Shown: positions 1-64,000 of the stretch, piece after piece
Numbering within the stretch: position 1 is the stretch's first letter
Layout: the number at the start of each line of letters is the position of its first letter
From: an uncultured Bacteroidales bacterium
GTDB lineage: Bacteria > Bacteroidota > Bacteroidia > Bacteroidales > GCA-2748055
NCBI GenBank assembly: GCA_963771005.1
Contig: CAVYRO010000003.1
Coordinates: 868,657 to 932,656 of the forward strand
Reading direction: 5' to 3'
DNA: 64,000 nucleotides
Notes under the pieces: generated by a model
What the model was told of the DNA's origin: nothing
Seen by the model: the letters and a program-made list of their open reading frames with translations, nothing else
Databases searched by the model: none
Program-made: the position numbers and the translations under genes

Positions 1-1769
1 GTTTCGAATAATTTGGAAGAGCCGGCCATCACACCTGTAAATTCCGCAATCAGTTTATCCTTATATACATAGTTAGCTCTTACCCCGAAATGCAGGTGTT
101 TGGCAGGCTGAAGTATATTATCCACGCTGTACTGATCCCTGTATCCAAGAGCTGTGGCCCTGAGGTGATGTCCCCCGAAATGCCGGTCATAATTCAGAGT
201 TCCGTAAACTCCCGTCTGCCGGTAGTAGAATTCATCGGTAACGGTTTGGGCATCCACCTTTGAATCAACCCCATACTTGGAGAATGCTATACTATCGCCG
301 GCATACGAAGGATGGTATACTGCATACGTGTTCAGCAGGTCGGTTTTGAACATGTTATACATGTCGAATGAAAAATATACGGAAGCTGTCAGTCCGGGCG
401 TTACAGAACCCAGATCAAAATCGAGTCCCGTACTGATCTGGATCAGCCTGTCATTGGTCTTACTGGGTCCGTTTCTCGTCAGTTCACCGTAAATATTGGT
501 CATATGTTCCGATGTACCTCCGGGGACATAGCCGCCTTTAAGCAGTTTTGCGGCGCCGAGGAGAGTCGGATCTTTAATGAGGTTGGCAGGGATCAGCACC
601 GGGTAATATTCGGGATGAAGGGTGGAAGAAAGGCCCCAGAAATCTTCATCGGTATACCGCGGTCCATCGGAAAGGTTGAACACCACGGTACCGTCAAACC
701 TTAATTTAATCGCTTCCTTAAGTTTGTAATCGATGTTTCCTCTCATGTTCAAACGGTCGGTCTTTTCCTTTGCTCCTTCGCCAATCTTAAGCAAACCGTT
801 TTCCCGGTGCCATCCGAGATTGAGATAGTATTGTGCCACTTCATTTCCCCCGCCTGCTTCGCCAACAATATTCTGATAACCGGACCAGTTCTTAAGATAA
901 GTTGAATTGTAATAATCCTCATCCGGATAGCGGACCGGATCAATGCCACTGCGGGTATTGGCAATGTCCGCAGTTGAAAATTTAGGGGTTAGACCATCGT
1001 TCGCCAGGGCTTCATTATAGAGTTCCATATAATCGGCGGCACCCAGGTATTCCGGATAGCTTATGGGTTTATTAAAACCGTTTTCAGCGGTAAATTGAAG
1101 CGTTTTTTTAAGAGGCTCTCCGCGTTTCGTTGTGATCAGGATCACTCCGTTAGAAGCCCGGGAGCCGTACAGCAAGGAGGAAGCAAGGTCTTTCACCACG
1201 GTGATCTGCTCAACCTGTTGCAGGTTGATATCCATGGCAGGTCTCGGAATACCGTCGATGACCATCAGGGGATTGCCCATGCCACGTATATCCGAGGGGT
1301 CGAACATGCCGGGGACCCTTCCACGTAGGGCACCTTCAACATCTGTCTGGTCGTGGTGAAGGATCTCGCCCGGGGAAAGAACAGTCACTGTTCCGGCAAC
1401 CTCCCGCCTGGCATAGGTTGCGAAAGGCATGTGAACCCTGTTTTTTTGTCCGGCCTGGTACGGGATCTTTATCAGGGTGACATTTTGTACTTTCCATGTT
1501 TCTTCGGCAGAGAGGATCCGGCTGTCATAACCTTCAGCCTCAATTAATATCGGTACGATGCTGTCGGAAGGCATTGAGAACTTTCCATTTTCGTCGGTAA
1601 ACACTGCCCGGCTCCCCTCACCTATGATAACACTTGCACCTGCCACGGGTGAGCCGTCTTCACCGGTTATTGTAATGATATTCTGAGGACCCTGAGCCAT
1701 TGAAAATACAGGTAAAAGTAAGTTCAGACTCAAAATCGCCACTATGACCTGCAAAGATTTCCTCTTCAT
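1..1769 (-). CDS. SusC/RagA-family TonB-dependent outer-membrane receptor; N-terminal ~589 aa, with the 3' end running off the left edge of the window
   Basis: Hand translation from the ATG at 1767-1769 (minus strand) gives a signal peptide MKRKSLQVIVAILSLNLLLPVFSMAQG. This is followed by a carboxypeptidase-regulatory-like domain (ITITGEDGSPVAGASVIIGEG...FTDENGKFSM) and a plug region (ITVVKDLASSLLYGSRASNGVILITTKRG). The frame is open to position 1. The ORF is absent from the ORF track because its stop lies outside the window. Confidence 0.8.
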   Translation of the reverse strand, partial: MKRKSLQVIVAILSLNLLLPVFSMAQGPQNIITITGEDGSPVAGASVIIGEGSRAVFTDENGKFSMPSDSIVPILIEAEGYDSRILSAEETWKVQNVTLIKIPYQAGQKNRVHMPFATYARREVAGTVTVLSPGEILHHDQTDVEGALRGRVPGMFDPSDIRGMGNPLMVIDGIPRPAMDINLQQVEQITVVKDLASSLLYGSRASNGVILITTKRGEPLKKTLQFTAENGFNKPISYPEYLGAADYMELYNEALANDGLTPKFSTADIANTRSGIDPVRYPDEDYYNSTYLKNWSGYQNIVGEAGGGNEVAQYYLNLGWHRENGLLKIGEGAKEKTDRLNMRGNIDYKLKEAIKLRFDGTVVFNLSDGPRYTDEDFWGLSSTLHPEYYPVLIPANLIKDPTLLGAAKLLKGGYVPGGTSEHMTNIYGELTRNGPSKTNDRLIQISTGLDFDLGSVTPGLTASVYFSFDMYNMFKTDLLNTYAVYHPSYAGDSIAFSKYGVDSKVDAQTVTDEFYYRQTGVYGTLNYDRHFGGHHLRATALGYRDQYSVDNILQPAKHLHFGVRANYVYKDKLIAEFTGVMAGSSKLFE

Positions 1770-1815
1770 GGTTTTTTTATTATAGTATTAATCCATGCTA
1801 TGATTCAGCCATTCA

Positions 1816-3612
1816 CTATTCCCATCCCGGATTCTGATACATGCCCGGATACAGGAGCGCCTGATTCCGGTTGATGGGCAGCCAGTAATGCTTTGGATCT
1901 TCGAAGACCCTCTTTTTTATTACTGATCTCACAAAGGATTCGGGGGTCCAGTCCTTATCAAAGGAAAGGTCAACGCAATCGAGATCCAGGTGAGACGTAT
2001 GCCATCTTCTTGTATCATACCAGTAATGACCTTCAAAGCAGAATTCCACCGTTCTCTCGTTGCGGAGAAGGTCCATAAAACTGTCGTATCCCGGGGCTGC
2101 AGCAGTGGCTGCAGGCATTCCCGCTCTCTGGCGTACGATATTGAGCGCGTCTACTGCCGTAAGATCCGCACCCGGCGCCATACCTGTTGGTCCGTAAGCT
2201 GCCGTAACGGCTTCGGCATAATCGAGATAAACTTCAGCAAGCCGCATAAGTGGTGAAATGATCCTTAAATTGTTATAATCCCTGTCATAACCGTTCGCTC
2301 CCACCGGCCAGAATTTTTTGATCAGGTATGGGAGTGTGATCTGCGCCTGTGAATTTTTATCGCTCCCTTCCCCTACATAGAGGTATATTTTTGATCTTTC
2401 GTCGTAGCCATGTTGCTCACGGTCGATGATAATGTATTTCCTAAACCTGGGATCCCTGTTCTCCCAGCGTTTTGTACTATCGCTGTCATATTCCACCTTG
2501 TATCGCGTCCCGTCGGCCATTTCAAATTTATCCACGAAGAGCTGGTTGACCTGTTCATTATACCTTCCTCCCATCCTGGCGAAGCTGTACTGCCTGGAAA
2601 TATAGCTCTCATGATCATAGGGTCCCTCGTTCTTCCTGATTTTTTGCCAGATGGTCTCGCTGGTCCTTGGAATGATCCCGTCGAGCCTGGCGAACATGGT
2701 GAGGATATCATCGAAATTTGTCATTTGGTAAGCGCCGGTCCTGGCCAGCTTGATCATTTCCCACCCTGCGGCAGCGGCCTTTTGGCAATATTCCTGGTTA
2801 TAAGAGTAGTCATTCCCGGAGAATTTATTCATAAGCGGACTGCCTGCATACAACAGCATTTTGGCCTTATATGCCATTGCGGCTCCTTTGGTGGTTCTGC
2901 CGAAATTGGCGCCCGGACGCTGACCGCCAACAACGGTATTGTCCCAGTCGACGGGCAGAAGGGAGATTGCCCTGTCATAATCCTCCACCACCTTGTCCGC
3001 ACATTGCTGATAGGTAAGACGGCTTAGTTTCACTTCATCACCGGGAGAATATACGGCGTCGATATAGGGCATGCCTCCGAAGGCATCGATGATCTGCTGG
3101 TGGAAATACGCCCTGAAAAAATAGATCTGTCCCTGGATAAGCTGTTTCTCTTCTTCCGTGGCATCTGACAGGAGAGGGAGGTTTTCCAGCGCGACGTTAC
3201 ATCTTCGGATCCCGCGCCATCCCCCGGTCCATATCCCGCCTCCCCCGTTATCCTTAAAAATACCGTAAGCGTATTTTCCGTTCATGTAGAGAGAAGTATA
3301 ATCGTTGAATGAATAATCATCCGCTCCGGCAATATACCAGTAGTTGCCTCTCCATGAAGTATATGCGGGCGACCAGCTTATGAAATCATTCAGGGTTTCT
3401 CCCCCCATATTTGCCGTAGTGGTGGGATATGTTGTATTATAGTTGATCACCTCACCGTAGTTGGCATCAAGAAATCCCTGAAAGGATTCATAAGTTCCGA
3501 AAATATCCTCCTCCGACACGGTTGCCTCGGGCGTCTTATCCAGGTATTTCTCGCATGAGGCCAGGAAGATGGCGCTCATTGCGAGGATCAGCAGATAACC
3601 GGTTGTTTTCAT
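1816..3612 (-). CDS. SusD/RagB-family nutrient-binding outer-membrane lipoprotein
   Basis: ORF 1816..3642 encodes 608 aa. The likely true start is MKTTGYLLILAMSAIFLASC at 3612, giving a lipoprotein signal with Cys. The gene lies immediately downstream of a SusC gene, and the SusC stop overlaps the alternative ATG at 3642. Length and composition are typical of SusD. Confidence 0.85.
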   Translation of the reverse strand: MKTTGYLLILAMSAIFLASCEKYLDKTPEATVSEEDIFGTYESFQGFLDANYGEVINYNTTYPTTTANMGGETLNDFISWSPAYTSWRGNYWYIAGADDYSFNDYTSLYMNGKYAYGIFKDNGGGGIWTGGWRGIRRCNVALENLPLLSDATEEEKQLIQGQIYFFRAYFHQQIIDAFGGMPYIDAVYSPGDEVKLSRLTYQQCADKVVEDYDRAISLLPVDWDNTVVGGQRPGANFGRTTKGAAMAYKAKMLLYAGSPLMNKFSGNDYSYNQEYCQKAAAAGWEMIKLARTGAYQMTNFDDILTMFARLDGIIPRTSETIWQKIRKNEGPYDHESYISRQYSFARMGGRYNEQVNQLFVDKFEMADGTRYKVEYDSDSTKRWENRDPRFRKYIIIDREQHGYDERSKIYLYVGEGSDKNSQAQITLPYLIKKFWPVGANGYDRDYNNLRIISPLMRLAEVYLDYAEAVTAAYGPTGMAPGADLTAVDALNIVRQRAGMPAATAAAPGYDSFMDLLRNERTVEFCFEGHYWYDTRRWHTSHLDLDCVDLSFDKDWTPESFVRSVIKKRVFEDPKHYWLPINRNQALLYPGMYQNPGWE

Positions 3613-3641
3613 ATCGTTTCTTCTTATGAATTGAATTTTCA

Positions 3642-6600
3642 TTAAAAATTGAGGTTAATGCCAAAATTATACCTCCTGAATTTAGGATAGGTCCTGCGGG
3701 TGTCTGTCTGTACGGTGGGCCGGTCTGCATCGAGATCTTCGGTCATTTTTGCCCAGAGAATGAAATTGTCGCCGCTGATGATAAACCTAACCCGCGTGAG
3801 TCCGACTTTCTCTATCCAGCGGGCTTTCAGGTCGTATGCAACTTCGGCATGCTGAAGTTTGAGATAAGCCCTTGTGGTTGCCACATAACCGCTGGTGGAG
3901 CTTGTATTGAAACGCAGACCGGGATTGATGGCACTTGCCGTATTGTCAAATTCGGGCGACCATGCGTATTCCATATTCCATGGATATACAACCGAATACT
4001 GGTTGGCAAATGCTCCACGGTAAGTTCCCACCTCACCTTCAATATTGAATACGCCGTAAAAGCGGGTTGTAAGGCTGAGATTTTTATAGCTTACTCCGGC
4101 TGCAGGAGCATAGGAATACTGCGGCCTTGAAGGATAACCGTACGGTACATCGTCGTTGTCGTCTACAATGCCGTCAGAATTGAAATCCACCCTGGCAAAA
4201 TCACCGGGAAGAAGTTGCGAATTCGTAATTCCCTGCACCGTATTATATATATCGTTCCATGTGAGTATCGGATGTTCAGACTGGTTCAGGATCACCCTGG
4301 GCTGGTCGATCTGGTATCCGGCCTGTTTCTGATAGGAGGGTTTGAGAATGGGATCGCCTCTTTCAATGATCTTATCTTTTGCATAAGCTATGGAATAGGA
4401 AAACCAGTAGTTCAATCCCCTGGGTGAAGTATTGGAAAAATATGCTTCGAATTCCCAGCCATGCATATCCACTTCCCCGATATTAGCAGATACCGGGTTC
4501 ACCCCGATATAGTCGGGGATGACCCGTTCATTTCCTGTAACGAAGATATTCGTCCTTTTTTCCGTGAAATAATCATAGGTGAGCCTGATCCTGTTATCAA
4601 AGAACCCGGTCTCAATACCAAAGTCCTGTTTGTGAGAAGTTTCCCATTGGATATCCGGATTTGGAATGACTCCTTCATAACGCAGCGGATAGGCATTCTG
4701 GAGATAGGGATATCCAAATCGCATAATATCCTCGGAGGAGGCTGAAGTAGTTGGTGGCAGGACAACCCAGCTACCTACATACAACCACCTTGCTATTCCT
4801 TCGTCGCTACCCACAAGTCCGTCGGAATACCTGAACTTCAAGTTGTTCATCACCGGTTTGATATTTTCAAAGAATTTTTCATTGGATACCACCCAGCCAA
4901 CCGCCATGGAGGGGAAGAAGCCGAACCGGTAATCCCTGGAAAATTTCTCCGACCCGTTGTAAGCGCCATTCAACTCAAGGAGATAACGCCTGTCGTACGC
5001 ATAAACGGCCCTGCCAACCCAGTCTTCCCGGTAGCTCGGGAAGTTGCTGCCGGTTGCCCTTTCCTGCCTGCTCATCAGGATGAGTCCGCTAACGGAATTT
5101 TTCCCGAAGTCGCGCGCATAATTGAGAGAGGCCTGGTAATAAAGGGACCGGTATACATTCCGGTTAGCGCTTTCGGTTTCGTAGGAATTGGGAAGCTCCA
5201 CATAATTATACCCGGTGGGGGGAAGGTCCTCGGGAATCTGATAAAATGTATATTTCGATTCCAGGTCCTTGATGTCAGCCTGTGACATACCGGGTGTAAT
5301 TTCATCCACAATAGCCGGGCTGATCCATTTTGTCAGTTTCCCGTAACCCTGGATATTGGGACCTGATGAATAGGCTGTATTGTCATAGGAAAGTTTTGCA
5401 TTGAAGGAAAGCCCTTCCGTAATGAAATCCATTTTCTGATCCAGCATGAAATCAGTTGTCACATTGGTTGTCTTCGTGACATCCACTCCGAAAAAATTGA
5501 AGGCATAGATACCATTGCTGAACCTGTCGTAAAGGGCGTAATCGGCCCAGGTGCCATCGGAATACTGGGCAGGCCAAAGATCCGGTGGTGCCGAATATAA
5601 ATAAGGCCATCCCGCCCATTTATCCCCCCCGGGTCTTTTCTGGATAGAGTGAAAACCTGAGAGGTTGGCGCTGAAGCGGGTAGTGGGGGTAATATCAAAA
5701 TCGACGTTACTTCTGAAATTGACGCGGTCGAAAGCAAAGCTGGGATCGTATCCCTGCCCGTTGTCCTTTATATTCAGGATATCGTTTTCATTAAAATAGG
5801 CGAGTGATCCGAAATATTTGACAACCTTAGTTCCTCCCGTCAAGGTCATGTTAAGGTTCTTGTCGATGGCATAATCGTTTGTAAACTGATCGACCCAGTC
5901 CACACTTGGAAGATATTCCGGATATTCCTGGGATTTGTAGAGTTCCAGCCAACGGTTTGGAACGACACTGTTCCAGGAAGATTCGGACAATGGAAGTTCG
6001 TTGAGAATGGCGTAGTTTTTCATGAGGTTCGCGGTATATGAACCCTCCCTTACCGGGATTCTTGAGATCGTTTTTGCGGTGGTGGTAAAGTCAACACTGA
6101 GTTTCGCCTTGCCTTCCTTACCCCGGATGGTCGTAATAAGAATAACTCCGTTGGCACCCTTCACCCCGAAAACGGCGGTCGCGGAAGCATCCTTCAATAC
6201 GGAGATGCTTGCTACTTCATAGGGGTTTACATCATGCAGCGGACGCTCGACCCCGTCGACCAGGACCAGCGGTTCAGCATTATTCCAGGTTTTCTTTCCC
6301 CGGATTAACAACTGGGCATAATCGTCGTCCTCGCCCGCTCCCCCGGGAACCCCCGTGGTGGAGATCGTAATGAGGCCGGGCAGGGCGCCGGTAAGTGCAT
6401 TTCCAAGGTCACTGCCCTGGGTTCCCTGAAGAATAACATCACCTGTCGTCTGTGAGATGGCACCCACTACACTTTCTTTCTTCTGGGCTCCATATCCGAC
6501 GAAAACAATCTCATCCAGTTCTGTCACGCTGGCTACCAGACCTACCAGTAAGTTTCTCTCTTTGCCAATTGTGACGGATTTGGAGGTATAGCCAATGAAG

Positions 6601-6899
6601 GAAAAATTCAGAACAGACTTTTCATCCGGTACAGTGATACTGAAACTACCCGTGGCATCTGTCATTGCACCGGTATAGGTTCCTGTGATAATTATATTAA
6701 CACCGGGCATGGCTTCTCCCGTTGAGGAATCCACAACCTTTCCGGTAATGGCAATATTTTTCTCCGCCTGGCCGAAAACTTCTCCGGGGAAAGCTGCGGA
6801 TACAAGAAAGACGCATAAGAGAAGAAGTCTGAATAGAAATGAGCCCCTCACTGGCGAGCTTATGTTGATCATTCGGGAGATCCTGGTATGATCTTTCAT
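3642..6899 (-). CDS. SusC/RagA-family TonB-dependent receptor (1085 aa)
   Basis: It has a carboxypeptidase-regulatory-like domain (ITGKVVDSSTGEAMPGVNIIITGTYTGAMTDATGSFSI) and a SusC-type TonB-box region (ELDEIVFVGYGAQKKESVVGAIS). The plug is VSISVLKDASATAVFGVKGANGVILITT and the C-terminus ends in an aromatic residue (NLNF). It is paired with the downstream SusD. Confidence 0.9.
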   Translation of the reverse strand: MKDHTRISRMINISSPVRGSFLFRLLLLCVFLVSAAFPGEVFGQAEKNIAITGKVVDSSTGEAMPGVNIIITGTYTGAMTDATGSFSITVPDEKSVLNFSFIGYTSKSVTIGKERNLLVGLVASVTELDEIVFVGYGAQKKESVVGAISQTTGDVILQGTQGSDLGNALTGALPGLITISTTGVPGGAGEDDDYAQLLIRGKKTWNNAEPLVLVDGVERPLHDVNPYEVASISVLKDASATAVFGVKGANGVILITTIRGKEGKAKLSVDFTTTAKTISRIPVREGSYTANLMKNYAILNELPLSESSWNSVVPNRWLELYKSQEYPEYLPSVDWVDQFTNDYAIDKNLNMTLTGGTKVVKYFGSLAYFNENDILNIKDNGQGYDPSFAFDRVNFRSNVDFDITPTTRFSANLSGFHSIQKRPGGDKWAGWPYLYSAPPDLWPAQYSDGTWADYALYDRFSNGIYAFNFFGVDVTKTTNVTTDFMLDQKMDFITEGLSFNAKLSYDNTAYSSGPNIQGYGKLTKWISPAIVDEITPGMSQADIKDLESKYTFYQIPEDLPPTGYNYVELPNSYETESANRNVYRSLYYQASLNYARDFGKNSVSGLILMSRQERATGSNFPSYREDWVGRAVYAYDRRYLLELNGAYNGSEKFSRDYRFGFFPSMAVGWVVSNEKFFENIKPVMNNLKFRYSDGLVGSDEGIARWLYVGSWVVLPPTTSASSEDIMRFGYPYLQNAYPLRYEGVIPNPDIQWETSHKQDFGIETGFFDNRIRLTYDYFTEKRTNIFVTGNERVIPDYIGVNPVSANIGEVDMHGWEFEAYFSNTSPRGLNYWFSYSIAYAKDKIIERGDPILKPSYQKQAGYQIDQPRVILNQSEHPILTWNDIYNTVQGITNSQLLPGDFARVDFNSDGIVDDNDDVPYGYPSRPQYSYAPAAGVSYKNLSLTTRFYGVFNIEGEVGTYRGAFANQYSVVYPWNMEYAWSPEFDNTASAINPGLRFNTSSTSGYVATTRAYLKLQHAEVAYDLKARWIEKVGLTRVRFIISGDNFILWAKMTEDLDADRPTVQTDTRRTYPKFRRYNFGINLNF

Positions 6900-7199
6900 G
6901 GTTTTAAAATTAGTCGTTCGGAACTTGGTAAAGAATAGCAGAGAACCTTAAGGGAATTTCATGCACAAACTCAAAATATTTCAAATACCTCCAATTCAAA
7001 AGTATGCTAATTGGAATTTTAAAAATAATACTAATCAATAGATTATTGATACTTTTATATTGATCCTCATTATTTTGTCCGTTGAAATCTTAAAAATTTC
7101 ATATATAAGTATCATATATTTTGATGTTATTTTATATTGTCATAGATTTATTCCTGTCAGGAACAGTTAAAATCAAAGACACAAATTCTTAATAAAGGA

Positions 7200-8678
7200 A
7201 TGAAGCCGGATTTACTTTTACGGTATGCGGGCCTGATGCTGGCCCTCTTTCTAATTGCCGGCTGCAACCCGATGCCTGACGCAGGTATTCTAAATACGGG
7301 GAAATCTCCCTCCCTTGAACCGGATTATGCCGGAGTCACGGTTCCGGTAAATATTGCCCCTTTAAATTTCCGGATCAGGGGGGAAGGAAAATGGTACAGA
7401 GTGAAAGTCACGTCATCGGCAGGTTATGGATTTTCGCTAATGTCTGCCGGCAGGGATATCCGCTTTCCTGAAAGGCACTGGAAGAGGATGATGAACCAGT
7501 CTGCCGGAGGGTCAGTAACCCTGGAGATTTTCTCAAAAGATGTAAGTAATAAATGGCGGGCATTCAAGCCGGTAAAAATCTTCGTGGCTCCCGAACCGGC
7601 AGATCCATGGCTGTGTTACAGGTTACTTTATCCAGGATACGAGACATGGTCCGAAATCCAGATCATACAGCGAAATATTGAAACTTTCAGGGAATCGATA
7701 CTGGCTGATAACCGGGTAATGAAAAATAATTGCATTAATTGCCACTCCTTCAACGGGAATGACCCGGAAAAATTTCTCCTCCACGTAAGAGGCTCCATGG
7801 GGGGAACTTATTTCGGCAATAAGGACGGAATCACCCGTACCGACCTGAAAACACCTGAGATGAATGCAAGCGCCGTTTATCCTGCCTGGCATCCCGGTGG
7901 CAGGTACGTGGCATTTTCATCCAACAATGTTATCCAGAGTTTCCATGCGGTAAGCAGTAAAAATATTGAGGTTCTGGACCTTGCATCATCACTTTACCTG
8001 TATGATACGGAAATGAACCAGATGGTTCCCGTGAAAGGAAGGGATACCCTTACTTATATGGAAACTTTTCCCGAGTGGTCCCCGGACGGAAACTTCCTGT
8101 ATTTCTGCAGGGCAGATGAATTCGTGAAGGGATCTGATTTCACAACGATAAAATACAACCTGGTCAGAAAATCGTTTGACTCCCGGACTGGATCTTTCGG
8201 GGATGATGAAACCGTATTCAATGCTGCGGCCGCCGGAAAAAGTGTTTCTTTTCCCAGGATATCGCCTGACGGCCGGTTCCTTGTGTATGTACTCCATAAA
8301 TATGGAACTTTCTCGATCTGGCACAAGGAGGCTGATCTTTATCTTCTCGATTTACATTCCGGCAAGATATCCCGTCTGAGATGCAACAGTAATGAATCGG
8401 AAAGTTATCATTCCTGGTCTTCCAACAGCCGCTGGCTCGTTTTCAGCAGCAAAAGGGGAGACGGCCTCACCGCCAGACCGTGGTTTGCCTATATCGATGA
8501 ATCGGGACATGCCCGTAAGCCTTTCGTGCTCCCCCAGAAGGACCCCGGTCTTTACGGACGAATGCTGAAAACTTTTAATAAACCGGAATTTGTTACCGGC
8601 AAGATTGGGTTCACTCCCCGTGATTTTGCAAGGGCGGCAAAAAAAGAACCTTTGAAGGCAGGAAGCCCGGCCAACTAA
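7200..8678 (+). CDS. Lipoprotein with PD40/TolB-like beta-propeller repeats and a single CxxCH motif
   Basis: The lipobox is LIAGCNP. A CINCH (CxxCH) motif sits in NNCINCHSF. PD40-like repeats are WHPGGRYVAFSSN, WSPDGNFLYF, ISPDGRFLVYV and WSSNSRWLVFSS. Confidence 0.6.
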   Translation: MKPDLLLRYAGLMLALFLIAGCNPMPDAGILNTGKSPSLEPDYAGVTVPVNIAPLNFRIRGEGKWYRVKVTSSAGYGFSLMSAGRDIRFPERHWKRMMNQSAGGSVTLEIFSKDVSNKWRAFKPVKIFVAPEPADPWLCYRLLYPGYETWSEIQIIQRNIETFRESILADNRVMKNNCINCHSFNGNDPEKFLLHVRGSMGGTYFGNKDGITRTDLKTPEMNASAVYPAWHPGGRYVAFSSNNVIQSFHAVSSKNIEVLDLASSLYLYDTEMNQMVPVKGRDTLTYMETFPEWSPDGNFLYFCRADEFVKGSDFTTIKYNLVRKSFDSRTGSFGDDETVFNAAAAGKSVSFPRISPDGRFLVYVLHKYGTFSIWHKEADLYLLDLHSGKISRLRCNSNESESYHSWSSNSRWLVFSSKRGDGLTARPWFAYIDESGHARKPFVLPQKDPGLYGRMLKTFNKPEFVTGKIGFTPRDFARAAKKEPLKAGSPAN

Positions 8679-8722
8679 ATTCAGGACTCCTGCATATTTA
8701 ATTTATATCTTATGAGTTTAGT

Positions 8723-10514
8723 ATGAGGATGCCTTCTTTAAAGAAAGATTTTGCCGGGAGATCTGCGGGTACCATAGCAATAGCTTTGATTTTCATTATC
8801 TCATTCATCTTTTTGTACGGATTCCATGATCACCTGTTTTTTTACCAGGAAAACCAGTCATTATTCCTGTTTTCAGGTGATTATCTTCTCGGGTTTACCG
8901 GCAAGCCGGGAGGGATCCTCTTGTATGCCGGCAATTTCTTCACGCAGGGCTACTTCAATGCAATATACGGTTCATTGCTATTATCTGCCGTAATTTCAAC
9001 CTTTGGATTTATACTTTTAAAAATAAATAAAAAGCTTTTCAGGGAAGGTTCTTCCTCCGTACTGCTCACCGTTATTCCCACCTGCCTCCTTCTTTTATTG
9101 CACCTGAACTTTAACTGGCCACTGAGCCATGACCTGGGATTTCTATTGACCGCTGTTTATTTCTACCGGTTGTCAGGTTCTGTCAACCTGACTGGCCGGA
9201 TATTACGTTTTGGCCGGCTTCCCAGCTTTTTATTACCTGGCGGGGGCTTTCGCATGGATCTTTATGGGGATGTATATCATCTTTAGCATCGAAAATGACC
9301 GGAAGCTCCTCCGGTATTCCTACCCGGCGCTTATACTTCTCGCCATTGTCACCTATACTGTTTTCAGGGAATTCATTTTTCTTCAGCCCGACAGCGTCCT
9401 CCTTCTCTCGCCTTTCTCGTTCAGGGATCCTCTGGCGCACATGGTGATTTTTTATCTGCTTTGTGCCGTAGTCATTTCCTTGCCGGTGCTCACAAGGGTT
9501 CTGTCAATAAGTGGAACGAAAGGAAAGTGGATGCGGCTGATTATGCCTTCCTCAATACCAGTGATGTTCCTCATTACTGTCATCCTCCTTGTTATTTGGA
9601 ATGATACAAAGATTGCAAAACTTTTCCGGCTGGAGAAATCCGTATACGAACGTGACTGGGATGCAGTGATCAACGACCAGGAGAAGTACCGCCTGAAAAA
9701 TTTAGTTGCAGAATATTATTATAACCTTGCCCTCGCAGAGAAGGGAGAGCTATGTGACAGGATGTTCCGGTGCCGCCAGGATTTCGGACCTGCCTCCCTG
9801 ATTATTCCCTGGGATTCAAAAATGGGAGCCAACAATATTGACAGGGGTGTTTACTTTTTTTACACAGCCGGACTGATCAATGAAGCCCATCGCTGGGCTT
9901 ATGAGTCAATGGTTGGAAGAGGTTTCCGGCCTGAAAACCTGAAGATGCTGATCAAGACGGATCTTATCAACGGGCATTATACCATGGCTAAAAAATACCT
10001 GGGAATCCTGAAGCAGACGCTGCATTACAGAAGCTGGGCTAAAAAATACGAGAGATTATTGAACCATCCCGGCCTGATCAGCGCTGATCAGGAACTTGGT
10101 GGAAAAATGAAGATCAAACCTGTTAAAGATTTTCAGATAAGCATCCGGAACCCGCAAACCAACCTGCAATTGCTGCTGGATTCCAATCCGTACAATAAGA
10201 CGGCTTTTGAATACCTGATGGCCTGGTACATGCTGGAGAAAAATATTACGACACTGGGCGATGAAGCGGGACGCATGAGAAAGCTCTCATATCCCGGGAT
10301 CCCGCGTCATATCGAAGAGGCTCTCATTATGTACAATATCGGAGCCGGGATGATGCCCGATCTCGGGAGGCTGAAGATCAGCCAGGAGTCTGTAAAACGC
10401 TTCCGTAAATATGAACTTTTCGCAGATCCTGCCCTGGGATTTTTAACAAAAGCCGGTAAAACCATTCCTGCGGAAACCAGGGAAACATTCTGGTATTACT
10501 TTGATTCAAAATGA
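8723..10514 (+). pseudogene. Large polytopic membrane protein with a C-terminal helical-repeat domain (DUF6057-like, from memory), split by a frameshift near 9185-9200
   Basis: ORFs 8723..9286 and 9210..10514 overlap in different frames. Both sides of the junction are hydrophobic TM segments (..FYRLSGSVNL / LAGYYVLAGFPAFYYLAGAFAW..). The second frame is open from 9192. The gene starts 45 bp downstream of the PD40 gene. Confidence 0.5.
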
Positions 10515-10545
10515 GTCCCTGGGAGGGGGCGAATGCCAACCGGAT

Positions 10546-10836
10546 CTATGACCGCAGGTACTCCTTAAGCGTATCAACATATTCTTCAAACTTCTTTTTT
10601 CCAAGGGTTGTCATCCGGCAGACGGTCCGCGGATAATTATCTTTAAAATGTTTATCCACCTCTATATATCCCGCGTCTTTCAACTTATTGATCTGAACGC
10701 TTAAATTCCCCGCTGTTGAGCCGGTCTTCTCTCTGATGAAAGTGAAATCGGCCGATTCTGTGTTCATCAGGATGCTGACGACGGCCAGCCTGAGCTGGGA
10801 ATGCAGGACCGGGTCGAGTGGTTTAAAGGGTTTCAT
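10546..10836 (-). CDS. Winged-helix transcriptional regulator (small, HTH_34/PadR-like)
   Basis: This 96-aa protein contains LDPVLHSQLRLAVVSILMN...FTFIREKTGSTAGNLSVQINKLKDAGYIEV. It overlaps the stop of the upstream membrane-protein gene, an operon-like arrangement. Confidence 0.7.
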   Translation of the reverse strand: MKPFKPLDPVLHSQLRLAVVSILMNTESADFTFIREKTGSTAGNLSVQINKLKDAGYIEVDKHFKDNYPRTVCRMTTLGKKKFEEYVDTLKEYLRS

Positions 10837-11409
10837 GCTCCGCTCTCCTTTTCAGCAGGTAACCCGGAACCAGGTAACCCCCAATCACGGCTGCAGCCAT
10901 AAAAAGAAGTTCATATGAATTCCCTGCAAACCGGGCCGCAATAGCCAGAAGCCAGAACATTACAGCACCGATGATCAGGGGCCTGAATTTTACGATGATC
11001 CCGGAAATAAAAGTCGGGATCCCGGCAAGCATCATGATGAACGGAGTTACATTGGCAAGATTGTCGTTAAGTAGTATGAAAAGAACGATGGCGGCAAAGA
11101 TAAAGGCCATCCATGTCCACATGTACAACCTGTCAGCATAAGTTGAAGCGGTGGATTTCCTCCCCTTCACAAAACCATACACCAGGGAGACAATGACACC
11201 CGGCATGGTGAGAAACCATACATAGTACGGGTGGGTATAGTCCGTAAACCGGTACAGCGCATAAGATGAAAGGCTGCAAAATACAATAAGCCATCCCCAG
11301 AAAAGAAGGTGAAAGCTTCCATGCCTGATATTGGCTTTCGTTTTACTGATCATCTCCGTGATGATGCGGATGCTTTCGGCTCCCGTGAGATCCTGTTCCT
11401 GTGTTTTCA
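10823..11409 (-). CDS. Hypothetical multi-pass membrane protein, co-transcribed with the winged-helix regulator
   Basis: The likely start is MKTQEQDLTG at 11409; the ORF-track start at 11479 adds an implausible leader. The protein has about 5 hydrophobic helices. Confidence 0.5.
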
Positions 11410-11547
11410 TTTCCGTATATATTTGTTTTTTAAAACATAAATAATATCCAAATATAAAGTAGTTTGAAATGTAAACCAAATAATTTAGAAATAGTTCATG
11501 TCCTTACAGAACTTTTCTTAATTTTATTCAAATCAATCCAAACCCTA

Positions 11548-12464
11548 ATGCACACCAGGTTCAGTATTTGTTTCCTGGGCATTTTCATGCTTAATGCCTG
11601 CAGTGACATGCCAAAGACTCGAAGAAAAGCAGATCCGGTTTCGAAATATAAACTTGCCATGGTCCAGATGGATGTAAGGGGAGGGGATCCGGTTCATAAT
11701 CTGGCTGCAGCCTCAGAAAGGATCAGGGAGGCAGCCGGGAACGGGGCACGCATAGCCCTTCTTCCTGAGATGACCGATTTCGGATGGTGTCATTCCTCGG
11801 CAAAGGAAGAGGCCGGACCCGTGCCTGGCGGTGATTCCTTTGAGGCGCTGAGCCGGGCAGCACGGGAAAATAATATATATGTCTGTGCGGGAATCGCCGA
11901 GAAAGACGATGACAGCCTGTATAACACAGCCGTTATCATCGGCCCCCGGGGAGATCTCCTGGCCAAACACCGTAAGCTAAATGAATTGGATTTTGCACAC
12001 GGTCTTTACAGCCAGGGTGATATGCTGAACGTAGCGCATACGGAGCTCGGTACCCTCGGCTTGCTGATCTGTGCCGATGCAAATGCCGACGGGCTTACCC
12101 TTTCCAAATCCCTATGTTACATGGGCGCGGACATCATCCTTTCACCCTGTGCCTGGGCCGTACCCCCGGATATGATAATGTGGCCTCTCCTTATGGCGAC
12201 ACCTGGCGCAATGCCTACGGACCCATAAGCAGGATGTTCGACGTCTGGTTCGTGGGTGTGAGCAATGTCGGGAAGGTGGAAGACGGGGCATGGAACGGCT
12301 GGGATTGCATCGGCTGTTCACTTGCCTACGCGCCCGGTGGGAAAGAGGTGGTACAGGCTCCTTATGGGGTATCAGCCGACACCATTATCTACATCGACGT
12401 AGATCTGCACAAACGTCCCGCAAAGGGAACCAAATGGGGGGAATATATAAGGGATCACCAATGA
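11548..12464 (+). pseudogene. Carbon-nitrogen hydrolase (nitrilase superfamily) lipoprotein, frameshifted in a C5 run at 12163-12167
   Basis: The Glu-Lys-Cys triad context is LLPEM, HRKLN and LLICAD. ORF 11464..12228 reads ..ILSPCAWAVPP and then loses homology. ORF 12114..12464 continues GYDNVASPYGDTWRNAYGPISRMFDVWFVGVSN.. in another frame. The likely start is MHTRFSICFLGIFMLNAC. Confidence 0.75.
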
Positions 12465-12548
12465 TGATTGAATCGTTATCCCTGACAGAGTTCAGAAATC
12501 CTGTCAGGGATAACGATTCACTTATCGGGTTCATACTCCGCTCAAAGC

Positions 12549-12926
12549 TCATGCATCCGGTTTTCCCGCCCGCCACCGCAGTATCGTTACAGCCAACAGC
12601 GAAAATCCGGAAACGATCAACCCATAGCAGGGAAGATAGAAAGAGATCTTCAGACCGGAAATAGCCAGGGCAAACGAGATATCAGCCGCCCTGATGATGG
12701 CATTCAGAGCTGAAATAAAACCTGTAACCTGGGCCAGAATACCTGTGAGGAGAGCAAGTCCTCCCAGATAAAGGATGAGGTCAAGATGTTTCCGCGGCAC
12801 CTCCTTGTGCTTCAGATACCTGCCCAATAGTCTGACTCCCAGTACTACGATGATGATAAGAAGGACCGTGATGACGATCCACCAGGCAATGCCGTTCAGT
12901 ACGATGTCGAGAAATTTTGTTTCCAT
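12549..12926 (-). CDS. Small hypothetical membrane protein (3-4 TM; possibly MotA/ExbB-like)
   Basis: This is a 125-aa hydrophobic ORF. I recognise no diagnostic motif. Confidence 0.4.
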   Translation of the reverse strand: METKFLDIVLNGIAWWIVITVLLIIIVVLGVRLLGRYLKHKEVPRKHLDLILYLGGLALLTGILAQVTGFISALNAIIRAADISFALAISGLKISFYLPCYGLIVSGFSLLAVTILRWRAGKPDA

Positions 12927-13090
12927 GTTGTGATGAATTTAAGGATTAAAAGAGAATCCCGTAAACATTTTCAAACAAGATTATAATACGGGCCGGATTA
13001 TCGCAATTTTATTCGACGCCCTGTACAATATCCGGGTGAAAAATTACCATTCCGGCTTTTTTTGCCATTCCGGCCTGATATCCTGTCAAA

Positions 13091-14184
13091 ATGGGACTTA
13101 AAACATCTGTTCATCTGATTTTTTTTCAAACGACGGGAAAATTGTGCAATTTGCTGAATAAAGTCTGCAGGTTGAAAAAATATGCACCTATAGCGCTTTT
13201 AATCATTTTGAGCTGGGCTGTCCTGTTTTTTATTTACAATTACAGGAATACTGCTTCGCATTACGGAATGCTTATCCCTGGGTTCATGACAGCGGTCGTA
13301 TTGATAAATGCATGGCTGTTCAACTATATTCTTATCCCGGGATACTACTTCAGACGGAAATATATTCCCTTTATTTTCTTCACCCTCTCGGCTGTTATTC
13401 TCAGCACCTGGCTGCAGATGCTTTTTGTGTTCGGACTATACATGAGGCTGAGATTTGAGTTGAACGCCGTTACACCGCGATTACAGGATATTATGGTCAT
13501 CATCTCCAGTACCTGGCTGATCGTTCTCGGGAGCATTGCTATAAGCAAACTTCCGTCCTGGCAGACAATGCAAGGAAACAGGAAGTACTAACCCGGGAGA
13601 AGTATGAAGCGGAGCTCCGGTTGCTTAAATCACAGATCAATCCCCATTTCCTGTTCAATACTCTGAACAGTATATATGTGTTGGCTAAGAAGAAGGCGGA
13701 GGAAACCCCGGAAATGGTCCTCAGACTTTCGCAGATCCTCGATTTCCTACTTTATGAGACCGGTTCTTCACAGGTTGAGATCATCCGGGAAATAGAATTT
13801 ATACGGGATTATATTGAGCTTGAAAAGCTGAGATACGGTAAAAAACTGGAAGTAAGTGTTCAGGTCGATATCCGTGATCCGCAGCGAAAGATTGAGCCGA
13901 TGATCTTCATCCCCCTTGTGGAAAATGCTTTTAAGCATGGGGTGAAAGGGGAGCGAAGGAAAGCCATTGTGCACATTGAGATTTCGGACCGGGATGGGAT
14001 CCGTTTTCACATCCGGAATTCAAAACCCGTAAGCGGGGTACCTGCATCGAAGGGAGGCATTGGGTTAAAGAATCTCCAGAGCCGTCTTGAAAAGATCTAC
14101 GGCGAGGGTTTCCGGATCCGCACAGATGATGCTCCCGGCCTTTACACTGTCGACCTGGAGGTTGTAAAGCCCCAATCCCCTTGA
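13091..14184 (+). pseudogene. LytS-type sensor histidine kinase (His_kinase PF06580 type), frameshifted near 13555-13572
   Basis: The N-terminal TM domain is in ORF 13091..13591. ORF 13621..14184 carries LKSQINPHFLFNTLNSIYVLA and IPLVENAFKHG. The second frame reads back through ..ADNARKQEVLTREKYEAELRLLKSQ, the usual coiled linker, so the two ORFs form one gene. Confidence 0.8.
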
Positions 14185-14246
14185 TATTACTGGGAAGCAA
14201 TTTCATTTGCAGCAAAGAGAAAAATCACTTCATAAAAACGTTGGCA

Positions 14247-14966
14247 ATGCCTTATACATGTATGATCATCGATGATGAACCGCTGGCGATTGAAGCCCTT
14301 GTTGATCACATCACCCGGCTTGACGATTTCACGATCATTGCCAGGTGCAGTGATGCGGTAGAGGCCATACCGCTCGTGAAGAGCGGTAAGCCCGACCTGA
14401 TCTTCCTGGATATTGAAATGCCTGAGCTCAGCGGGCTGGATTTCATCAGGTCGGTTCACAATCCTCCGCGGATCATTCTGACCACAGCATACAGGGATTA
14501 TGCGCCGGAAGCTTTTGACCTTGATGTGGTGGATTACCTGTTGAAACCGGTAAGTTTCCCGCGTTTTCTCAGAGCTGTCAACCGGTTCTATGATTCCTTA
14601 GGATCCTCAAATAAGGATACTGGAAATGTACAGGTTACTGGTGCCGATTACATAAATGTTTACGCTGATAAAAAAACACATAAACTGAAGCAGGAAGAGA
14701 TCCTGTATCTCGAGAGTGTGGGAGATTATGTGGCAATTCATCTCCATAACAAAAAGATACTCACCAGGGAAGGCATATCATCCCTTGAGAAAAAACTTCC
14801 CCGAGAATTATTCATCCGTATCCATAGGTCATTTATCATTTCCCTGGGACATATCGAAAGTTTTGCCAGTTCCGAGGTGGAAATTTCCGGAAAGATACTT
14901 CCGGTGAGCCGGAAATACAGGGATGCTGTATATCGAGTCCTGAATACCGGGAAAAGTAGACTCTAA
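14247..14966 (+). CDS. LytR/AlgR-family response regulator (receiver plus LytTR DNA-binding domain)
   Basis: The receiver domain shows MPYTCMIIDDEPLAIEAL and PDLIFLDIEMPELSG. The LytTR region shows ILYLESVGDYVAIHL...IRIHRSFII. The gene lies directly downstream of the LytS-type kinase. Confidence 0.9.
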   Translation: MPYTCMIIDDEPLAIEALVDHITRLDDFTIIARCSDAVEAIPLVKSGKPDLIFLDIEMPELSGLDFIRSVHNPPRIILTTAYRDYAPEAFDLDVVDYLLKPVSFPRFLRAVNRFYDSLGSSNKDTGNVQVTGADYINVYADKKTHKLKQEEILYLESVGDYVAIHLHNKKILTREGISSLEKKLPRELFIRIHRSFIISLGHIESFASSEVEISGKILPVSRKYRDAVYRVLNTGKSRL

Positions 14967-15063
14967 TGATCTTTTCGATCGTACCGTTAAGAACAGGAGG
15001 GTCACATTATCTGTCGGTAAGGGAAAGGTTAGGCTTCGCTCACCGACCGGGGAACTGCCACAA

Positions 15064-15913
15064 GAATTTGTTGAGTTGTTGAGTTGTTGAGTTGTTGATT
15101 GAAGAGATTCTACGTAGTACTGAATTTGTTGAGTTGTTGAGTTGTTGAGTTGTTGATTGAAGAGATTCTACGTAGTACTGAATTTGTTGAGTTGTTGAGT
15201 TGTTGAGTTGTTGATTGAAGAGATTCTACGTAGTACTGAATTTGTTGAGTTGTTGAGTTGTTGAGTTGTTGATTGAAGAGATTCTACGTAGTACTGAATT
15301 TGTTGAGTTGTTGAGTTGTTGAGTTGTTGATTGAAGAGATTCTACGTAGTACTGAATTTGTTGAGTTGTTGAGTTGTTGAGTTGTTGATTGAAGAGATTC
15401 TACGTAGTACTGAATTTGTTGAGTTGTTGAGTTGTTGAGTTGTTGATTGAAGAGATTCTACGTAGTACTGAATTTGTTGAGTTGTTGAGTTGTTGAGTTG
15501 TTGATTGAAGAGATTCTACGTAGTACTGAATTTGTTGAGTTGTTGAGTTGTTGAGTTGTTGATTGAAGAGATTCTACGTAGTACTGAATTTGTTGAGTTG
15601 TTGAGTTGTTGAGTTGTTGATTGAAGAGATTCTACGTAGTACTGAATTTGTTGAGTTGTTGAGTTGTTGAGTTGTTGATTGAAGAGATTCTACGTAGTAC
15701 TGAATTTGTTGAGTTGTTGAGTTGTTGAGTTGTTGATTGAAGAGATTCTTACGTAGTCCTGAATTTGTTGAGTTGTTGATTTGTTGATTGAAGAGATCCT
15801 TACGTAGTCCTGAATTTGTTGAGTTGTTGATTTGTTGATTGAAGAGATTCTTACGTAGTCCTGAATTTGCTGAGTTGTTGATTTGTTGATTGAAGAGATT
15901 CTCACGTGGTCCT
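15064..15913. repeat. 58-bp minisatellite: 11 identical copies (15064-15701) plus 4 variant copies of 59, 51, 51 and 51 bp
   Basis: The unit is GAATTT(GTTGAGTT)3GTTGATTGAAGAGATTCTACGTAGTACT. Unit starts fall at 15064, 15122, 15180 ... 15644, a constant 58-bp phase visible as a 2-nt shift per 60-nt line. Later units change to ..CTTACGTAGTCCT and replace one GTTGAGTT with GTTGATTT. Confidence 0.95.
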
Positions 15914-16299
15914 GAATTTGTTAAGGCTGCGCTCACCGAGCGGGACCCTGACTTGAAATGAATTATGGTTCGGCTTCCCTCAACATTTCGGTAATCTTTG
16001 CATTGAAAAGTCATCATATTATAATCTGGTGAAGTCATACCTTCGTTTAAGCGCATAGTTTGGGCTTCTTCCTTTGTAATACGTCTTAGTATCAACTGGG
16101 ATCCACCCCCACCGTCGACGCCGACCGCCCTTAATGGGATTCACCCCCCAAATCTCAGCGTCCCCTTTTTGACTTTTTGATGAAAAGTTATCAACACTAC
16201 AGATTATCAGTACGTTGGATAACCCCGAACTCATTGTTTTGGTGATTTGGTGAAGTGGAAGAGGAACGCGGATTTGACGGAAAAATACGAATCCCGGAA

Positions 16300-16410
16300 G
16301 AATTTGTTGATTTGTTCGATTTGTTGCGTTGTTGATTGAAGAGATTCTTACGTAGTCCTGAATTTGTTGAGTTGTTGATTTGTTGATTGAAGAGATTCTC
16401 ACATGGTCCT
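16300..16410. repeat. Two further degenerate copies (60 and 51 bp) of the 58-bp unit, ending in the same junction as the main array
   Basis: The sequence reads GAATTTGTTGATTTGTTCGATTTGTTGCGTTGTTGATTGAAGAGATTCTTACGTAGTCCT followed by GAATTTGTTGAGTTGTTGATTTGTTGATTGAAGAGATTCTCACATGGTCCT. Both arrays terminate in GAATTTGTTAAGGCTGCG(C/T)TCACCG. Confidence 0.85.
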
Positions 16411-16448
16411 GAATTTGTTAAGGCTGCGTTCACCGGCCGGGGAACTGC

Positions 16449-16585
16449 CTTTAAATGAAGAACGGTTCGGCTACGCTCAGCGGCTGGCGTTCTATCTTTA
16501 AATGAGGAACGGTTCGGCTACGCTCAGCGGCTGGCGTTCTATCTTTAAATGAGGAACGGTTCGGCTACGCTCACCGACCGGGGGC
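16449..16585. repeat. 47-bp tandem repeat (about 2.9 copies) carrying the core GGTTCGGCTACGCTCA
   Basis: CTTTAAATGA(A/G)GAACGGTTCGGCTACGCTCAGCGGCTGGCGTTCTAT occurs at 16449 and 16496, with a partial copy at 16543. Related cores (GGCT[ATG]CGCTCA) occur at about 15034, 15925, 15978, 16425 and 16607. Confidence 0.85.
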
Positions 16586-16641
16586 CTACGATTAGTGAGG
16601 TATGTTTCGGCTACGCTCAACATTCAGGCACACGGTCCCGC

Positions 16642-17472
16642 TCAACTCCTCTTCACATGGCTGTACTTTATGATCGCCACGAATACGATGCCACCTATCG
16701 CATTCCCGATGGTCGCCCAGAACTGGAAACGGAGATATCCAGCGAAAGTTATGGACTTGCTGCAGAGCATCCCTGTGAAGACCTCAATGGATCCGACGAT
16801 GGAATGGTGCAGGCCTCCCAGGCCGATGAGAAAGGTCACCAGAATGATAATAAAGATACGGCTTATGGTATCCTGCGAGGAGGTAACCAGCCAGGAAAGG
16901 ATTCCCATGAGCCATCCGGCGCCGATACTGCTGCCCAGGATGACACTCCAGTTGTAATTTATCCTCGTCTGTGCCAGGAAGGTGAATGATTCCCTGCTGA
17001 CAGATTCCATGACGGGTGCAAAATCACCTACGACGAGGGCAAAGATATAGCCTCCCAGGAGATTACCTGCGTAGATGATGCCCCACAGGATGAGAAGATC
17101 CTTTACGCCGGCCGATCTGTTCAGGACGGGAAGTACGGCAAGCGTGGTATGTTCGGTGAATAGTTCGGAACGGCCCAGGGTCACAAAGATAAAGCCCACC
17201 GGGTAGGCCAGCGCCATCAGGAGCACAAGGTTCTGGGGGGAAACTACCCCGGCATACATGTGATGAAGGATCCCCATCAGGTAAACGCTGAAGCCTATCT
17301 CAAGTCCTGCAGCGAATGCCGAAAGCAGGAGCCCGAACTTCGATCGCCGGTATTCCCGCATACCCAGTTCGATCTCCTCCTTAAGGATCTCACCTTCCGT
17401 TTTTGGCTTCTGCATCTCTTCCCTGAGCGCATGTCCTTCTTCTTTCTTTACCAGGTTCCTGAATGATACCAT
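16642..17472 (-). CDS. Formate/nitrite transporter (FNT) family protein
   Basis: This 276-aa protein has about 6 TM segments. FNT-like motifs are TLGRSELFTEHT, IIYAGNLLGGY and ATIGNAIGG. Confidence 0.8.
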   Translation of the reverse strand: MVSFRNLVKKEEGHALREEMQKPKTEGEILKEEIELGMREYRRSKFGLLLSAFAAGLEIGFSVYLMGILHHMYAGVVSPQNLVLLMALAYPVGFIFVTLGRSELFTEHTTLAVLPVLNRSAGVKDLLILWGIIYAGNLLGGYIFALVVGDFAPVMESVSRESFTFLAQTRINYNWSVILGSSIGAGWLMGILSWLVTSSQDTISRIFIIILVTFLIGLGGLHHSIVGSIEVFTGMLCSKSITFAGYLRFQFWATIGNAIGGIVFVAIIKYSHVKRS

Positions 17473-17613
17473 GGGTTGCTTTTTTCATGTATTTGAAAAA
17501 CAATATTCCGTTCTTTCAGAAACAGTAAAACGAATTGGGTACGAAGAAGGTTTATGGGCCCGGGAGAATTGCGGATTCCGCGATCCGGAATCCCGTTTTT
17601 GGGGAAAAGTGAT

Positions 17614-18186
17614 TCAATCTGATTTCCTGATGTATGTCAGCCCGGTAACTCCGCACCGGAATTGCCGGGTTCCGGTAAGCCCAAGGTTCATTCGCTCCCG
17701 GATATTTTTAAACAGGGGTATACCCATTCCGAGGATCACCGGGTTGATATTGATCCTGTATTCGTCGATCAGGTCTGACTGGATAAGTGCATGGGTGACG
17801 GAAGCGCTGCCGATAAGCAGTATATCCCCGCCGTCTTCTTTCTTAAGGGCAGATACAACCCCGTCAATATTGCCGTCATAGAATACCGTATTATTCCAGT
17901 CGGAGGTCAATACCGTTTTGGAGAAAACCATTTTCCGGGCTTTGTTGACCCAGGCAGCATGTTCTTTATCATGCCGCGACGCGCCGGTACTTTCACCTGC
18001 GGTAGGCCAGTAGCTTTCCATCATCTGGAAGGTAATCCTTCCATAAATTACAGTGTCGGCTCCCTGCGTCAGGGATGATGAGTAATCACCCATCTCCTCA
18101 TCAAACAGGATCCAGTCCATTTCACCTGTTGGTCCTGCAATGAAACCATCCAGTGAGGTGTGCATAAGCAGCTTAAGTTTCTTCAT
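17614..18186 (-). CDS. Dihydrofolate-reductase-like protein (RibD C-terminal domain family)
   Basis: The N-terminus reads MKKLKLLMHTSLDGFIAGPTGEMDW. Further matches are ..VIYGRITFQMMESYWP.. and ..ILLIGSASVTHALIQSDLIDEYRININPVILG. Confidence 0.8.
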   Translation of the reverse strand: MKKLKLLMHTSLDGFIAGPTGEMDWILFDEEMGDYSSSLTQGADTVIYGRITFQMMESYWPTAGESTGASRHDKEHAAWVNKARKMVFSKTVLTSDWNNTVFYDGNIDGVVSALKKEDGGDILLIGSASVTHALIQSDLIDEYRININPVILGMGIPLFKNIRERMNLGLTGTRQFRCGVTGLTYIRKSD

Positions 18187-18197
18187 AATACTGTGTT

Positions 18198-18767
18198 TCA
18201 GGAAGATAATTTTTTATAATTCAGAAGAACGACCCCGCATGGGAAGGCAATGCTCCTGACGGATTTTAATTTTAACCGGTCAGAAAAAACCGGGAGGCCT
18301 TTTCCGGCACCGAGGGTTACCGGATTGATGAAGAGAAAATACTCATCAATGAGATTGCGTGATGCCATGGAAGATGCCAGGCCGCTCCCACCGTAGAGAA
18401 TTATATCTCCCGGACCTGTCTCTTTCAACTTCCGTACTTCCTCGTCCAGATCGCCGGTTGCCAGGGCGGTATTCTGCCAGGGTGATTTATCCAGCGTTTT
18501 GGTAAAGACGACTTTTGGCGTATCAACCATCTTCTTCCCGAATTCGTACTCTGGGTTTGCCGGATCGCTTGCAACGTCAGTCCAGTATGAGACAAAGCCT
18601 TCCGTCATTTTCCGGCCCAGGAGGATGCATTCAACGGGTTTTGTCAGTTCGCTGACGAAGGATTTGAGCTCATCATCCCAGTCCCACACCATCCAGTCCA
18701 GTTCGCCGTTTGGTCCTCCGCAATACCCATCTACGGTGAGTTGCATCTGCAATTTTAAAGTTCTCAT
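18198..18767 (-). CDS. Dihydrofolate-reductase-like protein (RibD_C family), tandem paralog
   Basis: The likely start is MRTLKLQMQLTVDGYCGGPNGELDW at 18767. The ORF-track start at 18827 only extends into a (TTTGTTGA)n repeat run, giving the artefactual leader FIQQINKSTNQQI. Confidence 0.8.
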   Translation of the reverse strand: MRTLKLQMQLTVDGYCGGPNGELDWMVWDWDDELKSFVSELTKPVECILLGRKMTEGFVSYWTDVASDPANPEYEFGKKMVDTPKVVFTKTLDKSPWQNTALATGDLDEEVRKLKETGPGDIILYGGSGLASSMASRNLIDEYFLFINPVTLGAGKGLPVFSDRLKLKSVRSIAFPCGVVLLNYKKLSS

Positions 18768-18940
18768 GTCTGAGTTAAGAATTTGTTGATTTGTTGATTT
18801 ATTGATTTGTTGAATGAATTCGATCATCTCCTCAAAATATGTTTTTCTCCGGGTTTCCGGAAGAAATTGAGGATTTGATGAATAGCCGCTTGCATAGTAT
18901 TACATTCATCTCGTTCTAAAGTCCGGGCATACCAGGTGGA

Positions 18941-19384
18941 TCAAAACCATGTGGCCCAGGAATGGAGGAAAGGCCACGGGATAAAGAGGAAAATCAGGAT
19001 CAGGCCGATGCTGAAGAAAATAGCAACACGTCTGAATTTATCAGGATCGGTCTCCTTTTTCAGCGATGTCCGGTAACCCATATTCACCAGGGTGATGGCA
19101 ATGAACATGCCGATAAGGTGAATGATCCCGAAGAAAAAGATCATTCCGGAGGCTCCGGAAAGATTTCCCCAGGCTGCATAGTCCCCTTTCAGAAAGTAAA
19201 GTACGAGGCCCAGCAGCATCTGGAAATTCAGGAACCCGGTGGTTGCCAGGAAAAGCCGGCGCCTGGCTTTTGAAAATCCCCGGTGATTAACAAGGCCGCC
19301 ATAGGCGGAAATGATGGAGATGATCAAAAGGATAAGAGCGATGTAGCGTATCGCAGAATGCAGATCGAGTAAACCGGTAATCAT
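18941..19384 (-). CDS. Hypothetical 4-TM membrane protein
   Basis: This is a 147-aa hydrophobic ORF with no recognised motif. Confidence 0.5.
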   Translation of the reverse strand: MITGLLDLHSAIRYIALILLIISIISAYGGLVNHRGFSKARRRLFLATTGFLNFQMLLGLVLYFLKGDYAAWGNLSGASGMIFFFGIIHLIGMFIAITLVNMGYRTSLKKETDPDKFRRVAIFFSIGLILIFLFIPWPFLHSWATWF

Positions 19385-19514
19385 CGCAGGTATTTTTTAA
19401 GGTTAGAACTACTTCTTCCGGGGCACGATCAGCGGTTTAATTTCTTAACGATACCCGGATTTTCAGGAAACAAGGATAAGTAACAATTGTTTAGCCGGAC
19501 CGGTAATGAGGGAA

Positions 19515-19692
19515 TGAAGAATTTGGAGTACTGTTTGAGATTGTTTGAGATTGTTTGAGATGGTTTGAAAGAAGAGGAACGCGGATTTGACGGATTTTGA
19601 CGGATTCCGGTAGCTATCGGAACGGATTTTGGATAGTTGACTCTTCATTCACCAAATCACCAAATCACCAAATATTCTTCATCCGCGTTCTA
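19515..19692. repeat. Mosaic intergenic repeat element (10-mer run, D module with hairpin, 8-mer run)
   Basis: The order is (TTGTTTGAGA)x3 plus TGGTTTGAAA, then GAAGAGGAACGCGGATTTGACGGATTTTGACGGA. Next comes the palindromic TTCCGGTAGCTATCGGAA, then (TCACCAAA)x3. The element closes with ATCCGCGTTC, the inverted complement of GAACGCGGAT. Confidence 0.85.
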
Positions 19693-21849
19693 TTCCCCTC
19701 TATAAACCTTCACTTCAATACCCGAAGGCCTCACCCTATCATGGTAAATGCGTTGGGTGGCGCGAATAAAATCCCCTTCACCGCAATGATAAATATCGGT
19801 AAACTGCTGTGGATTCCGGTCCACGAGCGGGAACCATGAATTCTGGACCTGTATCATGATCCTGTGTCCTTTCTGAAAACAATGCGCAATATCCGGCATC
19901 TCAAAGGATACCCGGGTCACCTCTCCCGGAGTAAAAGCTTCCGGTTTTTCATAGCTATTCCTGAATTTTCCGCGCATAACATCGCCCCTGATCAACATCT
20001 CGTAACCGCCCGAAGGGACCATGCCGTTTTCACCCGGCTTCATTCTCAGGTTCAGGGGGAAAGACGTCGATGAGCTTAACTACATAGTCTGCATCTGTCC
20101 CTGAAGTGCTAACATAAAGATCCACGTTGAGCGGACCCGTTAGCGTTAGGGATTTCGTGAGAGGCTGTGATTCATAGACCAATACGTCCGGCCTGCTGGA
20201 AGCAAATCTCTGGTCTGCAGTCATATAATCTGCTGTTCTTTTAAAATGGACGCCGGCAACATAAGGAACGGGATTTTCCGGATCAGAGACATATTCGTCA
20301 TAGCTTTCGGCAGAGTGGGGCGGTGTGAAGGAAAGACTTCCTCCGGGTTGAAGGTATAGAACAGAATCCGTCGTATTCCTGGGAGGCCATTCTGAGAAAG
20401 AATGCCAGTCGTTTGTCCCGCTTATAAAGACGGAAGCTTCCGGGAGATCCATTTTTCCTTCATCCTTCATGATAGAAGTTGAAGAATTTCATTTGCAGCT
20501 GGTTGAAATAATCCGTTGTATTCTCACCCCAGGAAACGTCGCCCAATTGCTCACCGGCACTCTTAGCCCACTGGTGATGAGACCATGGCCCCATTATGAG
20601 CCGGTTACTTTTCCCGGAGTTCTGGGACTCAATGGTTTTATAAGTCTGCAAAGTCCCAAACAAGTCCTCAGCATCATACCAGCCCCCGACAACAAGCACC
20701 GCAGGACGGAGATCACTGAGGTACCGCAGGGGATTTCTGGCTTTCCAGAATTCATCATAGACAGGATGATCCATCATCTCCGACCAGAACCGTACCGTAT
20801 CGCCGAAATATTTTTTCTCAGCGTTGCGGATGGGGCCCAGATCCAGGAAAAACCGGTAATTATCGCTGCTTTTGAACTCATATGTTCCAGGCCATTCCCG
20901 GATAAGACCGTGCCGGGGAATGCCAAAGGCCGAATAAAAGGAGAAGGCATCCGAAAGAAAGAAGGCCCCATGATGGTGCCAGTCGTCGCCCATGAACCAG
21001 TCGGTGACGGGAGCCTGTGGAGAGACGGCCTTCACTGCGGGATGTGCATCCGGCAGTGCCATGGTAGAGTAGAAACCCGGATAGGATACCCCCATGATTC
21101 CAACCCTGCCGTTATTATTTTTTACATTTTTTACCAGCCAGTCTACAGTGTCCCAGGTATCGCTGCTCTCATCCGTTTCCTTCCTCTTTTTCAGTTCGAT
21201 ATAAGGTCTGACATCCACGAAGGTTCCTTCACTCATGAACCTTCCTCGCACATCCTGCAAAACGATGATATATCCCTCCTCCAGGAAATGGGAATATTCG
21301 GAAAGCATACTCGAAAAGCCCGTTTCCGATGTTTCGATACGGTAAGGTGTACGGGTAAGGATTATGGGATAGTAATTCAAATTGCTTTTGGGGGAATAGA
21401 TGGAAGTATACAGACGGACTCCGTCTCTCATGGTGATGTAGACGTCCTTTTTGTCATACTGTGTCCTGATGAAAGTCGTATCCTTCCAGTCGACTGTAGA
21501 ATCCTGCCTTGTAAAATCGACTTTATATTTTACCCCGGACTGTGTCATACTACCGGTGATCAGGGCCGCTTTTTCTTCATACCGGCCCCTGTAGGTCAGC
21601 CCGCCCTGCCGCCAGAAAAAGTAAAACTGATTTCCGGTGAGGGAGATGCTGTCAAGTGAGATAGCATACGCATTCTGGTCCGGGCTGTCGAAATCACCTG
21701 AGAGCTTGTAGCCATCTGCCCGGATATGGAGGTTCAGGTGAAGTTCGGGACCCTTCAGGAGGGCATTCCAGTCGCCGGTTATGTCCTGCGCTGCGGCCGG
21801 GAATAGAATGAAGGCCAATAGAACCAGGAATATGAATGTTCTTTTTCAT
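19690..21849 (-). pseudogene. CocE/NonD-family (S15, X-Pro dipeptidyl-peptidase-like) hydrolase, interrupted by three frameshifts
   Basis: Three consecutive ORFs (20460..21818, 20030..20470, 19690..20043) together form one S15 protein, with nucleophile context GVSYPG and C-terminal domain MLIRGDVMRGKFRNS. The junctions are at about 20466 (FFNFY / KDEGK) and in a G5/C5 run at 20055-20059. The signal peptide MK(K)RTFIFLVLLAFILFPAAAQ is restored only if the T5/A5 run at 21842-21846 is shortened by 1 nt, starting from the ATG at 21849. Confidence 0.8.
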
Positions 21850-22152
21850 TGCTTAATGGAAACGTGACCATGTGTGGATTCTTAAAAAATAACCGCGGTT
21901 CTGCAAAACCAGGAACCAAAATACAAAGAAAAAGCATGGAAATAATCCTTGTGACCGGCCAAATTCATTTTTCAGATAACAAGAAACAAGCTTTCCCGGT
22001 TCAGGAAGTTCCGATTACCCGGGGTGGGAAGGAATTAAACCCAGAAAATCCTTGCAAGTCCGGTTTTTCCTTCATAGTTTCATTCCGCAATTCATCATCC
22101 ATACCTGTAATAATAAATCAGCATTACCTGAAGTAATAAATAGCCTGTAACC

Positions 22153-23563
22153 ATGAAAACCACCAATCAACTCCTGGCATATTTGTCCATCGGGCTGGCC
22201 GCGACGGCAGGAAGCTGCACAACGGTTGACAGGGAACCCGGCAAACCCAATATTGTCATCATCTTCCTCGATGATTCCGGATGGTCTGATTTCAATCCCT
22301 TTACAAAAAACGATTACCCAACACCCAATGTCGACCGGCTGGCTTCGGAGGGAACCCGTTTCCAACAGTTTTACGTACCGCAGGCCATCTGTTCCGCCTC
22401 GAGGGCGGCCCTTCTGAGCGGGTGTTATCCCGGGCATACGGGCGTCACCGGAGCTCACGGTCCAGGCGCGCTGGGTCTCGATCCGAAATTCGCCACCCTC
22501 GGTGAGGTGCTGCAGAAGGACGGGTATGCAACGGCAGTCTTCGGGAAATGGCATATCGGCGATCAACCGCAAACGCATCCCTGGAACCGCGGTTTCGATG
22601 AATCGTGCGGACTGATGTACTCGAACGATATGTGGCGGTTTCATCCTGAGAACCCGGAGAAATGGGGAGAACATCCGCTGCAATTCTGGGAGAACGATTC
22701 TGTGAGTATTGCGGATGTGGATTCGGCCGACCAGAAAATGCTTACTACCTGGTATACGGAACATGCGGTCAACTTCATCAACAGGCATAAAGACGGACCT
22801 TTTTTCCTGTATGTTCCCCACAATATGCCCCATGTGCCGATTTTCTGCAGCGATAAGTTTGAAGGCAAATCCGGGAAGGGAAGATATGCCGATGTGATCA
22901 TGGAACTTGACTGGTCGGTGGGTGAGATTACAAAAGCCCTGCGGGAAAACGGGCTGGAGAAGAATACAATGGTGGTCCTCACCTCCGATAATGGCCCCTG
23001 GATCGTTTATGGCAACCATGCCGGCAGGACGCCGTTCCGGGAAGCAAAGGGAACTTCATTCGACGGTGGGACACGTTCCGCATGTATCGTAAAATTTCCC
23101 GGGAACGTCCCTGCTGGAAAAGTCTCAGACCAGGCTTTCTGCACCATCGATCTTCATGCCGACGATCTGTCACATTACGGGAGCTGAACTGCCATCCAAT
23201 CCCATCGACGGGATGGATGTGACAGACCTCGTCATGTCGAAGAAAGGAGCTGTAAATCCTCATGATTACTATGCTTTTTCAACCGGAAAGCAATTCGAGG
23301 CCGTGATGAGTGGCGACGGGCACTGGAAGCTTCATCTTCCGCACGATTACCGTACTCTTGGGATAGCCGGCAAAGACGGGATGCCAGGCCGTTACCGGCA
23401 GGATGAGATCGGATTGTCGCTCTTCGATATGGTCAATGACCCCAATGAAACGGAAAATGTGATAGGTAAGTACCCGGAGATCGCTGAAAAGCTGGAAGGG
23501 TACGCCCGGAAACACAGGGAGATGTATTATGCAATGGAGGAGAAAGAAGAAGCGCTTCAGTAA
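22153..23563 (+). pseudogene. Formylglycine-type sulfatase, frameshifted near 23150-23156
   Basis: Conserved sulfatase motifs are NIVIIFLDDSGW, CSASRAALLSGCYP (C-x-A-x-R) and FGKWHIG. ORF 22153..23187 reads ..AFCTIDL and ORF 23156..23563 continues MPTICHITGAELP in another frame. The usual sulfatase junction is TIDLMPTI, which implies one extra C in CTTCATGCC. Confidence 0.9.
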
Positions 23564-23583
23564 TGTTAATGCAGAACATGGAT

Positions 23584-23820
23584 GGACGCGGTTTAATTGT
23601 ATGAAATGGTTTGAAATGGTTTGAAATGGTTTGAAATGGTTTGAAATGGTTTGAGGTTGTTTGAACTCAATTCACCAAATAGTCTTCATCCGTGATTATC
23701 CGCACAAATCCGTCAAATCCGTGTTCTTCTTCCTCTTCCTCCCCAACTTCACCAAATCACCAGATCACCAAATTCTTCGGGGAGTTTCACCACAGATTTC
23801 ACAGATTATCACAGATTAGC
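23584..23820. repeat. Mosaic intergenic repeat element between convergent genes
   Basis: The order is (ATGGTTTGAA)x5, then TCACCAAAT, then ATCCGTGATTATCCGCACAAATCCGTCAAATCCGTGTTC (D module, reverse orientation). It finishes with TCACCAAATCACCAGATCACCAAA and TTCACCACAGATTTCACAGATTATCACAGATTA. Confidence 0.85.
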
Positions 23821-23845
23821 GGAAGATGATGCTCCCGTCCTTGAT

Positions 23846-25499
23846 CTAAGGGTTGGCGCTGCCTGTTTCCGGGTAAAAAGGTAGATGGCTCACCCGGTTA
23901 TACCGGAATGGTTTAAATACTTCTATTAATTCGTTTTCCTTACAAGTGAATGTATCCAGTGGTTCCCCGAGTAAATTTTTTATAGTTTCTTCCGCTATAT
24001 CATCCTTTATAATAAAGGTAAATTCCCGAGAGGTTTTTTTTGAACCATCTTCAACGTAATACCAGTTTTCATTCATGACATGATAATAAGGCTTAAGATC
24101 CGTATATACGCTGAAAATACGCAGTCCCTCTTTTGAGAACATGCTGATCAGTTTGCCATCCCAGTAGTTTCCCACCCCATTTTTCAATGAATGTTCCCTC
24201 GCGAGTCGATCCATACAGGCTACCTTTTCCGGATAGTAATGCAGCAATTCATTCATTCCGGCCTTTATATTTTCTTTCCGGAATTCATGATAAACGAAGA
24301 CAGTTCCCGAAAGCAGAAGTACTGCAGGAACAATGAACATTACCGTTCGTCTCCCGGGCAATACTTCGGATAACTTATAAAGCAGGTAGCCGAAACTGAA
24401 TATTCCGAAGTAAAGACTATATACATTATATCTCAATATATCCCATCCTGAGTAACTTCCGTTAATGATGGGCATTACCACCGTTGAAACAGTTATAACC
24501 ACAAATAGAAGCAGGTATATCAGTTCAGCCATCGGGACATCCTCATTTTTGAAAAATGAGATCAATTTTCGCACAAGAAATGTGGAATGAAGGATGAGAC
24601 TCAACAGGAAAAGCAGGTCGATGAGTGCCCGGAAATCGTATTGTGAAAGGTAGAAAGAATGCTGTTCTGAAAACATTGCAAGTGAAGGGACGATCTGGTC
24701 GAAGCTGAAAATTCTCCACGATAATCCCATGATCCGGATCGGGGAATTGAATCTCAGGAGGGTGAATAAGGGAAGGGCTACACCTATAGACAAGACATTT
24801 GTTGCCAATATCTTATAAAGTCCGGCCCGGTAGGGCGTATTCCTGAAGAGTAAAATGCCCAGGGCAAATACCGGTATGGAAAAAATGGCCATGAAAAGCC
24901 GGTCGTTTATGATGGCTACAACAGAAATTATGAACAAAATCACAAGAGCAGAGAACCGGTTCTTTCTGAGAAACCGGATCAGGAAAATGAGAGCGGCAAG
25001 GGTCATCAGGAATGCGCTCAGATGATAACCGATGCTTACGATATAAAATGTGTAACTGAAATCATGATTCACAATTCCAGCCAGCAGGAAGAGGGACATG
25101 AGCATTATCCCGGTTGTGAGAAACCTTGCATCGAGATTCTCAAAAAAACTCCTGTATACCATACATCAGAAGCAACATCAACAGGATAAATTCCAGGAAG
25201 CTGTATGTGAGCATAGCGGGGATGAACGAATTAAAAAAGATTTGGATGATGAAATACATGATCATATCGGGGAAAATATTCGGGGCCCCGTTCAGGTGCC
25301 ATCCGGCAAAGCTGTTTCCATCGATGAAAAGATCATGGTAAATTGACGGAACATACAGCGTGTCGGAATTGAAATAAACCGGGATCTGATCCTCCCTGAT
25401 CGTTGCAAAAAGAATGATGCAAAGAAGAATATTAATCATAAAGGCAACCGGTAAAATAATTCCCGGACCGGATCGTGGTAGCAGGCTGCGATAGGACAT
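23846..25499 (-). pseudogene. Large hypothetical polytopic membrane protein (about 550 aa), frameshifted near 25150-25160
   Basis: ORFs 25140..25499 and 23846..25162 overlap by 23 nt in different frames. Both are strongly hydrophobic and contiguous (..LLLMYGIQEFF / ..YRSFFENLDARFLTTGIML..). Confidence 0.5.
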
Positions 25500-25693
25500 A
25501 TCTCTGAACTTGATCTCAAAAGTATTAAAAAATTAATTTTTTTTGGTGGCAGGCTTATGACTTTGCTTACTTTTTCGCCTGTATTTTCCATCCCATCCCA
25601 TCCGGCATCCGGCGCCCCATTATTTTTCTAATCTCTTGAGAATGAACCAAAAAATCTCTGCAATGTTTAAAAGTAAATCAATATCCTATACTT

Positions 25694-26485
25694 ATGAAAA
25701 GAACAATGATTTTTCTGATGTTGCTGGGCATTATGGCAGAGATGTCATTTACCCAGGTGGTCGTACTTAATTACATGAAGGTGCCTGCCGGGATGCAGGA
25801 TAATTACGTTTCTGTCGAAAATAATTGGAAGGCTGTCCACCAGAATCTTGTGAATGAAGGCAGGATGATGGGATGGGAGCTCTATTATGTTCATAACTCG
25901 GGAACGGATAGTAAATATAATTTTGTAACGGCAAATATTTACAAAGATTTTACTTCTGCGCTGGCAGGAGCTTCCATGGATGATCTTCACAAAGCCTGGG
26001 GTGACAAAACGGAGAATATGTTAAAAAAAACCATGGAATCCAGAAACCTGATTTACTCCGAGACCATTGGACTTCAGACAGGAATTGCCCCGAAAGCAAA
26101 ACAAAAATATCTTTTGGTAACCTTCATGAATGCTCCTGACATTCAGACCTATTTTGATATGGAACGAACCGCGTATTTGCCTATGCACCAGGTCGCCATG
26201 GATGAAGAGAAAATGGTTGGCTGGAGTGTCTGGAGCCGTATGCTCTTCGACGATACCGAATACAATGCCATCACTGTAAATGGGTATAATTCACTCGACC
26301 AGATGGCGGCTGTGGATTATAACGCATGGTTCCGAAAAGCGAGTATGGGAAAAAGCCAGGAGGAGGTTTCACATATGAATTCCCTCTTCAAAGATACCAA
26401 CAAGCTCCGGTCTATTGTTAAGTCCCAGCTTTGGGAACTTGTGGCAGAAACCGATCCTAAACCGGATGGACAGGCCAATAAGTAA
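25694..26485 (+). CDS. Secreted hypothetical protein with an internal two-fold domain duplication
   Basis: The signal peptide is MKRTMIFLMLLGIMAEMSFTQ. The two halves align by eye: VLNYMKVPAGMQDNYVSVE..GRMMGWELYYV against LLVTFMNAPDIQTYFDMER..EKMVGWSVWSRM. Confidence 0.6.
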   Translation: MKRTMIFLMLLGIMAEMSFTQVVVLNYMKVPAGMQDNYVSVENNWKAVHQNLVNEGRMMGWELYYVHNSGTDSKYNFVTANIYKDFTSALAGASMDDLHKAWGDKTENMLKKTMESRNLIYSETIGLQTGIAPKAKQKYLLVTFMNAPDIQTYFDMERTAYLPMHQVAMDEEKMVGWSVWSRMLFDDTEYNAITVNGYNSLDQMAAVDYNAWFRKASMGKSQEEVSHMNSLFKDTNKLRSIVKSQLWELVAETDPKPDGQANK

Positions 26486-26794
26486 AAATTGATGGAAGAT
26501 TGCTGGAAGATAGACGGGAGATTGACGGGAGATTGATGGACCCGTCACTTTCCCACCTTCCGTGTTAACAGTTCATATTCGCATTCCTCCCACACGTTCC
26601 ATCCTCCTCCTGTAGTTTACAAGAAGCCTGGAACGTAAAAAGTAATGCCTGAATAAAACGAAAAGGGAAATAGCGGGACCGTGGTGATCCCGGATCTCAG
26701 AACGCTCTCACCTCAACCCTTCCACACTGTCTGAAAACCCGGGAATCACCTATATCCTGGTTTGGTAATCCGCATTTTGCAATACTCCGCTTTT

Positions 26795-26960
26795 CTAGAA
26801 TCCCCTGAAAATCCCGAAGAGGAGACTGATAACAAAAAGCACGAGAAAAATGTAGAAAAGTATCTTCGCAATGGAAGCCGCACCTGCAGCAATTCCGCCA
26901 AAACCGAAAAGAGCTGCGATCAATGCAATAACTAAGAATATAATAACTAATCGTAACATA
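26795..26960 (-). pseudogene. DUF1328 (UPF0391/YtjA-like) small membrane protein, with a 1-nt insertion near 26930-26936
   Basis: Minus-strand reading from the ATG at 26958-26960 gives MLRLVIII. After removing one A in CTTAGTT it continues [46 protein letters not shown], with the stop at 26795-26797. The interval is 166 nt, which is not a multiple of 3. It falls below the ORF-track length cutoff. Confidence 0.65.
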
Positions 26961-26993
26961 GCTTTATATATTTAAGTGAATACTAGAAAAAAT

Positions 26994-27659
26994 CTAGAAC
27001 ATAAACCCCACGTAGACCTGGATCGTATTGTTTTTCGCGTTTCCCAGCAGAGCTTCGGTTGATCCGTTTTCCTTCGCCACCTGCTGAAGGCCGAGCTCAT
27101 AATTGAATCCGAATATCAGCGGATCAAAACTGAAACCCAGACCTCCTGCAATTCCCGCATCCAGAGTATTGAATTTACTACGGTCAATATCATCACTGTT
27201 ATCTACATTAATGAATGAGAGGATTTCAGCATCGGTATCCATGTGAGCATTCATCAGGAATCCGACATAGGGACCAATGTGGAAGTTAAAATCCTTTGCG
27301 AGATAGAATGAAAGATAAACCGGTATCTCGATATAGTTGAGTTTGAGCTTTGTTGTCCCGTCTGCCACGTCGAAGCCTAAAAAGTCCTTGTTGTAGTCGG
27401 CCTTCATCCCTTTGCCTGTATAAAGGATCTCGGGCTGGATGCCAAACTTATCATTGACCATCATTCTTCCCCATACTCCCAGGTTGAAGCCGGGTATTAT
27501 ATTGCTGTCATTTGCCTTGTCGATTGACAGGGAGGAAAGGTTCAACCCTCCCTTAATCCCTCCTCCCGATTCCTGGGCATAAGTATTTGGGGTTGCAATG
27601 AGCATTATCATCATTATGGCTGCGGTGATTTTTACCGCGACTGGAAATATCTTTTTCAT
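26994..27659 (-). CDS. Outer-membrane beta-barrel (porin family, OMP_b-brl_2-like) protein
   Basis: The likely start is MKKIFPVAVKITAAIMMIMLIATPNTYAQ. The protein has alternating beta-strand patterns and a C-terminal ..IQVYVGFMF. Confidence 0.7.
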   Translation of the reverse strand: MKKIFPVAVKITAAIMMIMLIATPNTYAQESGGGIKGGLNLSSLSIDKANDSNIIPGFNLGVWGRMMVNDKFGIQPEILYTGKGMKADYNKDFLGFDVADGTTKLKLNYIEIPVYLSFYLAKDFNFHIGPYVGFLMNAHMDTDAEILSFINVDNSDDIDRSKFNTLDAGIAGGLGFSFDPLIFGFNYELGLQQVAKENGSTEALLGNAKNNTIQVYVGFMF

Positions 27660-27691
27660 ATAGTTTGGATTTTTATGGTTATACAATTAAA

Positions 27692-28369
27692 TTAAATTTC
27701 CCCGCGTTTCGCGGCTCTCTTGAGTTTGTCATTTGCATAGATAGCAATCTCGACCCTCCGGTTCTGCTGCCGTCCTTCTTCGCTTCCGTTACTGGCTACA
27801 GGCTGGGATTCTCCATATCCTTTCACGATAAACCGGCTCTTTTTTACATCGATCCCGCTGAGATAGTCGGCTACAGACTCTGCCCTTTCCCTGGAGAGTT
27901 CGTTGTTGTATTCTTCAGTGCCAACACTGTCGGTATGTCCTTCGATCAGGACGTTGGTATCATCGTATTTTTTCAAAGTCTCACCCAGTTCCGAAAGATT
28001 CTCCCTTGAGGTTTCACGAAGTTTGTAAGAATCAAAATCAAAAAGGATCCCGGAATCGAACGTGATCTTTATACCTTCACCTACACGTTCAACTTTAGCT
28101 CCCTCCAGGTCTTTTTGCAGTTCTTCGGCCTGTTTATCCATATACCTGCCAATGAGAGCTCCTGAAGCACCGCCGATCATCGCCCCGATGATGGCTCCCT
28201 CTGCCGTATGATCCGATTTACTCCCGATGGCAGCACCCACCGCACCCCCGACACCCGAGCCAATGGCACCGCCTTTCATCGTCCGCGATGCACTGCAACC
28301 TGAGAAAAGGAGGATAAGGATAAGGAATCCGGATAAAATGTAGTTTTTTGAAAATATTTGCACTTTCAT
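27692..28369 (-). CDS. OmpA-family lipoprotein (glycine-zipper N-terminus plus OmpA C-terminal peptidoglycan-binding domain)
   Basis: The lipobox is LFSGCSA and the Gly-zipper is GAIGSGVGGAVGAAIGS. The OmpA_C domain shows LIEGHTDSVGTEEYNNELSRERAESVADYL...NRRVEIAI. Confidence 0.85.
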   Translation of the reverse strand: MKVQIFSKNYILSGFLILILLFSGCSASRTMKGGAIGSGVGGAVGAAIGSKSDHTAEGAIIGAMIGGASGALIGRYMDKQAEELQKDLEGAKVERVGEGIKITFDSGILFDFDSYKLRETSRENLSELGETLKKYDDTNVLIEGHTDSVGTEEYNNELSRERAESVADYLSGIDVKKSRFIVKGYGESQPVASNGSEEGRQQNRRVEIAIYANDKLKRAAKRGEI

Positions 28370-28793
28370 GGTAATTTAGTTTTAATTGTACATAAGTCAT
28401 TGTTCCTTCCCTGCGTCTCTACTTTATGAAGGAACCGGCTGTTCGCAATATTGACAGCCTCCACAAAAATCTTTTCCGGATCAGTATTATTATCATCTGA
28501 AAAAGACTTTCATCAGAACAGATTTATGTTTAAAACTATGCCAAAAATTCAAAGGAACTCCGTAATATATTTAGAATTAGCTGATTACGACCATATAACA
28601 GGATAAATGGCCATTCCATTAAGCATAAGATGAAATACATAAAATTTTCACATGTGGGGAAAATATTTCTACAATGACTCCCGAAAGTCATTGATAACGA
28701 AACACTGAATATTGAGAAAGAGGATTCCGGGATACCGGATGATCACTGACAATTTCACTTAAGGGAGGAAGAAATGAGATTTTTTCTGTTGTC

Positions 28794-29387
28794 TCACCTG
28801 TTTTTCCTGTGATGAAAGATATATTGCCGTCCCTTGTAACATAGCCATGCTGTCCCCGCGCCGATAACCGCACCTGCAAGGACATCAGTAGGATAATGAA
28901 CTCCCAGGTCCATTCGTGAGAAGCCGATCACCGATGCCCATGAATAAGCCGGGATGATGACATACCACCGGGGATAGAGTATTGACAGAGAGGTGGCAAA
29001 TGCAAAGGCATCCGAAGTATGGCCCGAAGGAAAAGAAGGGCTTCCGGCGCTGGCTGCCTTGATTATATCTGGGTATTTTTGAAAAGGACGGCTCCTGTTA
29101 ACACTGTATTTAAGGACGGTCGTTACGATTGCTGCCGACGCAAGGGTTGCACCTGCGTAAAATGAGTCATACCTGGCGGCAGTATCCTTTGCAATGAAGC
29201 TATACCCAAAAAGTATCAATGGTGTTGCAATGGCGACCGGCGCGGTTGCGTCATCAAAGAACCGGAATGTATTATCAAGCCCGGGATTTCTTCCATGGTT
29301 AATTGCCCGCAGCAGGTTTATATCCGGATTCTGTGCAAAAGTGGAAAAGCCGGTGAGAAGAACTACCAGGAGAAGAAATTTTTTCAT
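28794..29387 (-). CDS. PAP2-family phosphatase
   Basis: The three PAP2 motifs are KYSVNRSRPF, PSGHTS and SRMDLGVHYPTDV. The likely start is MKKFLLLVVLLTGFSTFAQ. Confidence 0.85.
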   Translation of the reverse strand: MKKFLLLVVLLTGFSTFAQNPDINLLRAINHGRNPGLDNTFRFFDDATAPVAIATPLILFGYSFIAKDTAARYDSFYAGATLASAAIVTTVLKYSVNRSRPFQKYPDIIKAASAGSPSFPSGHTSDAFAFATSLSILYPRWYVIIPAYSWASVIGFSRMDLGVHYPTDVLAGAVIGAGTAWLCYKGRQYIFHHRKNR

Positions 29388-29582
29388 GGAGCTTGCGTAT
29401 AAGAAAATCAAATTTACATATACCTTTGATTTTTTAAATGAAACGGGAGAACATAATATATTTACCTGCTCACCTGCAAAATTTCCGTCTCCCTGTCATC
29501 CTGAAGTCAGACAGTGGTTTCGGAACGTCATTCCGGTTCGGGCAAAGTTCCCGTTTAACTTATATTAAAATACAATCCGATC

Positions 29583-30377
29583 ATGAAACAGGTATTGATC
29601 GAAGCCCTTATGGCAGCCGGTAAGATTCAAAGGAAACATTACCAGTCTGACCATCAAATTTCCATTAAGGAAAATTTTACCAGTATTGTTACAGAAGCCG
29701 ACAAGGAGAGCGAAAAAGAGATCATCCGGGTGATTGAAAAGCATTACCCGGGGCATAACATACTTTCCGAGGAAAGCGGTTATACCGGTAAAAATTCTGA
29801 ATTTACATGGATCATCGATCCTGTTGACGGCACTTCAAACTATGCAGCCGGAATTCCCTGGTTTGGACCACTGATAGCCCTCATTGAAAATAATCGTCCA
29901 ATCCTGGCGGGAGCCTATTTGCCCGTCAGCGGCGACATGTTTCTTGCTGAGGCGGGAAAGGGCGCAACCCGGAATGGCCATTCCCTTGAAATCAAGGACA
30001 GGGATCTCAAAGACGCTCTTTCCGGTTTCTCCACAAATTACTCTGAAGATGAGGACTACCAGCGCCTGGCATTGGGGATCTACCATTTTCTTGTCCAGAA
30101 TACCCGGAACGTCCGCACCACCAATGCCCTTGTAGACCTGATGAATGTTGCCACCGGCAGTTACGGTGGCTGTGTCATCATGTTTAACGGTCTTTGGGAT
30201 ATCGTCGCCCCTTACCTTATCATCAGGGAAGCAGGCGGTATAATGAAAAACCTGGATAGTCTTGAAATCGATTTTACAGCCGGAAGGGAGGCTCTTCTCA
30301 GGAATTACCCGGTAGTGACCGGTTCCGGGTTGTTCGTAACAAAGGTCCTGGAAGAGATAACACGACTGACTCCTTAA
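29583..30377 (+). CDS. Inositol monophosphatase family protein
   Basis: Matching motifs are LSEESG, WIIDPVDGTSNY and WDIVAPYLIIREAGG. Confidence 0.85.
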   Translation: MKQVLIEALMAAGKIQRKHYQSDHQISIKENFTSIVTEADKESEKEIIRVIEKHYPGHNILSEESGYTGKNSEFTWIIDPVDGTSNYAAGIPWFGPLIALIENNRPILAGAYLPVSGDMFLAEAGKGATRNGHSLEIKDRDLKDALSGFSTNYSEDEDYQRLALGIYHFLVQNTRNVRTTNALVDLMNVATGSYGGCVIMFNGLWDIVAPYLIIREAGGIMKNLDSLEIDFTAGREALLRNYPVVTGSGLFVTKVLEEITRLTP

Positions 30378-30480
30378 GCACGGTCATCAGATTTCATATC
30401 CCTTTGAAAGATCAATTATTATCCTCTTTATTGTTTCCACTATTAACTTCATTGAATATATTCCAAATATTTCCGGAATC

Positions 30481-31623
30481 ATGAAAAGCCAATCTAAACA
30501 AACCATCTGTGTACATGAAGGCCGGGTGGCCGATAAATTCTCGGGCATAAACACCCCGGTTTACACATCTACCTCCTACGGTTACCTGGATAGAGAGGAA
30601 AGATATTACCCGCGATATTTCAACGTTCCCAACCAGAAGGCACTGATCGACAAGCTTTCCAGGCTGGAAAATACCGAATCCGGACTGATCTTCGGTTCGG
30701 GTATGGCGGCTATCAGCACAACTCTCCTCAGTTTACTGGGGAAGGGTGACCATGCCATTTTCCAGAAGGGTCTGTACGGGGGAACGATCCATTTCATCCG
30801 GCAGGACCTTGAGCGTTTCGGCATCGAATTCACCATCGCTGCCAGTAACCCCATTTCAGCCTTTGAGAATGCCATCCGGAAAAATACGAAGGTCATATTC
30901 ATCGAAAGTCCTTCCAACCCGTTGCTTTCCGTAACCGACCTGGAAGCCATTGCGAATCTGTGTAAATCCCGGAATATCATCTCCGTGATCGATAATACCT
31001 TCGCGTCTCCGATCAATCAGAACCCAGCTGATTCTGGTATCGACCTCATTATCCACAGCGCCACCAAATACCTTGGCGGACATAGCGATATTTCCGCCGG
31101 CGCTGTTTTGGGCAAGGAGGAACATATTGCTGCCATTAAGGCAACATCGTTGAATCTTGGCGGTACATTGAATCCTCAGATGTGCCATTTGCTTGAAAGG
31201 AGCATGAAGACCCTCGCCATCAGGGTTGCCAGACAGAATGAGAATGCGATGCGGATCGCACGATTTCTTCATGATCACCCGAAGATCACAAAGATTTATT
31301 ATCCCGGTTTGCCGGATCATGAAGGATATGGAACGGCAAAAAAGCAGATGCTTGGATTCGGCGGAATGCTTTCATTTGAACTGGAGGGGCAGGATTCTTA
31401 TGAATTCCAGAAAAGACTTGAACTGATCAGACCGGCCATGAGCCTGGGCGGGATAGAATCAACAATATGTTCGCCGGCCTTAACATCACACAGGCACCTC
31501 ACAAAGGAACAACGTGAGGATGATGGCATACGGGACAGCCTGCTCAGGCTGTCGGTGGGGATTGAAGATGTGGATGAACTGGTGCAGGATCTGGAACAGG
31601 CGTTTGAAAGGAAACGGATTTAG
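30481..31623 (+). CDS. Cys/Met-metabolism PLP-dependent enzyme (cystathionine gamma-synthase, beta-lyase or gamma-lyase family)
   Basis: The PLP-lysine context is HSATKYLGGHSD. Other matches are ..IFIESPSNPLL.. and the C-terminal LLRLSVGIEDVDELVQDLEQA. Confidence 0.85.
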   Translation: MKSQSKQTICVHEGRVADKFSGINTPVYTSTSYGYLDREERYYPRYFNVPNQKALIDKLSRLENTESGLIFGSGMAAISTTLLSLLGKGDHAIFQKGLYGGTIHFIRQDLERFGIEFTIAASNPISAFENAIRKNTKVIFIESPSNPLLSVTDLEAIANLCKSRNIISVIDNTFASPINQNPADSGIDLIIHSATKYLGGHSDISAGAVLGKEEHIAAIKATSLNLGGTLNPQMCHLLERSMKTLAIRVARQNENAMRIARFLHDHPKITKIYYPGLPDHEGYGTAKKQMLGFGGMLSFELEGQDSYEFQKRLELIRPAMSLGGIESTICSPALTSHRHLTKEQREDDGIRDSLLRLSVGIEDVDELVQDLEQAFERKRI

Positions 31624-31744
31624 GAGGCAAGAGGAAGAATGAATATGGAACAGGGCGATCGTGAATCATGAAGTACATTAATCGCTGTGATCTCTGAATT
31701 ATGAGATCGTGATGATGTTTTTAGGATATTTCACCATGTAAATA

Positions 31745-32340
31745 ATGGAAACCGCTCCGCGGTTTATGGTTTATCCCGCCTCCTACTGCAGGTAGAATTT
31801 CAAAACCCCGACGTCTGTTTCATGGAACCAAATCCTGTCCGGATATATAAAATTTCTAAGATTAAACTCATTCCAGGGTTTTGAAATTCAACCTGCAGCT
31901 AATTAATGGGCACCGCTCCGCGGTGGGTTCAACCTGGGAATGAGATCCGACCTATGAATTAAATTTGCATTTTTTCCCTGATGAAACCCATTTATAGCAT
32001 GGGAACCGCTCCGCGGTTTATGGTCAACCCTGCGTCCTATGCAGGTAGAATTTCAAAACCCCGACGTCTGTTTCATGGAACCAAATCCTGTCCGGATATA
32101 TAAAATTTCTAAGATTAAACTCATTCCGGGTTTTGAAATTCAACCTGCAGCTAATTAATGGACACCGCTCCGCGGTGGGTTCAACCTGGGAATGAGATCC
32201 GACCTATGAATTAAATTTGCATTTTTTCCCGGATGAAACTCATTTATAGCATGGGAACCACTCCGCGATGGATTCAATCCCGCGAATGAAATCCATCGCA
32301 ACAATGGGTTTGCAATAACCGGGAATGAGATCCGAGTATG
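31745..32340. repeat. 252-254-bp tandem repeat, two near-identical copies plus a degenerate third; each full copy contains a 23-nt inverted repeat
   Basis: Unit starts (ATGG[GA]AACCGCTCCGCGGTTTATGG) are at 31745 and 31999, and in degenerate form at 32251. The arms CTGCAGGTAGAATTTCAAAACCC (31786-31808) and GGGTTTTGAAATTCAACCTGCAG (31876-31898) match at 22 of 23 positions. The same pair recurs at about 32040-32061 and 32128-32150. Confidence 0.9.
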
Positions 32341-32404
32341 AAATTGATTTGTATTTTATGTCATTCGAAGGAAGAACAGCCCGGAGGGCTGGCCATGTTT
32401 TAGC

Positions 32405-32476
32405 CATGGGTTGGAGCAACAGGCGGATAAATTCTGTGGAATGGCCATTTTTTTCGCCTGTTGCTCCTACCCATGG
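32405..32476. other. Long perfect-stem hairpin (21 of 22 bp stem, 28-nt loop) in a non-coding region
   Basis: CCATGGGTTGGAGCAACAGGCG (32405-32426) pairs with CGCCTGTTGCTCCTACCCATGG (32455-32476). The inner 13 bp are perfect. Confidence 0.8.
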
Positions 32477-32610
32477 TTGAACGCGGGAGTTGCCACTAAA
32501 CCATGGAGTGGTTTCCATTGTTCACTATAAGCAAACCATAGGAATTCGATTTCTTCATGGTTGATTCCAACCGTGGATTGTTCTGACTTAAAATTTAAAA
32601 CGAGCCGAAT

Positions 32611-33163
32611 ATGAGAAAAGTGATTATGCAGATGAATGTCTCACTGGATGGAGTTGCCGACCATAATGTGGCCATTGCCGACAATGAGTTGCATGACTTT
32701 GCAACGGAGCAACTCGAGGATACGGATCTCCTTCTGTTCGGAAAGGTAACGTATCTGCTTATGGAAAGTTACTGGCCCCATACACATGAAGATCCCGAGG
32801 CTACCCCGAGCATGGTGGAATTTGCACAGAAATTCAATGCCCTGCCCAAGATCGTATTTTCCCGGACCCTTAAGGAGGCTCGCTGGCAAAATTCACGGAT
32901 AGTCACAACTGATGCGGCTGAAGAAGTGCGCAAATTAAAACGGCAAGCTGGGGAAAAATATAGGTGTCGGCGGAATTGCTTTAAGCAGGGAATTGATGAA
33001 AGAGCGACTCATCGATGAATACATCATCCTTGTCCATCCTGTGATCTGGGGAGAAGGAAGGAAGTTATTTGATGGCTTGGAAGACAGGATAAATCTAAAT
33101 TTGATCAAAACACGGATTTTTAAATCGGGTGTAGTTGTTTTACGATACGAATCCAAGGGATGA
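32611..33163 (+). pseudogene. Dihydrofolate-reductase-like protein (RibD_C family), third paralog, frameshifted in the G4A5 run at 32950-32958
   Basis: ORF 32611..33018 reads MRKVIMQMNVSLDGVADH...EEVRKLKRQAG and then loses homology. The shifted frame continues KNIGVGGIALSRELMKERLIDEYIILVHPVIWGEGRKLFDG...VVLRYESKG*, with the stop at 33161-33163. Confidence 0.75.
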
Positions 33164-33347
33164 TTTTGGTGGCTGAGGATCATTTCCGAAGTCAGACTGA
33201 TGCTTTTTTGATGAAAAAACACCTGATTCCCCTAAGAATTGATCAAAATAGCATCAGATTTGAAGTTTTTTCCGGTCATTTCAAAATTAGCCATGCCCTT
33301 GTCCCGACCTCTCTTTACAACGCTGAAACTCATCGTATCTTTGAACC

Positions 33348-34179
33348 ATGAAAAAACTTTTTCACATCCGGAAATTTTCCGAAGCCGAGGTACGAAAGCT
33401 GGAGAGGACAGTCAATGAACCGCACCAGCATGATTTTGAAGAATTACTCGTGGGCATGGAAGGATCGCTTGAGCATTTTATTGATTTCAAATCAGAGGAA
33501 GTGGATGCTCCGTTTATCAGTTTCGTGACGAAAAGAAAGGTCCACAGGGTTGTTCCCAAAATAAAAGATGGAAAATGCAGTATCTGGGTCATACGCTTCA
33601 GGAGTGAATTTATTCCCGAAACAACCTTCCAGTTATATTCCTGGTTTCACGGGTATGCAAACATGAAGCTTCAATCCGGGGAATGTTTTGACAGGATGCC
33701 CCGGCTGTGTGAAATGATGTATCGCGGAATCCGGGCAGGATGATCCCGATTACGCTGTGATTCGTCACTTACTGAGCGCTCTTTTCATCATGGTTGAGTC
33801 TGAGCGGAAGAAGCTTAATCCCGGTGCTGACATCCTTCATTCGACCCAGAATACAACATTTAAAAATTTTCTGAAAATACTCGAAGAAAATTTCCGTCGT
33901 CCGGAAGGTGTGGAATTCTACGCTGAAAAATTATTCATGACTTCCCGTAATCTCAACCTGATCTGCCATAATATACTGCAGCAGAGCGTCTCGGAAATCA
34001 TCGAGACGCGTAAGCTCATTGAGGCAAAAAACCTGCTTATAAGCACCGGTAAAACTATATCCGAGATCGGTTTTGAATTGGGCTACAACGAGAAATCCTA
34101 TTTCACGAACGTATTCAAAAAAAAGTCCGGACAAACGCCCACTGAATTCCGGGAGGAGATGAGCCGGCTTCTTTCCTGA
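33348..34179 (+). pseudogene. AraC-family transcriptional regulator, frameshifted near 33723-33740
   Basis: The N-terminal cupin-like half is ORF 33348..33743 and the C-terminal HTH_18 half is ORF 33757..34179 (ISEIGFELGYNEKSYFTNVFKKKSGQTPTEFR). The second frame reads back through ESGQDDPDYAVIRHLL, joining the two halves. Confidence 0.8.
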
Positions 34180-34283
34180 TATCACAACACATTTACCGGA
34201 TAATGTAACACTGCAACCTTCTTTAGGCAGTACCTTTGTATTGTTGATTTTACAAAGATTTATTATAAAAAAGGAAAACAAAA

Positions 34284-34835
34284 ATGGGAACAAATTCAGA
34301 AGCTAAGAATAAAACCCGGTGGGTTTCAGATCCGGCACACAGTGAACTCATGTTCAGGGTTAAACATATGATGATTTCCAATGTTAAAGGAGAGTTCACA
34401 AGGTTTACGGCGGAGATTGACGGGGAGAATTTTGTTGAGGCTCCGGTGAATGTGGTCATCGATACTTCTTCGGTTTATACCAACGATGAGAGTCGTGACA
34501 AACATCTTAAAAGTGCTGATTTTTTTGATGCAGATAATCAAAAAGAGATCCGGTTCGAAGGAAAATCGGTCACGAAAGCGAATGACGGTACTTTTGAGCT
34601 GAAAGGACTTCTCACGATGAAGGGGAAGACAAAGGAGGTTATTCTTGATGTCGAATTCGGTGGTATAAACAAGGATCCCTGGGGAAATGAAAAAGCCGGC
34701 TTTTCCCTCAGCGGGAAGATCAACCGGAAAGACTGGGGGCTGAACTGGAATGCAGCCCTGGAGACCGGCGGTGTCCTGGTGAGTGATGAAGTCAGGATCA
34801 GCGGGGAGATACAATTCGTTAAACAGGCTGCCTGA
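34284..34835 (+). CDS. YceI-family (polyisoprenoid-binding) protein
   Basis: Matching segments are WVSDPAHSELMFRVKHMMISNVKGEFTRF, ..SRDKHLKSADFFDA.. and ..LTMKGKTKEV.. Confidence 0.85.
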   Translation: MGTNSEAKNKTRWVSDPAHSELMFRVKHMMISNVKGEFTRFTAEIDGENFVEAPVNVVIDTSSVYTNDESRDKHLKSADFFDADNQKEIRFEGKSVTKANDGTFELKGLLTMKGKTKEVILDVEFGGINKDPWGNEKAGFSLSGKINRKDWGLNWNAALETGGVLVSDEVRISGEIQFVKQAA

Positions 34836-34887
34836 GCATACACGCAGAAAGGCCGCTATGCGGGATGCAGCCTTTAAAAAGAAGGTG

Positions 34888-35715
34888 ATGAAATTACACG
34901 AACTCAATCCGATGACAAACCAATTTACAAGCACCAGCCCGATGCCGGTGCTTTTTCTTGGTCATGGCAGTCCCATGAATGCAATAGAGGAAAATGAATT
35001 TGTTAAAGGTTGGAGGGAGACTGGTAAAACCATTCCCAGGCCGAATGCCATTCTTTGTATTTCGGCCCACTGGGAAACGCGCGGAACCTATGTCACGGCA
35101 ATGAAACGGCCTGCCACCATCCATGATTTCGGCGGATTTCCGCGAGCCCTCTTTGAAGTGCAATATCCAGTCCCGGGAAGTCCGGCGCTTGCTGAGGAAA
35201 CCAAAAATGTCCTTACCGGGACGGATATTCTTTTTGATGATAAATGGGGCCTCGACCACGGTGCATGGTCGGTGATCAGGCATCTCTACCCGGAAGCCGA
35301 TGTGCCCGTCATCGAGATGAGCCTGGATTACGGCCGGTTGCCCCGGTATCACTATGACCTTGCGCGGGAACTCGATCCATTGCGCAGGAAAGGCATCCTC
35401 ATCATCGGAAGCGGAAATATGGTACATAACCTAAGGATGGTTGCGTGGGATAAATTCAATGAGGATGATTACGCCTATGACTGGGCTGCCGAAGCCTCTT
35501 CGGAAATGAAAAAATTCATCCTTGAAGGTGATCACCTGTCGCTGGCCGATTATTCTTCCCGTGGGGAGGCTTTTAACCTGGCTATCCCCACACCGGAACA
35601 CTACCTCCCCCTGCTGTATGTTTTGGCTCTGCAGGGAAAGGATGAAAAGGTAACCCTATTCAATGATAAAGCCGTTGCAGGGTCTCTTACAATGACATGT
35701 GTGCGCCTGGGGTAG
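34888..35715 (+). CDS. ygiD: 4,5-DOPA dioxygenase extradiol (LigB/YgiD family)
   Basis: The conserved N-terminal segment is PVLFLGHGSPMNAIEEN. Other matches are ..ILCISAHWET.. and ..DHGAWSVIRHLYPEADVPVIEMSLD. The start is taken as MKLHEL at 34888; the ORF-track start at 34783 overlaps the YceI gene. Confidence 0.8.
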   Translation: MKLHELNPMTNQFTSTSPMPVLFLGHGSPMNAIEENEFVKGWRETGKTIPRPNAILCISAHWETRGTYVTAMKRPATIHDFGGFPRALFEVQYPVPGSPALAEETKNVLTGTDILFDDKWGLDHGAWSVIRHLYPEADVPVIEMSLDYGRLPRYHYDLARELDPLRRKGILIIGSGNMVHNLRMVAWDKFNEDDYAYDWAAEASSEMKKFILEGDHLSLADYSSRGEAFNLAIPTPEHYLPLLYVLALQGKDEKVTLFNDKAVAGSLTMTCVRLG

Positions 35716-35721
35716 AAGGGT

Positions 35722-36258
35722 GAGCAGATTGTTTCAGGGGGAGTTTTACCACAGATACCACAGATTATCACGGATTAAGAGGGGTTGTTTCAGGTTGTTT
35801 CAGGTTGTTTCAGATTGTTTCAGATTGTTTCAGGTAGTTTCAATTCCATTCAACAAATCAACAAATCAACAAATCAATAAATCAACAAATTCTTCAGGTG
35901 GTTTCAGTGGGAGTTTTACCACAGATTTCACAGATTATCACAGATTAAGAAAGGTTGTTTCAGGTTGTTTCAACTCCATTCAACAAATCAACAAATCAAC
36001 AAATCAACAAATTTTTCGGGTGGTTTCAGTGGGAGTTTTACCACAGATTTCACAGATTATCACAGATTAAGAAAGGTTGTTTCAGGTTGTTTCAACTCCA
36101 TTCAACAAATCAACAAATCAACAAATTCTTCAGGTGGTTTCAGTGGGAGTTTTACCACAGATTTCACAGAATATCACAGATTAAGAAAGGTTGTTTCAGG
36201 TTGTTTCAACTCCATTCAACAAATCAACAAATCAACAAATCAACAAATTCTTCGGGTA
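35722..36258. repeat. Higher-order composite array: about 4.5 copies of a 114/122-bp unit built from the C, 10-mer and 8-mer modules
   Basis: The unit is TTCTTCAGGTGGTTTCAGTGGGAGTTTTACCACAGATTTCACAGATTATCACAGATTAAGAAAGGTTGTTTCAGGTTGTTTCAACTCCATTCAACAAA(TCAACAAA)n. Phase marks at 35890, 36012, 36126 and 36248 give periods of 122, 114 and 122 bp, depending on octamer count. The first unit carries (GTTGTTTCAG)x5. Confidence 0.9.
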
Positions 36259-36266
36259 CCTGGTAC

Positions 36267-37466
36267 TCATGGCTTCAGGTATTCATCGAAAAATGACAGG
36301 ATATACCCGGAAGTTATCTCAAGCTGGTATCGTCCGTCGATTTCCGGCATACCGGCCAGCCAAAACATTTTCTTGAGAATATGACTTTTTAGAAGGGCGC
36401 CGTCATCACTGAAACTAAAATGATTGGCGCCGGCGATGATAAAACGGTGTCTTGCTTCTGGGGGCATACGGTTGTAAACCGATAGAATATTGCTCCTGAT
36501 CGCACTGTCGGCTGCTGCCTGGCGTTTGTGGTCGCTCATAAGGAACATGAAAGGTTTGTGGATACCTTCCCTGATGACATTTCCGTATAAAGCTCCGTCA
36601 ATATCGATGCCTGCATGGATCATGGAATTCGAGGAGACGCTTTGGGCTGCCACCGCTCCCCCGAGTGAGTGGCCAAAGATCCCGATCCTGTTCATATCGA
36701 GCCTGTCGCGGAATCTTCCTGTTGGTGAATCATTCAATATACCCAGTCTTTGAATAACAAATCCCACATCATCACTCCAGGCGGACAGGAGTTTCTGAAC
36801 GACCTTCTCCTGTTCGATACCTGAAAAAATTTCAGGATCATTTTCGGGGGTGCGGTTGTATACTCGCCCGTCGGGAAAAACAACGACCCTGGTCCGGTAA
36901 GGTGCATCGAAACCGGCCACGATATAACCATGACTGGCAAGATCAGCAGCGAGAGCGGAGTATCCGAGTGTCAGCGAGGAAAGGCCCGCTCTCATGATGA
37001 CGACCGGGTATGACCTTCGCTCCCTCGATAGTTCTGCATTGCTGTAAACAGGAGCCCTGACCCTGGAGAGATCGCGTGTCAGAAAGTGACTGATGAGGGG
37101 TCCGCGTACTTTTTCAACCGCCTTTCTCCAGGAAACGGGCATGTAGTCCTCTTTTTCGCCCGGATCATCTTCCGAAGCGGGATACCATACCCATACTACC
37201 ACCTTGCGTATTTCGTCTTTTTCCGGTGCCAACATGTCAGATTGACCGGTATCCGCCCATGCATAGCTTACCCGCCCGACATGGTAGGGTCCTGAAGGTT
37301 CCGGAAGATTCATTGGCATTTTATGCTCGAACCATAAGAGGAGGAGGCCGGTTCCCGCTCCTGCCAGGACAATCAGCGCCAGAATGGTAAATCCATGGAT
37401 TAGACGGAACAGCATCCTTAGAATCCATGGCCTTGTAGCATGGGATGAATCCGGTTTTCCTGTCAT
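36267..37466 (-). CDS. Alpha/beta hydrolase with an N-terminal membrane anchor (PAF-acetylhydrolase or dienelactone-hydrolase-like)
   Basis: The nucleophile elbow is GHSLGG. The N-terminal TM segment is ILALIVLAGAGTGLLLLW. Confidence 0.7.
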   Translation of the reverse strand: MTGKPDSSHATRPWILRMLFRLIHGFTILALIVLAGAGTGLLLLWFEHKMPMNLPEPSGPYHVGRVSYAWADTGQSDMLAPEKDEIRKVVVWVWYPASEDDPGEKEDYMPVSWRKAVEKVRGPLISHFLTRDLSRVRAPVYSNAELSRERRSYPVVIMRAGLSSLTLGYSALAADLASHGYIVAGFDAPYRTRVVVFPDGRVYNRTPENDPEIFSGIEQEKVVQKLLSAWSDDVGFVIQRLGILNDSPTGRFRDRLDMNRIGIFGHSLGGAVAAQSVSSNSMIHAGIDIDGALYGNVIREGIHKPFMFLMSDHKRQAAADSAIRSNILSVYNRMPPEARHRFIIAGANHFSFSDDGALLKSHILKKMFWLAGMPEIDGRYQLEITSGYILSFFDEYLKP

Positions 37467-37648
37467 TGAAATATTTTTCCCGGTTGAAAGACCGGTGTTT
37501 ATCCTAAGTAAAACAACCGCCAGGCGAAAAATGATTTTATTAAACCTGAAACATAAGTCTGAAGATTAAATTCATTTTTCAAACTTACTACCCTGCCGGA
37601 TGTTTATTCCATTCAATAAATCAACAAATAACAAATCAACCAATAATT

Positions 37649-39120
37649 ATGCCCGAAAATGGTACAATGATACAGTACTTCCATGCATACACCCCGGTGA
37701 CGGGAGTCTTTGGAAGAATCTGGCGAAAAATGCCCCGGCCCTGGCCGGGGTGGGGATAACAGCGGTATGGATGCCTCCTGCATACAAAGGAACGTCGGGC
37801 ATTGCCGATACGGGATATGGCGTTTACGACCTTTTCGACCTTGGAGAATTTGACCAGAAAGGTACGGTCCGGACCAAATATGGTACCCGCGATGAATATA
37901 CCGGTGCCATAAAAGCGGTGCAGGATGCCGGAATGCAGGCTTATGCCGATATCGTATTTAATCATAAGCTGGGCGGCGATAAAAAGGAAAAATTCAAGGC
38001 CACACCTTTTAACCCCGGTAACAGGAATGAACCTACAGGAGAATTGCAAACCATAGAAGCCTGGACGAATTTTACGTTTCCTGGACGTAAGAAAAAATAC
38101 TCCGAACTGGAGTGGCACTGGTGGCATTTCAATGCTGCCGATTATAATGCGCTGGATGATAAGAATGACGCAGTTTTTCTTTTTGAAGGAAAGGAATTCA
38201 ATACTTCCGTGGATAAGGAAAAGGGGAATTTCGATTTCCTCATGGGCTGTAACCTGGACTTTAATAATGAGGATGTCAGGAAAGAACTTTTCTACTGGGG
38301 CGAATGGTACCTTGAGAATACCGGGATTGACGGATTCCGTTTCGATGCACTCAAGCATGTAAAATCTGATTTCTTTCTGTTCTGGCTGGATCATCTGCGT
38401 AAGAAAAGCGGCAGGAAATTATTCGCCATGGGAGAGTACTGGTCGAATAACCTGGCTGCACTGGAGAATATTTTGGATGCTACCAACAGAACAATAATGC
38501 TTTTCGATGCAGGGCTGCATTTTAATTTTGCTGCGGCAAGCAAAAAGGGGGAACAATATGACCTGAGGCAGATATTTGATAATTCCCTCGTTAGTATTCA
38601 CCCCGATCTGGCTGTCACACTGGTCAGCAACCATGACACTCAACCCTTGGAATCACTGGAATCGGTGGTAGAGGAATGGTTCAAGCCCCTGGCTTATTCA
38701 ATGATATTACTGAGACAAAGCGGATACCCCTGCATTTTCATGGCCGATTATTACGGCGCGGAATACAGTGGAAAGGCAAGGGATGGAAATGACTATGATA
38801 TAAAAATCAATAGCCACAAATGGATGATCGACAAGTTTCTGTATGCAAGAAAAACATTTTGTTTCGGGGATCAATATGATTATTTCGATCATTCCTCATG
38901 TGTAGGATGGACCCGGACGGGCGATGAAAACCATCCCGGGGGAATGGCGGTTTTGCTCAGCAATGGTGAGGCGGGGACGAAAAATATGCAGACGGCCACT
39001 CCCGGGACCAGTTATTATGATCTGACCGAGCATTTTGATGATGAGATCACGACAGACGGGAACGGATGGGCTGAATTCCGTTGCCCGGCAGGATCCGTCT
39101 CCGTTTGGGTTCCCGAGTGA
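37649..39120 (+). pseudogene. GH13 alpha-amylase (Bacillus licheniformis-type, cytoplasmic), frameshifted in the C4G2 run at 37692-37697
   Basis: The ATG at 37649 gives MPENGTMIQYFHAYTP. The long ORF frame then continues GDGSLWKNLAKNAPALAGVGITAVWMPPAYKG. The conserved GH13 regions are DIVFNHK, GFRFDALKHV, GEYW and LVSNHDTQP. The ORF-track start at 37600 lies inside an 8-mer repeat run. Confidence 0.9.
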
Positions 39121-39439
39121 GCCGGCCGGGTAAAAATAATCAGGATGAACCTTTTTTGGGCCATAGCATTAGCATCCGGAGGGGTTGTACTGGTGATATT
39201 TTTCTGAACAACTCGTGAAAGGCGTGGTCCCTGGGAAGTCCGAAGGGTTAACCGCGAGGTCCTTTATTTTTACCTGCCCGCGAGCGGAGTGACCGTCCTG
39301 TTCATCCTTGGCACGCTGGCCCTTACAAGAAAGATCCCGCGATGGGCCGGTTTCCTTTTGTTGTTGATCTAAATCATCTTTGTTTTTGTTAGTTATACAT
39401 TGAAATGAATCTACAACATGAAATATTTATTTAGTAAGC

Positions 39440-40166
39440 ATGAACCTATCCGGAAATAAAATTCTGATCACCGGGGGAGCCTCAGGCATTGGCCTGGGCC
39501 TGGCGGAAAAATTCATTGGCGAGGGAAATTCGGTCATAATTTGCGGTCGGCGCGAGCCGGCGCTTGATGAGGCATCGGCGTTGTTTCCACCGGTAATTAC
39601 GCGCAAATGTGACCTGTTGGTGCAGGCCGAGCGCGAGGCATTGTTCAACTGGATATCCGATGAGCACAGCGATGTCAATGTCCTGGTTAATAATGCAGGT
39701 ATACAGCAACGGATGGGGATCCATGATGAAAATTTTTTCCCGCGGGCAAAAGAGGAAATACGGATTAATGTTGAAGCCCAGGTCCATTTGATCTCTCTTT
39801 TCCTGGGGTTGAAGTCGTTGGATACGATCCTCAATGTGACTTCCGGGCTCGCATTTGTTCCCATGACCCATGCTGCAGTTTACTCTGCCACAAAAGCCTT
39901 CTTCCATTCCTTTCACGGTTTCCCTCAGGGAGATCGTCAGGCAGGATAACATAGAGGTGATCGAGATCATTCCCCCGGCAGTGAATACGGATCTCGGGGG
40001 GAAGGGCGTGCATAGCAATGCCACCCCTGTCGGTGAATTTGCCGAAGCAGTTCTAAGTCAGCTCAGGCAGGGGAAGACAGAGATCACTTATGGTTTCACG
40101 GAAGGCATGCCGGCGTCTTCTCCTGATGATTTGGAGAAAATATTCAGGAGGATGAACGGAATTTAG
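39440..40166 (+). pseudogene. SDR-family oxidoreductase, frameshifted at the T3 run 39911-39913
   Basis: The cofactor motif is ILITGGASGIGLGLA and the active-site motif is YSATKAF. ORF 39440..39949 reads ..ATKAFFHSF and ORF 39870..40166 continues TVSLREIVRQDNIEVIEIIPPAVNTDLGG in another frame. Confidence 0.85.
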
Positions 40167-40520
40167 GTGTTGTTTGAAATGGTTTGAAATGGTTTGAAAG
40201 AAGAGGAACGCGGATTTGACGGATGTTGACGGATCTCACGGATTTTGGATAGTTGACTCTTCATTCACCAAATCACCAAATTCTCCGAGTTTACCACAGA
40301 TTTCACAGATTATCACGATACCGTGATTATCCGCACAAATCCGTCAATCCGTTTCCTCTCCACTTCACCAAATCACCACTTCACCAAATCACCAAATCAC
40401 CAAATTTCCGGGAGTTTCACCACAGATTTCACAATTATCACAGAAATTGTTTCAGTTGGTTTGAACTCCATTCAACAACTCAACAACTCAACAAATTCTT
40501 ACCAGATCCGTGTTCAGAGT
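40167..40520. repeat. Mosaic intergenic repeat element showing the full module grammar, including D and inverted D modules
   Basis: The order is (GGTTTGAAAT)n; GAAGAGGAACGCGGATTTGACGGATGTTGACGGAT; then (TCACCAAA)n; then ACCACAGATTTCACAGATTATCAC. Next comes the inverted D module (CCGTGATTATCCGCACAAATCCGTCAATCCGTTTCCTCTCC); then (TCACCAAA)n; CACCACAGATTTCACAATTATCACAG; and TTGTTTCAGTTGGTTTGAACTCCAT. The element ends with (TCAACAAC)n and ATCCGTGTTC. Confidence 0.85.
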
Positions 40521-40545
40521 TCAATAAGGTGTATATGAATGGATC

Positions 40546-41875
40546 TTAATGTCCTTTCTTTCCCATAAGCCCAATAACATTCGCGGTCATCGCCTCAATG
40601 CCCGTTTCAATCGCTTTCCGGTAATCGGCCTGCAAAACGGGTGAATGAAGCGGGGCAGGGGATTCACCTTTACTCTTTAGACCGGCCATTAGCTCCGGAC
40701 GTGTGACGCCGAGCCATACCAGGCATACCGGGATATTTTCAGGGGTTCTTCCATATTTCCCGAAATCTTCCGCGCCCATAACAGGTTTAACGGCAAACGA
40801 TATTTTCGCTTCCGAGAATGCCTCCGGAATATAAACGGATATCCCCCACAAGCGCCTCATCGTTCATTACGGGCGGAGTTTCGACGGTATCGATCTTTAC
40901 CTCGGGGAGGCGGTCTTCGGGCATACCGGCCGTGAGGGCGGCGCCCCGGCATATTCTTTCGATGGCGCTGATGGTCTTTTTGATCACCTCATCGTTATAA
41001 TAGCGCAAGGTGAGTTGCATTTTCACCTCATCGGGAATGATATTCGGACGCGTGCCGCCATGGATCGAGCCCACCGTAACGACCACCGGTTCGAGCGGGC
41101 TGATCTCGCGGCTTGCGATGGTTTGCAGGTCAAGTACGATCCGGGAGGAGATCACGATGGGATCGATACATTTTTCCGGGTAGGCACCATGTCCGCCTTT
41201 GCCATATACGATGATCTCCGCTGACTTAACCCCGGCAAGGGCAGGCCCGGTGACCAGGCCGATCTTCCCGGATTCCACATCCGGGTTGATGTGATAGGCC
41301 AGGGCATAATCCGGTACGGGAAATTTCTGAAATAATCCTGCGTCAATGGCCGCATCGGCGCCGGCGGAGATCTCTTCCCCCTCCTGTGCAATGACCATTA
41401 GGGTGCCTTTCCAGAGACCCTTCAGGGTTACGAGGGCATGCACCGTCCCCGCGAGGACCGACATGTGGATATCGTGGCCGCAGGCATGCATCACATAAAC
41501 TTCCTCGCCATTATCGTTTTTAGCCTGCTTTGTACTGGCGAAATCAAGGCCGGTTTTTTCCTTTACAGGAAGTGCATCCAGGTCGCATCGCAGCATGATC
41601 ACGGGGCCTTTGCCGTTCCTGAAAATCCCGACAACGTTATTGCCGCCGAAATTACGCGTAACTTCGAGGCCTGCACTCTCAAATTCCCCGGCCATCCGTT
41701 CGGCAGTCTGAAATTCCTGTAACGAGAGCTCGGGATTCCGGTGGATCTGCTTGCAAAGTTCATAGGCTTTGGGACTCTCAGTCTTAGCCGTAGCTATGAT
41801 CTTTTCGTTTACTTGTGAGGCAGCGTTCATTTGAAGAACGACGGACAATAAAAAAATGAGTTCAGGTATTTTCAT
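40546..41875 (-). pseudogene. M20-family amidohydrolase/peptidase (hippurate-hydrolase-like), frameshifted near 40820-40835
   Basis: The metal-binding motif is HACGHDIHM. ORF 40787..41875 reads ..PPVMNDEALVGDIRLY and ORF 40546..40860 continues IPEAFSEAKISFAVKPVMGAEDFGKY in another frame. The N-terminus is a signal peptide. Confidence 0.85.
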
Positions 41876-42005
41876 GGCTTTTTTTTTGGTGACCTGGTAT
41901 TACCGGGTGACTTTAAATCGGTACGAATGTACTACAATGTAACAAGCTCTTCAATCAACAAATCAAAAAATTCTTCAGGTGACGGTGCGTGTGGTCTTCT
42001 TGCCC

Positions 42006-42137
42006 GGGCGTAACCTTACCATGGGCATAACCTTACCATGGGCGTAACCTAACCACAGGCATAACCTACCACGGGCGTTACCTAACCACGGGCGTAACCT
42101 TACCACGGGCGTAACCTTACCACGGGCGTAACCGTGG
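42006..42137. repeat. 17-bp tandem repeat, about 7.8 copies
   Basis: The unit GGGCGTAACCTTACCAC and variants start at 42006, 42023, 42040, 42058, 42073, 42090, 42107 and 42124. The array is preceded at 41950-41985 by TCAACAAATCAAAAAATTCTTCAGGTG, the 8-mer/junction motif of the main family. Confidence 0.9.
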
Positions 42138-42627
42138 CTAATACAATGAAACCCCTCCGGGGTGCCGGGAACACGATCATCATATATTATGCGCGTGACC
42201 TTACCTCGGGAGTAACCATGAGTAATACAATTAAACCGCCTCCGGGGTGCCGGGAACACGATCATCGTATACAATGGACGTTTTGGTGGGTAATACAATT
42301 AAATCGCCTCCGGGGTGCCGGGAACACGATTATCATATATTATGCGCGTGACCTTACCACGGGAGTAACCATGAGTAATACAATTAAACCGCCTCCAGGG
42401 TGCCGGGACCACGATCATCGTATACAATGGACGTTATGGTGGGTAATACAATTAAATCGCCTCCGGAGTGCTGGGACACGATCATCGTATATTATGTGCG
42501 TGACCTTATCACGGGCGTAACCATGAGTAATACAATTAAACCACCTCCGGGGTGCCGGGACCATGATCATCGTATACAATGGACGTTATGGTGGGTAATA
42601 CAATTAAATCACCTCCTGTGGCAGATC
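42138..42627. repeat. 152-153-bp tandem repeat, about 3.2 copies, each made of two related half-units
   Basis: Both half-units begin TAATACAATTAAA(C/T)CGCCTCCGGGGTGCCGGGAACACGAT. Half H1 ends CAATGGACGTT(T/A)TGGTGGG, and half H2 ends TTATGCGCGTGACCTTACCACGGGAGTAACCATGAG. Phase marks are at 42221, 42374 and 42526. Confidence 0.9.
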
Positions 42628-42711
42628 TTCTCTTCCCTTTTTACTTTTTACTTTTTACTTTTGCCTTGGATTTTCTTCCCTCGGCGGGGTTTCAGATCCC
42701 TGAAACAATCT

Positions 42712-44154
42712 TTAATTATCCGAAAGCACAATAGTTTCAATGGAATGGGCTGGGCTGTTGAGCGGGGTTGCCTTTTTCTTCATCCAAAGCTTGAATGGGA
42801 TATCATCATTGGTCCTGTTCATCACCACGACAGCTATCGTTCCATCGGGATTGACAAAAGCTGTGGTAAGAAAGCGGTCGTCGTCCGACGAACTGATGAT
42901 GCGTTTGGCCCCGGGCCTGATAAACTTTGAGAAATGGCCGATGTAGTAATAGGAGTTCATATATTGAACATCTCCTGCATGTGTATCGGCGATCATGGTG
43001 GCCATGCACAGGTTGCCTACGTGATTCGGGCCTCCGGTTTCATCGAGAAGCAGGTTCCAGTCGATCCATCCTGCAGCCCAGTTGTTCAGGTCCATGATCA
43101 TGGATTCGCCGTACTGTTCTCCCCACCGCCATTCCGCGATCCTGTCAGCGCGGAAGGAGGCCACCGTCGCCTCGGTGAACACCAGGTTTTTCTCCGGCCA
43201 GGCTTCGTGGACCCGTGCAACGTTTTCGAAATGATCTCCCACGTACCAGTGAAATCCTGTCCCCCAGACGTATTGTGCTGCCTCCGGATCATCGAGCACC
43301 GCCTGCGCCCTCTGGTACATGATCCCCCGGTTATGATCCCAGATCACCAGCTTAATATCCTTTTCCGTGGCGGATAGGGCCGGTCCCAGGTAGTCCCTTA
43401 CAAAATCGCGTTCTTCCTCCCCGGTATAGATGCACGATTCCCAGGTCTGTAATGCCATGGGCTCATTCTGCACGGTGATTCCCCAGATGGGTATCCCTTC
43501 TTTCTTATATTCCCCAATGAAACGGATATAATATTGAGCCCAGGCATTCCGGTATTCAGGCCTGAGTTTTCCACCATGAAGCATGTCATTGTTGGTTTTC
43601 ATCCATGCCGGCGGACTCCATGGTGAGGCCAGGATCTTTACCGGACCTTCTGCACGCTCCAGTGCGGCCTTAATAAATGGGATACGGTATTTGCGGTCAT
43701 GATCTATGTTGAATGCGGAAAGAGACGTATCGCCCGGAACCTCATCGTATGCATAGCTGTCGCTGGAGAAATCACAACTGTTTATATTGGTGCGGCACAA
43801 GGAATAACCGATGCCGTCATCCATAGAAAAGTAGGCAGTAAGGATAGCTTGCTGCCGCTTAACGGGTAATCTGTAGAAGGTCTCGGCGGCAGCATCGGTG
43901 AAAGCACCACCAAAACCCGCGATCGTCTGGAAGGTCTTGTCCGGGTCGATGAAGATGAATGGATAAGCCTCATCGGGCTGCGCAAGATCTTCGAAGGGAG
44001 GCACTTCTTTCTCCGTAAGCCGGTCCCCGGTATTTTTTGCCGTAACAAACACCCTGGCCTCTATGTTGTTCCGATCCCGGATGTTCCCCGGAGTCTGACA
44101 GAATATTGCAGGGACAACACCTGCTAGAAACAGGAAAAAAAAGATTTTTTTCAT
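42712..44154 (-). CDS. Glycoside hydrolase family 30 (glucosylceramidase-like)
   Basis: After a signal peptide, matching segments are GFGGAFTDAA, WSPPAWMKTN, ITVQNEP (acid/base context) and LVFTEAT (nucleophile context). Confidence 0.85.
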   Translation of the reverse strand: MKKIFFFLFLAGVVPAIFCQTPGNIRDRNNIEARVFVTAKNTGDRLTEKEVPPFEDLAQPDEAYPFIFIDPDKTFQTIAGFGGAFTDAAAETFYRLPVKRQQAILTAYFSMDDGIGYSLCRTNINSCDFSSDSYAYDEVPGDTSLSAFNIDHDRKYRIPFIKAALERAEGPVKILASPWSPPAWMKTNNDMLHGGKLRPEYRNAWAQYYIRFIGEYKKEGIPIWGITVQNEPMALQTWESCIYTGEEERDFVRDYLGPALSATEKDIKLVIWDHNRGIMYQRAQAVLDDPEAAQYVWGTGFHWYVGDHFENVARVHEAWPEKNLVFTEATVASFRADRIAEWRWGEQYGESMIMDLNNWAAGWIDWNLLLDETGGPNHVGNLCMATMIADTHAGDVQYMNSYYYIGHFSKFIRPGAKRIISSSDDDRFLTTAFVNPDGTIAVVVMNRTNDDIPFKLWMKKKATPLNSPAHSIETIVLSDN

Positions 44155-44276
44155 TTTCGGAGCTTTATATGATCAACCTATTTCACGTCAGCTGAAATAC
44201 GAAAAAAAGTGCGAATTGCCGGACCAGAGATACAGGGCAGTACCAGCATCAAATCTCTGGCAAGGTCCTGAAAACA

Positions 44277-45671
44277 TCACCTCAGATCAGGGGGATCCTG
44301 CTTCCGTGCCATCTCCAAAGCCCTGGTCGTGATATAATATTTTGTGATCATACCGGGAACCTCCCATGCTGGCATGTCATCATTCTTCAGGTAATCAAGG
44401 AAATTCCCGGTGACCTGTCCGAAATGGGCTTCATGTCCCAGACGGTATTTATCGGGGATGACCAGTGACCATGTTTTTTCATCTACTCTCTTTACAGTAA
44501 GGCCGGGATACTCGCCGGCAAGATCCTCCTGTACGGTCTTTGTGAGCAATGTTTCAAACGAAGATATGTCGTCCGATAAGGTTTCAATATATACCTGGGG
44601 CACATAATTTTGCTCGGCTCCCTGCCTGATGATGAGATTTGCCAGGCTGCCCCGCATTATGGAATAATGGGTATCGGCTGCCCCTTCCGGCGCCTTATAC
44701 CTCCATTCCACGGATATATGGATATACTTTCCTTTCAGCCGGTAATCCATAGCGCCGTTTGAGTAAACAAACAGGGTTCCATTCTTCACATACTTTTGAA
44801 GGTAACCTGGATATTCTGCAAGCCCCGTCACTTGCTGAAATTCTTCCGGCGAAATGGCCGTGGTCCAATGTTTCGCAGCTACCATGTCTACGTCGTTCTC
44901 ATAGTCGAGCGTAACCCCCGGAAAAGCTTCCCACTGGGCGAGATCCACCAGGTGGGTGGTAACATCGACGATACCTTCGCCCTGCTGTTCGATGTCAAAG
45001 GCCCAGGCCGGCCTCACCAGCGGAACGCCCGAAACATATTTGAAAAAATGATGCACGCTTTCCTTTGTGATCGCCGGATTGTCCTCAGTTCCATCGATGA
45101 GTTCACCAAAGACGGCAGGTACCTGCGAAAGTTTTTTCTGAAGGATTGTGGTGATCTCGAAACGTTCGGTCATGATATCATAAAGCAGTACACCGCTTTT
45201 TTCCGCAAGGGTGAATGCCTCTCTAAGCTTCGGGAAATTCTCCGGGGTAATGACCATGGGTTTATCCGCCAGGACATTCAGACCTTCTTTCACGGAATGG
45301 TAAATGTAGTCGGTCTTGATCTGGTTATTGCCTGCAATCACAACCACATTACCTTTGTTCTCTGCAAGCATTTTTTCAAAATAATCCGGTCCGAGATAAA
45401 CATGCCCGTTCCATTGTGTAGGATCCACGTCACGGGTATTATAAGCCTCAATCCGGTTGAGATAATCATGAACTTCAGGGCCTTCAGGGGCATAAACATA
45501 CACATTGCTATCGACAGACGGGTACATTACTTTCTGGACCAGCCCGGCGTGGAAATGGCCCGGGTTAAGTGTCATGAGCGTTACTTTTTGCATGTCTTTT
45601 TTTTGTGATGGATTACATGATATTGTCGTTGCAAGGATCATGATTATGGTGAGGATGTGTTTATTTGCCAT
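44277..45671 (-). CDS. Lipoprotein with a Gfo/Idh/MocA-like N-terminus and a putative oxidoreductase C-terminal domain (Oxidoreduct_C-like)
   Basis: The lipobox is ATTISCN, followed by LMTLNPGHFHAGLVQK...VVVIAGNNQIKTDYI..LADKPM. The family assignment is from memory of Bacteroidota homologs. Confidence 0.6.
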   Translation of the reverse strand: MANKHILTIIMILATTISCNPSQKKDMQKVTLMTLNPGHFHAGLVQKVMYPSVDSNVYVYAPEGPEVHDYLNRIEAYNTRDVDPTQWNGHVYLGPDYFEKMLAENKGNVVVIAGNNQIKTDYIYHSVKEGLNVLADKPMVITPENFPKLREAFTLAEKSGVLLYDIMTERFEITTILQKKLSQVPAVFGELIDGTEDNPAITKESVHHFFKYVSGVPLVRPAWAFDIEQQGEGIVDVTTHLVDLAQWEAFPGVTLDYENDVDMVAAKHWTTAISPEEFQQVTGLAEYPGYLQKYVKNGTLFVYSNGAMDYRLKGKYIHISVEWRYKAPEGAADTHYSIMRGSLANLIIRQGAEQNYVPQVYIETLSDDISSFETLLTKTVQEDLAGEYPGLTVKRVDEKTWSLVIPDKYRLGHEAHFGQVTGNFLDYLKNDDMPAWEVPGMITKYYITTRALEMARKQDPPDLR

Positions 45672-45789
45672 AGTTTCGGAAGATTAATCGATCTCAGTAA
45701 CAGGATGTTATCCAGGCTGAACCTGCGATGAGAATGAATCTCCAAGATATTATATTTTCGCGGGATAAAGAAATGCCCGTATTTCTTCT

Positions 45790-46334
45790 TTAGCTGGTTT
45801 CACCGGTCCCGGCCAGTTTCTGCACCGTTCTCCAGTTCCGGGTAGTGGCGGTAACATGGAGTCTGGATTCGAAAAAGGTATTATTTAGTTTAGTCCTGCC
45901 ATACCCGTTTGGGCAATGGAGGAATATTTCCCTTCCCATAATCCGGAATTCATCAGGAAGAAAATTCCTTTCTTCCAGGGATTTCACATTTTTTTCTTCC
46001 GGGATGTCAGAAAGGAAGGTAACATGGAGTTTTTCGGGGGAAGCATTCCCGTCCTGCAGAAAAGGGTTGTCTTCAAGTATTTTATGCAGAGCGGCATTAC
46101 TGCGGATAATGAACAGGGACATTTACCCCGAACCGGCTCCTGATAAGATCTCCGATCCGCCGGCTTGCTTTTCCGGGATCTTCACGCGGAAGTGAAAATG
46201 ATGTTCCCGCTCTGGATATACGTTCTGACATTGCCGAATCCTTCCTCTTCCATGGCGGTTCTGAGTCCGGCCATATTGACGGGATTCTTTCCGCCTACGT
46301 TAATTCCCCTGAGAATGGCAGCAAATGTTTCCAT
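45790..46334 (-). pseudogene. DUF1697-family protein, interrupted by two frameshifts (about 46183-46190 and 46112-46120)
   Basis: The ATG at 46332-46334 gives METFAAILRGINVGGKNPVNMAGLRTAMEEEGFGNVRTYIQSGNIIFTSA*. A second frame gives REDPGKASRRIGDLIRSRFGVNVPV. The third frame (ORF 45790..46122) gives IIRSNAALHKILEDNPF...GRTKLNNTFFESRLHVTATTRNWRTV. Confidence 0.75.
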
Positions 46335-46363
46335 GGCATCAGGTTAAATATGAACGATCATTT

Positions 46364-48176
46364 CTATTCCGCATAAAGATACGGCTCACACCAGTCGGCA
46401 TGGTCATAATGGTTCCCGTTTCCGCCGTCGGTGACTATAAGGGTGAGTTCGTTCACGCCCTCCAGGGATATATCAACAAACCGCGCCTCATCCTCAGCCG
46501 TCATAAGTCCGCTCCTGAAGAGTTCCTTTTCGTCACCCTTTACAATAAATTCCACGCTACCGAAAGTGTTGAACCGGGTATATGCATCGACACCTACCCA
46601 TGAAGTGAACCGTTTATAATGCCCTCCCGGAAAAAAATGAAGTTCGGAAACGGCATGGACACCAAATCCGGTTTCAAAATTGCGATCTTTTATTTGCAAC
46701 GGTGTTCCCTGAAGAGCCCGGTTTAGATGGGGGTTTCCAAAACCCTGGATCCAGGAAGCGGGATGGATCTTTGAGAGAAGGATATTGGCAGGCTGATCCC
46801 AGGATACAATCACCGGTTGTGAATATTCCGATTTCATACCTTCAAGAGTGGCTGATTCCAACCGGCATGTATCGATTGTTCCTGCAAGTTGCAGGGGCAG
46901 AGTACAGGAAAGGGTTGTTGTAGTGAACTGCCATTCCCCATTGATCAAAATATGATACATACCGGCGCCTTTTACCATTTTCCAGGAGAGTGTCTTCAGG
47001 CTGTCAGTCGTTCCATCGGAACATGTAAGGTCAGGCCGCGGAAGCGGTTCTTCAACAGGATCGAAGATATTCATGTTCCACCTGTCCAGGTTTTCAATGA
47101 TAAAACTTCCGTCCTTACGAATAAAAAAGGGTTGCCAGAAAAGACGGGAATTTTCAAGTTTGTCAGCATCCCATATGTCTGCCATGAAAATGAAAGAACC
47201 TTCAGGTTTGCCGGGGGCGGGAAGGACAAATGTGCTTTGCGAACCGAAGGTTATCCCCGCTTCCGGACCCCGGCAGGGATTCTCATGTGACGTCCAGGGC
47301 CCGAGAATATGATCCGCGGTATGGTATGAGGCGGCATTTGCAGCCCACCCGGTGAGTCCGGAAGTGATCATATAATATCGTCCCTTATATTTGAAAGGGG
47401 CAGGAGCCTCCCTTTTCTGATTTATGATCGCGCGTGCCCAGGTTATTCCTTCCGTGAGCGGCCGGGCCACATCGGTATAATCATCTGAGAGTTTTACGAT
47501 ATAGATGCTGCTGTTATTTTCGGATGAATAGATCACATACCCGCTTCCGTCATCGTCTGCAAAAAGATTCATATCCCGGAAAGTGTTGCCCCGGTCTTTC
47601 TCACCGATCTTTTGAAGGCGTTCGGAATCTTCCGGCGATAGTGCTTCGTTGCCGCCATCCATACTGTGATAGCCATAGTCGAATTTCACCGGCCGGAAAG
47701 ATCTTATAAATTCGAAGGGACCCGTGGGAGAACCGGATACAGCCACGCCTGCTTCCGACATTGTATACCCGTCGGCATCGAGATGCATCCACATCACGTA
47801 TTTACCGGTTTTAGAATTATAAATCACTTTCGGCCTTTCGAGCACACCGGTGTTCCTGGTTTTTTCCGGGGTACTCCCGGTGGCCAGCGCTGTACCTTCA
47901 TATTTCCAGTGATAAAGGTCAGTCGATGAATAGCAGCATACCCCTGTCCTGTTCCCATGTCCGAGCCTTTGGTCCTGGCCGTACATGTAATAAATATCAC
48001 CTGCCTTGAGGATCCCGCAGGCATGAGCTTCTATGGGAACACTGTCTGTATCGTACCAGACTTCGCCGGGGGTGAAGAAATCCCGGTCATTGCCCGTTTC
48101 GGCTGTCTTTTGATTACAGGATGAGAGCGGTTATGAGAGAGAACAGAAGGATGAGTGGGATGAAGATCTTATTCAT
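46364..48176 (-). pseudogene. GH43-family glycoside hydrolase lipoprotein with a C-terminal NPCBM-like carbohydrate-binding module, frameshifted in the signal peptide region (about 48113-48125)
   Basis: GH43-like blocks are YSSTDLYHWKYEG, ERPKVIYNSKTGKYVMWMH, DMNLFADDDGSGYVIYS and REAPAPFKYKGRYYMITSG. The C-terminus is TDGGNGNHYDHADWCEPYLY. The ATG at 48176 gives MNKIFIPLILLFSLITALIL*, and the next frame continues SCNQKTAETGNDRDFFTPGEVWYD.. directly into the long ORF. Confidence 0.8.
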
Positions 48177-48390
48177 AGTTTATTTATTCAGGATTACGGA
48201 ACCCCATTTCGTTAATGGAACCGGGAAATACCGGCATATCGCTTATCAAATGGCATGTAAATTTATAAATAATTGTAAACCCGGTAAAGAAGTCCTTATC
48301 CCAAATCCGCATTCAATGCCTCTTTTATTTAATTTTATCATTGAGAAGCGCCTTGATGCGCGCCCCTGCGACAAAATTAAATAATCAGCA

Positions 48391-49021
48391 TCAATACCTG
48401 GTTACCTGCTTTCGTGCTATCAGCAGGAAGAGAGGGTAATTTTTCTTCTCTTGTCCGGAATCTTTTTCGATCGAGTAGAAATCTGTAAAGACCAGGGTCG
48501 TGAACCCGTGAAGCGAGAGGAGCCGATCTTAGCTGTTCCTGTTCAAAGCCGTTATGACCGTCGAAATCAGGCATGTGGGCATGGAAACTTCCGTCTTCCT
48601 TCTCCAGGTCGCCTATACAAAGGATTCCGCCCTCGACCAGCAAGGAATTAAAACGGTGGAAGAGGATATCGAGATCCCGTATATGATGAAGGGTCATCAG
48701 GGTATAAATGATATCGAATTTCTCATTCAACCCTCTTTTCTCAAGGTCAATTTTCAGGGGTCTGAAATGATCGAGATGATTCTCTTTAATCCTATTTTTC
48801 AGAACCTTCAGCATTCCTGCGGATGAATCGGCGAGGGTGATGCGTTCAAACTGTTCGCGCAGGAAATAACTAAGTAATCCCGTTCCGCAGCCGAATTCAA
48901 AGGCATCACTGAGATTCCTGCCCTCAAGGAAGTTCCTGATATGATCTGCAAATACTGCAGCCCTCTCCCGCTTCTTTGGATCGTCATCCCAATCTGCGGC
49001 TCTTTCATCAAAAGATGTCAT
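48391..49021 (-). pseudogene. Class I SAM-dependent methyltransferase, frameshifted near 48535
   Basis: Motif I is AFEFGCGTGLL. After GFEQEQL the ORF-track frame becomes non-homologous. The shifted frame reads RLLSLHGFTTLVFTDFYSIEKDSGQEKKNYPLFLLIARKQVTRY*, with the stop at 48391-48393. Confidence 0.8.
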
Positions 49022-49362
49022 ATGCTAAGATTTTTATTTTATTTGGAACCATTTTCTTTTTCGTTGAGATGTGGTTACCCAAAAGCTCATACTAAAAAAA
49101 ATCTTTCAAAATATAAATTCCCTTCGACCTTGCCCGGTTATTACCCTTCGACGATGTTTAGGGACAGGTTTGTACGGGATGATAGAGCGAAGTTAAAAAA
49201 ATCATATCCGTGAGAAAATATCCCTGGTCCCTGATCATGGTTGAGGGGGGAAAGCATGGATATTCTTTGAATGACTTTTGATCCATCCCCTTACTGAAAC
49301 AATCACAGGATGCAATCGTTTGCGAACAGGCTGATAAATTCTCCTGTACCGGGGATGCGAAA

Positions 49363-50031
49363 TCAATGCGGGAACTTTTGCCTGAGATCCATAAGCATCG
49401 TGATGGCGAGGAGATCGAGGTAGACGTAGAAATTCAGTGTAAGAAGCCTTTGCCATGTTCCTTTCCAGAGGGTAATAATTTCAACGGGATGATCCTTCAG
49501 TTTAGCAATGCTGAACAATAACAATAAAATCCCTCCTGCAACAATAATTGGCCAGGTCATGGAATAGAGCAGCGGGTGCTGTCTTCGGGGAATGACTTTC
49601 CGGATGAGGAGCGGGAGGATGAACATACCTGCGATCCCGAGACCTCCCAGGGTATCGTGGATTTTTCCGGCCAGTGTAAGGTTCCCGTTTACATAATCTG
49701 CGTGAAAGAATCCCGAACCCATTCCTTCACCCACACCATACAGAATGATGAGCAGGGATGCAGCTTTTGTCAGGGCCGCAGGTTCCTTATATAAATTACG
49801 GAATCCATACCCGAAGATTATGAACATAACTCCAAGGATCACCCACCAGGTGGAAACCAGTGCTGAAACGGGACTGTTGCTGGCTCCCAGCATACTTTCC
49901 GTATCATGCAGCATTCTGTATCCCGGATAGATGCTTCCGGCAATCCCCATTACAATGAAATCGCCCGCAGTTGCCAGGAAACACATGACTGCCGATGCCA
50001 GTATGAATGTTCTTTGAGAAAAAACCTTCAC
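49363..50031 (-). CDS. Hypothetical multi-pass membrane protein (DUF998-like)
   Basis: This 222-aa protein has about 6 TM helices. The family guess is from memory only. Confidence 0.5.
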   Translation of the reverse strand: MKVFSQRTFILASAVMCFLATAGDFIVMGIAGSIYPGYRMLHDTESMLGASNSPVSALVSTWWVILGVMFIIFGYGFRNLYKEPAALTKAASLLIILYGVGEGMGSGFFHADYVNGNLTLAGKIHDTLGGLGIAGMFILPLLIRKVIPRRQHPLLYSMTWPIIVAGGILLLLFSIAKLKDHPVEIITLWKGTWQRLLTLNFYVYLDLLAITMLMDLRQKFPH

Positions 50032-50138
50032 ATAAAATGGTATTCTGATAAAGTTTGTAAAAAGTCAGATTCAAAATGGCCGGGAGTTGCCGGTATTATT
50101 TTAACATTAACAGTTGTATGATTTAGGGCAAGAAACCA

Positions 50139-51755
50139 TTAAGCCCTCCATGGCCTGCTTCTGTCTTTTGCTCCGTTATGAGCATCAATGGCCAGGTTGA
50201 CATCATCCACGATCTGGAAATCGTACATTCCCACGCAGATGAAATCTGCGCCGCTGTTGAAGCACCATGGGAAGGCATCTTTCGGGTGCAGGGAACCGGC
50301 TGCAAGGGTTTTGAATGCAATCCAGGGCTGATGCAGGGTTTCCATGTAGCGGACGGTTTCGTTGGGATCGAAGCAATACATGTTATCATGCCAGGTGGGA
50401 GCAGTAGCTGACCAGTAATCGTGAGTGTGAAGGGTTTTCATCCAGAAGTCGTTTTCGAGTCCCAGTTCCACACATTTTTTAATGGTCTCGATCTTATGTG
50501 CCCCGATACCTATGGGCAGGTTGTTTTTTCTGAGGAGATCCATGATCCTGACGATCTTGTCCACTTCGCCGTTCATGATGTAGTAATCAGCTGTTTCGCC
50601 CTGGATATAACCGGCGTTAGCACCGTCGTCGATCGCTTTTTTGACGATATCTTCGTATTTATCAAAGGGCATTGGTTTGATCCCATTGCTGTAATCGAGT
50701 CCTGCGCAGTCGGAGATAAACTGGATCTTTCCGTACCCTTCGTCCCAGTACTCCCTCATTAGAGGCATCACGACAGGGTTTGACAGGAGAGTATTCACGC
50801 CGCATTGTTCTGCCAGCATCAGGGTCTTGAAAATGCGGTCCTTCTGGTGGTAATGCAGAACAAGGGAAGAGACGTAGATAAGGTCACGGGAATGCACATA
50901 GCCACTGAGCAGATTACCGCCGAGAATGATCTTTGAAGCTTCGAGGGTTCCCAGCATTCCGCGGGGGACGCTACCTTTAATGTTCGCAGCTTCATCGAAT
51001 TTCGTGCCTTTCAGGGAGGCAAGGGAGAGGCGGTCACCGCCGGCCTGGATCTGCTGCACGAACCTTTGCGTCGGACCGGTGGCTGCATCAACGAGGTTCT
51101 GTTCCTCCACGCTTTCCATCCGTGTCTTTCGTATGGCACCGTATATAACTGCACCCAGAAAAGGAAGGGTGGCCAGGTGTTTCAGGGCTTCGCGCCTCCT
51201 GATCTGCCTGATATTTCCTGTGACCGTCTCCGTCTCCGGTTGCCCCGAATCCAGCTTATGCACGGGTTTGGAGAAGGCTGAACGAAGAAATCCGTCGATT
51301 CCGAGGAATTTTCCCGTCGGAAAGAACATCAGTATGGCTAGGGCCATGATCTCGAGAAGATCTTTACTGATGAAAAGATAGGAGCCTTCGCGGAAAAACC
51401 CGGGGTCGCTGAAGAATGGCGGATGCGCGACGTAATACAGGAAAAGGAGGGACATTGCAGCCACCTGGGAAATTTTCGTGAGCAGTCCCAGAAATAGTCC
51501 GAAGCCGATCAGTACGAGCCCTGCAATATTCAGGAAATCGATGATACTCACTGCGGAAGGACTCGAGCCCATCGCGTTGAAGAGCCCTGAAAGCGGTCCT
51601 GTGGAGCTCTGTAGAAAGCCTGCGGAGGTCCAGGAGGGATCAAGAAGTTTGACGAGTCCTTCATACAGAAAATGCCAGCCAATGCCGATTCTCAGTATCG
51701 TAAGAAAATAAAATAACCGTTTCTGATTTTCAGGGAAAAGTCCTGTAGTTTTCAT
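50139..51755 (-). CDS. DoxX-family membrane domain fused to a roughly 330-aa uncharacterised soluble domain
   Basis: The N-terminal 160 aa resemble DoxX (ILRIGIGWHFLYEGLVKLLDPSWTSAGFL..). A central RRREALKHLATLPFLGAVIYG segment (Tat-signal-like or TM) follows. The C-terminal domain has no motif I can assign (..IILGGNLLSGYVHSRDLIYV..IGIGAHKIETIKKC..). Confidence 0.6.
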   Translation of the reverse strand: MKTTGLFPENQKRLFYFLTILRIGIGWHFLYEGLVKLLDPSWTSAGFLQSSTGPLSGLFNAMGSSPSAVSIIDFLNIAGLVLIGFGLFLGLLTKISQVAAMSLLFLYYVAHPPFFSDPGFFREGSYLFISKDLLEIMALAILMFFPTGKFLGIDGFLRSAFSKPVHKLDSGQPETETVTGNIRQIRRREALKHLATLPFLGAVIYGAIRKTRMESVEEQNLVDAATGPTQRFVQQIQAGGDRLSLASLKGTKFDEAANIKGSVPRGMLGTLEASKIILGGNLLSGYVHSRDLIYVSSLVLHYHQKDRIFKTLMLAEQCGVNTLLSNPVVMPLMREYWDEGYGKIQFISDCAGLDYSNGIKPMPFDKYEDIVKKAIDDGANAGYIQGETADYYIMNGEVDKIVRIMDLLRKNNLPIGIGAHKIETIKKCVELGLENDFWMKTLHTHDYWSATAPTWHDNMYCFDPNETVRYMETLHQPWIAFKTLAAGSLHPKDAFPWCFNSGADFICVGMYDFQIVDDVNLAIDAHNGAKDRSRPWRA

Positions 51756-51881
51756 TTCGTTGGTTGATAGGTTGGGTAATGAAAAGGCAAGTTACGATCA
51801 ACGGGAACAGTTCCGGAAAAAATGAGACGGAAAATTGACGGAATGGGGAGCTATTTGGAACGGGTAAAAATTGGGGGAAGG

Positions 51882-52476
51882 AATGTAGAACACGGATCCG
51901 GAAGAATTTGTTGATTTGTTGATTTGTTGATTTGTTGAATGGAGTTGAAACCACGTGAAACCATCTTTCTTAATCTGTGATAATCTGTGCAATCTGTGGT
52001 TAAACTCCCCGAGGAATTTGGTGATTTGTTGATTTGTTGATTTGTTGAATGGAGTTGAAACCACGTGAAACCATCTTTCTTAATCTGTGATAATCTGTGC
52101 AATCTGTGGTTAAACTCCCCGAGGAATTTGGTGATTTGTTGATTTGTTGATTTGTTGAATGGAGTTGAAACCACGTGAAACCATCTTTCTTAATCTGTGA
52201 TAATCTGTGCAATCTGTGGTTAAACTCCCCGAGGAATTTGGTGATTTGTTGATTTGTTGATTTGTTGAATGGAGTTGAAACCACGTGAAACCATCTTTCT
52301 TAATCTGTGATAATCTGTGCAATCTGTGGTTAAACTCCCCGAGGAATTTGGTGATTTGTTGATTTGTTGATTTGTTGAATGGAGTTGAAACAACCTGAAA
52401 CAATCCGAAAGAAGAGGGAACACGGATTTGACGGATTCCGATAGCCATATAGCCATCGGAATTCGTGTTCTACATT
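51882..52476. repeat. Higher-order array: 4 full copies plus 1 partial copy of a 110-bp unit, the reverse complement of the 35722-36258 unit type, bounded by imperfect 19-bp inverted repeats
   Basis: GAATTTG phase marks fall at 51904, 52014, 52124, 52234 and 52344, exactly 110 bp apart, and copies 2-4 are identical. The left flank is AATGTAGAACACGGATCCG (51882-51900). The reverse complement of the right flank (52458-52476) is AATGTAGAACACGAATTCC, matching at 16 of 19 positions with the first 13 perfect. Confidence 0.9.
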
Positions 52477-52486
52477 AATCTTCCCT

Positions 52487-52927
52487 TCATTCCTGGTCCA
52501 GCGGCACGATCATCACCGGTATTTTGGATTTATTGATGATATTTTTGGCATTGCTGCCTACGAAGGTCTCATACAGGATGCCGTGGTCATGGTGGCCGAT
52601 GATGACGAGGTCGGTTTTCAGACGCTCCGATTCCGCCAGTATCATTTCCGTTGTGGCGCCCTGTATAAGGAGGCCTTCGGCATCGATGCCGTTCGCTTTC
52701 ATAAGGGAAATGAATTTTTGCAGGAGCCGGTGTTCCTCCCTGAGATCATCGGCACGCACATCCCTGATATATTGTGGTCCTACCTCGTAACCCACAAAAT
52801 CGGGATCCGGAGCAGCTACATGCAGTATCCATACCTTTGCCCCTGACATTTCAGCCAGTTCCGAGGCCATGTCAATAAGACGTGAAAATTTTTCTTCAAA
52901 ATTAACAGAGACAAGAATATTTTTCAT
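52487..52927 (-). CDS. Universal stress protein (UspA family)
   Basis: The 146-aa protein begins MKNILVSVNF and contains ..VWILHV.. and ..DLVIIGHHDHGILYETFVGSNAKNIINKSKIPVMIVP. Confidence 0.85.
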   Translation of the reverse strand: MKNILVSVNFEEKFSRLIDMASELAEMSGAKVWILHVAAPDPDFVGYEVGPQYIRDVRADDLREEHRLLQKFISLMKANGIDAEGLLIQGATTEMILAESERLKTDLVIIGHHDHGILYETFVGSNAKNIINKSKIPVMIVPLDQE

Positions 52928-52938
52928 GCTTTCGTTTT

Positions 52939-54585
52939 TTAAAGCTTACCTGCTTTTTTGAAGGCCTTGTATGCATTCACCACGCCTCCGGTAACCGAGA
53001 GTTCTCCGAAACGGACCAGGTCGTCAGCGGGTGCATCGGTGAAATCGCTCATGGGCAGCAGCACTTTCTGTTTTCGCTGTTTATCGGTCGATTTGAGAAT
53101 AATTGTACGCAATTCGGGGGCTGAAAGTCCGGGGTGGTAGGAGAGGATGAGGGCGGCCACCCCGGCAACGACCGGCGAGGCGAAACTCGTACCGTCGCCC
53201 ATTGTGTATTTATCTCCGGGATAGAGAGAAATGATGTTCACACCGGGAGCGAAGAGATCCACTTCTTTATCTCCGTAATTTGAAAATGAGCCGGGCAGTT
53301 CCTTACCTTGAGACTTTGACGATGCCCCGACGGTGATCCAGTTGTTGACTACTGTTCCGTCATTCAGCCTTTCAACCGGGTAACTTCTTGCGCTGCCAAG
53401 GTCATTTGCATCATTGCCGGCTGCGTGTACGAGAAGGACGTTGTGATCCTGTGCGTACCTGACGGCCTCATCCACGAAATCCTTATGCGGAGAGAAATCC
53501 TTTCCGAAGCTCATATTGATAATATTTGCCCCGTTATCGACTGCATAACGAATAGCGAGGGCAACATCCTTATCGCGTTCATCCCCGTCGGGTACGGCTC
53601 TCACACTCATGATCTCTACGCTGCCGGCAATGCCGTTTATTCCCATGCCATTATCCCTGGAGGCGGCGATAATGCCGGATACAAAGGTGCCGTGAAAGGC
53701 ATCAGGACCAGTTACATCTCCGTTCCCGTAATTTGTATCGGTGATATCATCAGGGTCATCGCCCACAATACTCCTTGAATTAAAATCGGGGTTCAGCTGT
53801 TTGTCCAATCTTGTTGCGATCATTTTCTTCACCTCATCCAGTCCCTCCTGAGTAAATCCGTTCTCATTAAGACTGATGAAGAATTTTTTCACCATATTGA
53901 CATCATCCCTGTCTGTGCTGATATCTTTCACGTCCTCTATGGAAAAGGTGTCTTTGTCGAGAAAATCTTTTATGACCTGGTTTGCATAGGTAAGATTCAT
54001 TTCCAGATTTTCCACATTTGTTCTGATCTTCTGAAATTTCTCCTTCTTTTTTTCATAGGAAGCTATGCACTCCTTATAAAGTTTGTAATCCTCACGGTCC
54101 TCCTTAGCCACATGAAGGATTGTGTCAACATCTCTGAACCGGGGCTCAAGCCGTCTCATGATCCTCACCTCTTCCAGGTTGGCATATTGTACATTTTCAC
54201 CTTCGCTGTTGCCAAGGAAATTCCACCCGTGGATATCATCGACATAGCCGTTTTTGTCATCGTCGACACCATTGCCCGGAATCTCATCTTCATTGACCCA
54301 GATCCTTCCTTTCAGCTCTTCATGGGAGGTATCGACGCCTCCGTCTATTACGGCGACAATTACTTTTTGCCGGGCAGGTTGATTCCCGATGAGTTTTTCA
54401 TAGGTGCGGTCTACAGCGGCTCCCTCAATCTTATCTTTTGCAGGACTTTTATCAAACCAGTTGAGAAAGGATTGATCCAGGGAATCAACTGTAGAAACGG
54501 GAGTAGACTGACTGAAAACCGCTGAGCTTAAAAGCATAAAAAAAAGGGCAGAAGTTGCACCCATTAGGAAGGTTCTGAGATTCAT
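52939..54585 (-). CDS. Secreted S8-family (subtilisin-like) serine peptidase
   Basis: The catalytic triad contexts are VAVIDGGVD (Asp), HGTFVSGIIAA (His) and GTSFASPVVAG (Ser). The N-terminus is a signal peptide. Confidence 0.9.
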   Translation of the reverse strand: MNLRTFLMGATSALFFMLLSSAVFSQSTPVSTVDSLDQSFLNWFDKSPAKDKIEGAAVDRTYEKLIGNQPARQKVIVAVIDGGVDTSHEELKGRIWVNEDEIPGNGVDDDKNGYVDDIHGWNFLGNSEGENVQYANLEEVRIMRRLEPRFRDVDTILHVAKEDREDYKLYKECIASYEKKKEKFQKIRTNVENLEMNLTYANQVIKDFLDKDTFSIEDVKDISTDRDDVNMVKKFFISLNENGFTQEGLDEVKKMIATRLDKQLNPDFNSRSIVGDDPDDITDTNYGNGDVTGPDAFHGTFVSGIIAASRDNGMGINGIAGSVEIMSVRAVPDGDERDKDVALAIRYAVDNGANIINMSFGKDFSPHKDFVDEAVRYAQDHNVLLVHAAGNDANDLGSARSYPVERLNDGTVVNNWITVGASSKSQGKELPGSFSNYGDKEVDLFAPGVNIISLYPGDKYTMGDGTSFASPVVAGVAALILSYHPGLSAPELRTIILKSTDKQRKQKVLLPMSDFTDAPADDLVRFGELSVTGGVVNAYKAFKKAGKL

Positions 54586-54846
54586 CTTATTATTTTTTGA
54601 ATTATGGAATATAAAATTACTATTATTTACCTAAAAACAATGGGATTGCAGGAAAGTTCCGGTCCTCCATTGTAGGGATAGAGGAATGGTTCGCCATCAT
54701 CTACCGGCAATTTCGACCCGGATTGTCGACGGTTGATAAAATTGGGGAAAAGTTCTTTCGAATTAAATTGAAATGCGCTCCGGATTTTAATATCATTACA
54801 AGGATTTGAATATGCGGGGGTTACCGGGTTTTAAATCATTCTATCC

Positions 54847-55224
54847 ATGATCAGCAGTACATTTAATTCCAAACTTGGCATTCTTGAGGTTAAATATTCG
54901 GGAAGGCTTAATTATAGAGAACTAAAAAATTTTAGTGACAGTCTGATGAAAGACAAGAAGATCCCCCGGGAACTGAAGATCCTGACGGATGTTCGTGAGG
55001 GAGAGTACGATCTGAAAGGCAGGGATCTTCCGGAGATACCTGATGCCTCAAACAATATGGCCGGGGCCTTTACCTTTATCAAAGCAGCATTCATCCATAA
55101 CAGGCCCAGGGAAACCGCCCTCTCGCTTATCGCCGAAAAACGCAACACCATTCCAAATTATTTTCACAGGGTATTCTCAACTGAAGAGGCCGCCCTGAGC
55201 TGGTTACTCGGGAACATTCCCTGA
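54847..55224 (+). CDS. Hypothetical protein (125 aa)
   Basis: The ORF has coding-like composition but no recognised motif. Confidence 0.45.
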   Translation: MISSTFNSKLGILEVKYSGRLNYRELKNFSDSLMKDKKIPRELKILTDVREGEYDLKGRDLPEIPDASNNMAGAFTFIKAAFIHNRPRETALSLIAEKRNTIPNYFHRVFSTEEAALSWLLGNIP

Positions 55225-55481
55225 GTTATATCTAGAGCTTACAGATTCCAACGACAAGCTGTACCTGCGTTGAAAAATATTCACAGGTTAAAAACCCTTT
55301 AACAGCTTGAATTTGTTACAATTCCAGATGAATATCCATTCTTTTCCTGAAATATGCTAAACAACGTGGAAATCTGGCCCCAATATTCTGAAATTCAGGG
55401 GTTTTTTTGGCAAAATTCCGGATTTGTACATTTTTTGTATAAGCATTCTCAGTTTCATTAAAAAAGAAAGGGGGAACTATT

Positions 55482-55833
55482 ATGAAAGATCATTCGTTTA
55501 GATGGCAGGACTGGGTCACCCTTTTCGCGGGGATCTGGTTATTTATCAACCCATGGCTGTTTGGATATTACCGGATGGCTTATGCCTGGGACGCTTTTCT
55601 TTTTGGTGCCGTACTTTTCGTTTTTTCAATCTGGGCACTTAGTGACAAGCGGTTTCTGGGAAGAATGGGTCGACTTACTTATAGGAATCTGGGTATTTAT
55701 TTCGCCCTGGGTACTGGGCTTCAATACGAACAGGGGAGCCCTGTGGAACTTTCTTTTTGTAGGCTTTTTCACGATGGTTTTTGCCATCTGGAGCATTGCG
55801 GCTTACCCAAAGGTTTCAACAGCCCAGGCCTGA
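55482..55833 (+). pseudogene. SPW-repeat membrane protein, with a 1-nt insertion near 55656
   Basis: The first repeat (WQDWVTLFAGIWLFINPWLFG) is in ORF 55482..55928. The second repeat (WEEWVDLLIGIWVFISPWVLG) is in ORF 55561..55833 in another frame. The junction CGGTTTCTGGGAA joins cleanly if the C is removed. Confidence 0.7.
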
Positions 55834-55931
55834 TAAAAAGCAGGTATCATTTCTGCATAAGAAGTAAAAACCGGTATGGACATGTACGTATAACATTGCC
55901 CATACCGGTTTTTTGTACAACAGAATGATTA

Positions 55932-56636
55932 TCAGGAATTATCTGCAATATATTCATAGATCATAGCGGCCAGCATTTTATGACCTTCATGGTTAAGGTG
56001 TATGCCGTCGGAGCTGTATTTACTATATTCCGGCTGAAGAGGATTGTAAACATCGATATAGCCGCAACGGTTTTGGTGGGCAATGTCTTTGAAGTAGGGG
56101 ACCAGGTATTTCACCCGTTCGTCAGCTCCCTTATATCTTGAGGGTAATGTCGAATCGGGGCCGAAGGGCAGGGGTGAAAGCACGATGATCCGGGGTGGCC
56201 TGTTCTTAAAACCCGGGAAACTGTTTATCTTGCGGATCAGTTCCCGCAGATGGTTCGGAACGAGGGAAAGTTCCTTATCGAAAATACTCTTGCAATCATT
56301 GGTGCCGAGCGAGACGATGAGATAATCGATCCTGCGGCCACCGATTGAATCGAGGGCATTGTCGAGGTAAATTTCAATGTTACGAAGGGTATTGAGCTTC
56401 TTATTATCCAGGTTGTTAAATCCAAAGGTATTGCCGGGATAGGAGAAATTGAGGATCTTATCACCGGGCAGCTTGTCCCTGAGCTGATAAACCCAACTTT
56501 TATCTTCCGTAGAATTCTGATCGCCGATCACAGCGATATAATGTTTATGATCGCCCGAGCAGGAAACCAGGGTGAGGAACAAGATTGTCATCACAATATT
56601 TGAGGCTTTTCCCTTTAAGAATTTCATGTAGGGCAT
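55932..56636 (-). CDS. SGNH/GDSL-family hydrolase lipoprotein
   Basis: The lipobox is LVSCSG. The SGNH blocks are IAVIGDQNS, SLGTNDC and DGIHLNHEGH. Confidence 0.75.
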   Translation of the reverse strand: MPYMKFLKGKASNIVMTILFLTLVSCSGDHKHYIAVIGDQNSTEDKSWVYQLRDKLPGDKILNFSYPGNTFGFNNLDNKKLNTLRNIEIYLDNALDSIGGRRIDYLIVSLGTNDCKSIFDKELSLVPNHLRELIRKINSFPGFKNRPPRIIVLSPLPFGPDSTLPSRYKGADERVKYLVPYFKDIAHQNRCGYIDVYNPLQPEYSKYSSDGIHLNHEGHKMLAAMIYEYIADNS

Positions 56637-56780
56637 CCATTTTTGTTCCTGACAATTTAAAGCAATTTATCCTATTATTGAAATTTGCAGGAGACTTTTA
56701 ACGTGATCAAGCTGGCAATCCTGTAAAGCGGCCTTTCATCCGGTGGGGAATTTTGAGGCGCAGGGACTGAAACTTCAGTC

Positions 56781-57188
56781 TCAGTTATTACCGATCAATT
56801 CCCGCAACAATTGCTGAATGGTGCAGGAATCGATAGGTTTTTCAAGGTAACCGGCGAAACCGGCAGCCAGGAATCTTTCTTTTTCTTCCGGAATGCAATT
56901 GGCAGTGTGGGCAACAACCGGGATATGATTCTTTTGCTCCCGGATCCTTTCGAAAACTTCGAAGCCATTTTGTCCCGGTAGTCTTATATCCATTAAAACA
57001 AGGTCAACTGCTTTTTCATTCATCATCCTCAATGCAGCCTCACCGTTACCGGCATACAGGATATCAATCCCTGTCCCCCTGAGCATCATCTCAATCAGGC
57101 TGAAGATAAATTCATCATCTTCGACTATAAGTATCGTTTTGCCGCATAATTCACGGACTTCAGCCTCTCCGGCATTGCTTCTTTCCAT
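56781..57188 (-). CDS. Stand-alone response-regulator receiver protein (CheY-like)
   Basis: Receiver motifs are KTILIVEDDEFIF, ..VDLVLMDIRLPGQNG.. and ..VVAHTAN.. The likely start is MERSNAGE at 57188. The gene is downstream of the histidine kinase on the same strand. Confidence 0.85.
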   Translation of the reverse strand: MERSNAGEAEVRELCGKTILIVEDDEFIFSLIEMMLRGTGIDILYAGNGEAALRMMNEKAVDLVLMDIRLPGQNGFEVFERIREQKNHIPVVAHTANCIPEEKERFLAAGFAGYLEKPIDSCTIQQLLRELIGNN

Positions 57189-57422
57189 AAAAATGTCTCT
57201 TTGATTTAAGGATGGAGAAGGAAAAGAACTCACAGCCTCAAACCAGGTATTCAAACTAGAAATTATCAATCTATATTTTACACCAAATTAAATATTAACA
57301 TCCTGATAACAAAAATATGTAATATAAACCAGATAAATATCTTTATAAAAGCGAAAATTATTTTAAAACCAGATGATAATTCACTGGCTCCGTCAGTTCT
57401 GCACCAAATTCGAAGGATATTA

Positions 57423-58970
57423 TCATTCATTCGGCCCGGGCACCATCTCCCTTGCTTTCCGTAAGGTAAAGATAAAGGTGCTTCCTTTTCCTTCCTCACT
57501 CTCTACCATGATCTTTCCTTTATTGACATTCACGAAGTCGCGGCAAAGCACGAGGCCCAGGCCGGTTCCTCGCTCATTGGCTGTTCCCCTTTGCGTCCTG
57601 ACATTTCCTATTTCGAAAAGGTGATCGAGATTTTCAGAACTGATCCCGGTGCCTGTGTCCGAAACCCTGACCCTGATAAATTCATCATTAGGATCTTCTT
57701 CTGCACTAAGCAAGACCTTCCCACCCTGTGGAGTGAATTTCAGTGCATTGGAAACGAGGTTCCTGAGTACCGTGTTTATCATTTCGACATCGGCATAAAC
57801 CCGGATATCCCGGTTTATTTCCGATGAAAAATCAATATTCTTATTCTCAGCGGTTTGCTGGTATAAATTCAGAACCCGGTTCACGCTTTCCTTCAGGTTC
57901 ATCACTGTGGGATTGACCGTGATCGCACCCGTCTTAAATCTGGACCATTCCAGCAGGTTTTCCAGCAGAGTAAAAGTATTTTTTGATATGTCGTAAATAT
58001 TTTTTGTATAGCGAAGTGTATGGCTATTATCAAACTGGTTTACTTTTTCGTGCAGTATCTCGGATGCCATGATGATGGAGGCGAGCGGGCTCCTTAGATC
58101 ATGGGCGATGATGGAAAAAAATTTATCCCGGGTTGCGATCTGTTCCCTGAGTTGTTTGTTGAATTTGTCGATCTCTTCCTGGCTTTTTACAAGGGAGTGG
58201 TAAATAAGCCGCGTAGGACGGATATATCCTGTCTCAATATTGGCCTTGTATATCAGGATGAAGGCGAATAATTTGAAATAATGGCCAAACTGGTTCGCAA
58301 TGCCATAATTTGAAAAATACAGGGTAAACATGTATTCGCTCATCATCGTGAATACAATGGATAAGCCGACAAGAATGAAAATATCCTTTTCAAATGCGCT
58401 CCTGTTCCGGATCAATACGAATAAGGCGAAAAGCAGGATAAGAATGATCACATACTCACTGTATATTTTAAAGTTTGTCTGGCCCACTCCTTCAATATAA
58501 CAGATGGGAAAAAATTTATAGACGAGTATGCTAAGAACGATGAAAGTACTGATTGTCAAGTATATCCCGAATATCATCCAGAAATAGGGTCTGATATTCC
58601 GCCTGATGAAAATAAAGCCGGCGAGAAGCGTCAGGCTTTCAAGAAAACGCGTAGCGATCCAGAACTGGTTGGCATAGAAATGAACAGCCGGAATGATGTT
58701 CGTGCCGGGATAGGTGATGACGTGCATAAGATCCAGGAAACCGATGAAAAGCGATGCTATCCCGAAAAAGAGGAGGTAGTTGTTCTCAAGTATCCTCCTC
58801 AGGTTAAGGGTGAGCATGAAAAGTGAGAAGGCGACAATAATGGCAAAGAGTTCAATTAAGGTATGAAAGAGAAGGTAATTGGTCCTGCCTACAAAATAAA
58901 AAATAAGTATACCCCCTGTAACCAGGAGAACGGGGAAAAGGTATTTAAACAATTGCCTGAAATTTCTCAC
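57423..58970 (-). CDS. Sensor histidine kinase with a multi-pass N-terminal membrane sensor domain
   Basis: There are about 8 TM helices. The H-box is FFSIIAHDLRSPL, and the ATPase boxes are NLVSNALKFTPQGG, DTGTGI and GTGLGL. Confidence 0.9.
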   Translation of the reverse strand: MRNFRQLFKYLFPVLLVTGGILIFYFVGRTNYLLFHTLIELFAIIVAFSLFMLTLNLRRILENNYLLFFGIASLFIGFLDLMHVITYPGTNIIPAVHFYANQFWIATRFLESLTLLAGFIFIRRNIRPYFWMIFGIYLTISTFIVLSILVYKFFPICYIEGVGQTNFKIYSEYVIILILLFALFVLIRNRSAFEKDIFILVGLSIVFTMMSEYMFTLYFSNYGIANQFGHYFKLFAFILIYKANIETGYIRPTRLIYHSLVKSQEEIDKFNKQLREQIATRDKFFSIIAHDLRSPLASIIMASEILHEKVNQFDNSHTLRYTKNIYDISKNTFTLLENLLEWSRFKTGAITVNPTVMNLKESVNRVLNLYQQTAENKNIDFSSEINRDIRVYADVEMINTVLRNLVSNALKFTPQGGKVLLSAEEDPNDEFIRVRVSDTGTGISSENLDHLFEIGNVRTQRGTANERGTGLGLVLCRDFVNVNKGKIMVESEEGKGSTFIFTLRKAREMVPGPNE

Positions 58971-59392
58971 TTCGGATCTGATTACAAAAATTTTTCCTTT
59001 AAAAAAAACTATTTTTTCCTGGAATTTTTCTCCTTTCCACCCGAATAAATATAAATAAAATTAATTGATCCTTACTTAAAACTCCATTATTAACGATTTT
59101 TTTTGATGTAATTATGACTCATTTGCCAATCCTTAGAAAATTTACGGGTCGCATGTAACAAGACGATAACAAATCATCTTCAATTCATATAAATATCTAT
59201 AGCTTTAAATAAAATTTGATTCTGAATACTTTATAATGAATTCTTTTCGAATATTACCATAGAATAAATTCCTATTACAGGAATTATTATTTATTACCTT
59301 TTAAATGGTATGGAAAAGACTTTGATCCGTTCTGGAATAGGGCCGCAGGGTGCAGAAACCGGTTCTCAGAGGAAGCAGTTCTCCGGATAGCG

Positions 59393-59560
59393 TTATTCTT
59401 CCGAAAATGCAGATAAACATTCCGGGCAAAGGCAGTCGTCATACCTGTCCATGATCACGATCATTTCCTTCTTGTGGATCCGGGCAGATTCACACCAGCA
59501 ATCGTTTTCTCCTTCACAGATGAAGTGTTTCGCACAGGAAGGGCATAATTTTTCACTCAT
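59393..59560 (-). CDS. Cysteine-rich CWC-family small protein (55 aa), below the ORF-track cutoff
   Basis: Hand translation gives MSEKLCPSCAKHFICEGENDCWCESARIHKKEMIVIMDRYDDCLCPECLSAFSEE*. Its ATG (59558-59560) overlaps the folB stop (59553-55) in the sequence ATGAGTGA. Confidence 0.7.
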   Translation of the reverse strand: MSEKLCPSCAKHFICEGENDCWCESARIHKKEMIVIMDRYDDCLCPECLSAFSEE

Positions 59561-59915
59561 TTTTCTCTCTGCTTAAGGTTACACTCACTGCTTTCATCTG
59601 GCCGCCAACCGGAGGATTCATTTTCCGGATCGTTACGGTTGCCTTCTCCGTACCTGGCAGTTCGCCGATTATTGCATCCAGGATCCGGCCGGCAATATGT
59701 TCCAGAAGCCTGGATTTCTTTTTCATCTCCCGTTTTACAAGACGGTAAGCCTCCTGGTAGTTCACGGCATCCTGAAGCTCATCGGTCCTGGCGGGTTTAT
59801 CCATGCCGGTTTCGATCTGCAGATCGACAAGGAAACGATTACCCACGATCTGTTCTTCCTCGAAATGACCGTGGAAGGCATAAAATTCCATACTCTCCAG
59901 ATGGATCTGGCCCAT
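59553..59915 (-). CDS. folB: Dihydroneopterin aldolase
   Basis: The sequence is MGQIHLESMEFYAFHGHFEEEQIVGNRFLVDLQIETGMDKPARTDELQDAVNYQEAY.. The start is taken at 59915; the ORF-track start at 60005 adds a non-homologous leader. Confidence 0.85.
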   Translation of the reverse strand: MGQIHLESMEFYAFHGHFEEEQIVGNRFLVDLQIETGMDKPARTDELQDAVNYQEAYRLVKREMKKKSRLLEHIAGRILDAIIGELPGTEKATVTIRKMNPPVGGQMKAVSVTLSREKNE

Positions 59916-60221
59916 GATCAAAGCTTTGTGTGCAAAGATAACGAAAAGATCCGGTGAATTGTTGATCGGGTTTAGGTTGTTTATCTGGTAAAGCGTGGGT
60001 TGCACAATGACCTGGATCTTGTTCTTCCTGAAAGTTAAGGAGCTTTGAAATTTAATTCCATTTTTTAAGTCGTTTTTTTATATAAATCATTCTATTTTTG
60101 CAGAAAAAAAGGGAATGCATGGTTTCAGGGTCTGTTCTCCCGTTTTTTGGCCCTGCTGCCGGTTCTCAAGTCACTGGCTCCCTCCAATCTCATTGAAATA
60201 AGAACATTCACAACTAATAAT

Positions 60222-61922
60222 ATGCAATCAGAAGAAGCCGGATCAGAAAAGAAAGGTTTGAATTTTGTCGAATCCATTGTCGAAGAAGATCTGCAAACGG
60301 GCAGAAACGGCAAAAAAGTACATACCCGTTTCCCGCCCGAGCCCAACGGATACCTTCATATCGGGCATGCAAAAGCCATCTGTATTGATTTCGGAATAGC
60401 AGAGAAGTATGGTGGGATCACTAACCTGCGTTTTGATGATACCAACCCGGAAAAGGAGGATATTGAGTATGTGGATTCGATAAAGGAGGATATCCGATGG
60501 CTGGGGTTTGACTGGGACGACCGTGAATATTATGCATCCGATTATTTCGGGCAGCTCTACGAATGGGCGGTTATGATGATCAAACAGGGAAAAGCCTACG
60601 TGGATGATCAGAGCGCGGAAGACATATCCCTGCAGAAGGGCACACCAACTGTTCCGGGTAAAATCAGTCCGAACAGGGACCGGCCCGTTGAGGAAAGCCT
60701 CAATCTTTTTGAAAGGATGAAAACCGGTGAGTTCGTTGAAGGAACGCACGTGCTCAGGGCCAGGATAGATATGGCTTCCCCGAATATGCACTTACGCGAT
60801 CCCATTATGTACCGGATCATGCGGAAACCCCATCAAAGGACCGGTAACGAATGGTGTATTTACCCGATGTACGACTATGCACACGGACAGAGTGATTACA
60901 TCGAAGGCATAACTCATTCAATATGCACCCTTGAATTTGAGGTTCACCGGCCGCTCTACGACTGGTTTCTCGACCAGGTGACGAAACCGGGTAAGGTAAG
61001 GCCCAGGCAGATTGAATTCGCCCGGCTTAACCTGAGCTATACCATTATGAGCAAGCGCAAACTCCTTGAACTGGTGCAGGAATGCCTGGTAAACGGCTGG
61101 GATGATCCGCGGATGCCCACCATTTCCGGACTGAGACGCAGGGGATACACGCCAGGATCGATCCGGGATTTTGCCGAACGGATAGGGGTGACCAAGGTCG
61201 ATAGTGTCATTGATGTGGGTTTACTGGAGCATTCGGTTCGTGAAGATCTGAACCGGACGGCTGCCAGGGTGATGGCTGTGCTCCACCCGGTTAAGGTGGT
61301 CATCACCAATTACCCTGAAGATATGGAAGAAGAACTTGAAACGGTAAATAATCCGGAGGATGAATCGATGGGCTCCCGGACCATCCCTTTCAGCCGTGAG
61401 ATCTTTATTGAGGAGGATGATTTTATGGAAGATCCTCCCGGTAAATATTTCAGGCTTGCACCAGGACGGGAGGTGAGGTTGAAATCCGCATATATTATAC
61501 GGTGTGAAAAGGCCGTTAAGGATGCGGAGGGTCATATCACGGGGCTCCTGTGTACTTATGATCCTGAAACAAAGAGCGGCGCACCTGCGGCTAATCGCAA
61601 GGTAAAGGGAACGCTCCACTGGGTCTCGGCGCGTCACGCCGTGAAGGCTGAGGTCAGGCTGTATGACCGGCTGTTCCATGACCCGGAACCGGATAATCAT
61701 AAGGATATCGATTTTAAGGAGTTCCTGAATTCCGATTCCCTGGAGATTCTTACAGGATGTTATGTAGAACCGGGATTGAAAAATGCCGAACCTCTTACAC
61801 ATTACCAGTTTCAGCGGCTGGGTTACTTCAATGTCGATCCGGACTCTGTCCCGGGAAAACCGGTTTTCAACCGGACAGTGCCACTGCGGGAAACCTGGAC
61901 AAAGGTGGCAGGGAAGGAGTGA
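60222..61922 (+). CDS. glnS: Glutamine--tRNA ligase
   Basis: The HIGH region is [18 protein letters not shown]. Other matches are [11 protein letters not shown] and a KMSKS-type IMSKRKL. The start is taken at [11 protein letters not shown] (60222). Confidence 0.95.
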
Positions 61923-62003
61923 AGATAATATTGAAAAGGAGATATATCTGACGAATGCGAACAGGTTTTACCTCCTTTCATTCTGAACCTAAGGAAAATT
62001 GCT

Positions 62004-62681
62004 TTGATCACACTGGCAGACAGGATCATCACTTTCAACGAAAACCTGGAATTCAGCGCCACACTGCCCCCGGGTGTTGAGGTCATGAATCCGTTCAGGG
62101 ATGCGACGGTGCGGCGGGTATCAGCGGAATTCTACCGTAAGTTTTTTTCAGATAATCATCCGAGACGCCTCATACTCGGCATCAATCCCGGACGTTTCGG
62201 TGCCGGGGTTACGGGTATTCCTTTCACCGACCCGGTTAAACTCCTTGAATACTGTGGTATTGCGAATCCTTTTGCAGCGAAAACGGAGGCTTCGGCCGGA
62301 TTCATCTATGAGATGATCACCGCCCGGGGCGGACCGGAAAAATTTTACCGCGAATTTTTGATCAGCGCTGTAAGCCCGCTGGGTTTCGTCAGGGACGGAC
62401 TGAATCATAATTATTACGACTCCGCAGAGTTACTGCATCTCACCGAACCCTTCATTATTTCGACACTCCGGGAAACCCTTGAATGGAGTATCGACCGGCG
62501 GTTTTGTTTCTGCCTCGGGAACGGCCGCAATTACGATTTTCTGAATAAGCTGAATTCCAGGATGGCCTTTTTCGGGGAGATCGTTCCCCTTCCGCATCCC
62601 CGGTGGGTGGTGCAATACCGGCGGAAAAAAATGCAGGAATTCGTGCGGGTGTACCTGGATGCTTTCGAAAAATACGGTTAG
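62004..62681 (+). CDS. Uracil-DNA glycosylase superfamily protein (DUF4918/SMUG2-like)
   Basis: It has a TTG start. LILGINPGRFGAGVTGIPFTDP resembles the UDG-superfamily motif-1 region of DUF4918 proteins, from memory. Confidence 0.55.
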   Translation: MITLADRIITFNENLEFSATLPPGVEVMNPFRDATVRRVSAEFYRKFFSDNHPRRLILGINPGRFGAGVTGIPFTDPVKLLEYCGIANPFAAKTEASAGFIYEMITARGGPEKFYREFLISAVSPLGFVRDGLNHNYYDSAELLHLTEPFIISTLRETLEWSIDRRFCFCLGNGRNYDFLNKLNSRMAFFGEIVPLPHPRWVVQYRRKKMQEFVRVYLDAFEKYG

Positions 62682-62945
62682 TTTCCGGAATGAACCTGGT
62701 TTTTTCAACGAAGATCCCGCCCCCGGTATTCTCATGTTGTTGGCAGTTCTTTGGCATCCCGATGGGTACCTTTCGCAGCCGGCTGACCGGTGTCCTCCTG
62801 TCTCGACGCTTATTTTTGAACGTAGAGATGATAAGGCTGTATGCCTGACGTTTGCCTGATTCCGTTCTTGCAGACAATCAGCTTTCGAACATTTCGGCTC
62901 GTTATATGTCCTATTTACCCGGTAAGGATCAAAAGATTATCAACC

Positions 62946-63329
62946 ATGAGTACCAACCTGCATCAAAACAGGCAAAATGCAATCGCCTATTACAAGACAG
63001 CCTTTGAGGGAGACCCTAGAAAGGCTGTCGAACTCTATGTCGGGAATGAATATACCCAGCATAATCCGGCGGTGGCTAACGGAACAGAAGCCTTCATTGA
63101 CTATTTTGAACGGATGGCGAGGGAATACCCCGGAAAAACTATCCAATTTGTGCGGTCGGTTGCCGAGGATGATCTTGTTGCGCTTCATACACACCAGGTA
63201 TGGCCCGGCGATGAGGAATATGTCACCATCGATTTTTTCAGGTTCGACGACGACGGCAAGATCGTTGAACATTGGGATGCCGTTCAGAAGATCCCGGGGG
63301 AGTCGGTGAACGGGAATACGATGTATTGA
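62946..63329 (+). CDS. SnoaL-like / NTF2-family protein
   Basis: The sequence is MSTNLHQNRQNAIAYYKTAFEGDPRKAVELYVGNEYTQHNP...FRFDDDGKIVEHWD. The ORF-track start at 62841 is upstream and implausible. Confidence 0.75.
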   Translation: MSTNLHQNRQNAIAYYKTAFEGDPRKAVELYVGNEYTQHNPAVANGTEAFIDYFERMAREYPGKTIQFVRSVAEDDLVALHTHQVWPGDEEYVTIDFFRFDDDGKIVEHWDAVQKIPGESVNGNTMY

Positions 63330-63340
63330 GATCGTTATAG

Positions 63341-63723
63341 AATGGTTTCGGGTTGTTTGAAATGGTTTGAGGATTGTTTGAAATGGTTTGAAATGGTTTG
63401 AGGTGGTTTGAAATGGTTTCAGGGAGTTTAACCACAGATTTCACAGATTATCACAGATTAGGAAGAAGAATATTTTCCAGATTGTTTCAGATTGGTTTGA
63501 GGATTGTTTGAAATGGTTTGAAATGGTTTCAGGTGGTTTCAACTCCATTCACCAAATCACCAGATTCACCAAATTCTTCCGAGATCCATGTTCTTTCCTC
63601 TTCCACTTCACCAAATCACCAGATCACCAAATCACCAAATATTCTTCATCCGTGATTATCCGCACAAATCCGTCAAATCCGTGTTCCTCTTCCTCTTCCT
63701 TTTCCACTTCACCAAATCACCAC
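63341..63723. repeat. Mosaic intergenic repeat element (10-mer runs, C module, two inverted D modules, 8-mer runs)
   Basis: It contains (GGTTTGAAAT)-type runs, GGGAGTTTAACCACAGATTTCACAGATTATCACAGATTA and TTGTTTCAG runs. AACTCCATTCACCAAATCACC follows. ATCCGTGATTATCCGCACAAATCCGTCAAATCCGTGTTCCTCTTCC also occurs at 23690-23735, identical except for one C/T difference in the trailing CTCTTC/TTCTTC. Confidence 0.85.
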
Positions 63724-64000
63724 ATTCATATTATCATCATAATCCGAATTCAGAAAACTTTTTTTCCAAAAAAAAAATCAATGATTTTCGTCATAATTTT
63801 CTTCTGTTCTTTGACTTTTTTTCGCTATGCCCGTATATAAACAAAGCATACATCAGAAAAACAACCGGTATTGTGAGTTAATATGTTGATTTAAAGGATA
63901 TATGCAGATAAGGTTGTCCGGTGAAATAAACTGTGTATATGATACAATATCTGAGACGCGCCATACTTTTTCTTACTACAGTTTGTATTCCGGTCGGTAC

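Follow-up and report, generated by a model that had tools for sequence, protein, structure and literature searches.

Clustered single-base frame changes in a Bacteroidales metagenome-assembled genome as probable consensus errors

Pseudogenes accumulate in recently host-restricted bacteria such as Mycobacterium leprae, Sodalis, and Shigella, and programmed frameshifting or slippage is known from prfB, dnaX, and the IS3-family transposases. Indels in long-read consensus sequences disturb gene calling through frameshift errors, a problem that is more severe for data sets from soil; about 40-fold coverage is required for near-finished quality (PMC9262707, PMC13087279).

The window analyzed here is a stretch of 64,000 nucleotides from an uncultured Bacteroidales bacterium, in which 18 single-base frame changes split 15 genes between positions 8723 and 55833. 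As judged from the sequence and its relatives, these breaks are best explained (probability of about 0.85) as consensus indel errors that were left in a poorly polished long-read metagenome-assembled genome (MAG), and not as mutations of the organism.

Frame changes in the window

Orthologs from the same genus, the coordinates of Pfam profiles, solved structures of amylases, and the architecture of paralogs served to establish the sites. Ortholog junctions were located by tblastn with ORFs of four same-genus genomes as queries, and the query gap at the junction amounts to 0–2 residues for most sites. The initial annotation had reported single-nucleotide frameshifts in many genes of 8723–55833, which is confirmed by ortholog junctions, split Pfam coordinates, and signal peptides. 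The breaks themselves stand, while the tally of about 19 sites in 16 genes does not, and the stretch holds closer to 40–45 genes than the claimed 55. The flanks 1–8700 and 55900–64000 are free of breaks, as had been stated.

The first affected gene encodes a DUF6057-family membrane protein (8723..10514, plus strand) with one insertion-type change that most likely lies at 9189–9207, where frame reading shows no homopolymer of at least 4. Pfam positions 8–137 fall in the first piece and 155–567 of 569 in the second, and the orthologs from G001 and G005 switch from frame +2 to +3 at 9163–9250. A carbon-nitrogen hydrolase of the nitrilase family (11464..12464, plus strand) carries one deletion-type change at 12165–12171, at the C5 run 12163–12167. 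Its first piece holds positions 1–171 of 256 of CN_hydrolase, and the alignment of the relatives in G001, G003, and G004 spans frames 1 to 3 with a continuous query.

The LytS-type sensor histidine kinase (13091..14184, plus strand), which is followed downstream by a LytTR regulator (14181–14966), has one deletion-type change within 13459–13591, probably at about 13540–13560. Its second piece matches positions 5–81 of 81 of His_kinase from residue 1. Paralogs of 337–363 aa, in which the kinase domain starts at residue 138–161, agree with the two pieces of 166 aa and 187 aa. An ortholog of this kinase was sought in the same-genus genomes and not found, which leaves it the least precisely placed of the 18 sites.

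Three insertion-type changes divide the S15 X-Pro dipeptidyl peptidase (19690..21849, minus strand). They lie at 21842–21848 in an A5 run right after the start codon, at 20463–20472 outside any run, and at 20042–20061 with the G5 run 20055–20059. The ortholog alignment passes through frames −3, −1, and −2; Peptidase_S15 is whole in the first piece, and PepX_C is divided into positions 3–121 in the second and 126–215 in the third. The signal peptide lies in a different frame from the gene body, with MKK in one frame and the remainder in the next.

In the sulfatase (22153..23563, plus strand), one insertion-type change at 23153–23154 sits in the context GATCTTCATGCC, without a homopolymer. Orthologs from four same-genus relatives are 82–84% identical ahead of the junction and 66–70% beyond it, with a query gap of 0, and the best non-self database matches are full-length proteins of 464–512 aa. 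The neighboring membrane protein (23846..25499, minus strand), for which a Pfam search gave no match, has one insertion-type change at 25143–25162, at the A7/T7 run 25142–25148; homologs in G003:C12 and G001:C2 switch frames from −3 to −1. The small DUF1328 membrane protein (26798..26959, minus strand), which had been listed as broken at about 26933, is an intact 54-aa ORF that covers Pfam DUF1328 completely (1–39 of 39, E = 2e-16).

The RibD_C-domain reductase (32611..33163, plus strand) has one insertion-type change at 32951–32955, inside G4A5 (32950–32958). RibD_C positions 1–122 lie in its first piece and 139–197 of 197 in its second, and a homolog in G004 (35–42% identical) switches frames from 1 to 2. 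In the AraC-family regulator (33348..34179, plus strand), one insertion-type change at 33725–33727 touches no run of at least 4; orthologs switch frames from 3 to 1, and HTH_18 and HTH_AraC are found in the second piece. The GH13 alpha-amylase (37655..39120, plus strand) has one deletion-type change at about 37690–37697 (C4 run 37692–37695), some 13 codons past the start. Homology of its ORF to 24 solved amylases starts at residue 31, which corresponds to chain residues 14–17, and the missing N-terminus MPENGTMIQYFHAYTP, including the first strand NGTMIQYF, is found in frame +2.

One insertion-type change at 39912–39913 (T3) splits the short-chain dehydrogenase (SDR, 39440..40166, plus strand). 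All four relatives switch frames from 2 to 3 with a query gap of 0, and adh_short positions 2–159 of 195 lie in the first piece. The M20 peptidase (40546..41875, minus strand) carries one insertion-type change at 40791–40796 with no run of at least 4; orthologs switch from frame −1 to −2, and positions 1–137 of 206 of Peptidase_M20 fall in the first piece. The DUF1697 protein (45790..46334, minus strand) has two insertion-type changes, at about 46183–46194 and about 46110–46129 (G4 46126–46129). Pfam positions 1–49 are read in frame −3, 75–137 in frame −2, and the middle in frame −1. In the ortholog alignments a gap of 27–29 residues separates the two outer pieces, and both changes lie within 46110–46212.

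The glycoside hydrolase with GH43 and NPCBM domains (46364..48176, minus strand) is interrupted inside its lipoprotein signal peptide by one insertion-type change at 48116–48131: MNKIFIPLILLFSLITALIL is read in one frame, SSCNQK follows in the next, and orthologs of 596–603 aa align only from residue 14. The SAM-dependent methyltransferase (48377..49021, minus strand) has one insertion-type change at 48528–48530 without a homopolymer; Methyltransf_12 and related domains lie in its first piece, and four of four relatives switch frames from −1 to −2. The final break of the stretch is an insertion-type change at 55654–55655 (T3) in an SPW-repeat membrane protein (55482..55833, plus strand), which has one SPW repeat per frame and whose orthologs of 131–137 aa in G003 and G005 switch frames from 3 to 1. 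An apparent junction at 59539–59563 is no break and reflects a separate small Cys-rich gene that abuts its neighbor.

Lesion type and sequence context

Nonsense codons and internal deletions were sought in the window, and none were found; the earlier claim that in-frame stops are absent thus holds, wrong-frame HSP overhang aside. Across the genome, the 50 frame changes found are accompanied by no more than one or two credible in-frame stops. This bears directly on genuine and very recent gene inactivation, in which the region of about 80 kb and other patches would have lost selection, as in early reductive evolution. Among recent pseudogenes of bacteria, between about a fifth and a third are due to nonsense substitutions, and neutral substitutions outnumber indels about tenfold. 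Eighteen neutral indels in 47 kb therefore predict several nonsense codons. Such inactivation is improbable on this evidence, even though the breaks are present in the deposited sequence and the broken genes of the window are mostly accessory (glycoside hydrolases, a sulfatase, regulators).

The direction of the changes is strongly skewed, with 42 insertion-type and eight deletion-type changes among the 50 (84% insertion), an odd mutational profile that is one of the arguments for consensus error. The bias nevertheless differs from the classic nanopore signature of homopolymer deletions and in that respect counts against an artefact. A homopolymer of at least 4 is touched by 11 of the 33 tightly placed sites genome-wide, for a chance expectation of 6.5, and by 6–7 of the 18 sites in the window. 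The initial annotation was right in describing pure indels and in placing some of them in homopolymers, but not in placing about half of them there: most breaks are insertion-type, and most lie off homopolymers. Together, the excess of insertions and the location of two thirds of the sites away from homopolymers are also unlike spontaneous slippage mutations and speak against inactivation.

The same features weigh on a somewhat less probable explanation, namely that real indel polymorphisms of minority co-existing strains, including homopolymer phase variation, were caught in a collapsed consensus. The membrane-protein gene has a run of seven bases (25142–25148) close to its 5′ end, which is a contingency-locus context, and clustering of breaks in certain stretches would suit strain-variable regions. 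A run of about 7, long enough for phase variation, is however present at this one site of the 18, the other 17 having runs of at most 5 or none. Two thirds of the tightly placed sites lie outside runs, and minority alleles would not be expected to consist almost entirely of insertions.

Recoding, in which programmed ribosomal frameshifting or transcriptional slippage would restore the frame in vivo, is by far the least probable of the explanations considered. Nothing specific favors it beyond a few sites in short A or T runs. It would have to affect 15 unrelated genes, and a shared slippery motif is absent from the sites. The comparison with orthologs that had been proposed in the initial annotation was carried out on the same-genus genomes, and the compared orthologs are in-frame at the break positions. 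Hence, none of the sites is shared with these four relatives as a signal for recoding, which in effect already refutes this explanation. A methylation-type motif was also sought at the sites; no 4-mer is enriched after correction, and GATC was seen by eye near three sites.

Extent and clustering

The breaks are strongly clustered. In the 30.4 kb of coding sequence in the window with orthologs in G004, nine changes are found where the rate elsewhere predicts 1.3 (P = 1e-5), which corresponds to 0.30 per kb in the window versus 0.043 per kb elsewhere, a difference of about 7 times. The break-rich stretch extends upstream of the window and comprises about 82 kb of contig C3 (~841.8–924.3 kb). A paralog-based scan gave about 106 candidate sites, which serve as a lead only, as some lie in protein-internal repeats (e.g. 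C3:544.7–545.4 kb); those at C3:841.8–867.4 kb were checked by hand. Long-ORF coverage of the window region is 0.50 against a median of 0.77 and falls in the lowest 1–2% of the genome, although this measure is not specific to frameshifts. Outside the window, seven genes with at least two breaks are observed where 1.1 are expected, and four breaks occur within 3 kb at C8:1354947–1358058 and within 1.3 kb at C3:846041–848401.

A real and recent local burst of mostly +1 insertions in patches of up to about 80 kb, for example by error-prone repair synthesis over long tracts, could produce such patches. It is a little less probable again than strain polymorphism, and to our knowledge no such mutational process has been described for Bacteroidota. 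Under the preferred explanation by consensus errors, local consensus quality would be poor over the ~82-kb stretch of C3, where an extra or missing base would have escaped polishing about once per 2.5–3 kb. The local cause may be that coverage of the stretch is low or that variant strains were assembled together there.

Constraint on the broken genes

At residues that are invariant in at least three relatives, this genome differs at 8.0% in broken genes and at 9.9% in intact genes. The broken genes show no relaxed constraint and no excess of lineage-specific replacements, against the expectation for inactivated genes. Several genes carry 2–4 breaks and still have both flanks 60–85% identical to their orthologs, which likewise argues against inactivation. 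The same holds for pckA: this single-copy gene, with no second locus in the genome, is interrupted in its middle, and both halves are 82–90% identical to the ortholog. An RlmL-like methyltransferase is split as well.

Two results stand on the other side. Frame changes become scarcer as conservation rises, from 0.075 per kb in the low identity tercile to 0.059 in the middle one and 0.024 in the high one. This 3-fold lower rate in the most conserved tercile is the only result compatible with selection and would fit inactivation. The trend can equally stem from errors concentrated in regions that are less conserved and vary between strains. The sampled long essential genes are also intact, as would suit inactivation; for rpoB, ValS, IleS, MetS, LeuS, and EF-Tu-family GTPases, however, only about one hit is expected at the background rate, which makes their intactness uninformative.

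Related assemblies

In the orthologous region, no break sites are found in G003 and G004, one in G005, seven in G001, and ten in this genome, and positions and genes differ between the assemblies. G001 is an 80% "complete" assembly in 30 contigs, and outside the orthologous region 14 of 637 genes are split in G004. Break density belongs to the assembly and not to the orthologous genes, and the like breaks of an independent sister assembly in other genes speak against inactivation in this lineage. None of the other four same-genus genomes compared (3.9–5.7 Mb) reaches the 6.1 Mb of this one. Early decay is thus disfavored by the absence of nonsense mutations, deletions, and excess substitutions, together with the largest genome of the five.

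The assembly consists of ten contigs with tandem arrays resolved. Going by their listed names, the genus members are all MAGs, and several listed related MAGs carry nanopore-style contig names; the assembly is probably long-read based. Conspecific sequence was sought for comparison, and the databases searched hold none: among 5.8 billion proteins the best non-self sulfatase is 84% identical, an indel-tolerant exact pattern over the sulfatase site matched no metagenome contig, and a scan of genome contigs for conspecifics returned only other species.

The initial annotation had favored an insufficiently polished long-read assembly. This reading is backed by the pure single-base indels, the conserved genes with multiple hits, the unrelaxed constraint, the split pckA, and the assembly-specific density. 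The real genes would almost certainly be intact.

Consequences for annotation

The evidence points to an ordinary assembly pattern and not to a bacterium that is losing genes. Annotation would wrongly report a pseudogene or a fragment for about one gene in three of the stretch and for about 5% of the genes in the genome as a whole, and the assembly would seem to lack PEP carboxykinase. It is therefore unsafe to infer from this assembly that genes were lost, that the lifestyle shifted, or that metabolic gaps exist, and the same caution applies to other findings from the genome that build on "broken" genes. If the indels were real, the patchy and insertion-dominated pattern would represent unusual biology.

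Comparison with known systems

The closest match is found in the indel errors of long-read assemblies and MAGs (PMC9262707; proovframe preprint 10.1101/2021.08.23.457338; PMC13087279). As there, single-base indels split conserved genes into adjacent ORFs, break density follows the assembly and not the lineage, and high contiguity, resolved repeats, and high "completeness" go along with truncated proteins. The classic account, however, is one of homopolymer deletions, whereas the changes here are 84% insertion-type and two thirds lie off runs of at least 4. The strong patchiness, seen in a hot stretch of ~82 kb and in individual genes that carry four breaks, is a second difference.

With the pseudogenes of host-restricted bacteria, this locus shares that many genes of a region are interrupted yet recognizable. 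It differs in that nonsense mutations, deletions, and IS insertions are all absent among the lesions, the broken genes remain under constraint, every other genome of the genus sample is smaller, and a central-metabolism gene is hit. Phase-variable contingency loci are characterized by a long homopolymer run, of about 7 bases upward, toward the 5′ end of a gene for a surface protein, a setting that the sites as a set do not show. As in programmed frameshifting, each broken gene is readable only via a one-base frame change; programmed sites, however, are conserved in orthologs and carry defined slippery motifs, whereas the compared orthologs here are in-frame and the contexts of the sites are unlike one another.

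Single-base frame breaks in the window

The frame changes that split genes in the window are most probably (roughly 85%) consensus indels that escaped correction in a stretch of about 82 kb where the quality of a long-read metagenome-assembled genome (MAG) is locally low. For site mapping, all ORFs from the syntenic regions of four relatives were translated and compared with the window by tblastn. A comparison with orthologs from close genomes had been proposed by the initial annotation, and orthologs from the relatives do cross frames at most of the break sites. Each site mapped in this way is spanned by a single ortholog, whose collinear alignment passes through two or three reading frames; at most junctions the query gap is 0 to 2 residues. 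Ortholog junctions lie in the genes for a DUF6057 protein (9163-9250), a nitrilase (12165-12171, C5 run at 12163), an S15 X-Pro dipeptidyl peptidase (20042-20061, G5 at 20055, and 20463-20472), a sulfatase (23153-23154), a membrane protein (25143-25191, T7 at 25142), a RibD_C protein (32951-32955, G4A5 at 32950), an AraC protein (33725-33727), a short-chain dehydrogenase (SDR, 39912-39913), an M20 peptidase (40791-40796), a DUF1697 protein (two changes inside 46110-46212, G4 at 46126), a methyltransferase (48528-48530), and an SPW protein (55654-55655). Pfam supports the breaks independently, since neighboring pieces each hold part of a single profile in DUF6057 (8-137 and 155-567), RibD_C (1-122 and 139-197), DUF1697 (1-49 and 75-137), and the PepX_C domain of the S15 peptidase (3-121 and 126-215).

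The signal peptides of the S15 peptidase (A5 at 21842-21846) and of a GH43 glycoside hydrolase are in a different frame from the gene body. The amylase ORF (C4 at 37692) matches solved amylases from its residue 31 on only, and the absent first strand is found in the neighboring frame. The two pieces of a LytS-type sensor histidine kinase together give the architecture of four paralogs. By direction of frame change, 15 of the window breaks are insertion-type and three (nitrilase, LytS, and amylase) are deletion-type.

The initial annotation had counted about 19 frameshifts in 16 of about 55 genes at 8723-55833. The breaks are real features of the assembly; their number is corrected to 18 in 15 of roughly 40-45 genes, because the break claimed in DUF1328 (about 26933) fails. 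That gene (26798-26959, minus strand) encodes a complete protein of 54 aa that covers the whole Pfam model. As had been described, 1-8700 and 55900-64000 are free of breaks, and no aligned window gene contains an in-frame stop, save in the wrong-frame overhang of one HSP. The share of breaks in homopolymers, put at about half, is smaller: six or seven of the 18 sites lie at the runs of at least four identical bases listed here, and the others in unremarkable sequence, for example GATCTTCATGCC or CGGTTTCTGG.

Repeats and a small ORF in the region

Intergenic tandem arrays are located at 15064-15889, 31745-32267, 35858-36257, 42134-42616, and 51904-52405, with units of 58 nt x 14.5 (97% match), 252 nt x 2.1, about 114-122 nt x 3.2, 153 nt x 3.2, and 110 nt x 4.6, respectively. 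Several of them have GTTGTTGA-type sub-repeats in common. An interspersed repeat of about 70-140 nt (16061-16201, 19534-19674, and 23591-23700; also C3:779248-780208 on the same contig and many other places) occurs in dozens of copies and tandem arrays across the genome, and at 80-93% identity in G001, G003, G004, G005, and G016. It resembles a family of MITE-like or REP-like elements. At 59396-59563 (minus strand) lies a small conserved ORF (about 55 aa) that is rich in Cys and has the motifs CPSC...CWC...CLCPEC. It adjoins the gene upstream, and relatives have it at 75% identity.

Distribution across the genome and its relatives

The genome comprises 6.1 Mb in 10 contigs (46% G+C, 99% complete by marker genes); the window occupies C3:868657-932656. 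Its nearest genomes are four same-genus species (G001, G003, G004, and G005) with just 70-76% DNA identity, whose synteny spans the whole window; no conspecific sequence was found in the databases searched. When 1.25 Mb of G004 (1623 ORFs) was compared with the whole genome, 29 of 635 clear orthologs were split, by 41 frame changes in all. The window accounts for nine of these, over 30.4 kb of coding sequence with orthologs, and the 738 kb compared elsewhere for the other 32; the rate in the window is thus seven times higher (Poisson P=1e-5). Breaks beyond the window are also clumped, with seven genes carrying at least two changes versus 1.1 expected, and one 1061-aa gene carrying four. Genes at C8:1354947-1358058 and C3:846041-848401 each hold four frame changes within 1.3-3 kb and still share 63-72% identity with an ortholog or paralog. 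A paralog-based scan extends the hot stretch upstream by at least eight further breaks in C3:841.8-867.4 kb, of which four fall inside 1.3 kb of a single gene; downstream, to C3:972 kb, 27 consecutive orthologs are intact.

The frame changes in the orthologous region differ in number among the relatives: none in G003 and G004, one in G005, and seven in 40 kb in G001 (G001:C15), in different genes and again mostly insertion-type. It is therefore the assembly, and not gene or lineage, with which break density varies. G001 is 80% complete although it has just 30 contigs, and in G004 14 of 637 genes are split elsewhere (G004:C4/C7).

Mutation or assembly error

Genuine recent decay is unlikely as the source of the breaks. 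In its favor, frame changes per kb drop from 0.075 in the least conserved gene tercile to 0.024 in the most conserved one, a trend that would follow from selection against real mutations as well as from errors that concentrate in strain-variable genome parts of lower coverage. Intact genes include rpoB and those for four aminoacyl-tRNA synthetases and the translational GTPases, a set in which only about one hit was expected. The preference of the initial annotation for an insufficiently polished long-read assembly is supported by the assembly dependence of the breaks and by three further observations. First, the pooled breaks amount to fifty indels, whereas credible nonsense codons number one or two at most. 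In pseudogene surveys, between a fifth and a third of recent inactivations are due to nonsense substitutions, and neutral substitutions outnumber indels about tenfold; at such proportions, several stop codons would be expected along with 18 neutral indels in 47 kb. The sole convincing candidate among the 635 orthologs is an in-frame TGA at C8:1261819, which has well-conserved flanks, lies opposite an Arg of the G004 ortholog, and sits in a gene with two frame changes. Second, where three or more relatives share a residue, the genome differs at 8.0% of positions in broken and 9.9% in intact genes; broken genes, some with three or four hits, have thus remained under selection until now. Third, the sole locus for ATP-dependent PEP carboxykinase (pckA, C8:412714-414329) is split mid-enzyme by one deletion-type change near C8:413214-413244, and each half shares 82-90% identity with the ortholog.

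Recoding that restores the frame can in effect be dismissed, since the orthologs compared all read in-frame at the break positions. It is very unlikely that the consensus has caught real minority alleles. With consensus error as the preferred reading, low coverage or collapsed strain variation would be the likely causes of the poorer quality of the 82-kb stretch. On this reading the clustered breaks are no biological feature; they call for caution in annotation and in the use of other findings from this genome. Gene-loss inferences in the genus likewise need care, as G001 and G004 also carry single-base breaks.

Comparison with known long-read assemblies

Contiguity, resolved tandem arrays, and a MAG-only genus fit a long-read metagenome assembly. 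The relatives that bear a name are all uncultured Bacteroidales or Bacteroidota MAGs, several with contig names of long-read-pipeline type. When all sites are pooled, 42 are insertion-type and eight deletion-type, runs of at least four bases are touched by 11 of 33 tightly placed sites (6.5 expected at random), and no 4-mer is enriched. The insertion bias and weak homopolymer association differ from the textbook nanopore signature. Leftover consensus indels that give frameshift errors are documented in long-read metagenome assemblies, where near-finished quality requires about 40-fold coverage and the problem is greater in soil data sets (PMC9262707; PMC13087279; preprint 10.1101/2021.08.23.457338).

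Follow-up and report, generated by a model that had tools for sequence, protein, structure and literature searches.

REP units are palindromic sequences of ~35 bp that alternate in orientation, carry GTAG and pair with RAYT transposases, and the pneumococcal BOX element folds into a stable RNA. Tandem heptamers (STRR) were reportedly described from cyanobacteria by Mazel et al. in 1990, and Elhai et al. are said to have found, in 2008, dispersed repeats of ~25 nt that lie inside tandem heptamers and MITEs of Nostocales and are shared among genomes. The TMV omega sequence is a CAA-rich, unstructured translational leader. The GxxExxY proteins, which we take to be TIGR04256 and PD-(D/E)XK-like, reportedly have relatives encoded inside 23S rRNA intervening sequences; GxxExxY cassettes are not known to be mobile. 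BrickBuilt, of Porphyromonas gingivalis, is a MITE with an internal minisatellite (PMC4596501). TAACTGA heptamers are intergenic, are distributed patchily across phyla including Bacteroidetes and lie mostly a few nucleotides 5′ of gene starts in the forward orientation (PMC4679880).

Here we show that ten intergenic regions within 64,000 nucleotides of an uncultured Bacteroidales genome (the window; positions count from its first letter) all carry tandem and dispersed repeats built from common modules, and we suggest, with a probability of roughly one in two, that they form one lineage-specific, non-coding mosaic family of gene-less, MITE-like derivatives of GxxExxY-type cassettes that was amplified locally. 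The family words are 8–30 bases long (TCAMCAAA, GTTTSARRTK, the CACAGATT triplet and the CGGATTTGA/GAACRCGGAT module), and the modules are termed H8, F10, C and D. Matches in the window number 65 for the H8 16-mer, 19 for the F10 20-mer, 10 for the C 27-mer and 6 for the D 19-mer, against 0.01, 0.01, 0 and 0.03 expected from dinucleotide shuffles, and every one of them is confined to the following regions.

Region A, 15031..16625, minus strand: between convergent LytTR regulator and FNT transporter genes; minisatellite at 15064-15924 (~15 units of 58/51 bp, each H8 ×3-4 plus the palindromic module AGTACTACGTAGAATCTCTTCAA), another short array at 16302-16419, an H8′ pair at 16238-16253 and a D copy at 16264-16282 (plus strand).
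Region B, 18776..18813, minus strand: solo H8 run ×4, sense, stopping 5 nt 5′ of the true ATG (18770) of a RibD_C-domain gene.
Region C, 19515..19692, plus strand: F10 ×3.7, D (GAACGCGGATTTGACGGAT...), a small hairpin, H8′ ×3, ATTCTTC and a terminal D′-type end ATCCGCGTTCTATTCC.
Region D, 23584..23820, plus strand: between convergent genes; F10 ×6, H8′, inverted D, H8′ ×3, TTCTTCGGG, C.
Region E, 35722..36258, plus strand: between convergent LigB and PAF-AH-like genes; four C-F10-AACTCCAT-H8-TTCTTCAGG units (170/122/114 bp) that make up a higher-order array.
Region F, 37600..37646, plus strand: solo H8 run, sense, of four units in the window, stopping 3 nt before the ATG (37650) of an alpha-amylase gene.
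Region G, 40167..40520, plus strand: between convergent genes; F10, D, H8′, C abutting inverted D, H8′, C, F10, H8; D/D′ arms at 40216-40234 and 40329-40347, predicted to form a long hairpin on either strand (z about -3.4).
Region H, 41950..41985, plus strand: short solo H8 run with an TTCTTCAGG junction, antisense to both flanking genes.
Region I, 51882..52476, minus strand: between co-directional Usp and DoxX-like genes; 4.6 units of 110 bp (C-F10-J1-H8), the family sequence beginning 10 nt past the Usp stop codon; bounded by 21-nt inverted repeats (86%) at 51882-51902 and 52456-52476.
Region J, 63341..63723, plus strand: downstream of a SnoaL-like gene; F10 ×7, C, F10 ×5, AACTCCAT, H8′, a short D′-like piece, H8′ ×4, inverted D, H8′.

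Both orientations occur, regions A, B and I being on the opposite strand. Family sequence amounts to 4.0 kb; adding the arrays at 31745 and 42006 brings the total to 5.2 kb, in agreement with the ~5 kb given in an earlier reading of the sequence alone. That sequence-only reading had the family filling most intergenic gaps, which was an overstatement: 10 of the 35 gaps (those of at least 30 bp after 14.9 kb) are occupied, and the first 15 kb of the window hold no copy. Its placement of the repeats between convergent gene ends or just 5′ of starts is supported, as is its description of a dispersed, modular, non-coding and non-autonomous family with a grammar. No coding potential was found in the family regions of the window, and no ORF of at least 100 aa in the window carries a transposase or integrase Pfam domain. 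The repeats do mislead ORF callers, as had been proposed: the N-terminal extensions at 18827 (from region B) and 37600 are false. One strand was also said to be nearly free of G; this holds for the H8 runs and the region A array (0–6% G) but not for the composite regions (14–24% G). Region A includes ~500 bp of non-family sequence and a separate 47-bp ×2.7 repeat at 16449-16573, and region H adjoins an unrelated 17/153-bp array at 42005-42616. The PAF-AH-like gene between regions E and F is an accessory gene without a close orthologue; homologues of it, sought as a route to orthologous spacers, reach 53% at best. CRISPR arrays were rejected, since the repeats extend over entire units with no unique spacers between them, and coding, origin/iteron and centromere readings were ruled out by anatomy (ten loci, no spacers, no ORFs). 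A tRNA search found nothing, and a literature search for the module strings gave no match.

The modules are joined at the fixed junctions that had been described (AACTCCAT, TTCTTCRGG and AAGAAAG). The order F10-D-H8-C-D′-H8-C-F10-H8, put forward as recurrent, is found only in region G; the order that does recur is a cycle, C - F10 - AACTCCAT - H8 - TTCTTCRGG - C. F10, H8 and C repeat directly and lack dyad symmetry, and D is found in both orientations, giving inverted pairs; the C copies of the window are all direct and inside arrays, with no inverted pairs among them. Units are near-identical within one array and the arrays differ among themselves: the complete units of region I match one another at 100%, and units of E and I match at ~84%, with a 12-nt indel. 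A common GATT core for all words was considered and abandoned after many other words were found. Inverted repeats at the outer ends were found in region I only; region G has an internal D/D′ pair (19 nt, 79%), and regions C, D and J showed no clear repeats at their termini. At neither end of region I is a direct duplication of the target-site type evident, and the empty sites in relatives are too diverged for alignment.

Compared with the systems described, the family resembles E. coli BIME/REP and BOX in being an intergenic mosaic of few modules, variable in copy number and often at gene 3′ ends. The BOX/BIME likeness drawn in the sequence-only reading is fair as an analogy; unlike REP and BOX, most window modules are short-period direct repeats that do not fold, and no Y1 transposase domain of the RAYT type was found among the window ORFs. 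With BrickBuilt it shares a Bacteroidales host, a strictly intergenic position, multiple copies, lack of coding capacity and a tandem array held between leader and tail parts; the small inverted ends of BrickBuilt may have a counterpart in the inverted repeats of region I. Judged by description, BrickBuilt differs in having one 23-nt unit where the window family has at least four word types in a higher-order cycle, and in having promoter activity where the window family shows no promoter consensus. In its small size, absence of coding, multiple copies, intergenic position and presence/absence polymorphism the family conforms to MITEs. H8, and no other module, behaves like the TAACTGA/STRR-type 5′-leader repeats as a short intergenic tandem word, patchily spread over phyla and lying in forward orientation just before starts; it differs in being an octamer and in that the words are joined into fixed composite units and minisatellites. 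The behaviour of module C recalls the small dispersed repeats of Nostocales, which belong to a different phylum and have different sequences, with no known mechanism in either case.

The composite family is lineage-specific. Five relatives were compared (GlnS 80–82% identical), and in ~105 kb of their syntenic DNA the composite family is absent and no F10, C or D was found, whereas H8 occurs in one of the five, at a different spacer. The orthologous spacers being empty in these relatives, a conserved role at given genes is not borne out. The individual words, on the other hand, are common to several lineages and phyla, which had been missed before. Exact matches to module C were found at 43 loci in GTDB genomes, all intergenic and spanning four phyla, often as an inverted pair or within an element of ~150 bp with inverted ends; exact sharing of the 27-mer, which is three 8-mers, can partly be convergent. 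No plasmid or phage sequence matched region G in BLAST, and the composite junction pattern had 0 matches in viral contigs.

The words bracket GxxExxY nuclease-like genes in other bacteria, and the repeats consequently look like gene-less remnants of mobile elements. C-, D- and H8-type words flank GxxExxY mini-genes in 12 of the 14 loci examined, usually as inverted triplets of 25–30 nt. All six GxxExxY genes in the fetched loci are word-bracketed, five by inverted C triplets and one by H8/F10-like words; the loci tying C to GxxExxY carry an ascertainment bias, the C word having served to find them. Among GxxExxY genes picked by protein similarity only, flank repeats scored 11–26 in six of eight, compared with a 99th percentile of 10 and a maximum of 12 in 330 control flank pairs; this unbiased sample has words other than C, and F10 in no case. 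The Treponema flank ACACGGATTCG/CGAATCCGTGT matches the D/TIR type of the window. GxxExxY cassettes have flank word types that are the same as modules C, D and H8, whereas the window elements are gene-less and their C copies direct. No GxxExxY gene was found in the window (tblastn) or in the 105 kb of the relatives, and we therefore read the elements as gene-less derivatives rather than as members of the cassette class. Nor were GxxExxY relatives found in the viral contigs or the phage collection.

We suggest that the elements may be gene-less, MITE-like ‘orphan ends’ of small putative GxxExxY cassettes, that they would insert or recombine beside one another in intergenic DNA, and that replication slippage or unequal crossing-over could then generate local higher-order tandem arrays, any trans-acting protein presumably being encoded elsewhere in the genome. 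As a side effect, an H8 run landing just 5′ of a start codon would supply a G-free, structure-free, CAA-rich leader suited to Shine–Dalgarno-independent initiation in Bacteroidia, and its length could vary by slippage. More tentatively, with perhaps a lesser chance of being right than wrong by some way, the word triplets (CACAGATT, ACGGATT, ACAAATC and lineage-specific equivalents) may be the functional ends of undescribed cross-phylum mini-cassettes of ~0.5 kb that carry a GxxExxY gene of the PD-(D/E)XK fold, these ends serving either as mobility termini or, as in 23S rRNA intervening sequences, as stems in RNA; the window arrays would then be their non-autonomous offspring, amplified into higher-order satellite DNA.

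H8 runs are preferentially 5′ leaders, an observation that the sequence-only reading did not make. In metagenome arrays of (TCAACAAA)n, an ORF start lies within 20 nt in the sense direction in 21 of 91 cases and in 2 of 89 in the mirrored direction (p=2e-5), with no SD-like motif in any H8 array before an ORF start; moreover, H8 ends 3–5 nt before an ATG in regions B and F and in one relative (L047). Free of G and rich in CAA, the H8 run, (UCAACAAA)n, may, where it stands directly before AUG, be likened in function to TMV omega. Initiation in Bacteroidia needs low structure and upstream A's (PMC6847099). Our best reading makes the octamer run an unstructured translation leader, whether functional or tolerated. 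It seems to us improbable that the family owes its retention chiefly to use as a tunable device for translation or expression, with H8 copy number setting expression in a manner resembling phase variation and the larger arrays acting as reservoirs. The strong sense bias beside start codons, the three leader cases, the precedent of the TAACTGA repeats (PMC4679880) and the difference between two datasets in region F (3 versus 4 units) speak for it, but leaders occur in only two of the ten regions, most family DNA lies in gaps between convergent genes, ~75% of the metagenome arrays are not beside a start codon, and 3 versus 4 units could reflect long-read indel error.

We consider it just as improbable that the arrays are selected RNA-level cis-elements at gene ends, with H8, poor in G, unstructured and containing C, as Rho loading (rut) sites and D/D′ stem-loops as 3′-end stabilizers or terminators. 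H8 runs, at 0–6% G, cannot fold, and their strand is sense to a neighbouring gene in eight of ten regions; further, a D/D′ stem-loop (52431-52466, -28 kcal/mol, z -2.8) with a 12-bp perfect stem lies just 3′ of the Usp stop, and the D′-type end of region C overlaps the stop codon of the PepX fragment gene. Orientation is uninformative, however, where gene pairs converge, and in regions C and H it is antisense with respect to either neighbour; D′ on its own does not fold, the elements are missing from the orthologous spacers of relatives, and an array of 14 identical units goes far beyond a terminator's need. Shuffled sequences fold as well as the array units (z -0.6 and +1.1), and Rfam gave no match at the gathering threshold or at E<=1. 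Intrinsic termination, considered earlier, is not supported: there is no enrichment of terminator-like sites, and no family module coincides with one. Promoter activity is not supported either, neither sigma-70-type nor Bacteroidetes TTTG...TAnnTTTG sites being enriched.

We argue against DNA-structural elements, in which phased 10-bp repeats bend DNA or bind a nucleoid protein, or act as recombination hot spots. Of the proposed phased, intrinsically curved DNA, the exact 10-bp period of F10 and C stands, whereas T3-G-A3 is predicted to be almost straight: under a wedge model, with approximate parameters and controls behaving as expected, GGTTTGAAAT and module C have end-to-end/contour ratios of 0.98–0.99 versus 0.43–0.47 for A-tract controls, and real F10 segments fall in the 4th–34th percentile of window pieces. 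Regions E and F do flank an accessory gene for which other phyla supply the closest relatives (53%), but predicted curvature is unexceptional, the H8 period is 8 bp and there is no known binding protein. Still less probable is an invertible, phase-variable segment in region I: its 21-nt inverted repeats lie upstream of a gene, but the window has no recombinase, the segment no promoter consensus and the other regions no such flanks.

An assembly or sequencing artefact of the long-read metagenome contig is very nearly negligible, for although several split genes suggest indel errors and the family is limited to one lineage, the same words are present in isolate genomes and two short-read contigs with identical flanks, from another run (ERR11594398), enter the repeats, one ending within the H8 run of region E and the second breaking in the D hairpin. 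The repeats are real, and the two datasets of the same organism differ in copy number, region F having three H8 units in the short-read contig and four in the window.

Finally, considering what a mosaic family of gene-less, putatively cassette-derived elements means for the Bacteroidota, repeats of this kind break short-read assemblies of MAGs and give rise to false ORFs and false N-terminal extensions in them. As leads, octamer runs may be copy-number-variable, Shine–Dalgarno-independent translation leaders, and the link of the words to the abundant, uncharacterized GxxExxY mini-genes could indicate a small cassette of a new kind, either mobile or engaged in RNA processing. The family shows that satellite arrays of higher order, made from words that recur across lineages and phyla, can exist in the intergenic DNA of bacteria.

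Tandem Repeats Finder and direct reading located repeats at all ten intergenic regions for which the sequence-only reading had claimed them, and the family that they form is non-coding, modular, intergenic and lineage-specific. Its regions, with the strand on which H8 (the octamer-run module) reads TCAMCAAA, and the other repeats of the window are:

Region A, 15031-16625, minus
Region B, 18776-18813, minus
Region C, 19515-19692, plus
Region D, 23584-23820, plus
Region E, 35722-36258, plus
Region F, 37600-37646, plus
Region G, 40167-40520, plus
Region H, 41950-41985, plus
Region I, 51882-52476, minus
Region J, 63341-63723, plus
31745-32267, 252-bp unit x2.1, containing ACCGCTCCGCGGT-type palindromes
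32399-32481, inverted repeat after the 252-bp array (33-nt arms, 85% complementary, 17-nt loop)
42005-42662, second repeat family, 17-bp unit CGGGCGTAACCTTACCA x7.6, then 153-bp unit x3.2
42637, (CTTTTTA)x3.7, after the 153-bp units

All matches in the window to H8 (16-mer; 65 versus 0.01 expected), F10, the 10-bp-period module (20-mer; 19 versus 0.01), module C, a 27-mer triplet (10 versus 0), and module D, a 19-mer (6 versus 0.03), are confined to the ten regions. Together the regions span 4.0 kb, and adding the unrelated arrays at 31745 and 42006 brings the figure to 5.2 kb, in keeping with the roughly 5 kb first estimated, but the family does not fill most intergenic gaps as had been supposed, being found in 10 of the 35 gaps of at least 30 bp after 14.9 kb and in none before. 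Similarly, one strand is nearly G-free only in H8 runs and the array of region A (0-6% G); in composite regions the same strand has 14-24% G.

With each region oriented so that H8 reads TCAMCAAA and then tokenised into modules, the cyclic unit is C - AAGAAAG - F10(n) - GTTTC-AACTCCAT - H8(n) - TTCTTCRGG - (TGGTTTCAGTG)GGAGTTTNAC - C. The longer formula originally proposed fits region G and no other, the general order being the cycle C-F10-H8-C; the occurrence of both orientations (A, B and I versus the others) stands. Module D (GAACRCGGATTTGACGGAT) likewise has copies in each orientation and is found as inverted pairs, one of which lies inside region G at 40216/40329, and the whole 595-bp element of region I is bounded by 21-nt inverted repeats. 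In region A the partner module is instead AGTACTACGTAGAATCTCTTCAA, and the unit, 58 bp long, is repeated ~15 times. Since solo H8 runs retain pieces of the composite junctions (..CAT-H8-TTCTT..), we assign them to the same family. The arrays are internally homogenised, and because the units of region I are mutually 100% identical, whereas those of E and I share ~84% identity and differ by a 12-nt indel, the sequences indicate that local amplification was recent. A dispersed motif, GGCTWCGCTCASCGRCYGG, has 6 copies in region A (15029-15056, 15923-15950, 16412-16630), including a 47-bp x2.7 tandem at 16449-16573, and flanks the octamer arrays of that region on both sides.

The repeats are not an assembly artefact, since two independent short-read (Logan) contigs of run ERR11594398, which encode the Usp and PAF-AH-like proteins at 100% identity, reach into them: the Usp contig breaks within the D hairpin of region I and the other ends within region E, in its terminal H8 run. 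Unit number differs between datasets of the same organism, region F, which this second contig also spans, having 3 octamer units there and 4 in the window. The genes flanking the repeat regions are ordinary chromosomal genes. A SusC/SusD pair lies in the window, whose named relatives are Bacteroidales, and its genes yielded no transposase or integrase domain, in agreement with the earlier statement. Split or truncated genes (8723-10514, 13091-14184, 19690-21818, 32611-33018, 39440-40166, 45790-46122), namely DUF6057 (two ORFs), a histidine kinase, the X-Pro dipeptidyl peptidase PepX (three ORFs), a truncated RibD_C, an SDR and a DUF1697 fragment, reflect either pseudogenes or homopolymer indels introduced in error by long-read assembly. 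Regions E and F lie at the two borders of the PAF-AH/dienelactone-hydrolase-like gene (36267-37466), which is without a close orthologue (next best matches ~53% identity; those named are from Bryobacteraceae of the Acidobacteriota, Dyella, Verrucomicrobiota and Actinomycetota) and was probably acquired horizontally.

Presence or absence differs at orthologous spacers between related species. No F10, C or D was found in ~105 kb of syntenic DNA from five relatives (GlnS 80-82% identical). At one relative's locus, L047, (TCAACAAA)x6.5 stops 5 nt short of the UDG gene's ATG, and (AGTTAGGA)x10, 100% identical, begins 8 nt past the glnS stop (11745-11825); neither the window nor the other relatives have the latter array, their spacer there being a plain 80-120 bp, and the region I spacer is empty in L047. 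Because the five relatives are without F10, C and D and the spacers differ, the composite is lineage-specific and its sites are unconserved. The second repeat family extends to relatives, being related to a 1.4-kb array of 112-bp units at another relative's locus (L045, 5395-6774) and to a CCATGGTTTTGCCCATGG hairpin in L047 (11955-11985); the 252-bp array and the 33-nt-arm inverted repeat are unrelated to the main family.

Unlike the composite, its words are not confined to one lineage. Exact copies of the module C 27-mer lie at 43 loci in GTDB representative genomes, among them Bacteroidota (including Flavobacterium isolates, Bacteroides, Prevotella and Chitinophaga) and Verrucomicrobiota, Planctomycetota and Chloroflexota MAGs; all copies are intergenic, and many form inverted pairs or lie within a ~150-bp element with inverted ends. 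In nine IMG/VR contigs C again forms inverted pairs or lies in inverted-end elements, and on one viral contig a D...D' pair (D' being inverted D) has the terminus found at window 19683, ATCCGCGTTCTATTCC. Moreover, a second, Lentimicrobium-like lineage of Bacteroidia has a comparable mosaic, ..TGTTTCAAAGGCTCAAYACC-(TCAACAAA)n-CCACAGATTACAGATCACAGAT.., between convergent genes. At least five contigs of the Bacteroidota MAG JANNWM01 (L001, L016, L022, L030, L032) have a ~150-bp element with 14-nt inverted ends, ATGGCTSTRGTCTA, in which module C is accompanied by one inverted C word. A 3.0-Mb Verrucomicrobiae contig (L008, 2300-4100) bears a 126-bp higher-order array of at least 12 units with C and CGCAGATCGCACAGATCG words, followed by an array of C-like words in opposite orientation; here a different phylum has a satellite of the same type.

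Five C-bearing loci encode a 124-aa GxxExxY protein (TIGR04256, E 1e-37 to 1e-44), and in all five, inverted C triplets lie on both sides of the gene (5' CACAGATTTCACAGATTATCACAGATT ... 3' AATCTGTGATAATCTGTGAAATCTGTG). For the four loci in Flavobacteriaceae, the arm outside the search key still matches at 24-26 of 27 positions, although the proteins are only 63-81% identical; in this family different genera share the order map - C - GxxExxY - C' in synteny. A sixth, distant homologue (L159) has H8/F10-like words on both sides. Since C-keyed loci carry ascertainment bias, we took eight GxxExxY genes found by tblastn alone in PLSDB replicons of six phyla, and in six of these the flanks hold inverted or direct repeats with scores of 11-26, against a 99th percentile of 10 and maxima of 12 and 11 for 330 control flank pairs. 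The flank words vary by lineage (CACAGAGG, CACAGAGA, CTTCAGTCC, ACACGGATTCG, AATCCGTG, ACAAATC), ACACGGATTCG being of the window's D/TIR type and ACAAATC H8-like. In total, 12 of 14 GxxExxY loci (L003, L010, L015, L018, L031, L159, L182-L189), from at least six phyla, are bracketed by word repeats of 11-30 nt, inverted or direct, an arrangement of which we found no description in the searchable literature. No GxxExxY gene was found in the window or the relatives' DNA. We regard the sharing of words between phyla, like the link to GxxExxY genes, as a lead to be tested.

H8 runs favour the position immediately 5' of start codons. Many metagenome contigs carry (TCAACAAA)n arrays of n>=3 (at least 120 loci) and, among the matches listed and with redundancy removed, a long ATG-started ORF lies in sense within 20 nt downstream of 21/91 arrays versus 2/89 mirrored (Fisher p=2e-5), and an ORF start within 40 nt of 29/91 versus 4/87. 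None of the 21 leader-positioned arrays has an SD-like tetramer. We suggest that AUG-adjacent H8 would act as, or be tolerated as, an unstructured CAA-rich leader, a reading that fits SD-independent initiation in Bacteroidia, where mRNA structure and the nucleotides upstream do the tuning (PMC6847099). Some metagenome arrays (L067, L073, L081, L125) adjoin tRNA-gene-like sequences, as judged by eye.

Other proposed roles fared less well. Sigma-70-type promoters, the Bacteroidetes promoter consensus and intrinsic terminators are not enriched, the last arguing against the suggested termination role, and the family has no Rfam match even at E<=1. C-F10-H8 units fold no better than shuffles; the D/D' stem beside Usp folds (z -2.8), as does region G (z -3.4), and since G folds equally on both strands its signal is a DNA-level inverted repeat. 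Intrinsic curvature of F10 and C, also put forward, is not supported by a Bolshoy-Trifonov wedge model (controls right: A5N5 curved, T4A4 straight), which predicts nearly straight DNA for GGTTTGAAAT and module C and finds real F10 segments unexceptional.

The described systems that come closest in type are the BrickBuilt element of P. gingivalis (PMC4596501) and the BIME and BOX elements; H8 has its closest described counterparts in the TAACTGA and STRR tandem words (PMC4679880). On testing, the family belongs to none of the REP/BIME, BOX/Rfam, CRISPR, terminator or curved-DNA classes. It agrees only partly with MITEs, inverted ends occurring in one or two regions only and target duplication not being definable. 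The module strings are absent from the literature searched. The family is real, and moderately interesting in itself, more so through its word sharing and the GxxExxY link. We suggest that its elements would be gene-less, MITE-like derivatives of GxxExxY-type word-bracketed mini-cassettes, stacked beside one another and expanded through slippage or unequal crossing-over.

Follow-up and report, generated by a model that had tools for sequence, protein, structure and literature searches.

A large tandem array lies between two convergent genes in the window, by which we mean the whole 64-kb stretch of DNA that was analysed. One of these genes encodes a LytTR-family response regulator and is preceded by an open reading frame with a Pfam His_kinase match; the other encodes a formate/nitrite transporter (FNT). 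Their stop codons bound a gap of 1,675 bp (14967-16641). The window also carries SusC/SusD genes, which place it in the Bacteroidota. Homologues of its glutaminyl-tRNA synthetase (GlnRS) narrow this assignment to an uncultured Bacteroidales lineage; those with the best named matches are labelled 'MAG: Bacteroidales bacterium' (73-77% identity), a Tangfeifania protein reaches 70%, and proteins of relatives on long contigs reach 80-82%. The FNT protein of the window is identical to protein P0001, which is encoded on a contig of 1,002,312 bp. The features of the gap and its flanking genes are collected in Table 1, where L014 denotes the related contig used for comparison.

Table 1. Features of the intergenic gap and of the genes that bound it, in window coordinates
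Feature	Position	Strand	Remarks
LytTR-family response regulator gene	14181..14966	+	Pfam Response_reg plus LytTR; stop codon 97 nt upstream of the array; L014 orthologue at 10443-11162
Leader module M6 (GGCTTCGCTCACCGACCGGGGAACTGCC)	15032..15059	+	Small, GC-rich and hairpin-forming; directly upstream of the array; kept in L014
Identical units, n=11, 58 bp each	15064..15701 (638 bp)	+	GAATTT, then GTTGAGTT x3 plus GTTGATTG, then AAGAGATTCTACGTAGTACT
Unit 12, 59 bp	15702..15760	+	Ancestral type, with CTTACGTAGTCCT; 2 substitutions relative to the single L014 unit
Variant units, n=3, 51 bp each	15761..15913	+	One octamer fewer; GATTT replaces GAGTT
Tail 1	15914..15960	+	Truncated unit start (GAATTTGTTAA), then M6 hairpin module (GGCTGCGCTCACCGAGCGGGACCCTGAC)
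Unique central core of the gap	16025..16240	.	Best-conserved ~170 nt about 97% identical to L014, which is the background level
Second mini-array of the same family, n=2 units (60 + 51 bp)	16300..16410	+	
Tail 2	16411..16448	+	Truncated unit start plus M6 module, as in tail 1
Tandem repeat (47 bp x2.7) made of M6-type hairpin modules	16449..16573	+	Families D4 and D5
FNT (formate/nitrite transporter) gene	16642..17472	-	Pfam Form_Nir_trans; convergent with the regulator gene

Tandem Repeats Finder places the array at 15064-15889, with a period of 58, 14.5 copies, 97% matches, and a score of 1471. When unit boundaries are set by cutting at the motif GAATTTG, the array resolves into 15 units that run head-to-tail without spacers over ~850 bp. 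The 58-bp unit of the identical block (GAATTTGTTGAGTTGTTGAGTTGTTGAGTTGTTGATTGAAGAGATTCTACGTAGTACT) is composite, consisting of an octamer microsatellite (GTTGAGTT x3 plus GTTGATTG) joined to a unique segment of 26 nt, GATTGAAGAGATTCT(T)ACGTAGT(A/C)CT. Units 1-11 differ from unit 12 by the deletion of a T and a C>A substitution. Both changes are derived, and both yield perfect palindromes (CTACGTAG and AGTACT). The final 51-bp unit has CTCACGTGGTCCT, and the difference in length between the 51-bp and the 58/59-bp units is exactly one octamer. The pattern of the unit core has 17 matches in the window and none in 100 dinucleotide-preserving shuffles. The structural description given in the initial annotation, made from the sequence before any search, is borne out: splitting on GAATTTG returns eleven identical 58-bp units followed by four variant units, each 58-bp unit contains three octamers and the CTACGTAG palindrome, open reading frames in the 1.7-kb gap lack significant Pfam matches, and the array stands 3' of the kinase/LytTR genes and 3' of the convergent FNT gene, as identified by Pfam.

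Two further repeats in the same gap had been missed, namely the second mini-array at 16300-16410 and the 47-bp x2.7 repeat at 16449-16573. A degenerate extra copy of the latter lies at about 16596-16624, and two of its copies score as terminator-like on the plus strand. According to pattern matches and predicted folds, the M6 module that precedes the array reappears behind each block of units. The two unit sites resemble one another beyond the units themselves; the last two units of the array with their tail (15811-15982) share 87% identity with the mini-array and its tail (16308-16479; family D2).

The history of the array is best read from comparison with a relative. Among about 15 billion proteins searched, the locus was found in only two genomes, that of the window and that of contig_60615 of ENA assembly ERZ25039483 (L014), which was reached through P0121, a cluster-mate of the FNT protein. 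Exact look-ups of the window's FNT and LytTR proteins in an index of assemblies gave no match. L014 is collinear with window positions 5794-24863, with gene content and gene order preserved. Aligned segments share 88.6-98.1% nucleotide identity; the 9.3 kb aligned on the side of the regulator match at 98.1%, and the 1.9 kb on the side of the FNT gene at 95.7%. The orthologous gap of L014 is 830 bp long, compared with 1,675 bp in the window. At the position of the array, L014 has the same leader (GGCTTCGCTCACCGACCGGGGAACTGCC), near-identical flanks, and exactly one unit, whereas the window has 15; both copy numbers come from metagenome assemblies. The L014 unit contains four octamers and ...CTTATGTAGTCCT, differs from window unit 12 by two substitutions, and has GAAT... 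at its left edge and GAAA... at its right edge.

Because L014 has a single unit at the same site between near-identical flanks, the array appears to be the product of a recent local amplification, from one copy to 15. At the divergence of the flanks (1.9-4.3%), 12-27 substitutions would be expected in the 638-bp identical block, and none is observed. This discrepancy suggests either that the amplification occurred later than most of the divergence between the two genomes or that the units are actively homogenised. The order of the units points in the same direction. Since units 1-11 share two derived changes and unit 12 is close to the L014 unit, the variant units near the FNT gene are the old types and the homogeneous block is the newest part of the array.

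The sequences that follow the two unit sites are also informative. In the window, both tails read GAATTTGTTAAGGCTGCG..., and in L014 both read ...ATCACCCGGTCA...TTTTACGGTTCGGCTGC.... The tails are therefore specific to the genome rather than to the site, and this greater likeness within a genome than between orthologues suggests gene conversion between sites ~500 bp apart. These comparisons uphold several proposals of the initial annotation. Recent amplification or homogenisation accords with the missing substitutions and the genome-specific tails, the polarity of the array now has a direction (FNT-proximal variants ancestral, the eleven identical units derived), and candidacy for copy-number variation is met by 15 units against one between the same flanks. 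The suggestion of a contingency-type locus is not supported. With the stop codons of two convergent genes on either side, the array is located in neither a promoter nor a coding region and offers no apparent on/off switch, and no open reading frame with family support lies downstream of it.

A coding role for the array was rejected. No frame stays open through the perfect array; the longest open stretches are 57 aa (minus strand) and 21 aa (plus strand). The only sub-threshold Pfam hit among the open reading frames of the gap, none of which had a significant match, was AAA_8 in a 173-aa frame (E 0.035, 13.8 bits), and the orthologous L014 gap contains zero called genes. Searches for structured RNA were similarly negative. 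Rfam 15 gave no hit at gathering thresholds in the whole window and none at E values up to 10 in 14900-16700. The minimum free energy of the 58-nt unit, folded as DNA, is -0.4 kcal/mol (z +0.46), which is not significant. As plus-strand RNA, a dimer of units forms a weak GU-paired hairpin (z -1.9), and on the minus strand pairing occurs only between the CTACGTAG palindromes of adjacent units. The central core (about 16025-16240) was considered as a hidden non-coding RNA and rejected; its ~97% identity to L014 equals the genomic background, and neither strand gives a significant fold (z -0.46 and -1.08). Inverted repeats of at least 14 nt are absent from 14900-16700. A scan for sigma-70-type promoters and terminators stayed at or below shuffle expectation, except for the two terminator-like hairpins in the 47-bp repeats.

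Two classes of repeat can be set aside on structural grounds. The array is not a CRISPR array, as its units abut and have no spacers. It does not have the character of REP/BIME elements either, in that the unit is not a stable hairpin and small GC hairpins occur only in the flanking M6 modules. The array does resemble mycobacterial MIRU-VNTRs and other typing VNTRs, which are intergenic tandem repeats of 40-100-bp units, polymorphic in copy number between closely related strains and mostly without known function. MIRUs are located within operons, and some encode short in-frame peptides, unlike the present array, which is flanked by convergent genes and has no open frame.

Closer parallels exist among modular intergenic repeats. 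Pneumococcal BOX elements have the form boxA-boxB(n)-boxC, are non-coding, and vary more between strains when their boxB arrays are longer; slippage or unequal crossover is given as the cause of this variation (Croucher et al., 2011, PMC3049150). Like the array described here, BOX is modular, intergenic, and non-coding, with a middle module repeated in tandem in variable number (PMC3049150). However, the boxA and boxC ends of BOX are inverted and pair with each other in RNA, and BOX is present in more than 100 dispersed copies, whereas the modules flanking the present array are direct repeats. Moreover, the unit of the array has no significant fold, its unique segment is found in one gap, and it shares no sequence similarity with BOX, which belongs to Streptococcus pneumoniae and thus to another phylum.

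BrickBuilt, a MITE/minisatellite of Porphyromonas gingivalis, has a 23-nt unit present in 1 to 22.8 copies at 19 loci, small terminal inverted repeats, and measured bidirectional promoter activity (Klein et al., 2015, PMC4596501). It shares with the present array a Bacteroidales host, an intergenic location, a spacer-free tandem unit, a leader and a tail, and a copy number that differs between strains. In contrast, the unit here is 58 nt long, contains an octamer microsatellite, and occupies one locus without inverted repeats. With respect to the features of BOX/BrickBuilt-type MITEs, the variable number of internal modules is present (1 versus 15), and terminal inverted repeats are not.

The third parallel is with heptamer repeats (the cyanobacterial STRR, TAACTGA), which occur genome-wide between genes in Beggiatoaceae, Cyanobacteria, and Bacteroidetes, with units of 7-10 nt (MacGregor, 2015, PMC4679880). 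In some Bacteroidetes, long heptamer arrays are missing from close relatives with identical gene neighbourhoods (PMC4679880). They match both the octamer and decamer modules described below and the contrast between the window and L014. Heptamer arrays are simple, though, and often lie just upstream of start codons, whereas here 58-bp units that embed an octamer array form a higher-order repeat, located where the 3' ends of two genes face each other. The array resembles BOX, BrickBuilt, and heptamer arrays in its workings and belongs to none of them; there is no common sequence, there are no terminal inverted repeats, and the unique segment is not dispersed. It agrees fully with the generic definition of a VNTR or minisatellite, having a unit of 10-100 bp arranged head-to-tail, a copy number that differs between close genomes, and no coding capacity.

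Taken together, the array is likely to be a non-coding VNTR/minisatellite that arose by very recent tandem amplification of a composite intergenic module, single-copy in the ancestor. Slippage and recombination would account for its growth. The GAA(T/A) microhomology at the two edges of the unit could have seeded an initial duplication by slipped-strand mispairing. Slippage out of register within the octamer tract would then have produced the 51-bp and the 58/59-bp variants, and a length difference of exactly one octamer is what such slippage on an internal microsatellite predicts. A single unit would subsequently have gained the T deletion and the C>A change, and replication slippage or unequal recombination may have multiplied that variant to eleven copies at the end proximal to the response regulator gene. 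Gene conversion with the second unit site, ~500 bp away, would keep the two sites alike. The VNTR is probably neutral. It presumably has no dedicated function and would be tolerated as nothing essential lies between the two gene ends.

The array had been presented as an isolated oddity, and this view did not hold. It is the most extreme case of a genome-wide family of modular intergenic repeats, and repeats of similar style, also overlooked at first, are dispersed across the whole window. Tandem repeats occupy 3,978 of its 64,000 bases (6.2%) in 18 blocks. Octamer modules (ATTTGTTG, TTTGGTGA, and GTTGAGTT) form arrays that nearly always start with GAAGAATTT, decamers form arrays of GTTTGAAATG and GGTTGTTTCA, one module is a triple decamer (CACAGATTTCACAGATTATCACAGATT), and a further block consists of GGAACGCGGATTTGACGGATT. 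Together, octamer and decamer modules are found at about 8 intergenic loci of the window. At two of these loci they build higher-order arrays, one of 110 bp x4.6 at 51904-52405 and one of 114/122 bp x3.3 at 35858-36257. The proteins next to the window's other higher-order arrays (at 36 kb, 42 kb, and 52 kb) have no cluster-mates from a second strain. The parts of the 58-bp unit are distributed differently: within the 64-kb window, the 26-nt segment and the M6 modules are found only in this gap, whereas the octamer part with its GAAGAATTT boundary is dispersed.

Variation in the number of such modules is seen at other loci as well. At 23602-23665, a decamer array of the window exceeds its L014 orthologue by one copy. 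Among co-assembled relatives with near-identical flanks, an orthologous CACGTACC octamer array has ~22 copies in one (L013) and ~6 in two others (L015/L016). A relative with about 80% GlnRS identity (L017) carries a 112-bp minisatellite of 12.2 copies, and arrays of AGTTAGGA x10 and TCAACAAA x6.5 occur in other relatives. One module block coincides with a breakpoint of gene presence/absence between the window and L014.

One decamer module is widespread. About 30 unrelated metagenomic contexts from gut, soil, and freshwater contain the triple decamer M3 (CACAGATTTCACAGATTATCACAGATT; the widespread form is given as CACAGATT) as an exact match of 27 nt. Its occurrences are intergenic in 43 of 48 cases and often form inverted pairs. 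No description of the octamer and decamer sequences, including the triple decamer, was found in the literature.

These patterns allow a broader reading, in which the array would be a case of runaway amplification in a system of modular intergenic repeats that spans the Bacteroidota and has so far gone undescribed; its members would be short octamer or decamer arrays whose boundaries are conserved, exemplified by GAAGAATTT-(GTTGATTT)n and CACAGATTTCACAGATTATCACAGATT. We regard this extension as speculative and rather doubtful. If it were true, the conservation of the triple decamer would imply either that it has a conserved partner that binds DNA or RNA or that it moves horizontally, and the modules would be hotspots of recombination and of gene gain and loss.

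A regulatory role is improbable. Under this explanation, the units would be protein-binding sites or weak promoters whose copy number tunes transcription or termination between the convergent genes, either as operators of the LytTR regulator, past whose gene the array begins after 97 nt, or as a row of sigma-A-type promoters firing antisense toward the FNT gene. LytTR operators reportedly consist of paired 9-bp direct repeats of [TA][AC][CA]GTTN[AG][TG] spaced 12-13 bp apart. The array contains no such half-site, a single one lies at 14983, and no pair spaced by 11-14 nt occurs in the window. The LytTR operator reading was rejected on this consensus, and the 8-bp phase of the octamers is also incompatible with the 21-22-bp spacing of LytTR sites. 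The sigma-A promoter of Bacteroidetes is said to comprise TTG, a spacer of 17-21 nt (about 19), and TAnnTTTG, the A of which is assumed to be critical to the promoter. All 17 units contain a near miss to this -33/-7 consensus, TTG-N19/20-TGAATTTG, which falls one base short at precisely that A. No exact TAnnTTTG was found in the gap on either strand, and the promoter reading was likewise rejected; the near miss in the units is a lead, not evidence.

Other observations bear on regulation more generally. The promoter activity of BrickBuilt (PMC4596501) and the influence of boxA/boxC and boxB modules on the expression of downstream genes (PMC3049150) provide precedents for function in comparable elements. 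The lack of a detectable motif does not prove a lack of function, and the two palindromes created by derived mutations could hint at a selected binding site. Against such a role, one unit suffices in L014 and the same octamer modules occur at unrelated loci. Furthermore, compared with L014, the window has a deletion of 1 nt near 13542, outside any homopolymer, that shifts the frame of the upstream sensor kinase gene. As the frameshift affects the cognate kinase, it speaks against a finely tuned regulatory role of the adjacent array in the window genome, although a sequencing error could also explain it.

An artefact of assembly or polishing is likewise improbable as an account of the array. 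Here, the unit would be real, and the 15 copies and the identity of eleven of them would stem from mis-assembly or polishing. Consensus polishing of a tandem array would indeed give perfectly identical units, and the exact copy number and perfect identity could have been influenced by assembly or consensus polishing. Nevertheless, the array measures only 850 bp within a 1.0-Mb contig, and the size of that contig and the 'contig_N' naming of related ENA assemblies suggest long reads that would span it. The variant units also form an ordered and interpretable series, which assembly errors rarely produce, and similar arrays are present at other places in the window and in relatives that were assembled independently.

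Slightly less probable still is that the array is the tandem core of a MITE- or BOX-like non-autonomous element (leader, repeats, and tail) that inserted here and is mobilised in trans: M6 modules bracket the unit blocks, the octamer part is dispersed with its conserved boundary, a module block sits at a gene presence/absence breakpoint, and the exact M3 27-mer recurs in unrelated contexts, often as inverted pairs, but terminal inverted repeats are missing from the gap, the M6 modules on either side of the unit blocks are direct rather than inverted, and the 26-nt segment is confined to this gap across the 64-kb window and related loci. In 185,579 GTDB representative genomes, the unit core gave only 12 single chance matches, all non-repetitive and mostly evidently coding, and the 26-nt segment had zero matches in JGI metagenomes and zero in IMG/VR. 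The same site is also occupied in both genomes, which leaves no empty site or target-site duplication for comparison.

Read as a recently amplified minisatellite, the array is an ordinary though clear bacterial VNTR, built from short modules that litter the intergenic DNA of its lineage. As a single locus, it offers a marker for typing strains of an uncultured Bacteroidales lineage (1 versus 15 copies) and little more, and it shows cleanly how one composite module can give rise to a minisatellite. The broader pattern is of greater use. About 6% of 64 kb is intergenic tandem repeat drawn from a small repertoire of modules, which vary in copy number between near-identical strains, evolve in concert, and coincide with presence/absence breakpoints. 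Such arrays hinder short-read assembly and gene callers, because spurious open reading frames run through them. If the module that is exactly conserved in numerous unrelated Bacteroidota contexts has a binding partner or is mobile, it would represent a new class of bacterial intergenic element.

A close relative's collinear contig (L014) differs from the window at several places, some of them at or beside repeat modules, the short octamers and decamers scattered through intergenic DNA. A 165-bp block of such modules at window 19532-19696 corresponds to 1.8 kb in L014 (5136-6923), which holds a Glyco_hydro_10 gene together with different modules. Because the two sequences part ways directly past a common boundary, GAAGAATTTGGA, this block marks a breakpoint of gene presence and absence. 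Within window 18534-18815, an octamer array (ATTTGTTG x4) immediately precedes the probable start of a RibD_C gene, and about 200 nt beside the array are absent from the L014 counterpart (7659-7720); the gene as called spans 110 aa in L014 versus 209 aa in the window. At the position of the gap's second mini-array, L014 (9780-9880, reverse strand) instead contains a stretch of about 100 nt that is unrelated to it (ggttgcgccgtgcaagtccgtgaggtagggactcaaaggcggatc...). Compared with its intact L014 counterpart (305 aa), the LytS-type histidine kinase gene at window 13091-14184 carries a 1-nt deletion near 13542, outside any homopolymer, that splits it in two ORFs. The split gene is either a pseudogene or the product of a sequencing error.

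Among the modules, the triple decamer CACAGATTTCACAGATTATCACAGATT recurs along the window and extends far beyond it. Metagenome contigs yielded 47 exact matches (loci L020-L066). Their flanks represent about 30 different contexts, and human gut, soil and freshwater are among the sampled environments. The module is intergenic in 43 of 48 occurrences, as judged by crude ORF calling, and often has an inverted partner copy 45-65 nt away. Its architecture is kept in the neighbouring variants CACGGATT x3, CACAAATT x3 and CACGAATT x3. A literature search found no description of this module. Within the window, triple decamers are also built into a higher-order 110-bp array, both ends of which are flanked by a 21-nt inverted repeat (AATGTAGAACACGGATCCGGA / TCGGAATTCGTGTTCTACATT). 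Elsewhere in the window's intergenic DNA lie a series of arrays and a 252-bp repeat, all of them unrelated.

Coordinates of repeat arrays, modules and post-unit sequences
Feature	Location	Remarks
Triple decamer CACAGATTTCACAGATTATCACAGATT	window ~23786-23816; 35740-36180 (x5); 40290; 40420; 51970-52330 (x4); 63435	51970-52330 on reverse strand
110 bp x4.6	window 51882-52476	98% matches; octamer, decamer and triple-decamer modules
114/122 bp x3.3	window 35858-36257	relative of the 110-bp array, opposite orientation
17 bp x7.6 (CGGGCGTAACCTTACCA), then 153 bp x3.2, then CTTTTTA x3.7	window 42005-42662	intergenic, in series
252 bp x2.1	window 31745-32267	intergenic
CACGTACC octamer array	L013 10634-10807; L015 15415-15461; L016 ~7700	
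112 bp x12.2	L017 5395-6767	minisatellite
AGTTAGGA x10	L019 11745-11825	
TCAACAAA x6.5	L019 12017-12068	
Sequences 3' of the two unit sites	window 15914-15960, 16411-16448; L014 10170-10290, 9640-9715	

Arrays are also present in other relatives. Three contigs of one ENA assembly (L013, L015 and L016) carry an orthologous CACGTACC array between peptidase S15 and sulfatase genes, with near-identical flanks and about 22 copies in L013 and about six in each of the other two. Further arrays occur in L017 and L019, relatives at about 80% GlnRS identity; in L019, the TCAACAAA array stops 4 nt short of the start codon of a UDG gene.

The sequences that follow the units at the two sites in the gap are similar within one genome but different between the window and L014. 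This combination indicates concerted evolution or gene conversion between the two sites across about 500 bp. Both derived changes of the 11 identical units (window 15064-15701) give rise to perfect palindromes, CTTACGTAG becoming CTACGTAG and AGTCCT becoming AGTACT. These palindromes may be a coincidence or may hint at a binding or modification site.

Follow-up and report, generated by a model that had tools for sequence, protein, structure and literature searches.

What fills the gap of about 1 kb between a gene for a Cys/Met-metabolism PLP enzyme (30481-31623) and a RibD_C gene (32611-33018)? The gap lies in the window, by which we mean the whole stretch of DNA that was analysed: 64,000 nucleotides, corresponding to C3:868657-932656 of a genome (G000) of 6.1 Mb in 10 contigs, which is 99% complete. 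(Positions without a contig name are those of the window.) A first-pass annotation, made from the sequence alone, had found no credible ORF in the gap and had described a duplicated, structured unit there, which it took for either a MITE-like insertion or tandem copies of a structured non-coding RNA gene. The gap does lack a plausible gene: no ORF in 31624-32610 is longer than 92 amino acids, and the ORFs that are present overlap the repeat modules described below. Between the PLP-enzyme gene and the repeated block there is a hairpin that is likely the terminator of that gene; the block begins 34 bp downstream of this hairpin. On the other side of the block, the RibD_C ORF encodes 135 amino acids and covers positions 1-122 of the 197-position Pfam model, and could be either a truncated form or a paralogue that is short.

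Modules of the array

Tandem Repeats Finder reported one tandem array at 31745-32267 (period 252, 2.1 copies, 95% matches, no indels). A repeat search found families of direct repeats at a spacing of 252-254 bp within it, and by BLAST the second copy of the unit is 96% identical to the first. The duplicated unit of 252-254 bp that had been annotated is therefore real. Each unit also contains the 113-nt hairpin that had been described, with 23-nt core arms that differ at one position. We call this hairpin H_A. The repeat search placed its arms at 31786-31823 and 31861-31898 in copy 1 and at 32040-32064 and 32125-32149 in copy 2, and the arm sequences CTGCAGGTAGAATTTCAAAACCC and GGGTTTTGAAATTCAACCTGCAG are found in both copies. 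As had been noticed, the SacII-type motif ACCGCTCCGCGGT occurs twice per unit. Two parts of the earlier description need to be corrected. What looked like a decayed third copy (32251-32340) is actually a degenerate mini-hairpin and tail that lead into a second type of module (B), and the repeated block does not stop at 32340 but extends to 32518, closing with this module (Table 1).

We delimited the modules by cutting the array-bearing regions at a recurrent motif, ATGGnnACCGCTC. Module A1 (about 162 nt) has a mini-hairpin (h1, AACCGC-TCC-GCGGTT), then a spacer, then H_A. Module A2 (about 93 nt) has a linker, another mini-hairpin (h2, CACCGC-TCC-GCGGTG), and an AT-rich tail (T). Module B (about 203 nt) has a T-like head, the mini-hairpin CAGCCC-GGA-GGGCTG, CCATTAATTAG, a 73-nt hairpin (H_B), and AAACCGCGGAGCGGTTTCCAT. 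Read from the other strand, B is organised like A: h1 and a spacer come before the central hairpin, and CTAATTAATGG and a TCC-loop mini-hairpin come after it. The stems, however, differ in sequence. The linker follows the pattern CTAAT..AATGG, and the mini-hairpins of the design are GC-rich. H_A and H_B are built alike as well: the foot has 8 bp, the A.A mismatch comes at the same position, and a stem of 12-14 bp follows. When we folded the sequences with DNA parameters, h1, H_A, and h2 of copy 1 in the window formed three separate hairpins, and the reverse complement of the window's B gave the same order (h1, H, h2) as A. The repeat search also showed that the ends of the block are inverted relative to each other (31745-31765 versus 32498-32518, 21 nt, imperfect, 17 of 21 matching). 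As a whole, the A..A-B block is a large imperfect palindrome with inverted ends, and it resembles a REPIN cluster.

Table 1. Features of the gap between the PLP-enzyme and RibD_C genes (window positions)
Feature	Position	Strand	Comment
Hairpin with T-rich tail	31686..31711	+	terminator-like site after the PLP gene; outside the repeat
Module A1, copy 1	31745..31905	+	h1, 20-nt spacer, H_A, start of linker
h1, copy 1 (AAACCGC-TCC-GCGGTTT)	31749-31765	+	within A1 copy 1
H_A, copy 1	31786-31898	+	113-nt hairpin: 8 bp, A.A mismatch, 14 bp, 67-nt loop
Linker CTAATTAATGG, copy 1	31899-31909	+	overlaps the start of A2
Module A2, copy 1	31906..31998	+	h2, GGTTCAACC, tail T
h2, copy 1 (CACCGC-TCC-GCGGTG)	31911-31925	+	within A2 copy 1
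Tail T, copy 1	starts with GGGAATGAGATCCGA at 31936	+	AT-rich; includes TAAATTTG
Module A1, copy 2	31999..32157	+	h1 at 32004-32018; H_A at 32040-32149
Module A2, copy 2	32158..32250	+	linker at 32151-32161, h2 at 32163-32177, tail T
Degenerate A2-like junction	32251..32320	+	decayed mini-hairpin AACCAC-TCC-GCGAT; GGATTCAATCC...GAAATCC segment with internal partial duplication
Module B	32321..32518	+	mirror-image homologue of A
T-like head of B	32321-32376	+	precedes the B mini-hairpin
B mini-hairpin CAGCCC-GGA-GGGCTG	32377-32391	+	followed by a degenerate reverse linker
H_B	32404-32476	+	8 bp, A.A mismatch, further stem of 13-14 bp; followed by GTTGAAC
Terminal AAACCATGGAGTGGTTTCCAT of B	32498-32518	+	17/21 reverse complement of the first 21 nt of the block

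Dispersal and conservation in the genome

The first-pass annotation had left further copies to be looked for by BLASTN, and they do exist. Searching the genome with its own A unit, we found 21 full or near-full copies at 8 loci, mostly in tandem arrays of 2-7. These copies are 80-100% identical across the genome, which excludes a chance origin of the unit. The B consensus matched 27 copies at 10 loci, including the window's copy (C3:900977-901174, 80% identity over 204 nt). Altogether the A/B family occupies about 10 loci, which are all intergenic (in gaps between ORFs) and are mostly tandem arrays. Self-comparison of the intergenic regions that bear arrays showed that the repeated DNA goes well past the 253-bp unit and that both orientations of the modules occur inside one array. 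The arrays begin with ATGGrAACCGCTCCGCGG, and 8 of the 10 blocks end with its reverse complement. There are also short forms, which have an h-type head and B modules with H_A absent or partial (at C10:528310-528670 and near 25k on C3), and a locus on C5 has 44-bp sub-repeats akin to those of the window's junction at 32251-32320. The 113-nt hairpin was never found outside a full unit in this genome.

The copies are more alike within a locus (96.3% identity) than between loci (86.9%), which indicates dispersal followed by local amplification or homogenisation. Target-site duplications were not consistently present at the array junctions that we inspected (6 left and 8 right). The lack of target-site duplications at array ends fits movement of the HUH type rather than the DDE type.

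Conservation is unevenly spread along the unit. Identity between loci is 96-99% for the H_A arms, the linker, and h2, but 79-82% for the loop, the spacer, and the tail. Constraint is thus concentrated on the hairpins. We found no compensatory changes within the A family, as its stems are invariant. (This invariance could result from recent origin or gene conversion instead of selection.) Across families, the pairing of the mini-hairpin is kept through two-sided changes at 4 of its 6 pairs, and the TCC loop is invariant. In a set of hand-picked sequences, the covariation score of the mini-hairpin was 0.37, compared to 0.11 in shuffles, and none of the 500 shuffles reached it; slid registers scored near zero.

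Judging by eye, the genes next to the arrays are diverse: they include kinase-like, transporter, PEP-carboxylase-like, oxidoreductase, and outer-membrane proteins. (These types were read from the translations; the family search covered the window's own neighbours.) Again by eye, an ORF of 247 amino acids that adjoins the A/B array near 1237k on C8 (C8:1237452-1238195) resembles the C-terminal portion of an IS4-like DDE transposase. The orientation of the arrays relative to neighbouring genes is mixed. An effect of the window's array on the PLP-enzyme and RibD_C genes, as a terminator, an insulator, or a stabiliser of mRNA ends, is possible.

We did not find an empty site for the array in the congeners G001, G003, or G004. 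The genes downstream of the PLP-enzyme orthologue differ, so synteny is not kept there and there is no orthologous site to compare. The PLP-enzyme proteins are only about 70-73% identical among congeners, so non-coding DNA is not expected to align either. By BLAST, the A unit had no real matches in 40 relatives, and an exact 27-mer from H_A and the linker was absent from public genome contigs and from metagenome contigs (0 matches in each). We considered that the family might be private to this species, but the 13-nt core of the mini-hairpin, which is abundant in three congeners, speaks against this.

Related repeats beside Y1 transposase genes

Specifically, this core, ACCGCTCCGCGGT, has 33, 57, and 5 copies in those congeners (the reversed pattern, as a control, has none). 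The congeners' ACCGCTCCGCGGT repeats form tandem arrays of 234, 250, and 261 bp with the same scheme. The array on C9 of G004, which is the one that we inspected to its end, closes with an inverted element. In G003 (C12) and G004 (C3), ACCGC-type repeats directly flank genes for a Y1 transposase, which we call Y1b. Compared with each other, the Y1b proteins of G003 and G004 show 73% identity; compared with a Y1 protein of this genome, Y1a, they show 46-48%. We found no orthologue of Y1b in this genome, which is 99% complete; the best tblastn match was Y1a, at 46-48%. Since this genome seems to have no Y1b lineage, A/B would be either an orphan population or one that is served in trans by Y1a.

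Y1a is encoded by one of three Y1_Tnp (PF01797) genes in the genome. It has 149 amino acids (C8:90232-90678), an HVH motif, and its tyrosine lies in RYVMNQENHH. The gene is bracketed by a sister family of repeats, X: two inverted copies lie upstream of it, and downstream 14 X-like units follow one another in direct tandem. This arrangement is REPtron-like. The X element has the parts AACCCC-TCC-GGGGT, spacer, CCACGG-GCGTAA-CCGTGG, CTAATACAATGrA, and TCCCC-TCC-GGGGA. In pattern searches, the X core has 97 copies in this genome and none in 40 relatives. Single dispersed copies of X have the order h1, spacer, H, linker, h2, as A does, and the DNA folds agree. This makes A an element of the X type, with a central hairpin enlarged from 18 to 113 nt. 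The fold order h1, H, h2 is shared by A, the reverse complement of B, X, and the flank of the Y1 gene in G004. In G003, the sequence that flanks the Y1 gene contains these parts too, but the minimum-energy fold computed for it is different. The architecture of A/B is common to X, which brackets a Y1/HUH gene in this genome, and to the congeners' ACCGC-TCC-GCGGT arrays, which lie beside genes of a second Y1 lineage. The A/B arrays of this genome have no Y1 gene next to them; the nearest is about 10 kb away. We also considered ranking X and A/B by age. Their mean identities (90.5% for X versus 86.9% for A/B) are too close for this, and the selection of X copies is too biased, so we rejected any ranking.

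Several satellites lie near these repeats. In the window, at 42000-42165, about 8 tandem units of 17-18 bp (ACCACGGGCGTAACCTT) come before an X-type core (CCGTGG-CTAATACAATGAAACCCC-TCC-GGGGTG, at about 42133-42164). These units duplicate one arm of that element's central hairpin together with the hairpin loop. Here too, the family has grown a satellite from its own parts. A second partial X core lies at 42220-42250 (in the region 42200-42260). Upstream of Y1a, between the inverted X copies (C8:89700-89990), there are tandem units of about 48-50 bp (…CATCGTATTACTCATGATCCCTGCATCGT.TTCAAAGGGATTT…) that are unrelated to X in sequence. In G004 (L035, about 330-520), downstream of the neighbours of the PLP-enzyme orthologue, there are satellites of 8-10 bp (GGAAGTTA/GGGATG, CAACTCAACAA, and AATCACCAA). 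These resemble the satellites that flank X in this genome, and such tails may, by this resemblance, be genus-wide.

We also examined what kind of Y1 proteins these are. All three from this genome have the signature Y---Q--HH (YxxxQxxHH), which fits subclass 1.2. Y1 proteins scored 49.5-52.9 bits with the IS200 model of NCBIfam (the cut-off is 55). The model for REP-associated transposases, NF047646, gave no hit or 18.5 bits (the cut-off is 80), and does not place them in the RAYT clade (class 2 TnpA-REP). To see if bracketing by inverted repeats is general, we compared the upstream and downstream flanks of 27 Y1 loci, both orthologues and paralogues, from relatives and from distant Bacteroidales, Balneolaceae, and Calditrichia genomes; distant homologues that are just 28-36% identical to Y1a were taken into this test. 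An inverted match between the two flanks was found for 18 of the 27 loci, as against 17 of 108 mismatched pairs of flanks.

The other Y1 genes of this genome have different surroundings. The second (C6:74900-76500) has a distinct family of hairpins on its flanks (such as GGCCACCTCCGGAGGCC and GCGCACCTACGGAGCGCC) as well as tandem arrays of about 100 bp, in which CGAATATCGATAGGG forms a sub-repeat of 15 bp. This hairpin family is also found in G003 (L036, about 3000-3250), beside the PLP-enzyme orthologue. The third (C3:36100-37700) is embedded in directly oriented repeats, each about 300-400 bp long. Sequence from its 3' end onwards recurs upstream and twice downstream, and the repeats hold AACCTTATTTTAATTTTCAACCTTAATAGG motifs; this flanking design is unlike that of X or A/B. 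In G004 (C4:345569-348303), there are three tandem orthologues of Y1a, which are 64-66% identical to the gene in this genome and about 1.1 kb apart, with clusters of inverted three-hairpin repeats between them. Three tandem copies are unusual for a class of enzymes that is described as low-copy.

Origin of the array and comparison with known systems

We consider it probable that 31745-32518 is a single array of a modular, non-coding, REP/BIME-like (or REPIN-cluster-like) family, which is orphaned or cross-serviced. The hairpins would fold in single-stranded DNA and would be the substrates for recognition and cleavage by a Y1 enzyme, which would have spread the element to about 10 loci. The arrays would then have grown in place, by slippage, by unequal recombination, or by repeated insertion beside an existing copy. 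In this genome, A/B would now be an orphan population, or else be served in trans by the resident Y1a that is associated with X. Rather than a new RNA gene, the repeat is most likely DNA of a selfish or semi-domesticated kind. Against this explanation stand the distance of every A/B array from a Y1 gene in this genome, the scores of the Y1 proteins below the NCBIfam cut-offs, and their signature of a subclass that was published as generally free of hairpins (PMC6006769).

Could the array instead have arisen with no transposase at all? A REP-like seed, without function, might have been spread by the host's recombination and by slippage. The much higher identity within loci than between them agrees with this, as do the absence of the cognate Y1b gene and the many other tandem and mosaic repeats in the genome. 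But slippage alone would hardly yield about 10 unlinked intergenic loci with the same termini (ATGGrAACCGC... / ...GCGGTTTCCAT). Neutral drift of a satellite also does not account for conservation that is focused on the hairpin arms, or for the link between the hairpin design and Y1 genes, which recurs across genomes. We therefore think that a neutral satellite is unlikely. It is harder still to defend the RNA genes of the first-pass annotation. In the most specific form of this idea, the units would be small RNA genes or cis-acting structured RNAs, and a promoter in tail T would drive the next A/B body, giving hairpin RNAs that are partly complementary to each other. (The -7 box of Bacteroidota-type promoters is TAnnTTTG.) The sequence TAAATTTG in the A2 tail fits this box in most copies, the hairpins are stable in DNA-parameter folds, the small hairpins with T-rich runs look like weak terminators, and 5 of the 8 arrays checked are directed at the downstream gene. 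However, the T head of B is TTGATTTG, which does not fit the box, and a scan with a sigma-70 model (which is not the right model for Bacteroidota) found fewer sites than in shuffled sequences. An Rfam scan with permissive E-values gave no family match above noise: the best hits were miRNA models with E-values of 0.77-10, and two scored 21.1 and 20 bits, where the gathering scores are 101.7 and 67 (Rfam 15). The long stems are all Watson-Crick, with no G-U bias towards one strand, so neither strand is singled out as RNA. The invariant stems within the family, the occurrence of modules in both orientations within one array, their mixed orientation relative to neighbouring genes, and the use of the same hairpin design to bracket transposase genes also argue against RNA genes, and overall we consider this explanation quite improbable. 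(We also checked if the GGTTCAA motif has a tRNA or tRNA-like origin, but ARAGORN found nothing.)

The other suggestion of the first-pass annotation, a MITE-like insertion, holds in part. The family is dispersed, non-coding, non-autonomous, and locally amplified. It is not a MITE that is defined by 23-nt inverted repeats. For a classical MITE, a DDE transposase would have acted on the 23-nt arms of the hairpin or on the 21-nt termini of the block. There are terminal inverted repeats at both of these scales, and one array adjoins the ORF that resembles a truncated DDE transposase. But H_A never occurs without the rest of the unit, the ends of the blocks lack target-site duplications, and among the BLAST hits there was no longer element with the same termini, so we regard a DDE-mobilised MITE as very unlikely. 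We give slightly less weight still to attC-like recombination sites of an integron-like system. Both H_A and H_B are bulged at a fixed mismatch, and GTTGAAC at the foot of H_B fits GTTRRRY, as in attC sites. However, the hairpins are not separated by cassette ORFs, the tandem units (of 253 or 203 bp) are nearly identical, and we saw no recombinase among the ORFs of at least 100 amino acids that flank 8 examined arrays. The linker and the mini-hairpins instead tie the unit to the repeats that bracket Y1 genes.

Locally, a REP-like array is of small import: it accounts for a gap of 1 kb without genes, and it is a warning not to annotate that gap as an RNA gene or MITE. Its wider value is as further evidence that a group of small Y1/HUH enzymes in Bacteroidota, which had been described as free of associated repeats, has cognate repeats with multiple hairpins. 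Like the REP, BIME, and REPIN sequences of Proteobacteria, these repeats bracket the gene, are dispersed, and cluster in tandem. A/B further illustrates that the central hairpin can expand from 18 to 113 nt while the foot, the linker, and the mini-hairpins stay, and that a type of repeat can exist without the lineage of enzyme that it flanks in sister species. Both the expansion of the hairpin and the absence of the enzyme could help in studying how repeats are recognised and how long they persist. We tentatively put forward a wider proposal, which we see as doubtful but worth stating: the Y1 enzymes of subclass 1.2 (in Bacteroidota, Balneolaceae, and Calditrichia) may be RAYT-like, each lineage with its own three-hairpin analogue of REP that builds tandem arrays of 200-260 bp, and A/B may have outlived the loss of its cognate Y1b. 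If A/B did outlive Y1b, it would offer a natural test of the fate of REPIN-like populations after the loss of their transposase: persistence, decay, or a switch to another enzyme.

A literature search found no published description of this array, so we compared it to known systems. The Y1 transposases of subclass 1.2 are low-copy enzymes of Bacteroidetes and Cyanobacteria, with a mean length of 148 amino acids and the motif Y---Q--HH (PMC6006769). The proteins here agree in size (146-152 amino acids), in their HUH, WQ, and Y---Q--HH motifs, in low copy number, and in having Bacteroidetes as hosts. In the published account, typical terminal structures are generally absent from this subclass, and the table entry for associated structures is "no" (Quentin et al. 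2018, PMC6006769). In contrast, the genes here, at 18 of the 27 loci, are bracketed by inverted hairpin elements, which are also dispersed in the genome.

The palindrome-associated transposable elements (PATEs), which derive from IS200/IS605 elements, are likewise non-autonomous and hairpin-bearing, lack target-site duplications, and are presumably mobilised by Y1 enzymes as single-stranded DNA. In the IS200/IS605 elements, the ends are not inverted repeats and the transposase is multi-copy and lies inside the element, whereas here a gene that is single-copy in this genome has inverted copies of the repeat on its two sides. The BOX elements of Streptococcus pneumoniae consist of boxA, a variable number of tandem boxB, and boxC, with modules of 45-59 nt. 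Like A/B, they are modular, intergenic, and non-coding, with variable internal tandem modules and complementary terminal modules, but they have no sequence relationship to A/B, and we know of no link between BOX elements and a Y1 transposase.

The closest parallel is with the REP/BIME/REPIN-RAYT systems of E. coli and P. fluorescens SBW25. Their palindromic units, too, are extragenic and number from tens to hundreds. They build mosaic arrays, in which both orientations occur, and tandem clusters of near-identical units that are hundreds of bp long, and the repeats are specific to a species or lineage and seem to co-evolve with the enzyme. These systems also have a low-copy Y1/HUH gene that is bracketed by inverted copies of the repeat, beside a cluster. 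In Pseudomonas fluorescens SBW25, for instance, REPINs and REPs form tandem clusters, and RAYT genes lie beside such clusters (PMC3116915). Here, a low-copy Y1 gene is flanked by its own inverted repeat in the case of X and in the case of the ACCGC-type repeats of G003 and G004; A/B in this genome lacks one. A REPIN has two inverted homologous units that form a larger hairpin, and we find this arrangement in A and the reverse complement of B, which share their architecture and h1.

There are several differences as well. A REP is a single palindrome of 20-40 nt, while the unit here has three hairpins and about 100-250 nt, with an expanded central hairpin (113 nt in A and 73 nt in B). The tetranucleotide tag of REPs (GTAG or CGTC, at one end of the palindrome) has no conserved counterpart across A, B, and X. 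(GTAG does occur in H_A of 9 copies at 3 loci, as CAGGTAG in the window, in the array near 413k on C3, and in one copy on C5; the others have GTAA or GTAC.) In place of class-2 RAYTs, the proteins here carry the signature of subclass 1.2 and fail the NCBIfam model REP_Tyr_transpos. And, unlike the RAYT systems, A/B has no Y1 gene that is adjacent or of its cognate lineage in this genome. The three-hairpin design, the expanded central hairpin, the subclass of the enzyme, and the apparent loss of the cognate lineage are of interest mainly to specialists. In kind, the feature is an ordinary one: it is an analogue of the REP/BIME/REPIN clusters, with a different clade of enzyme and a more elaborate unit.
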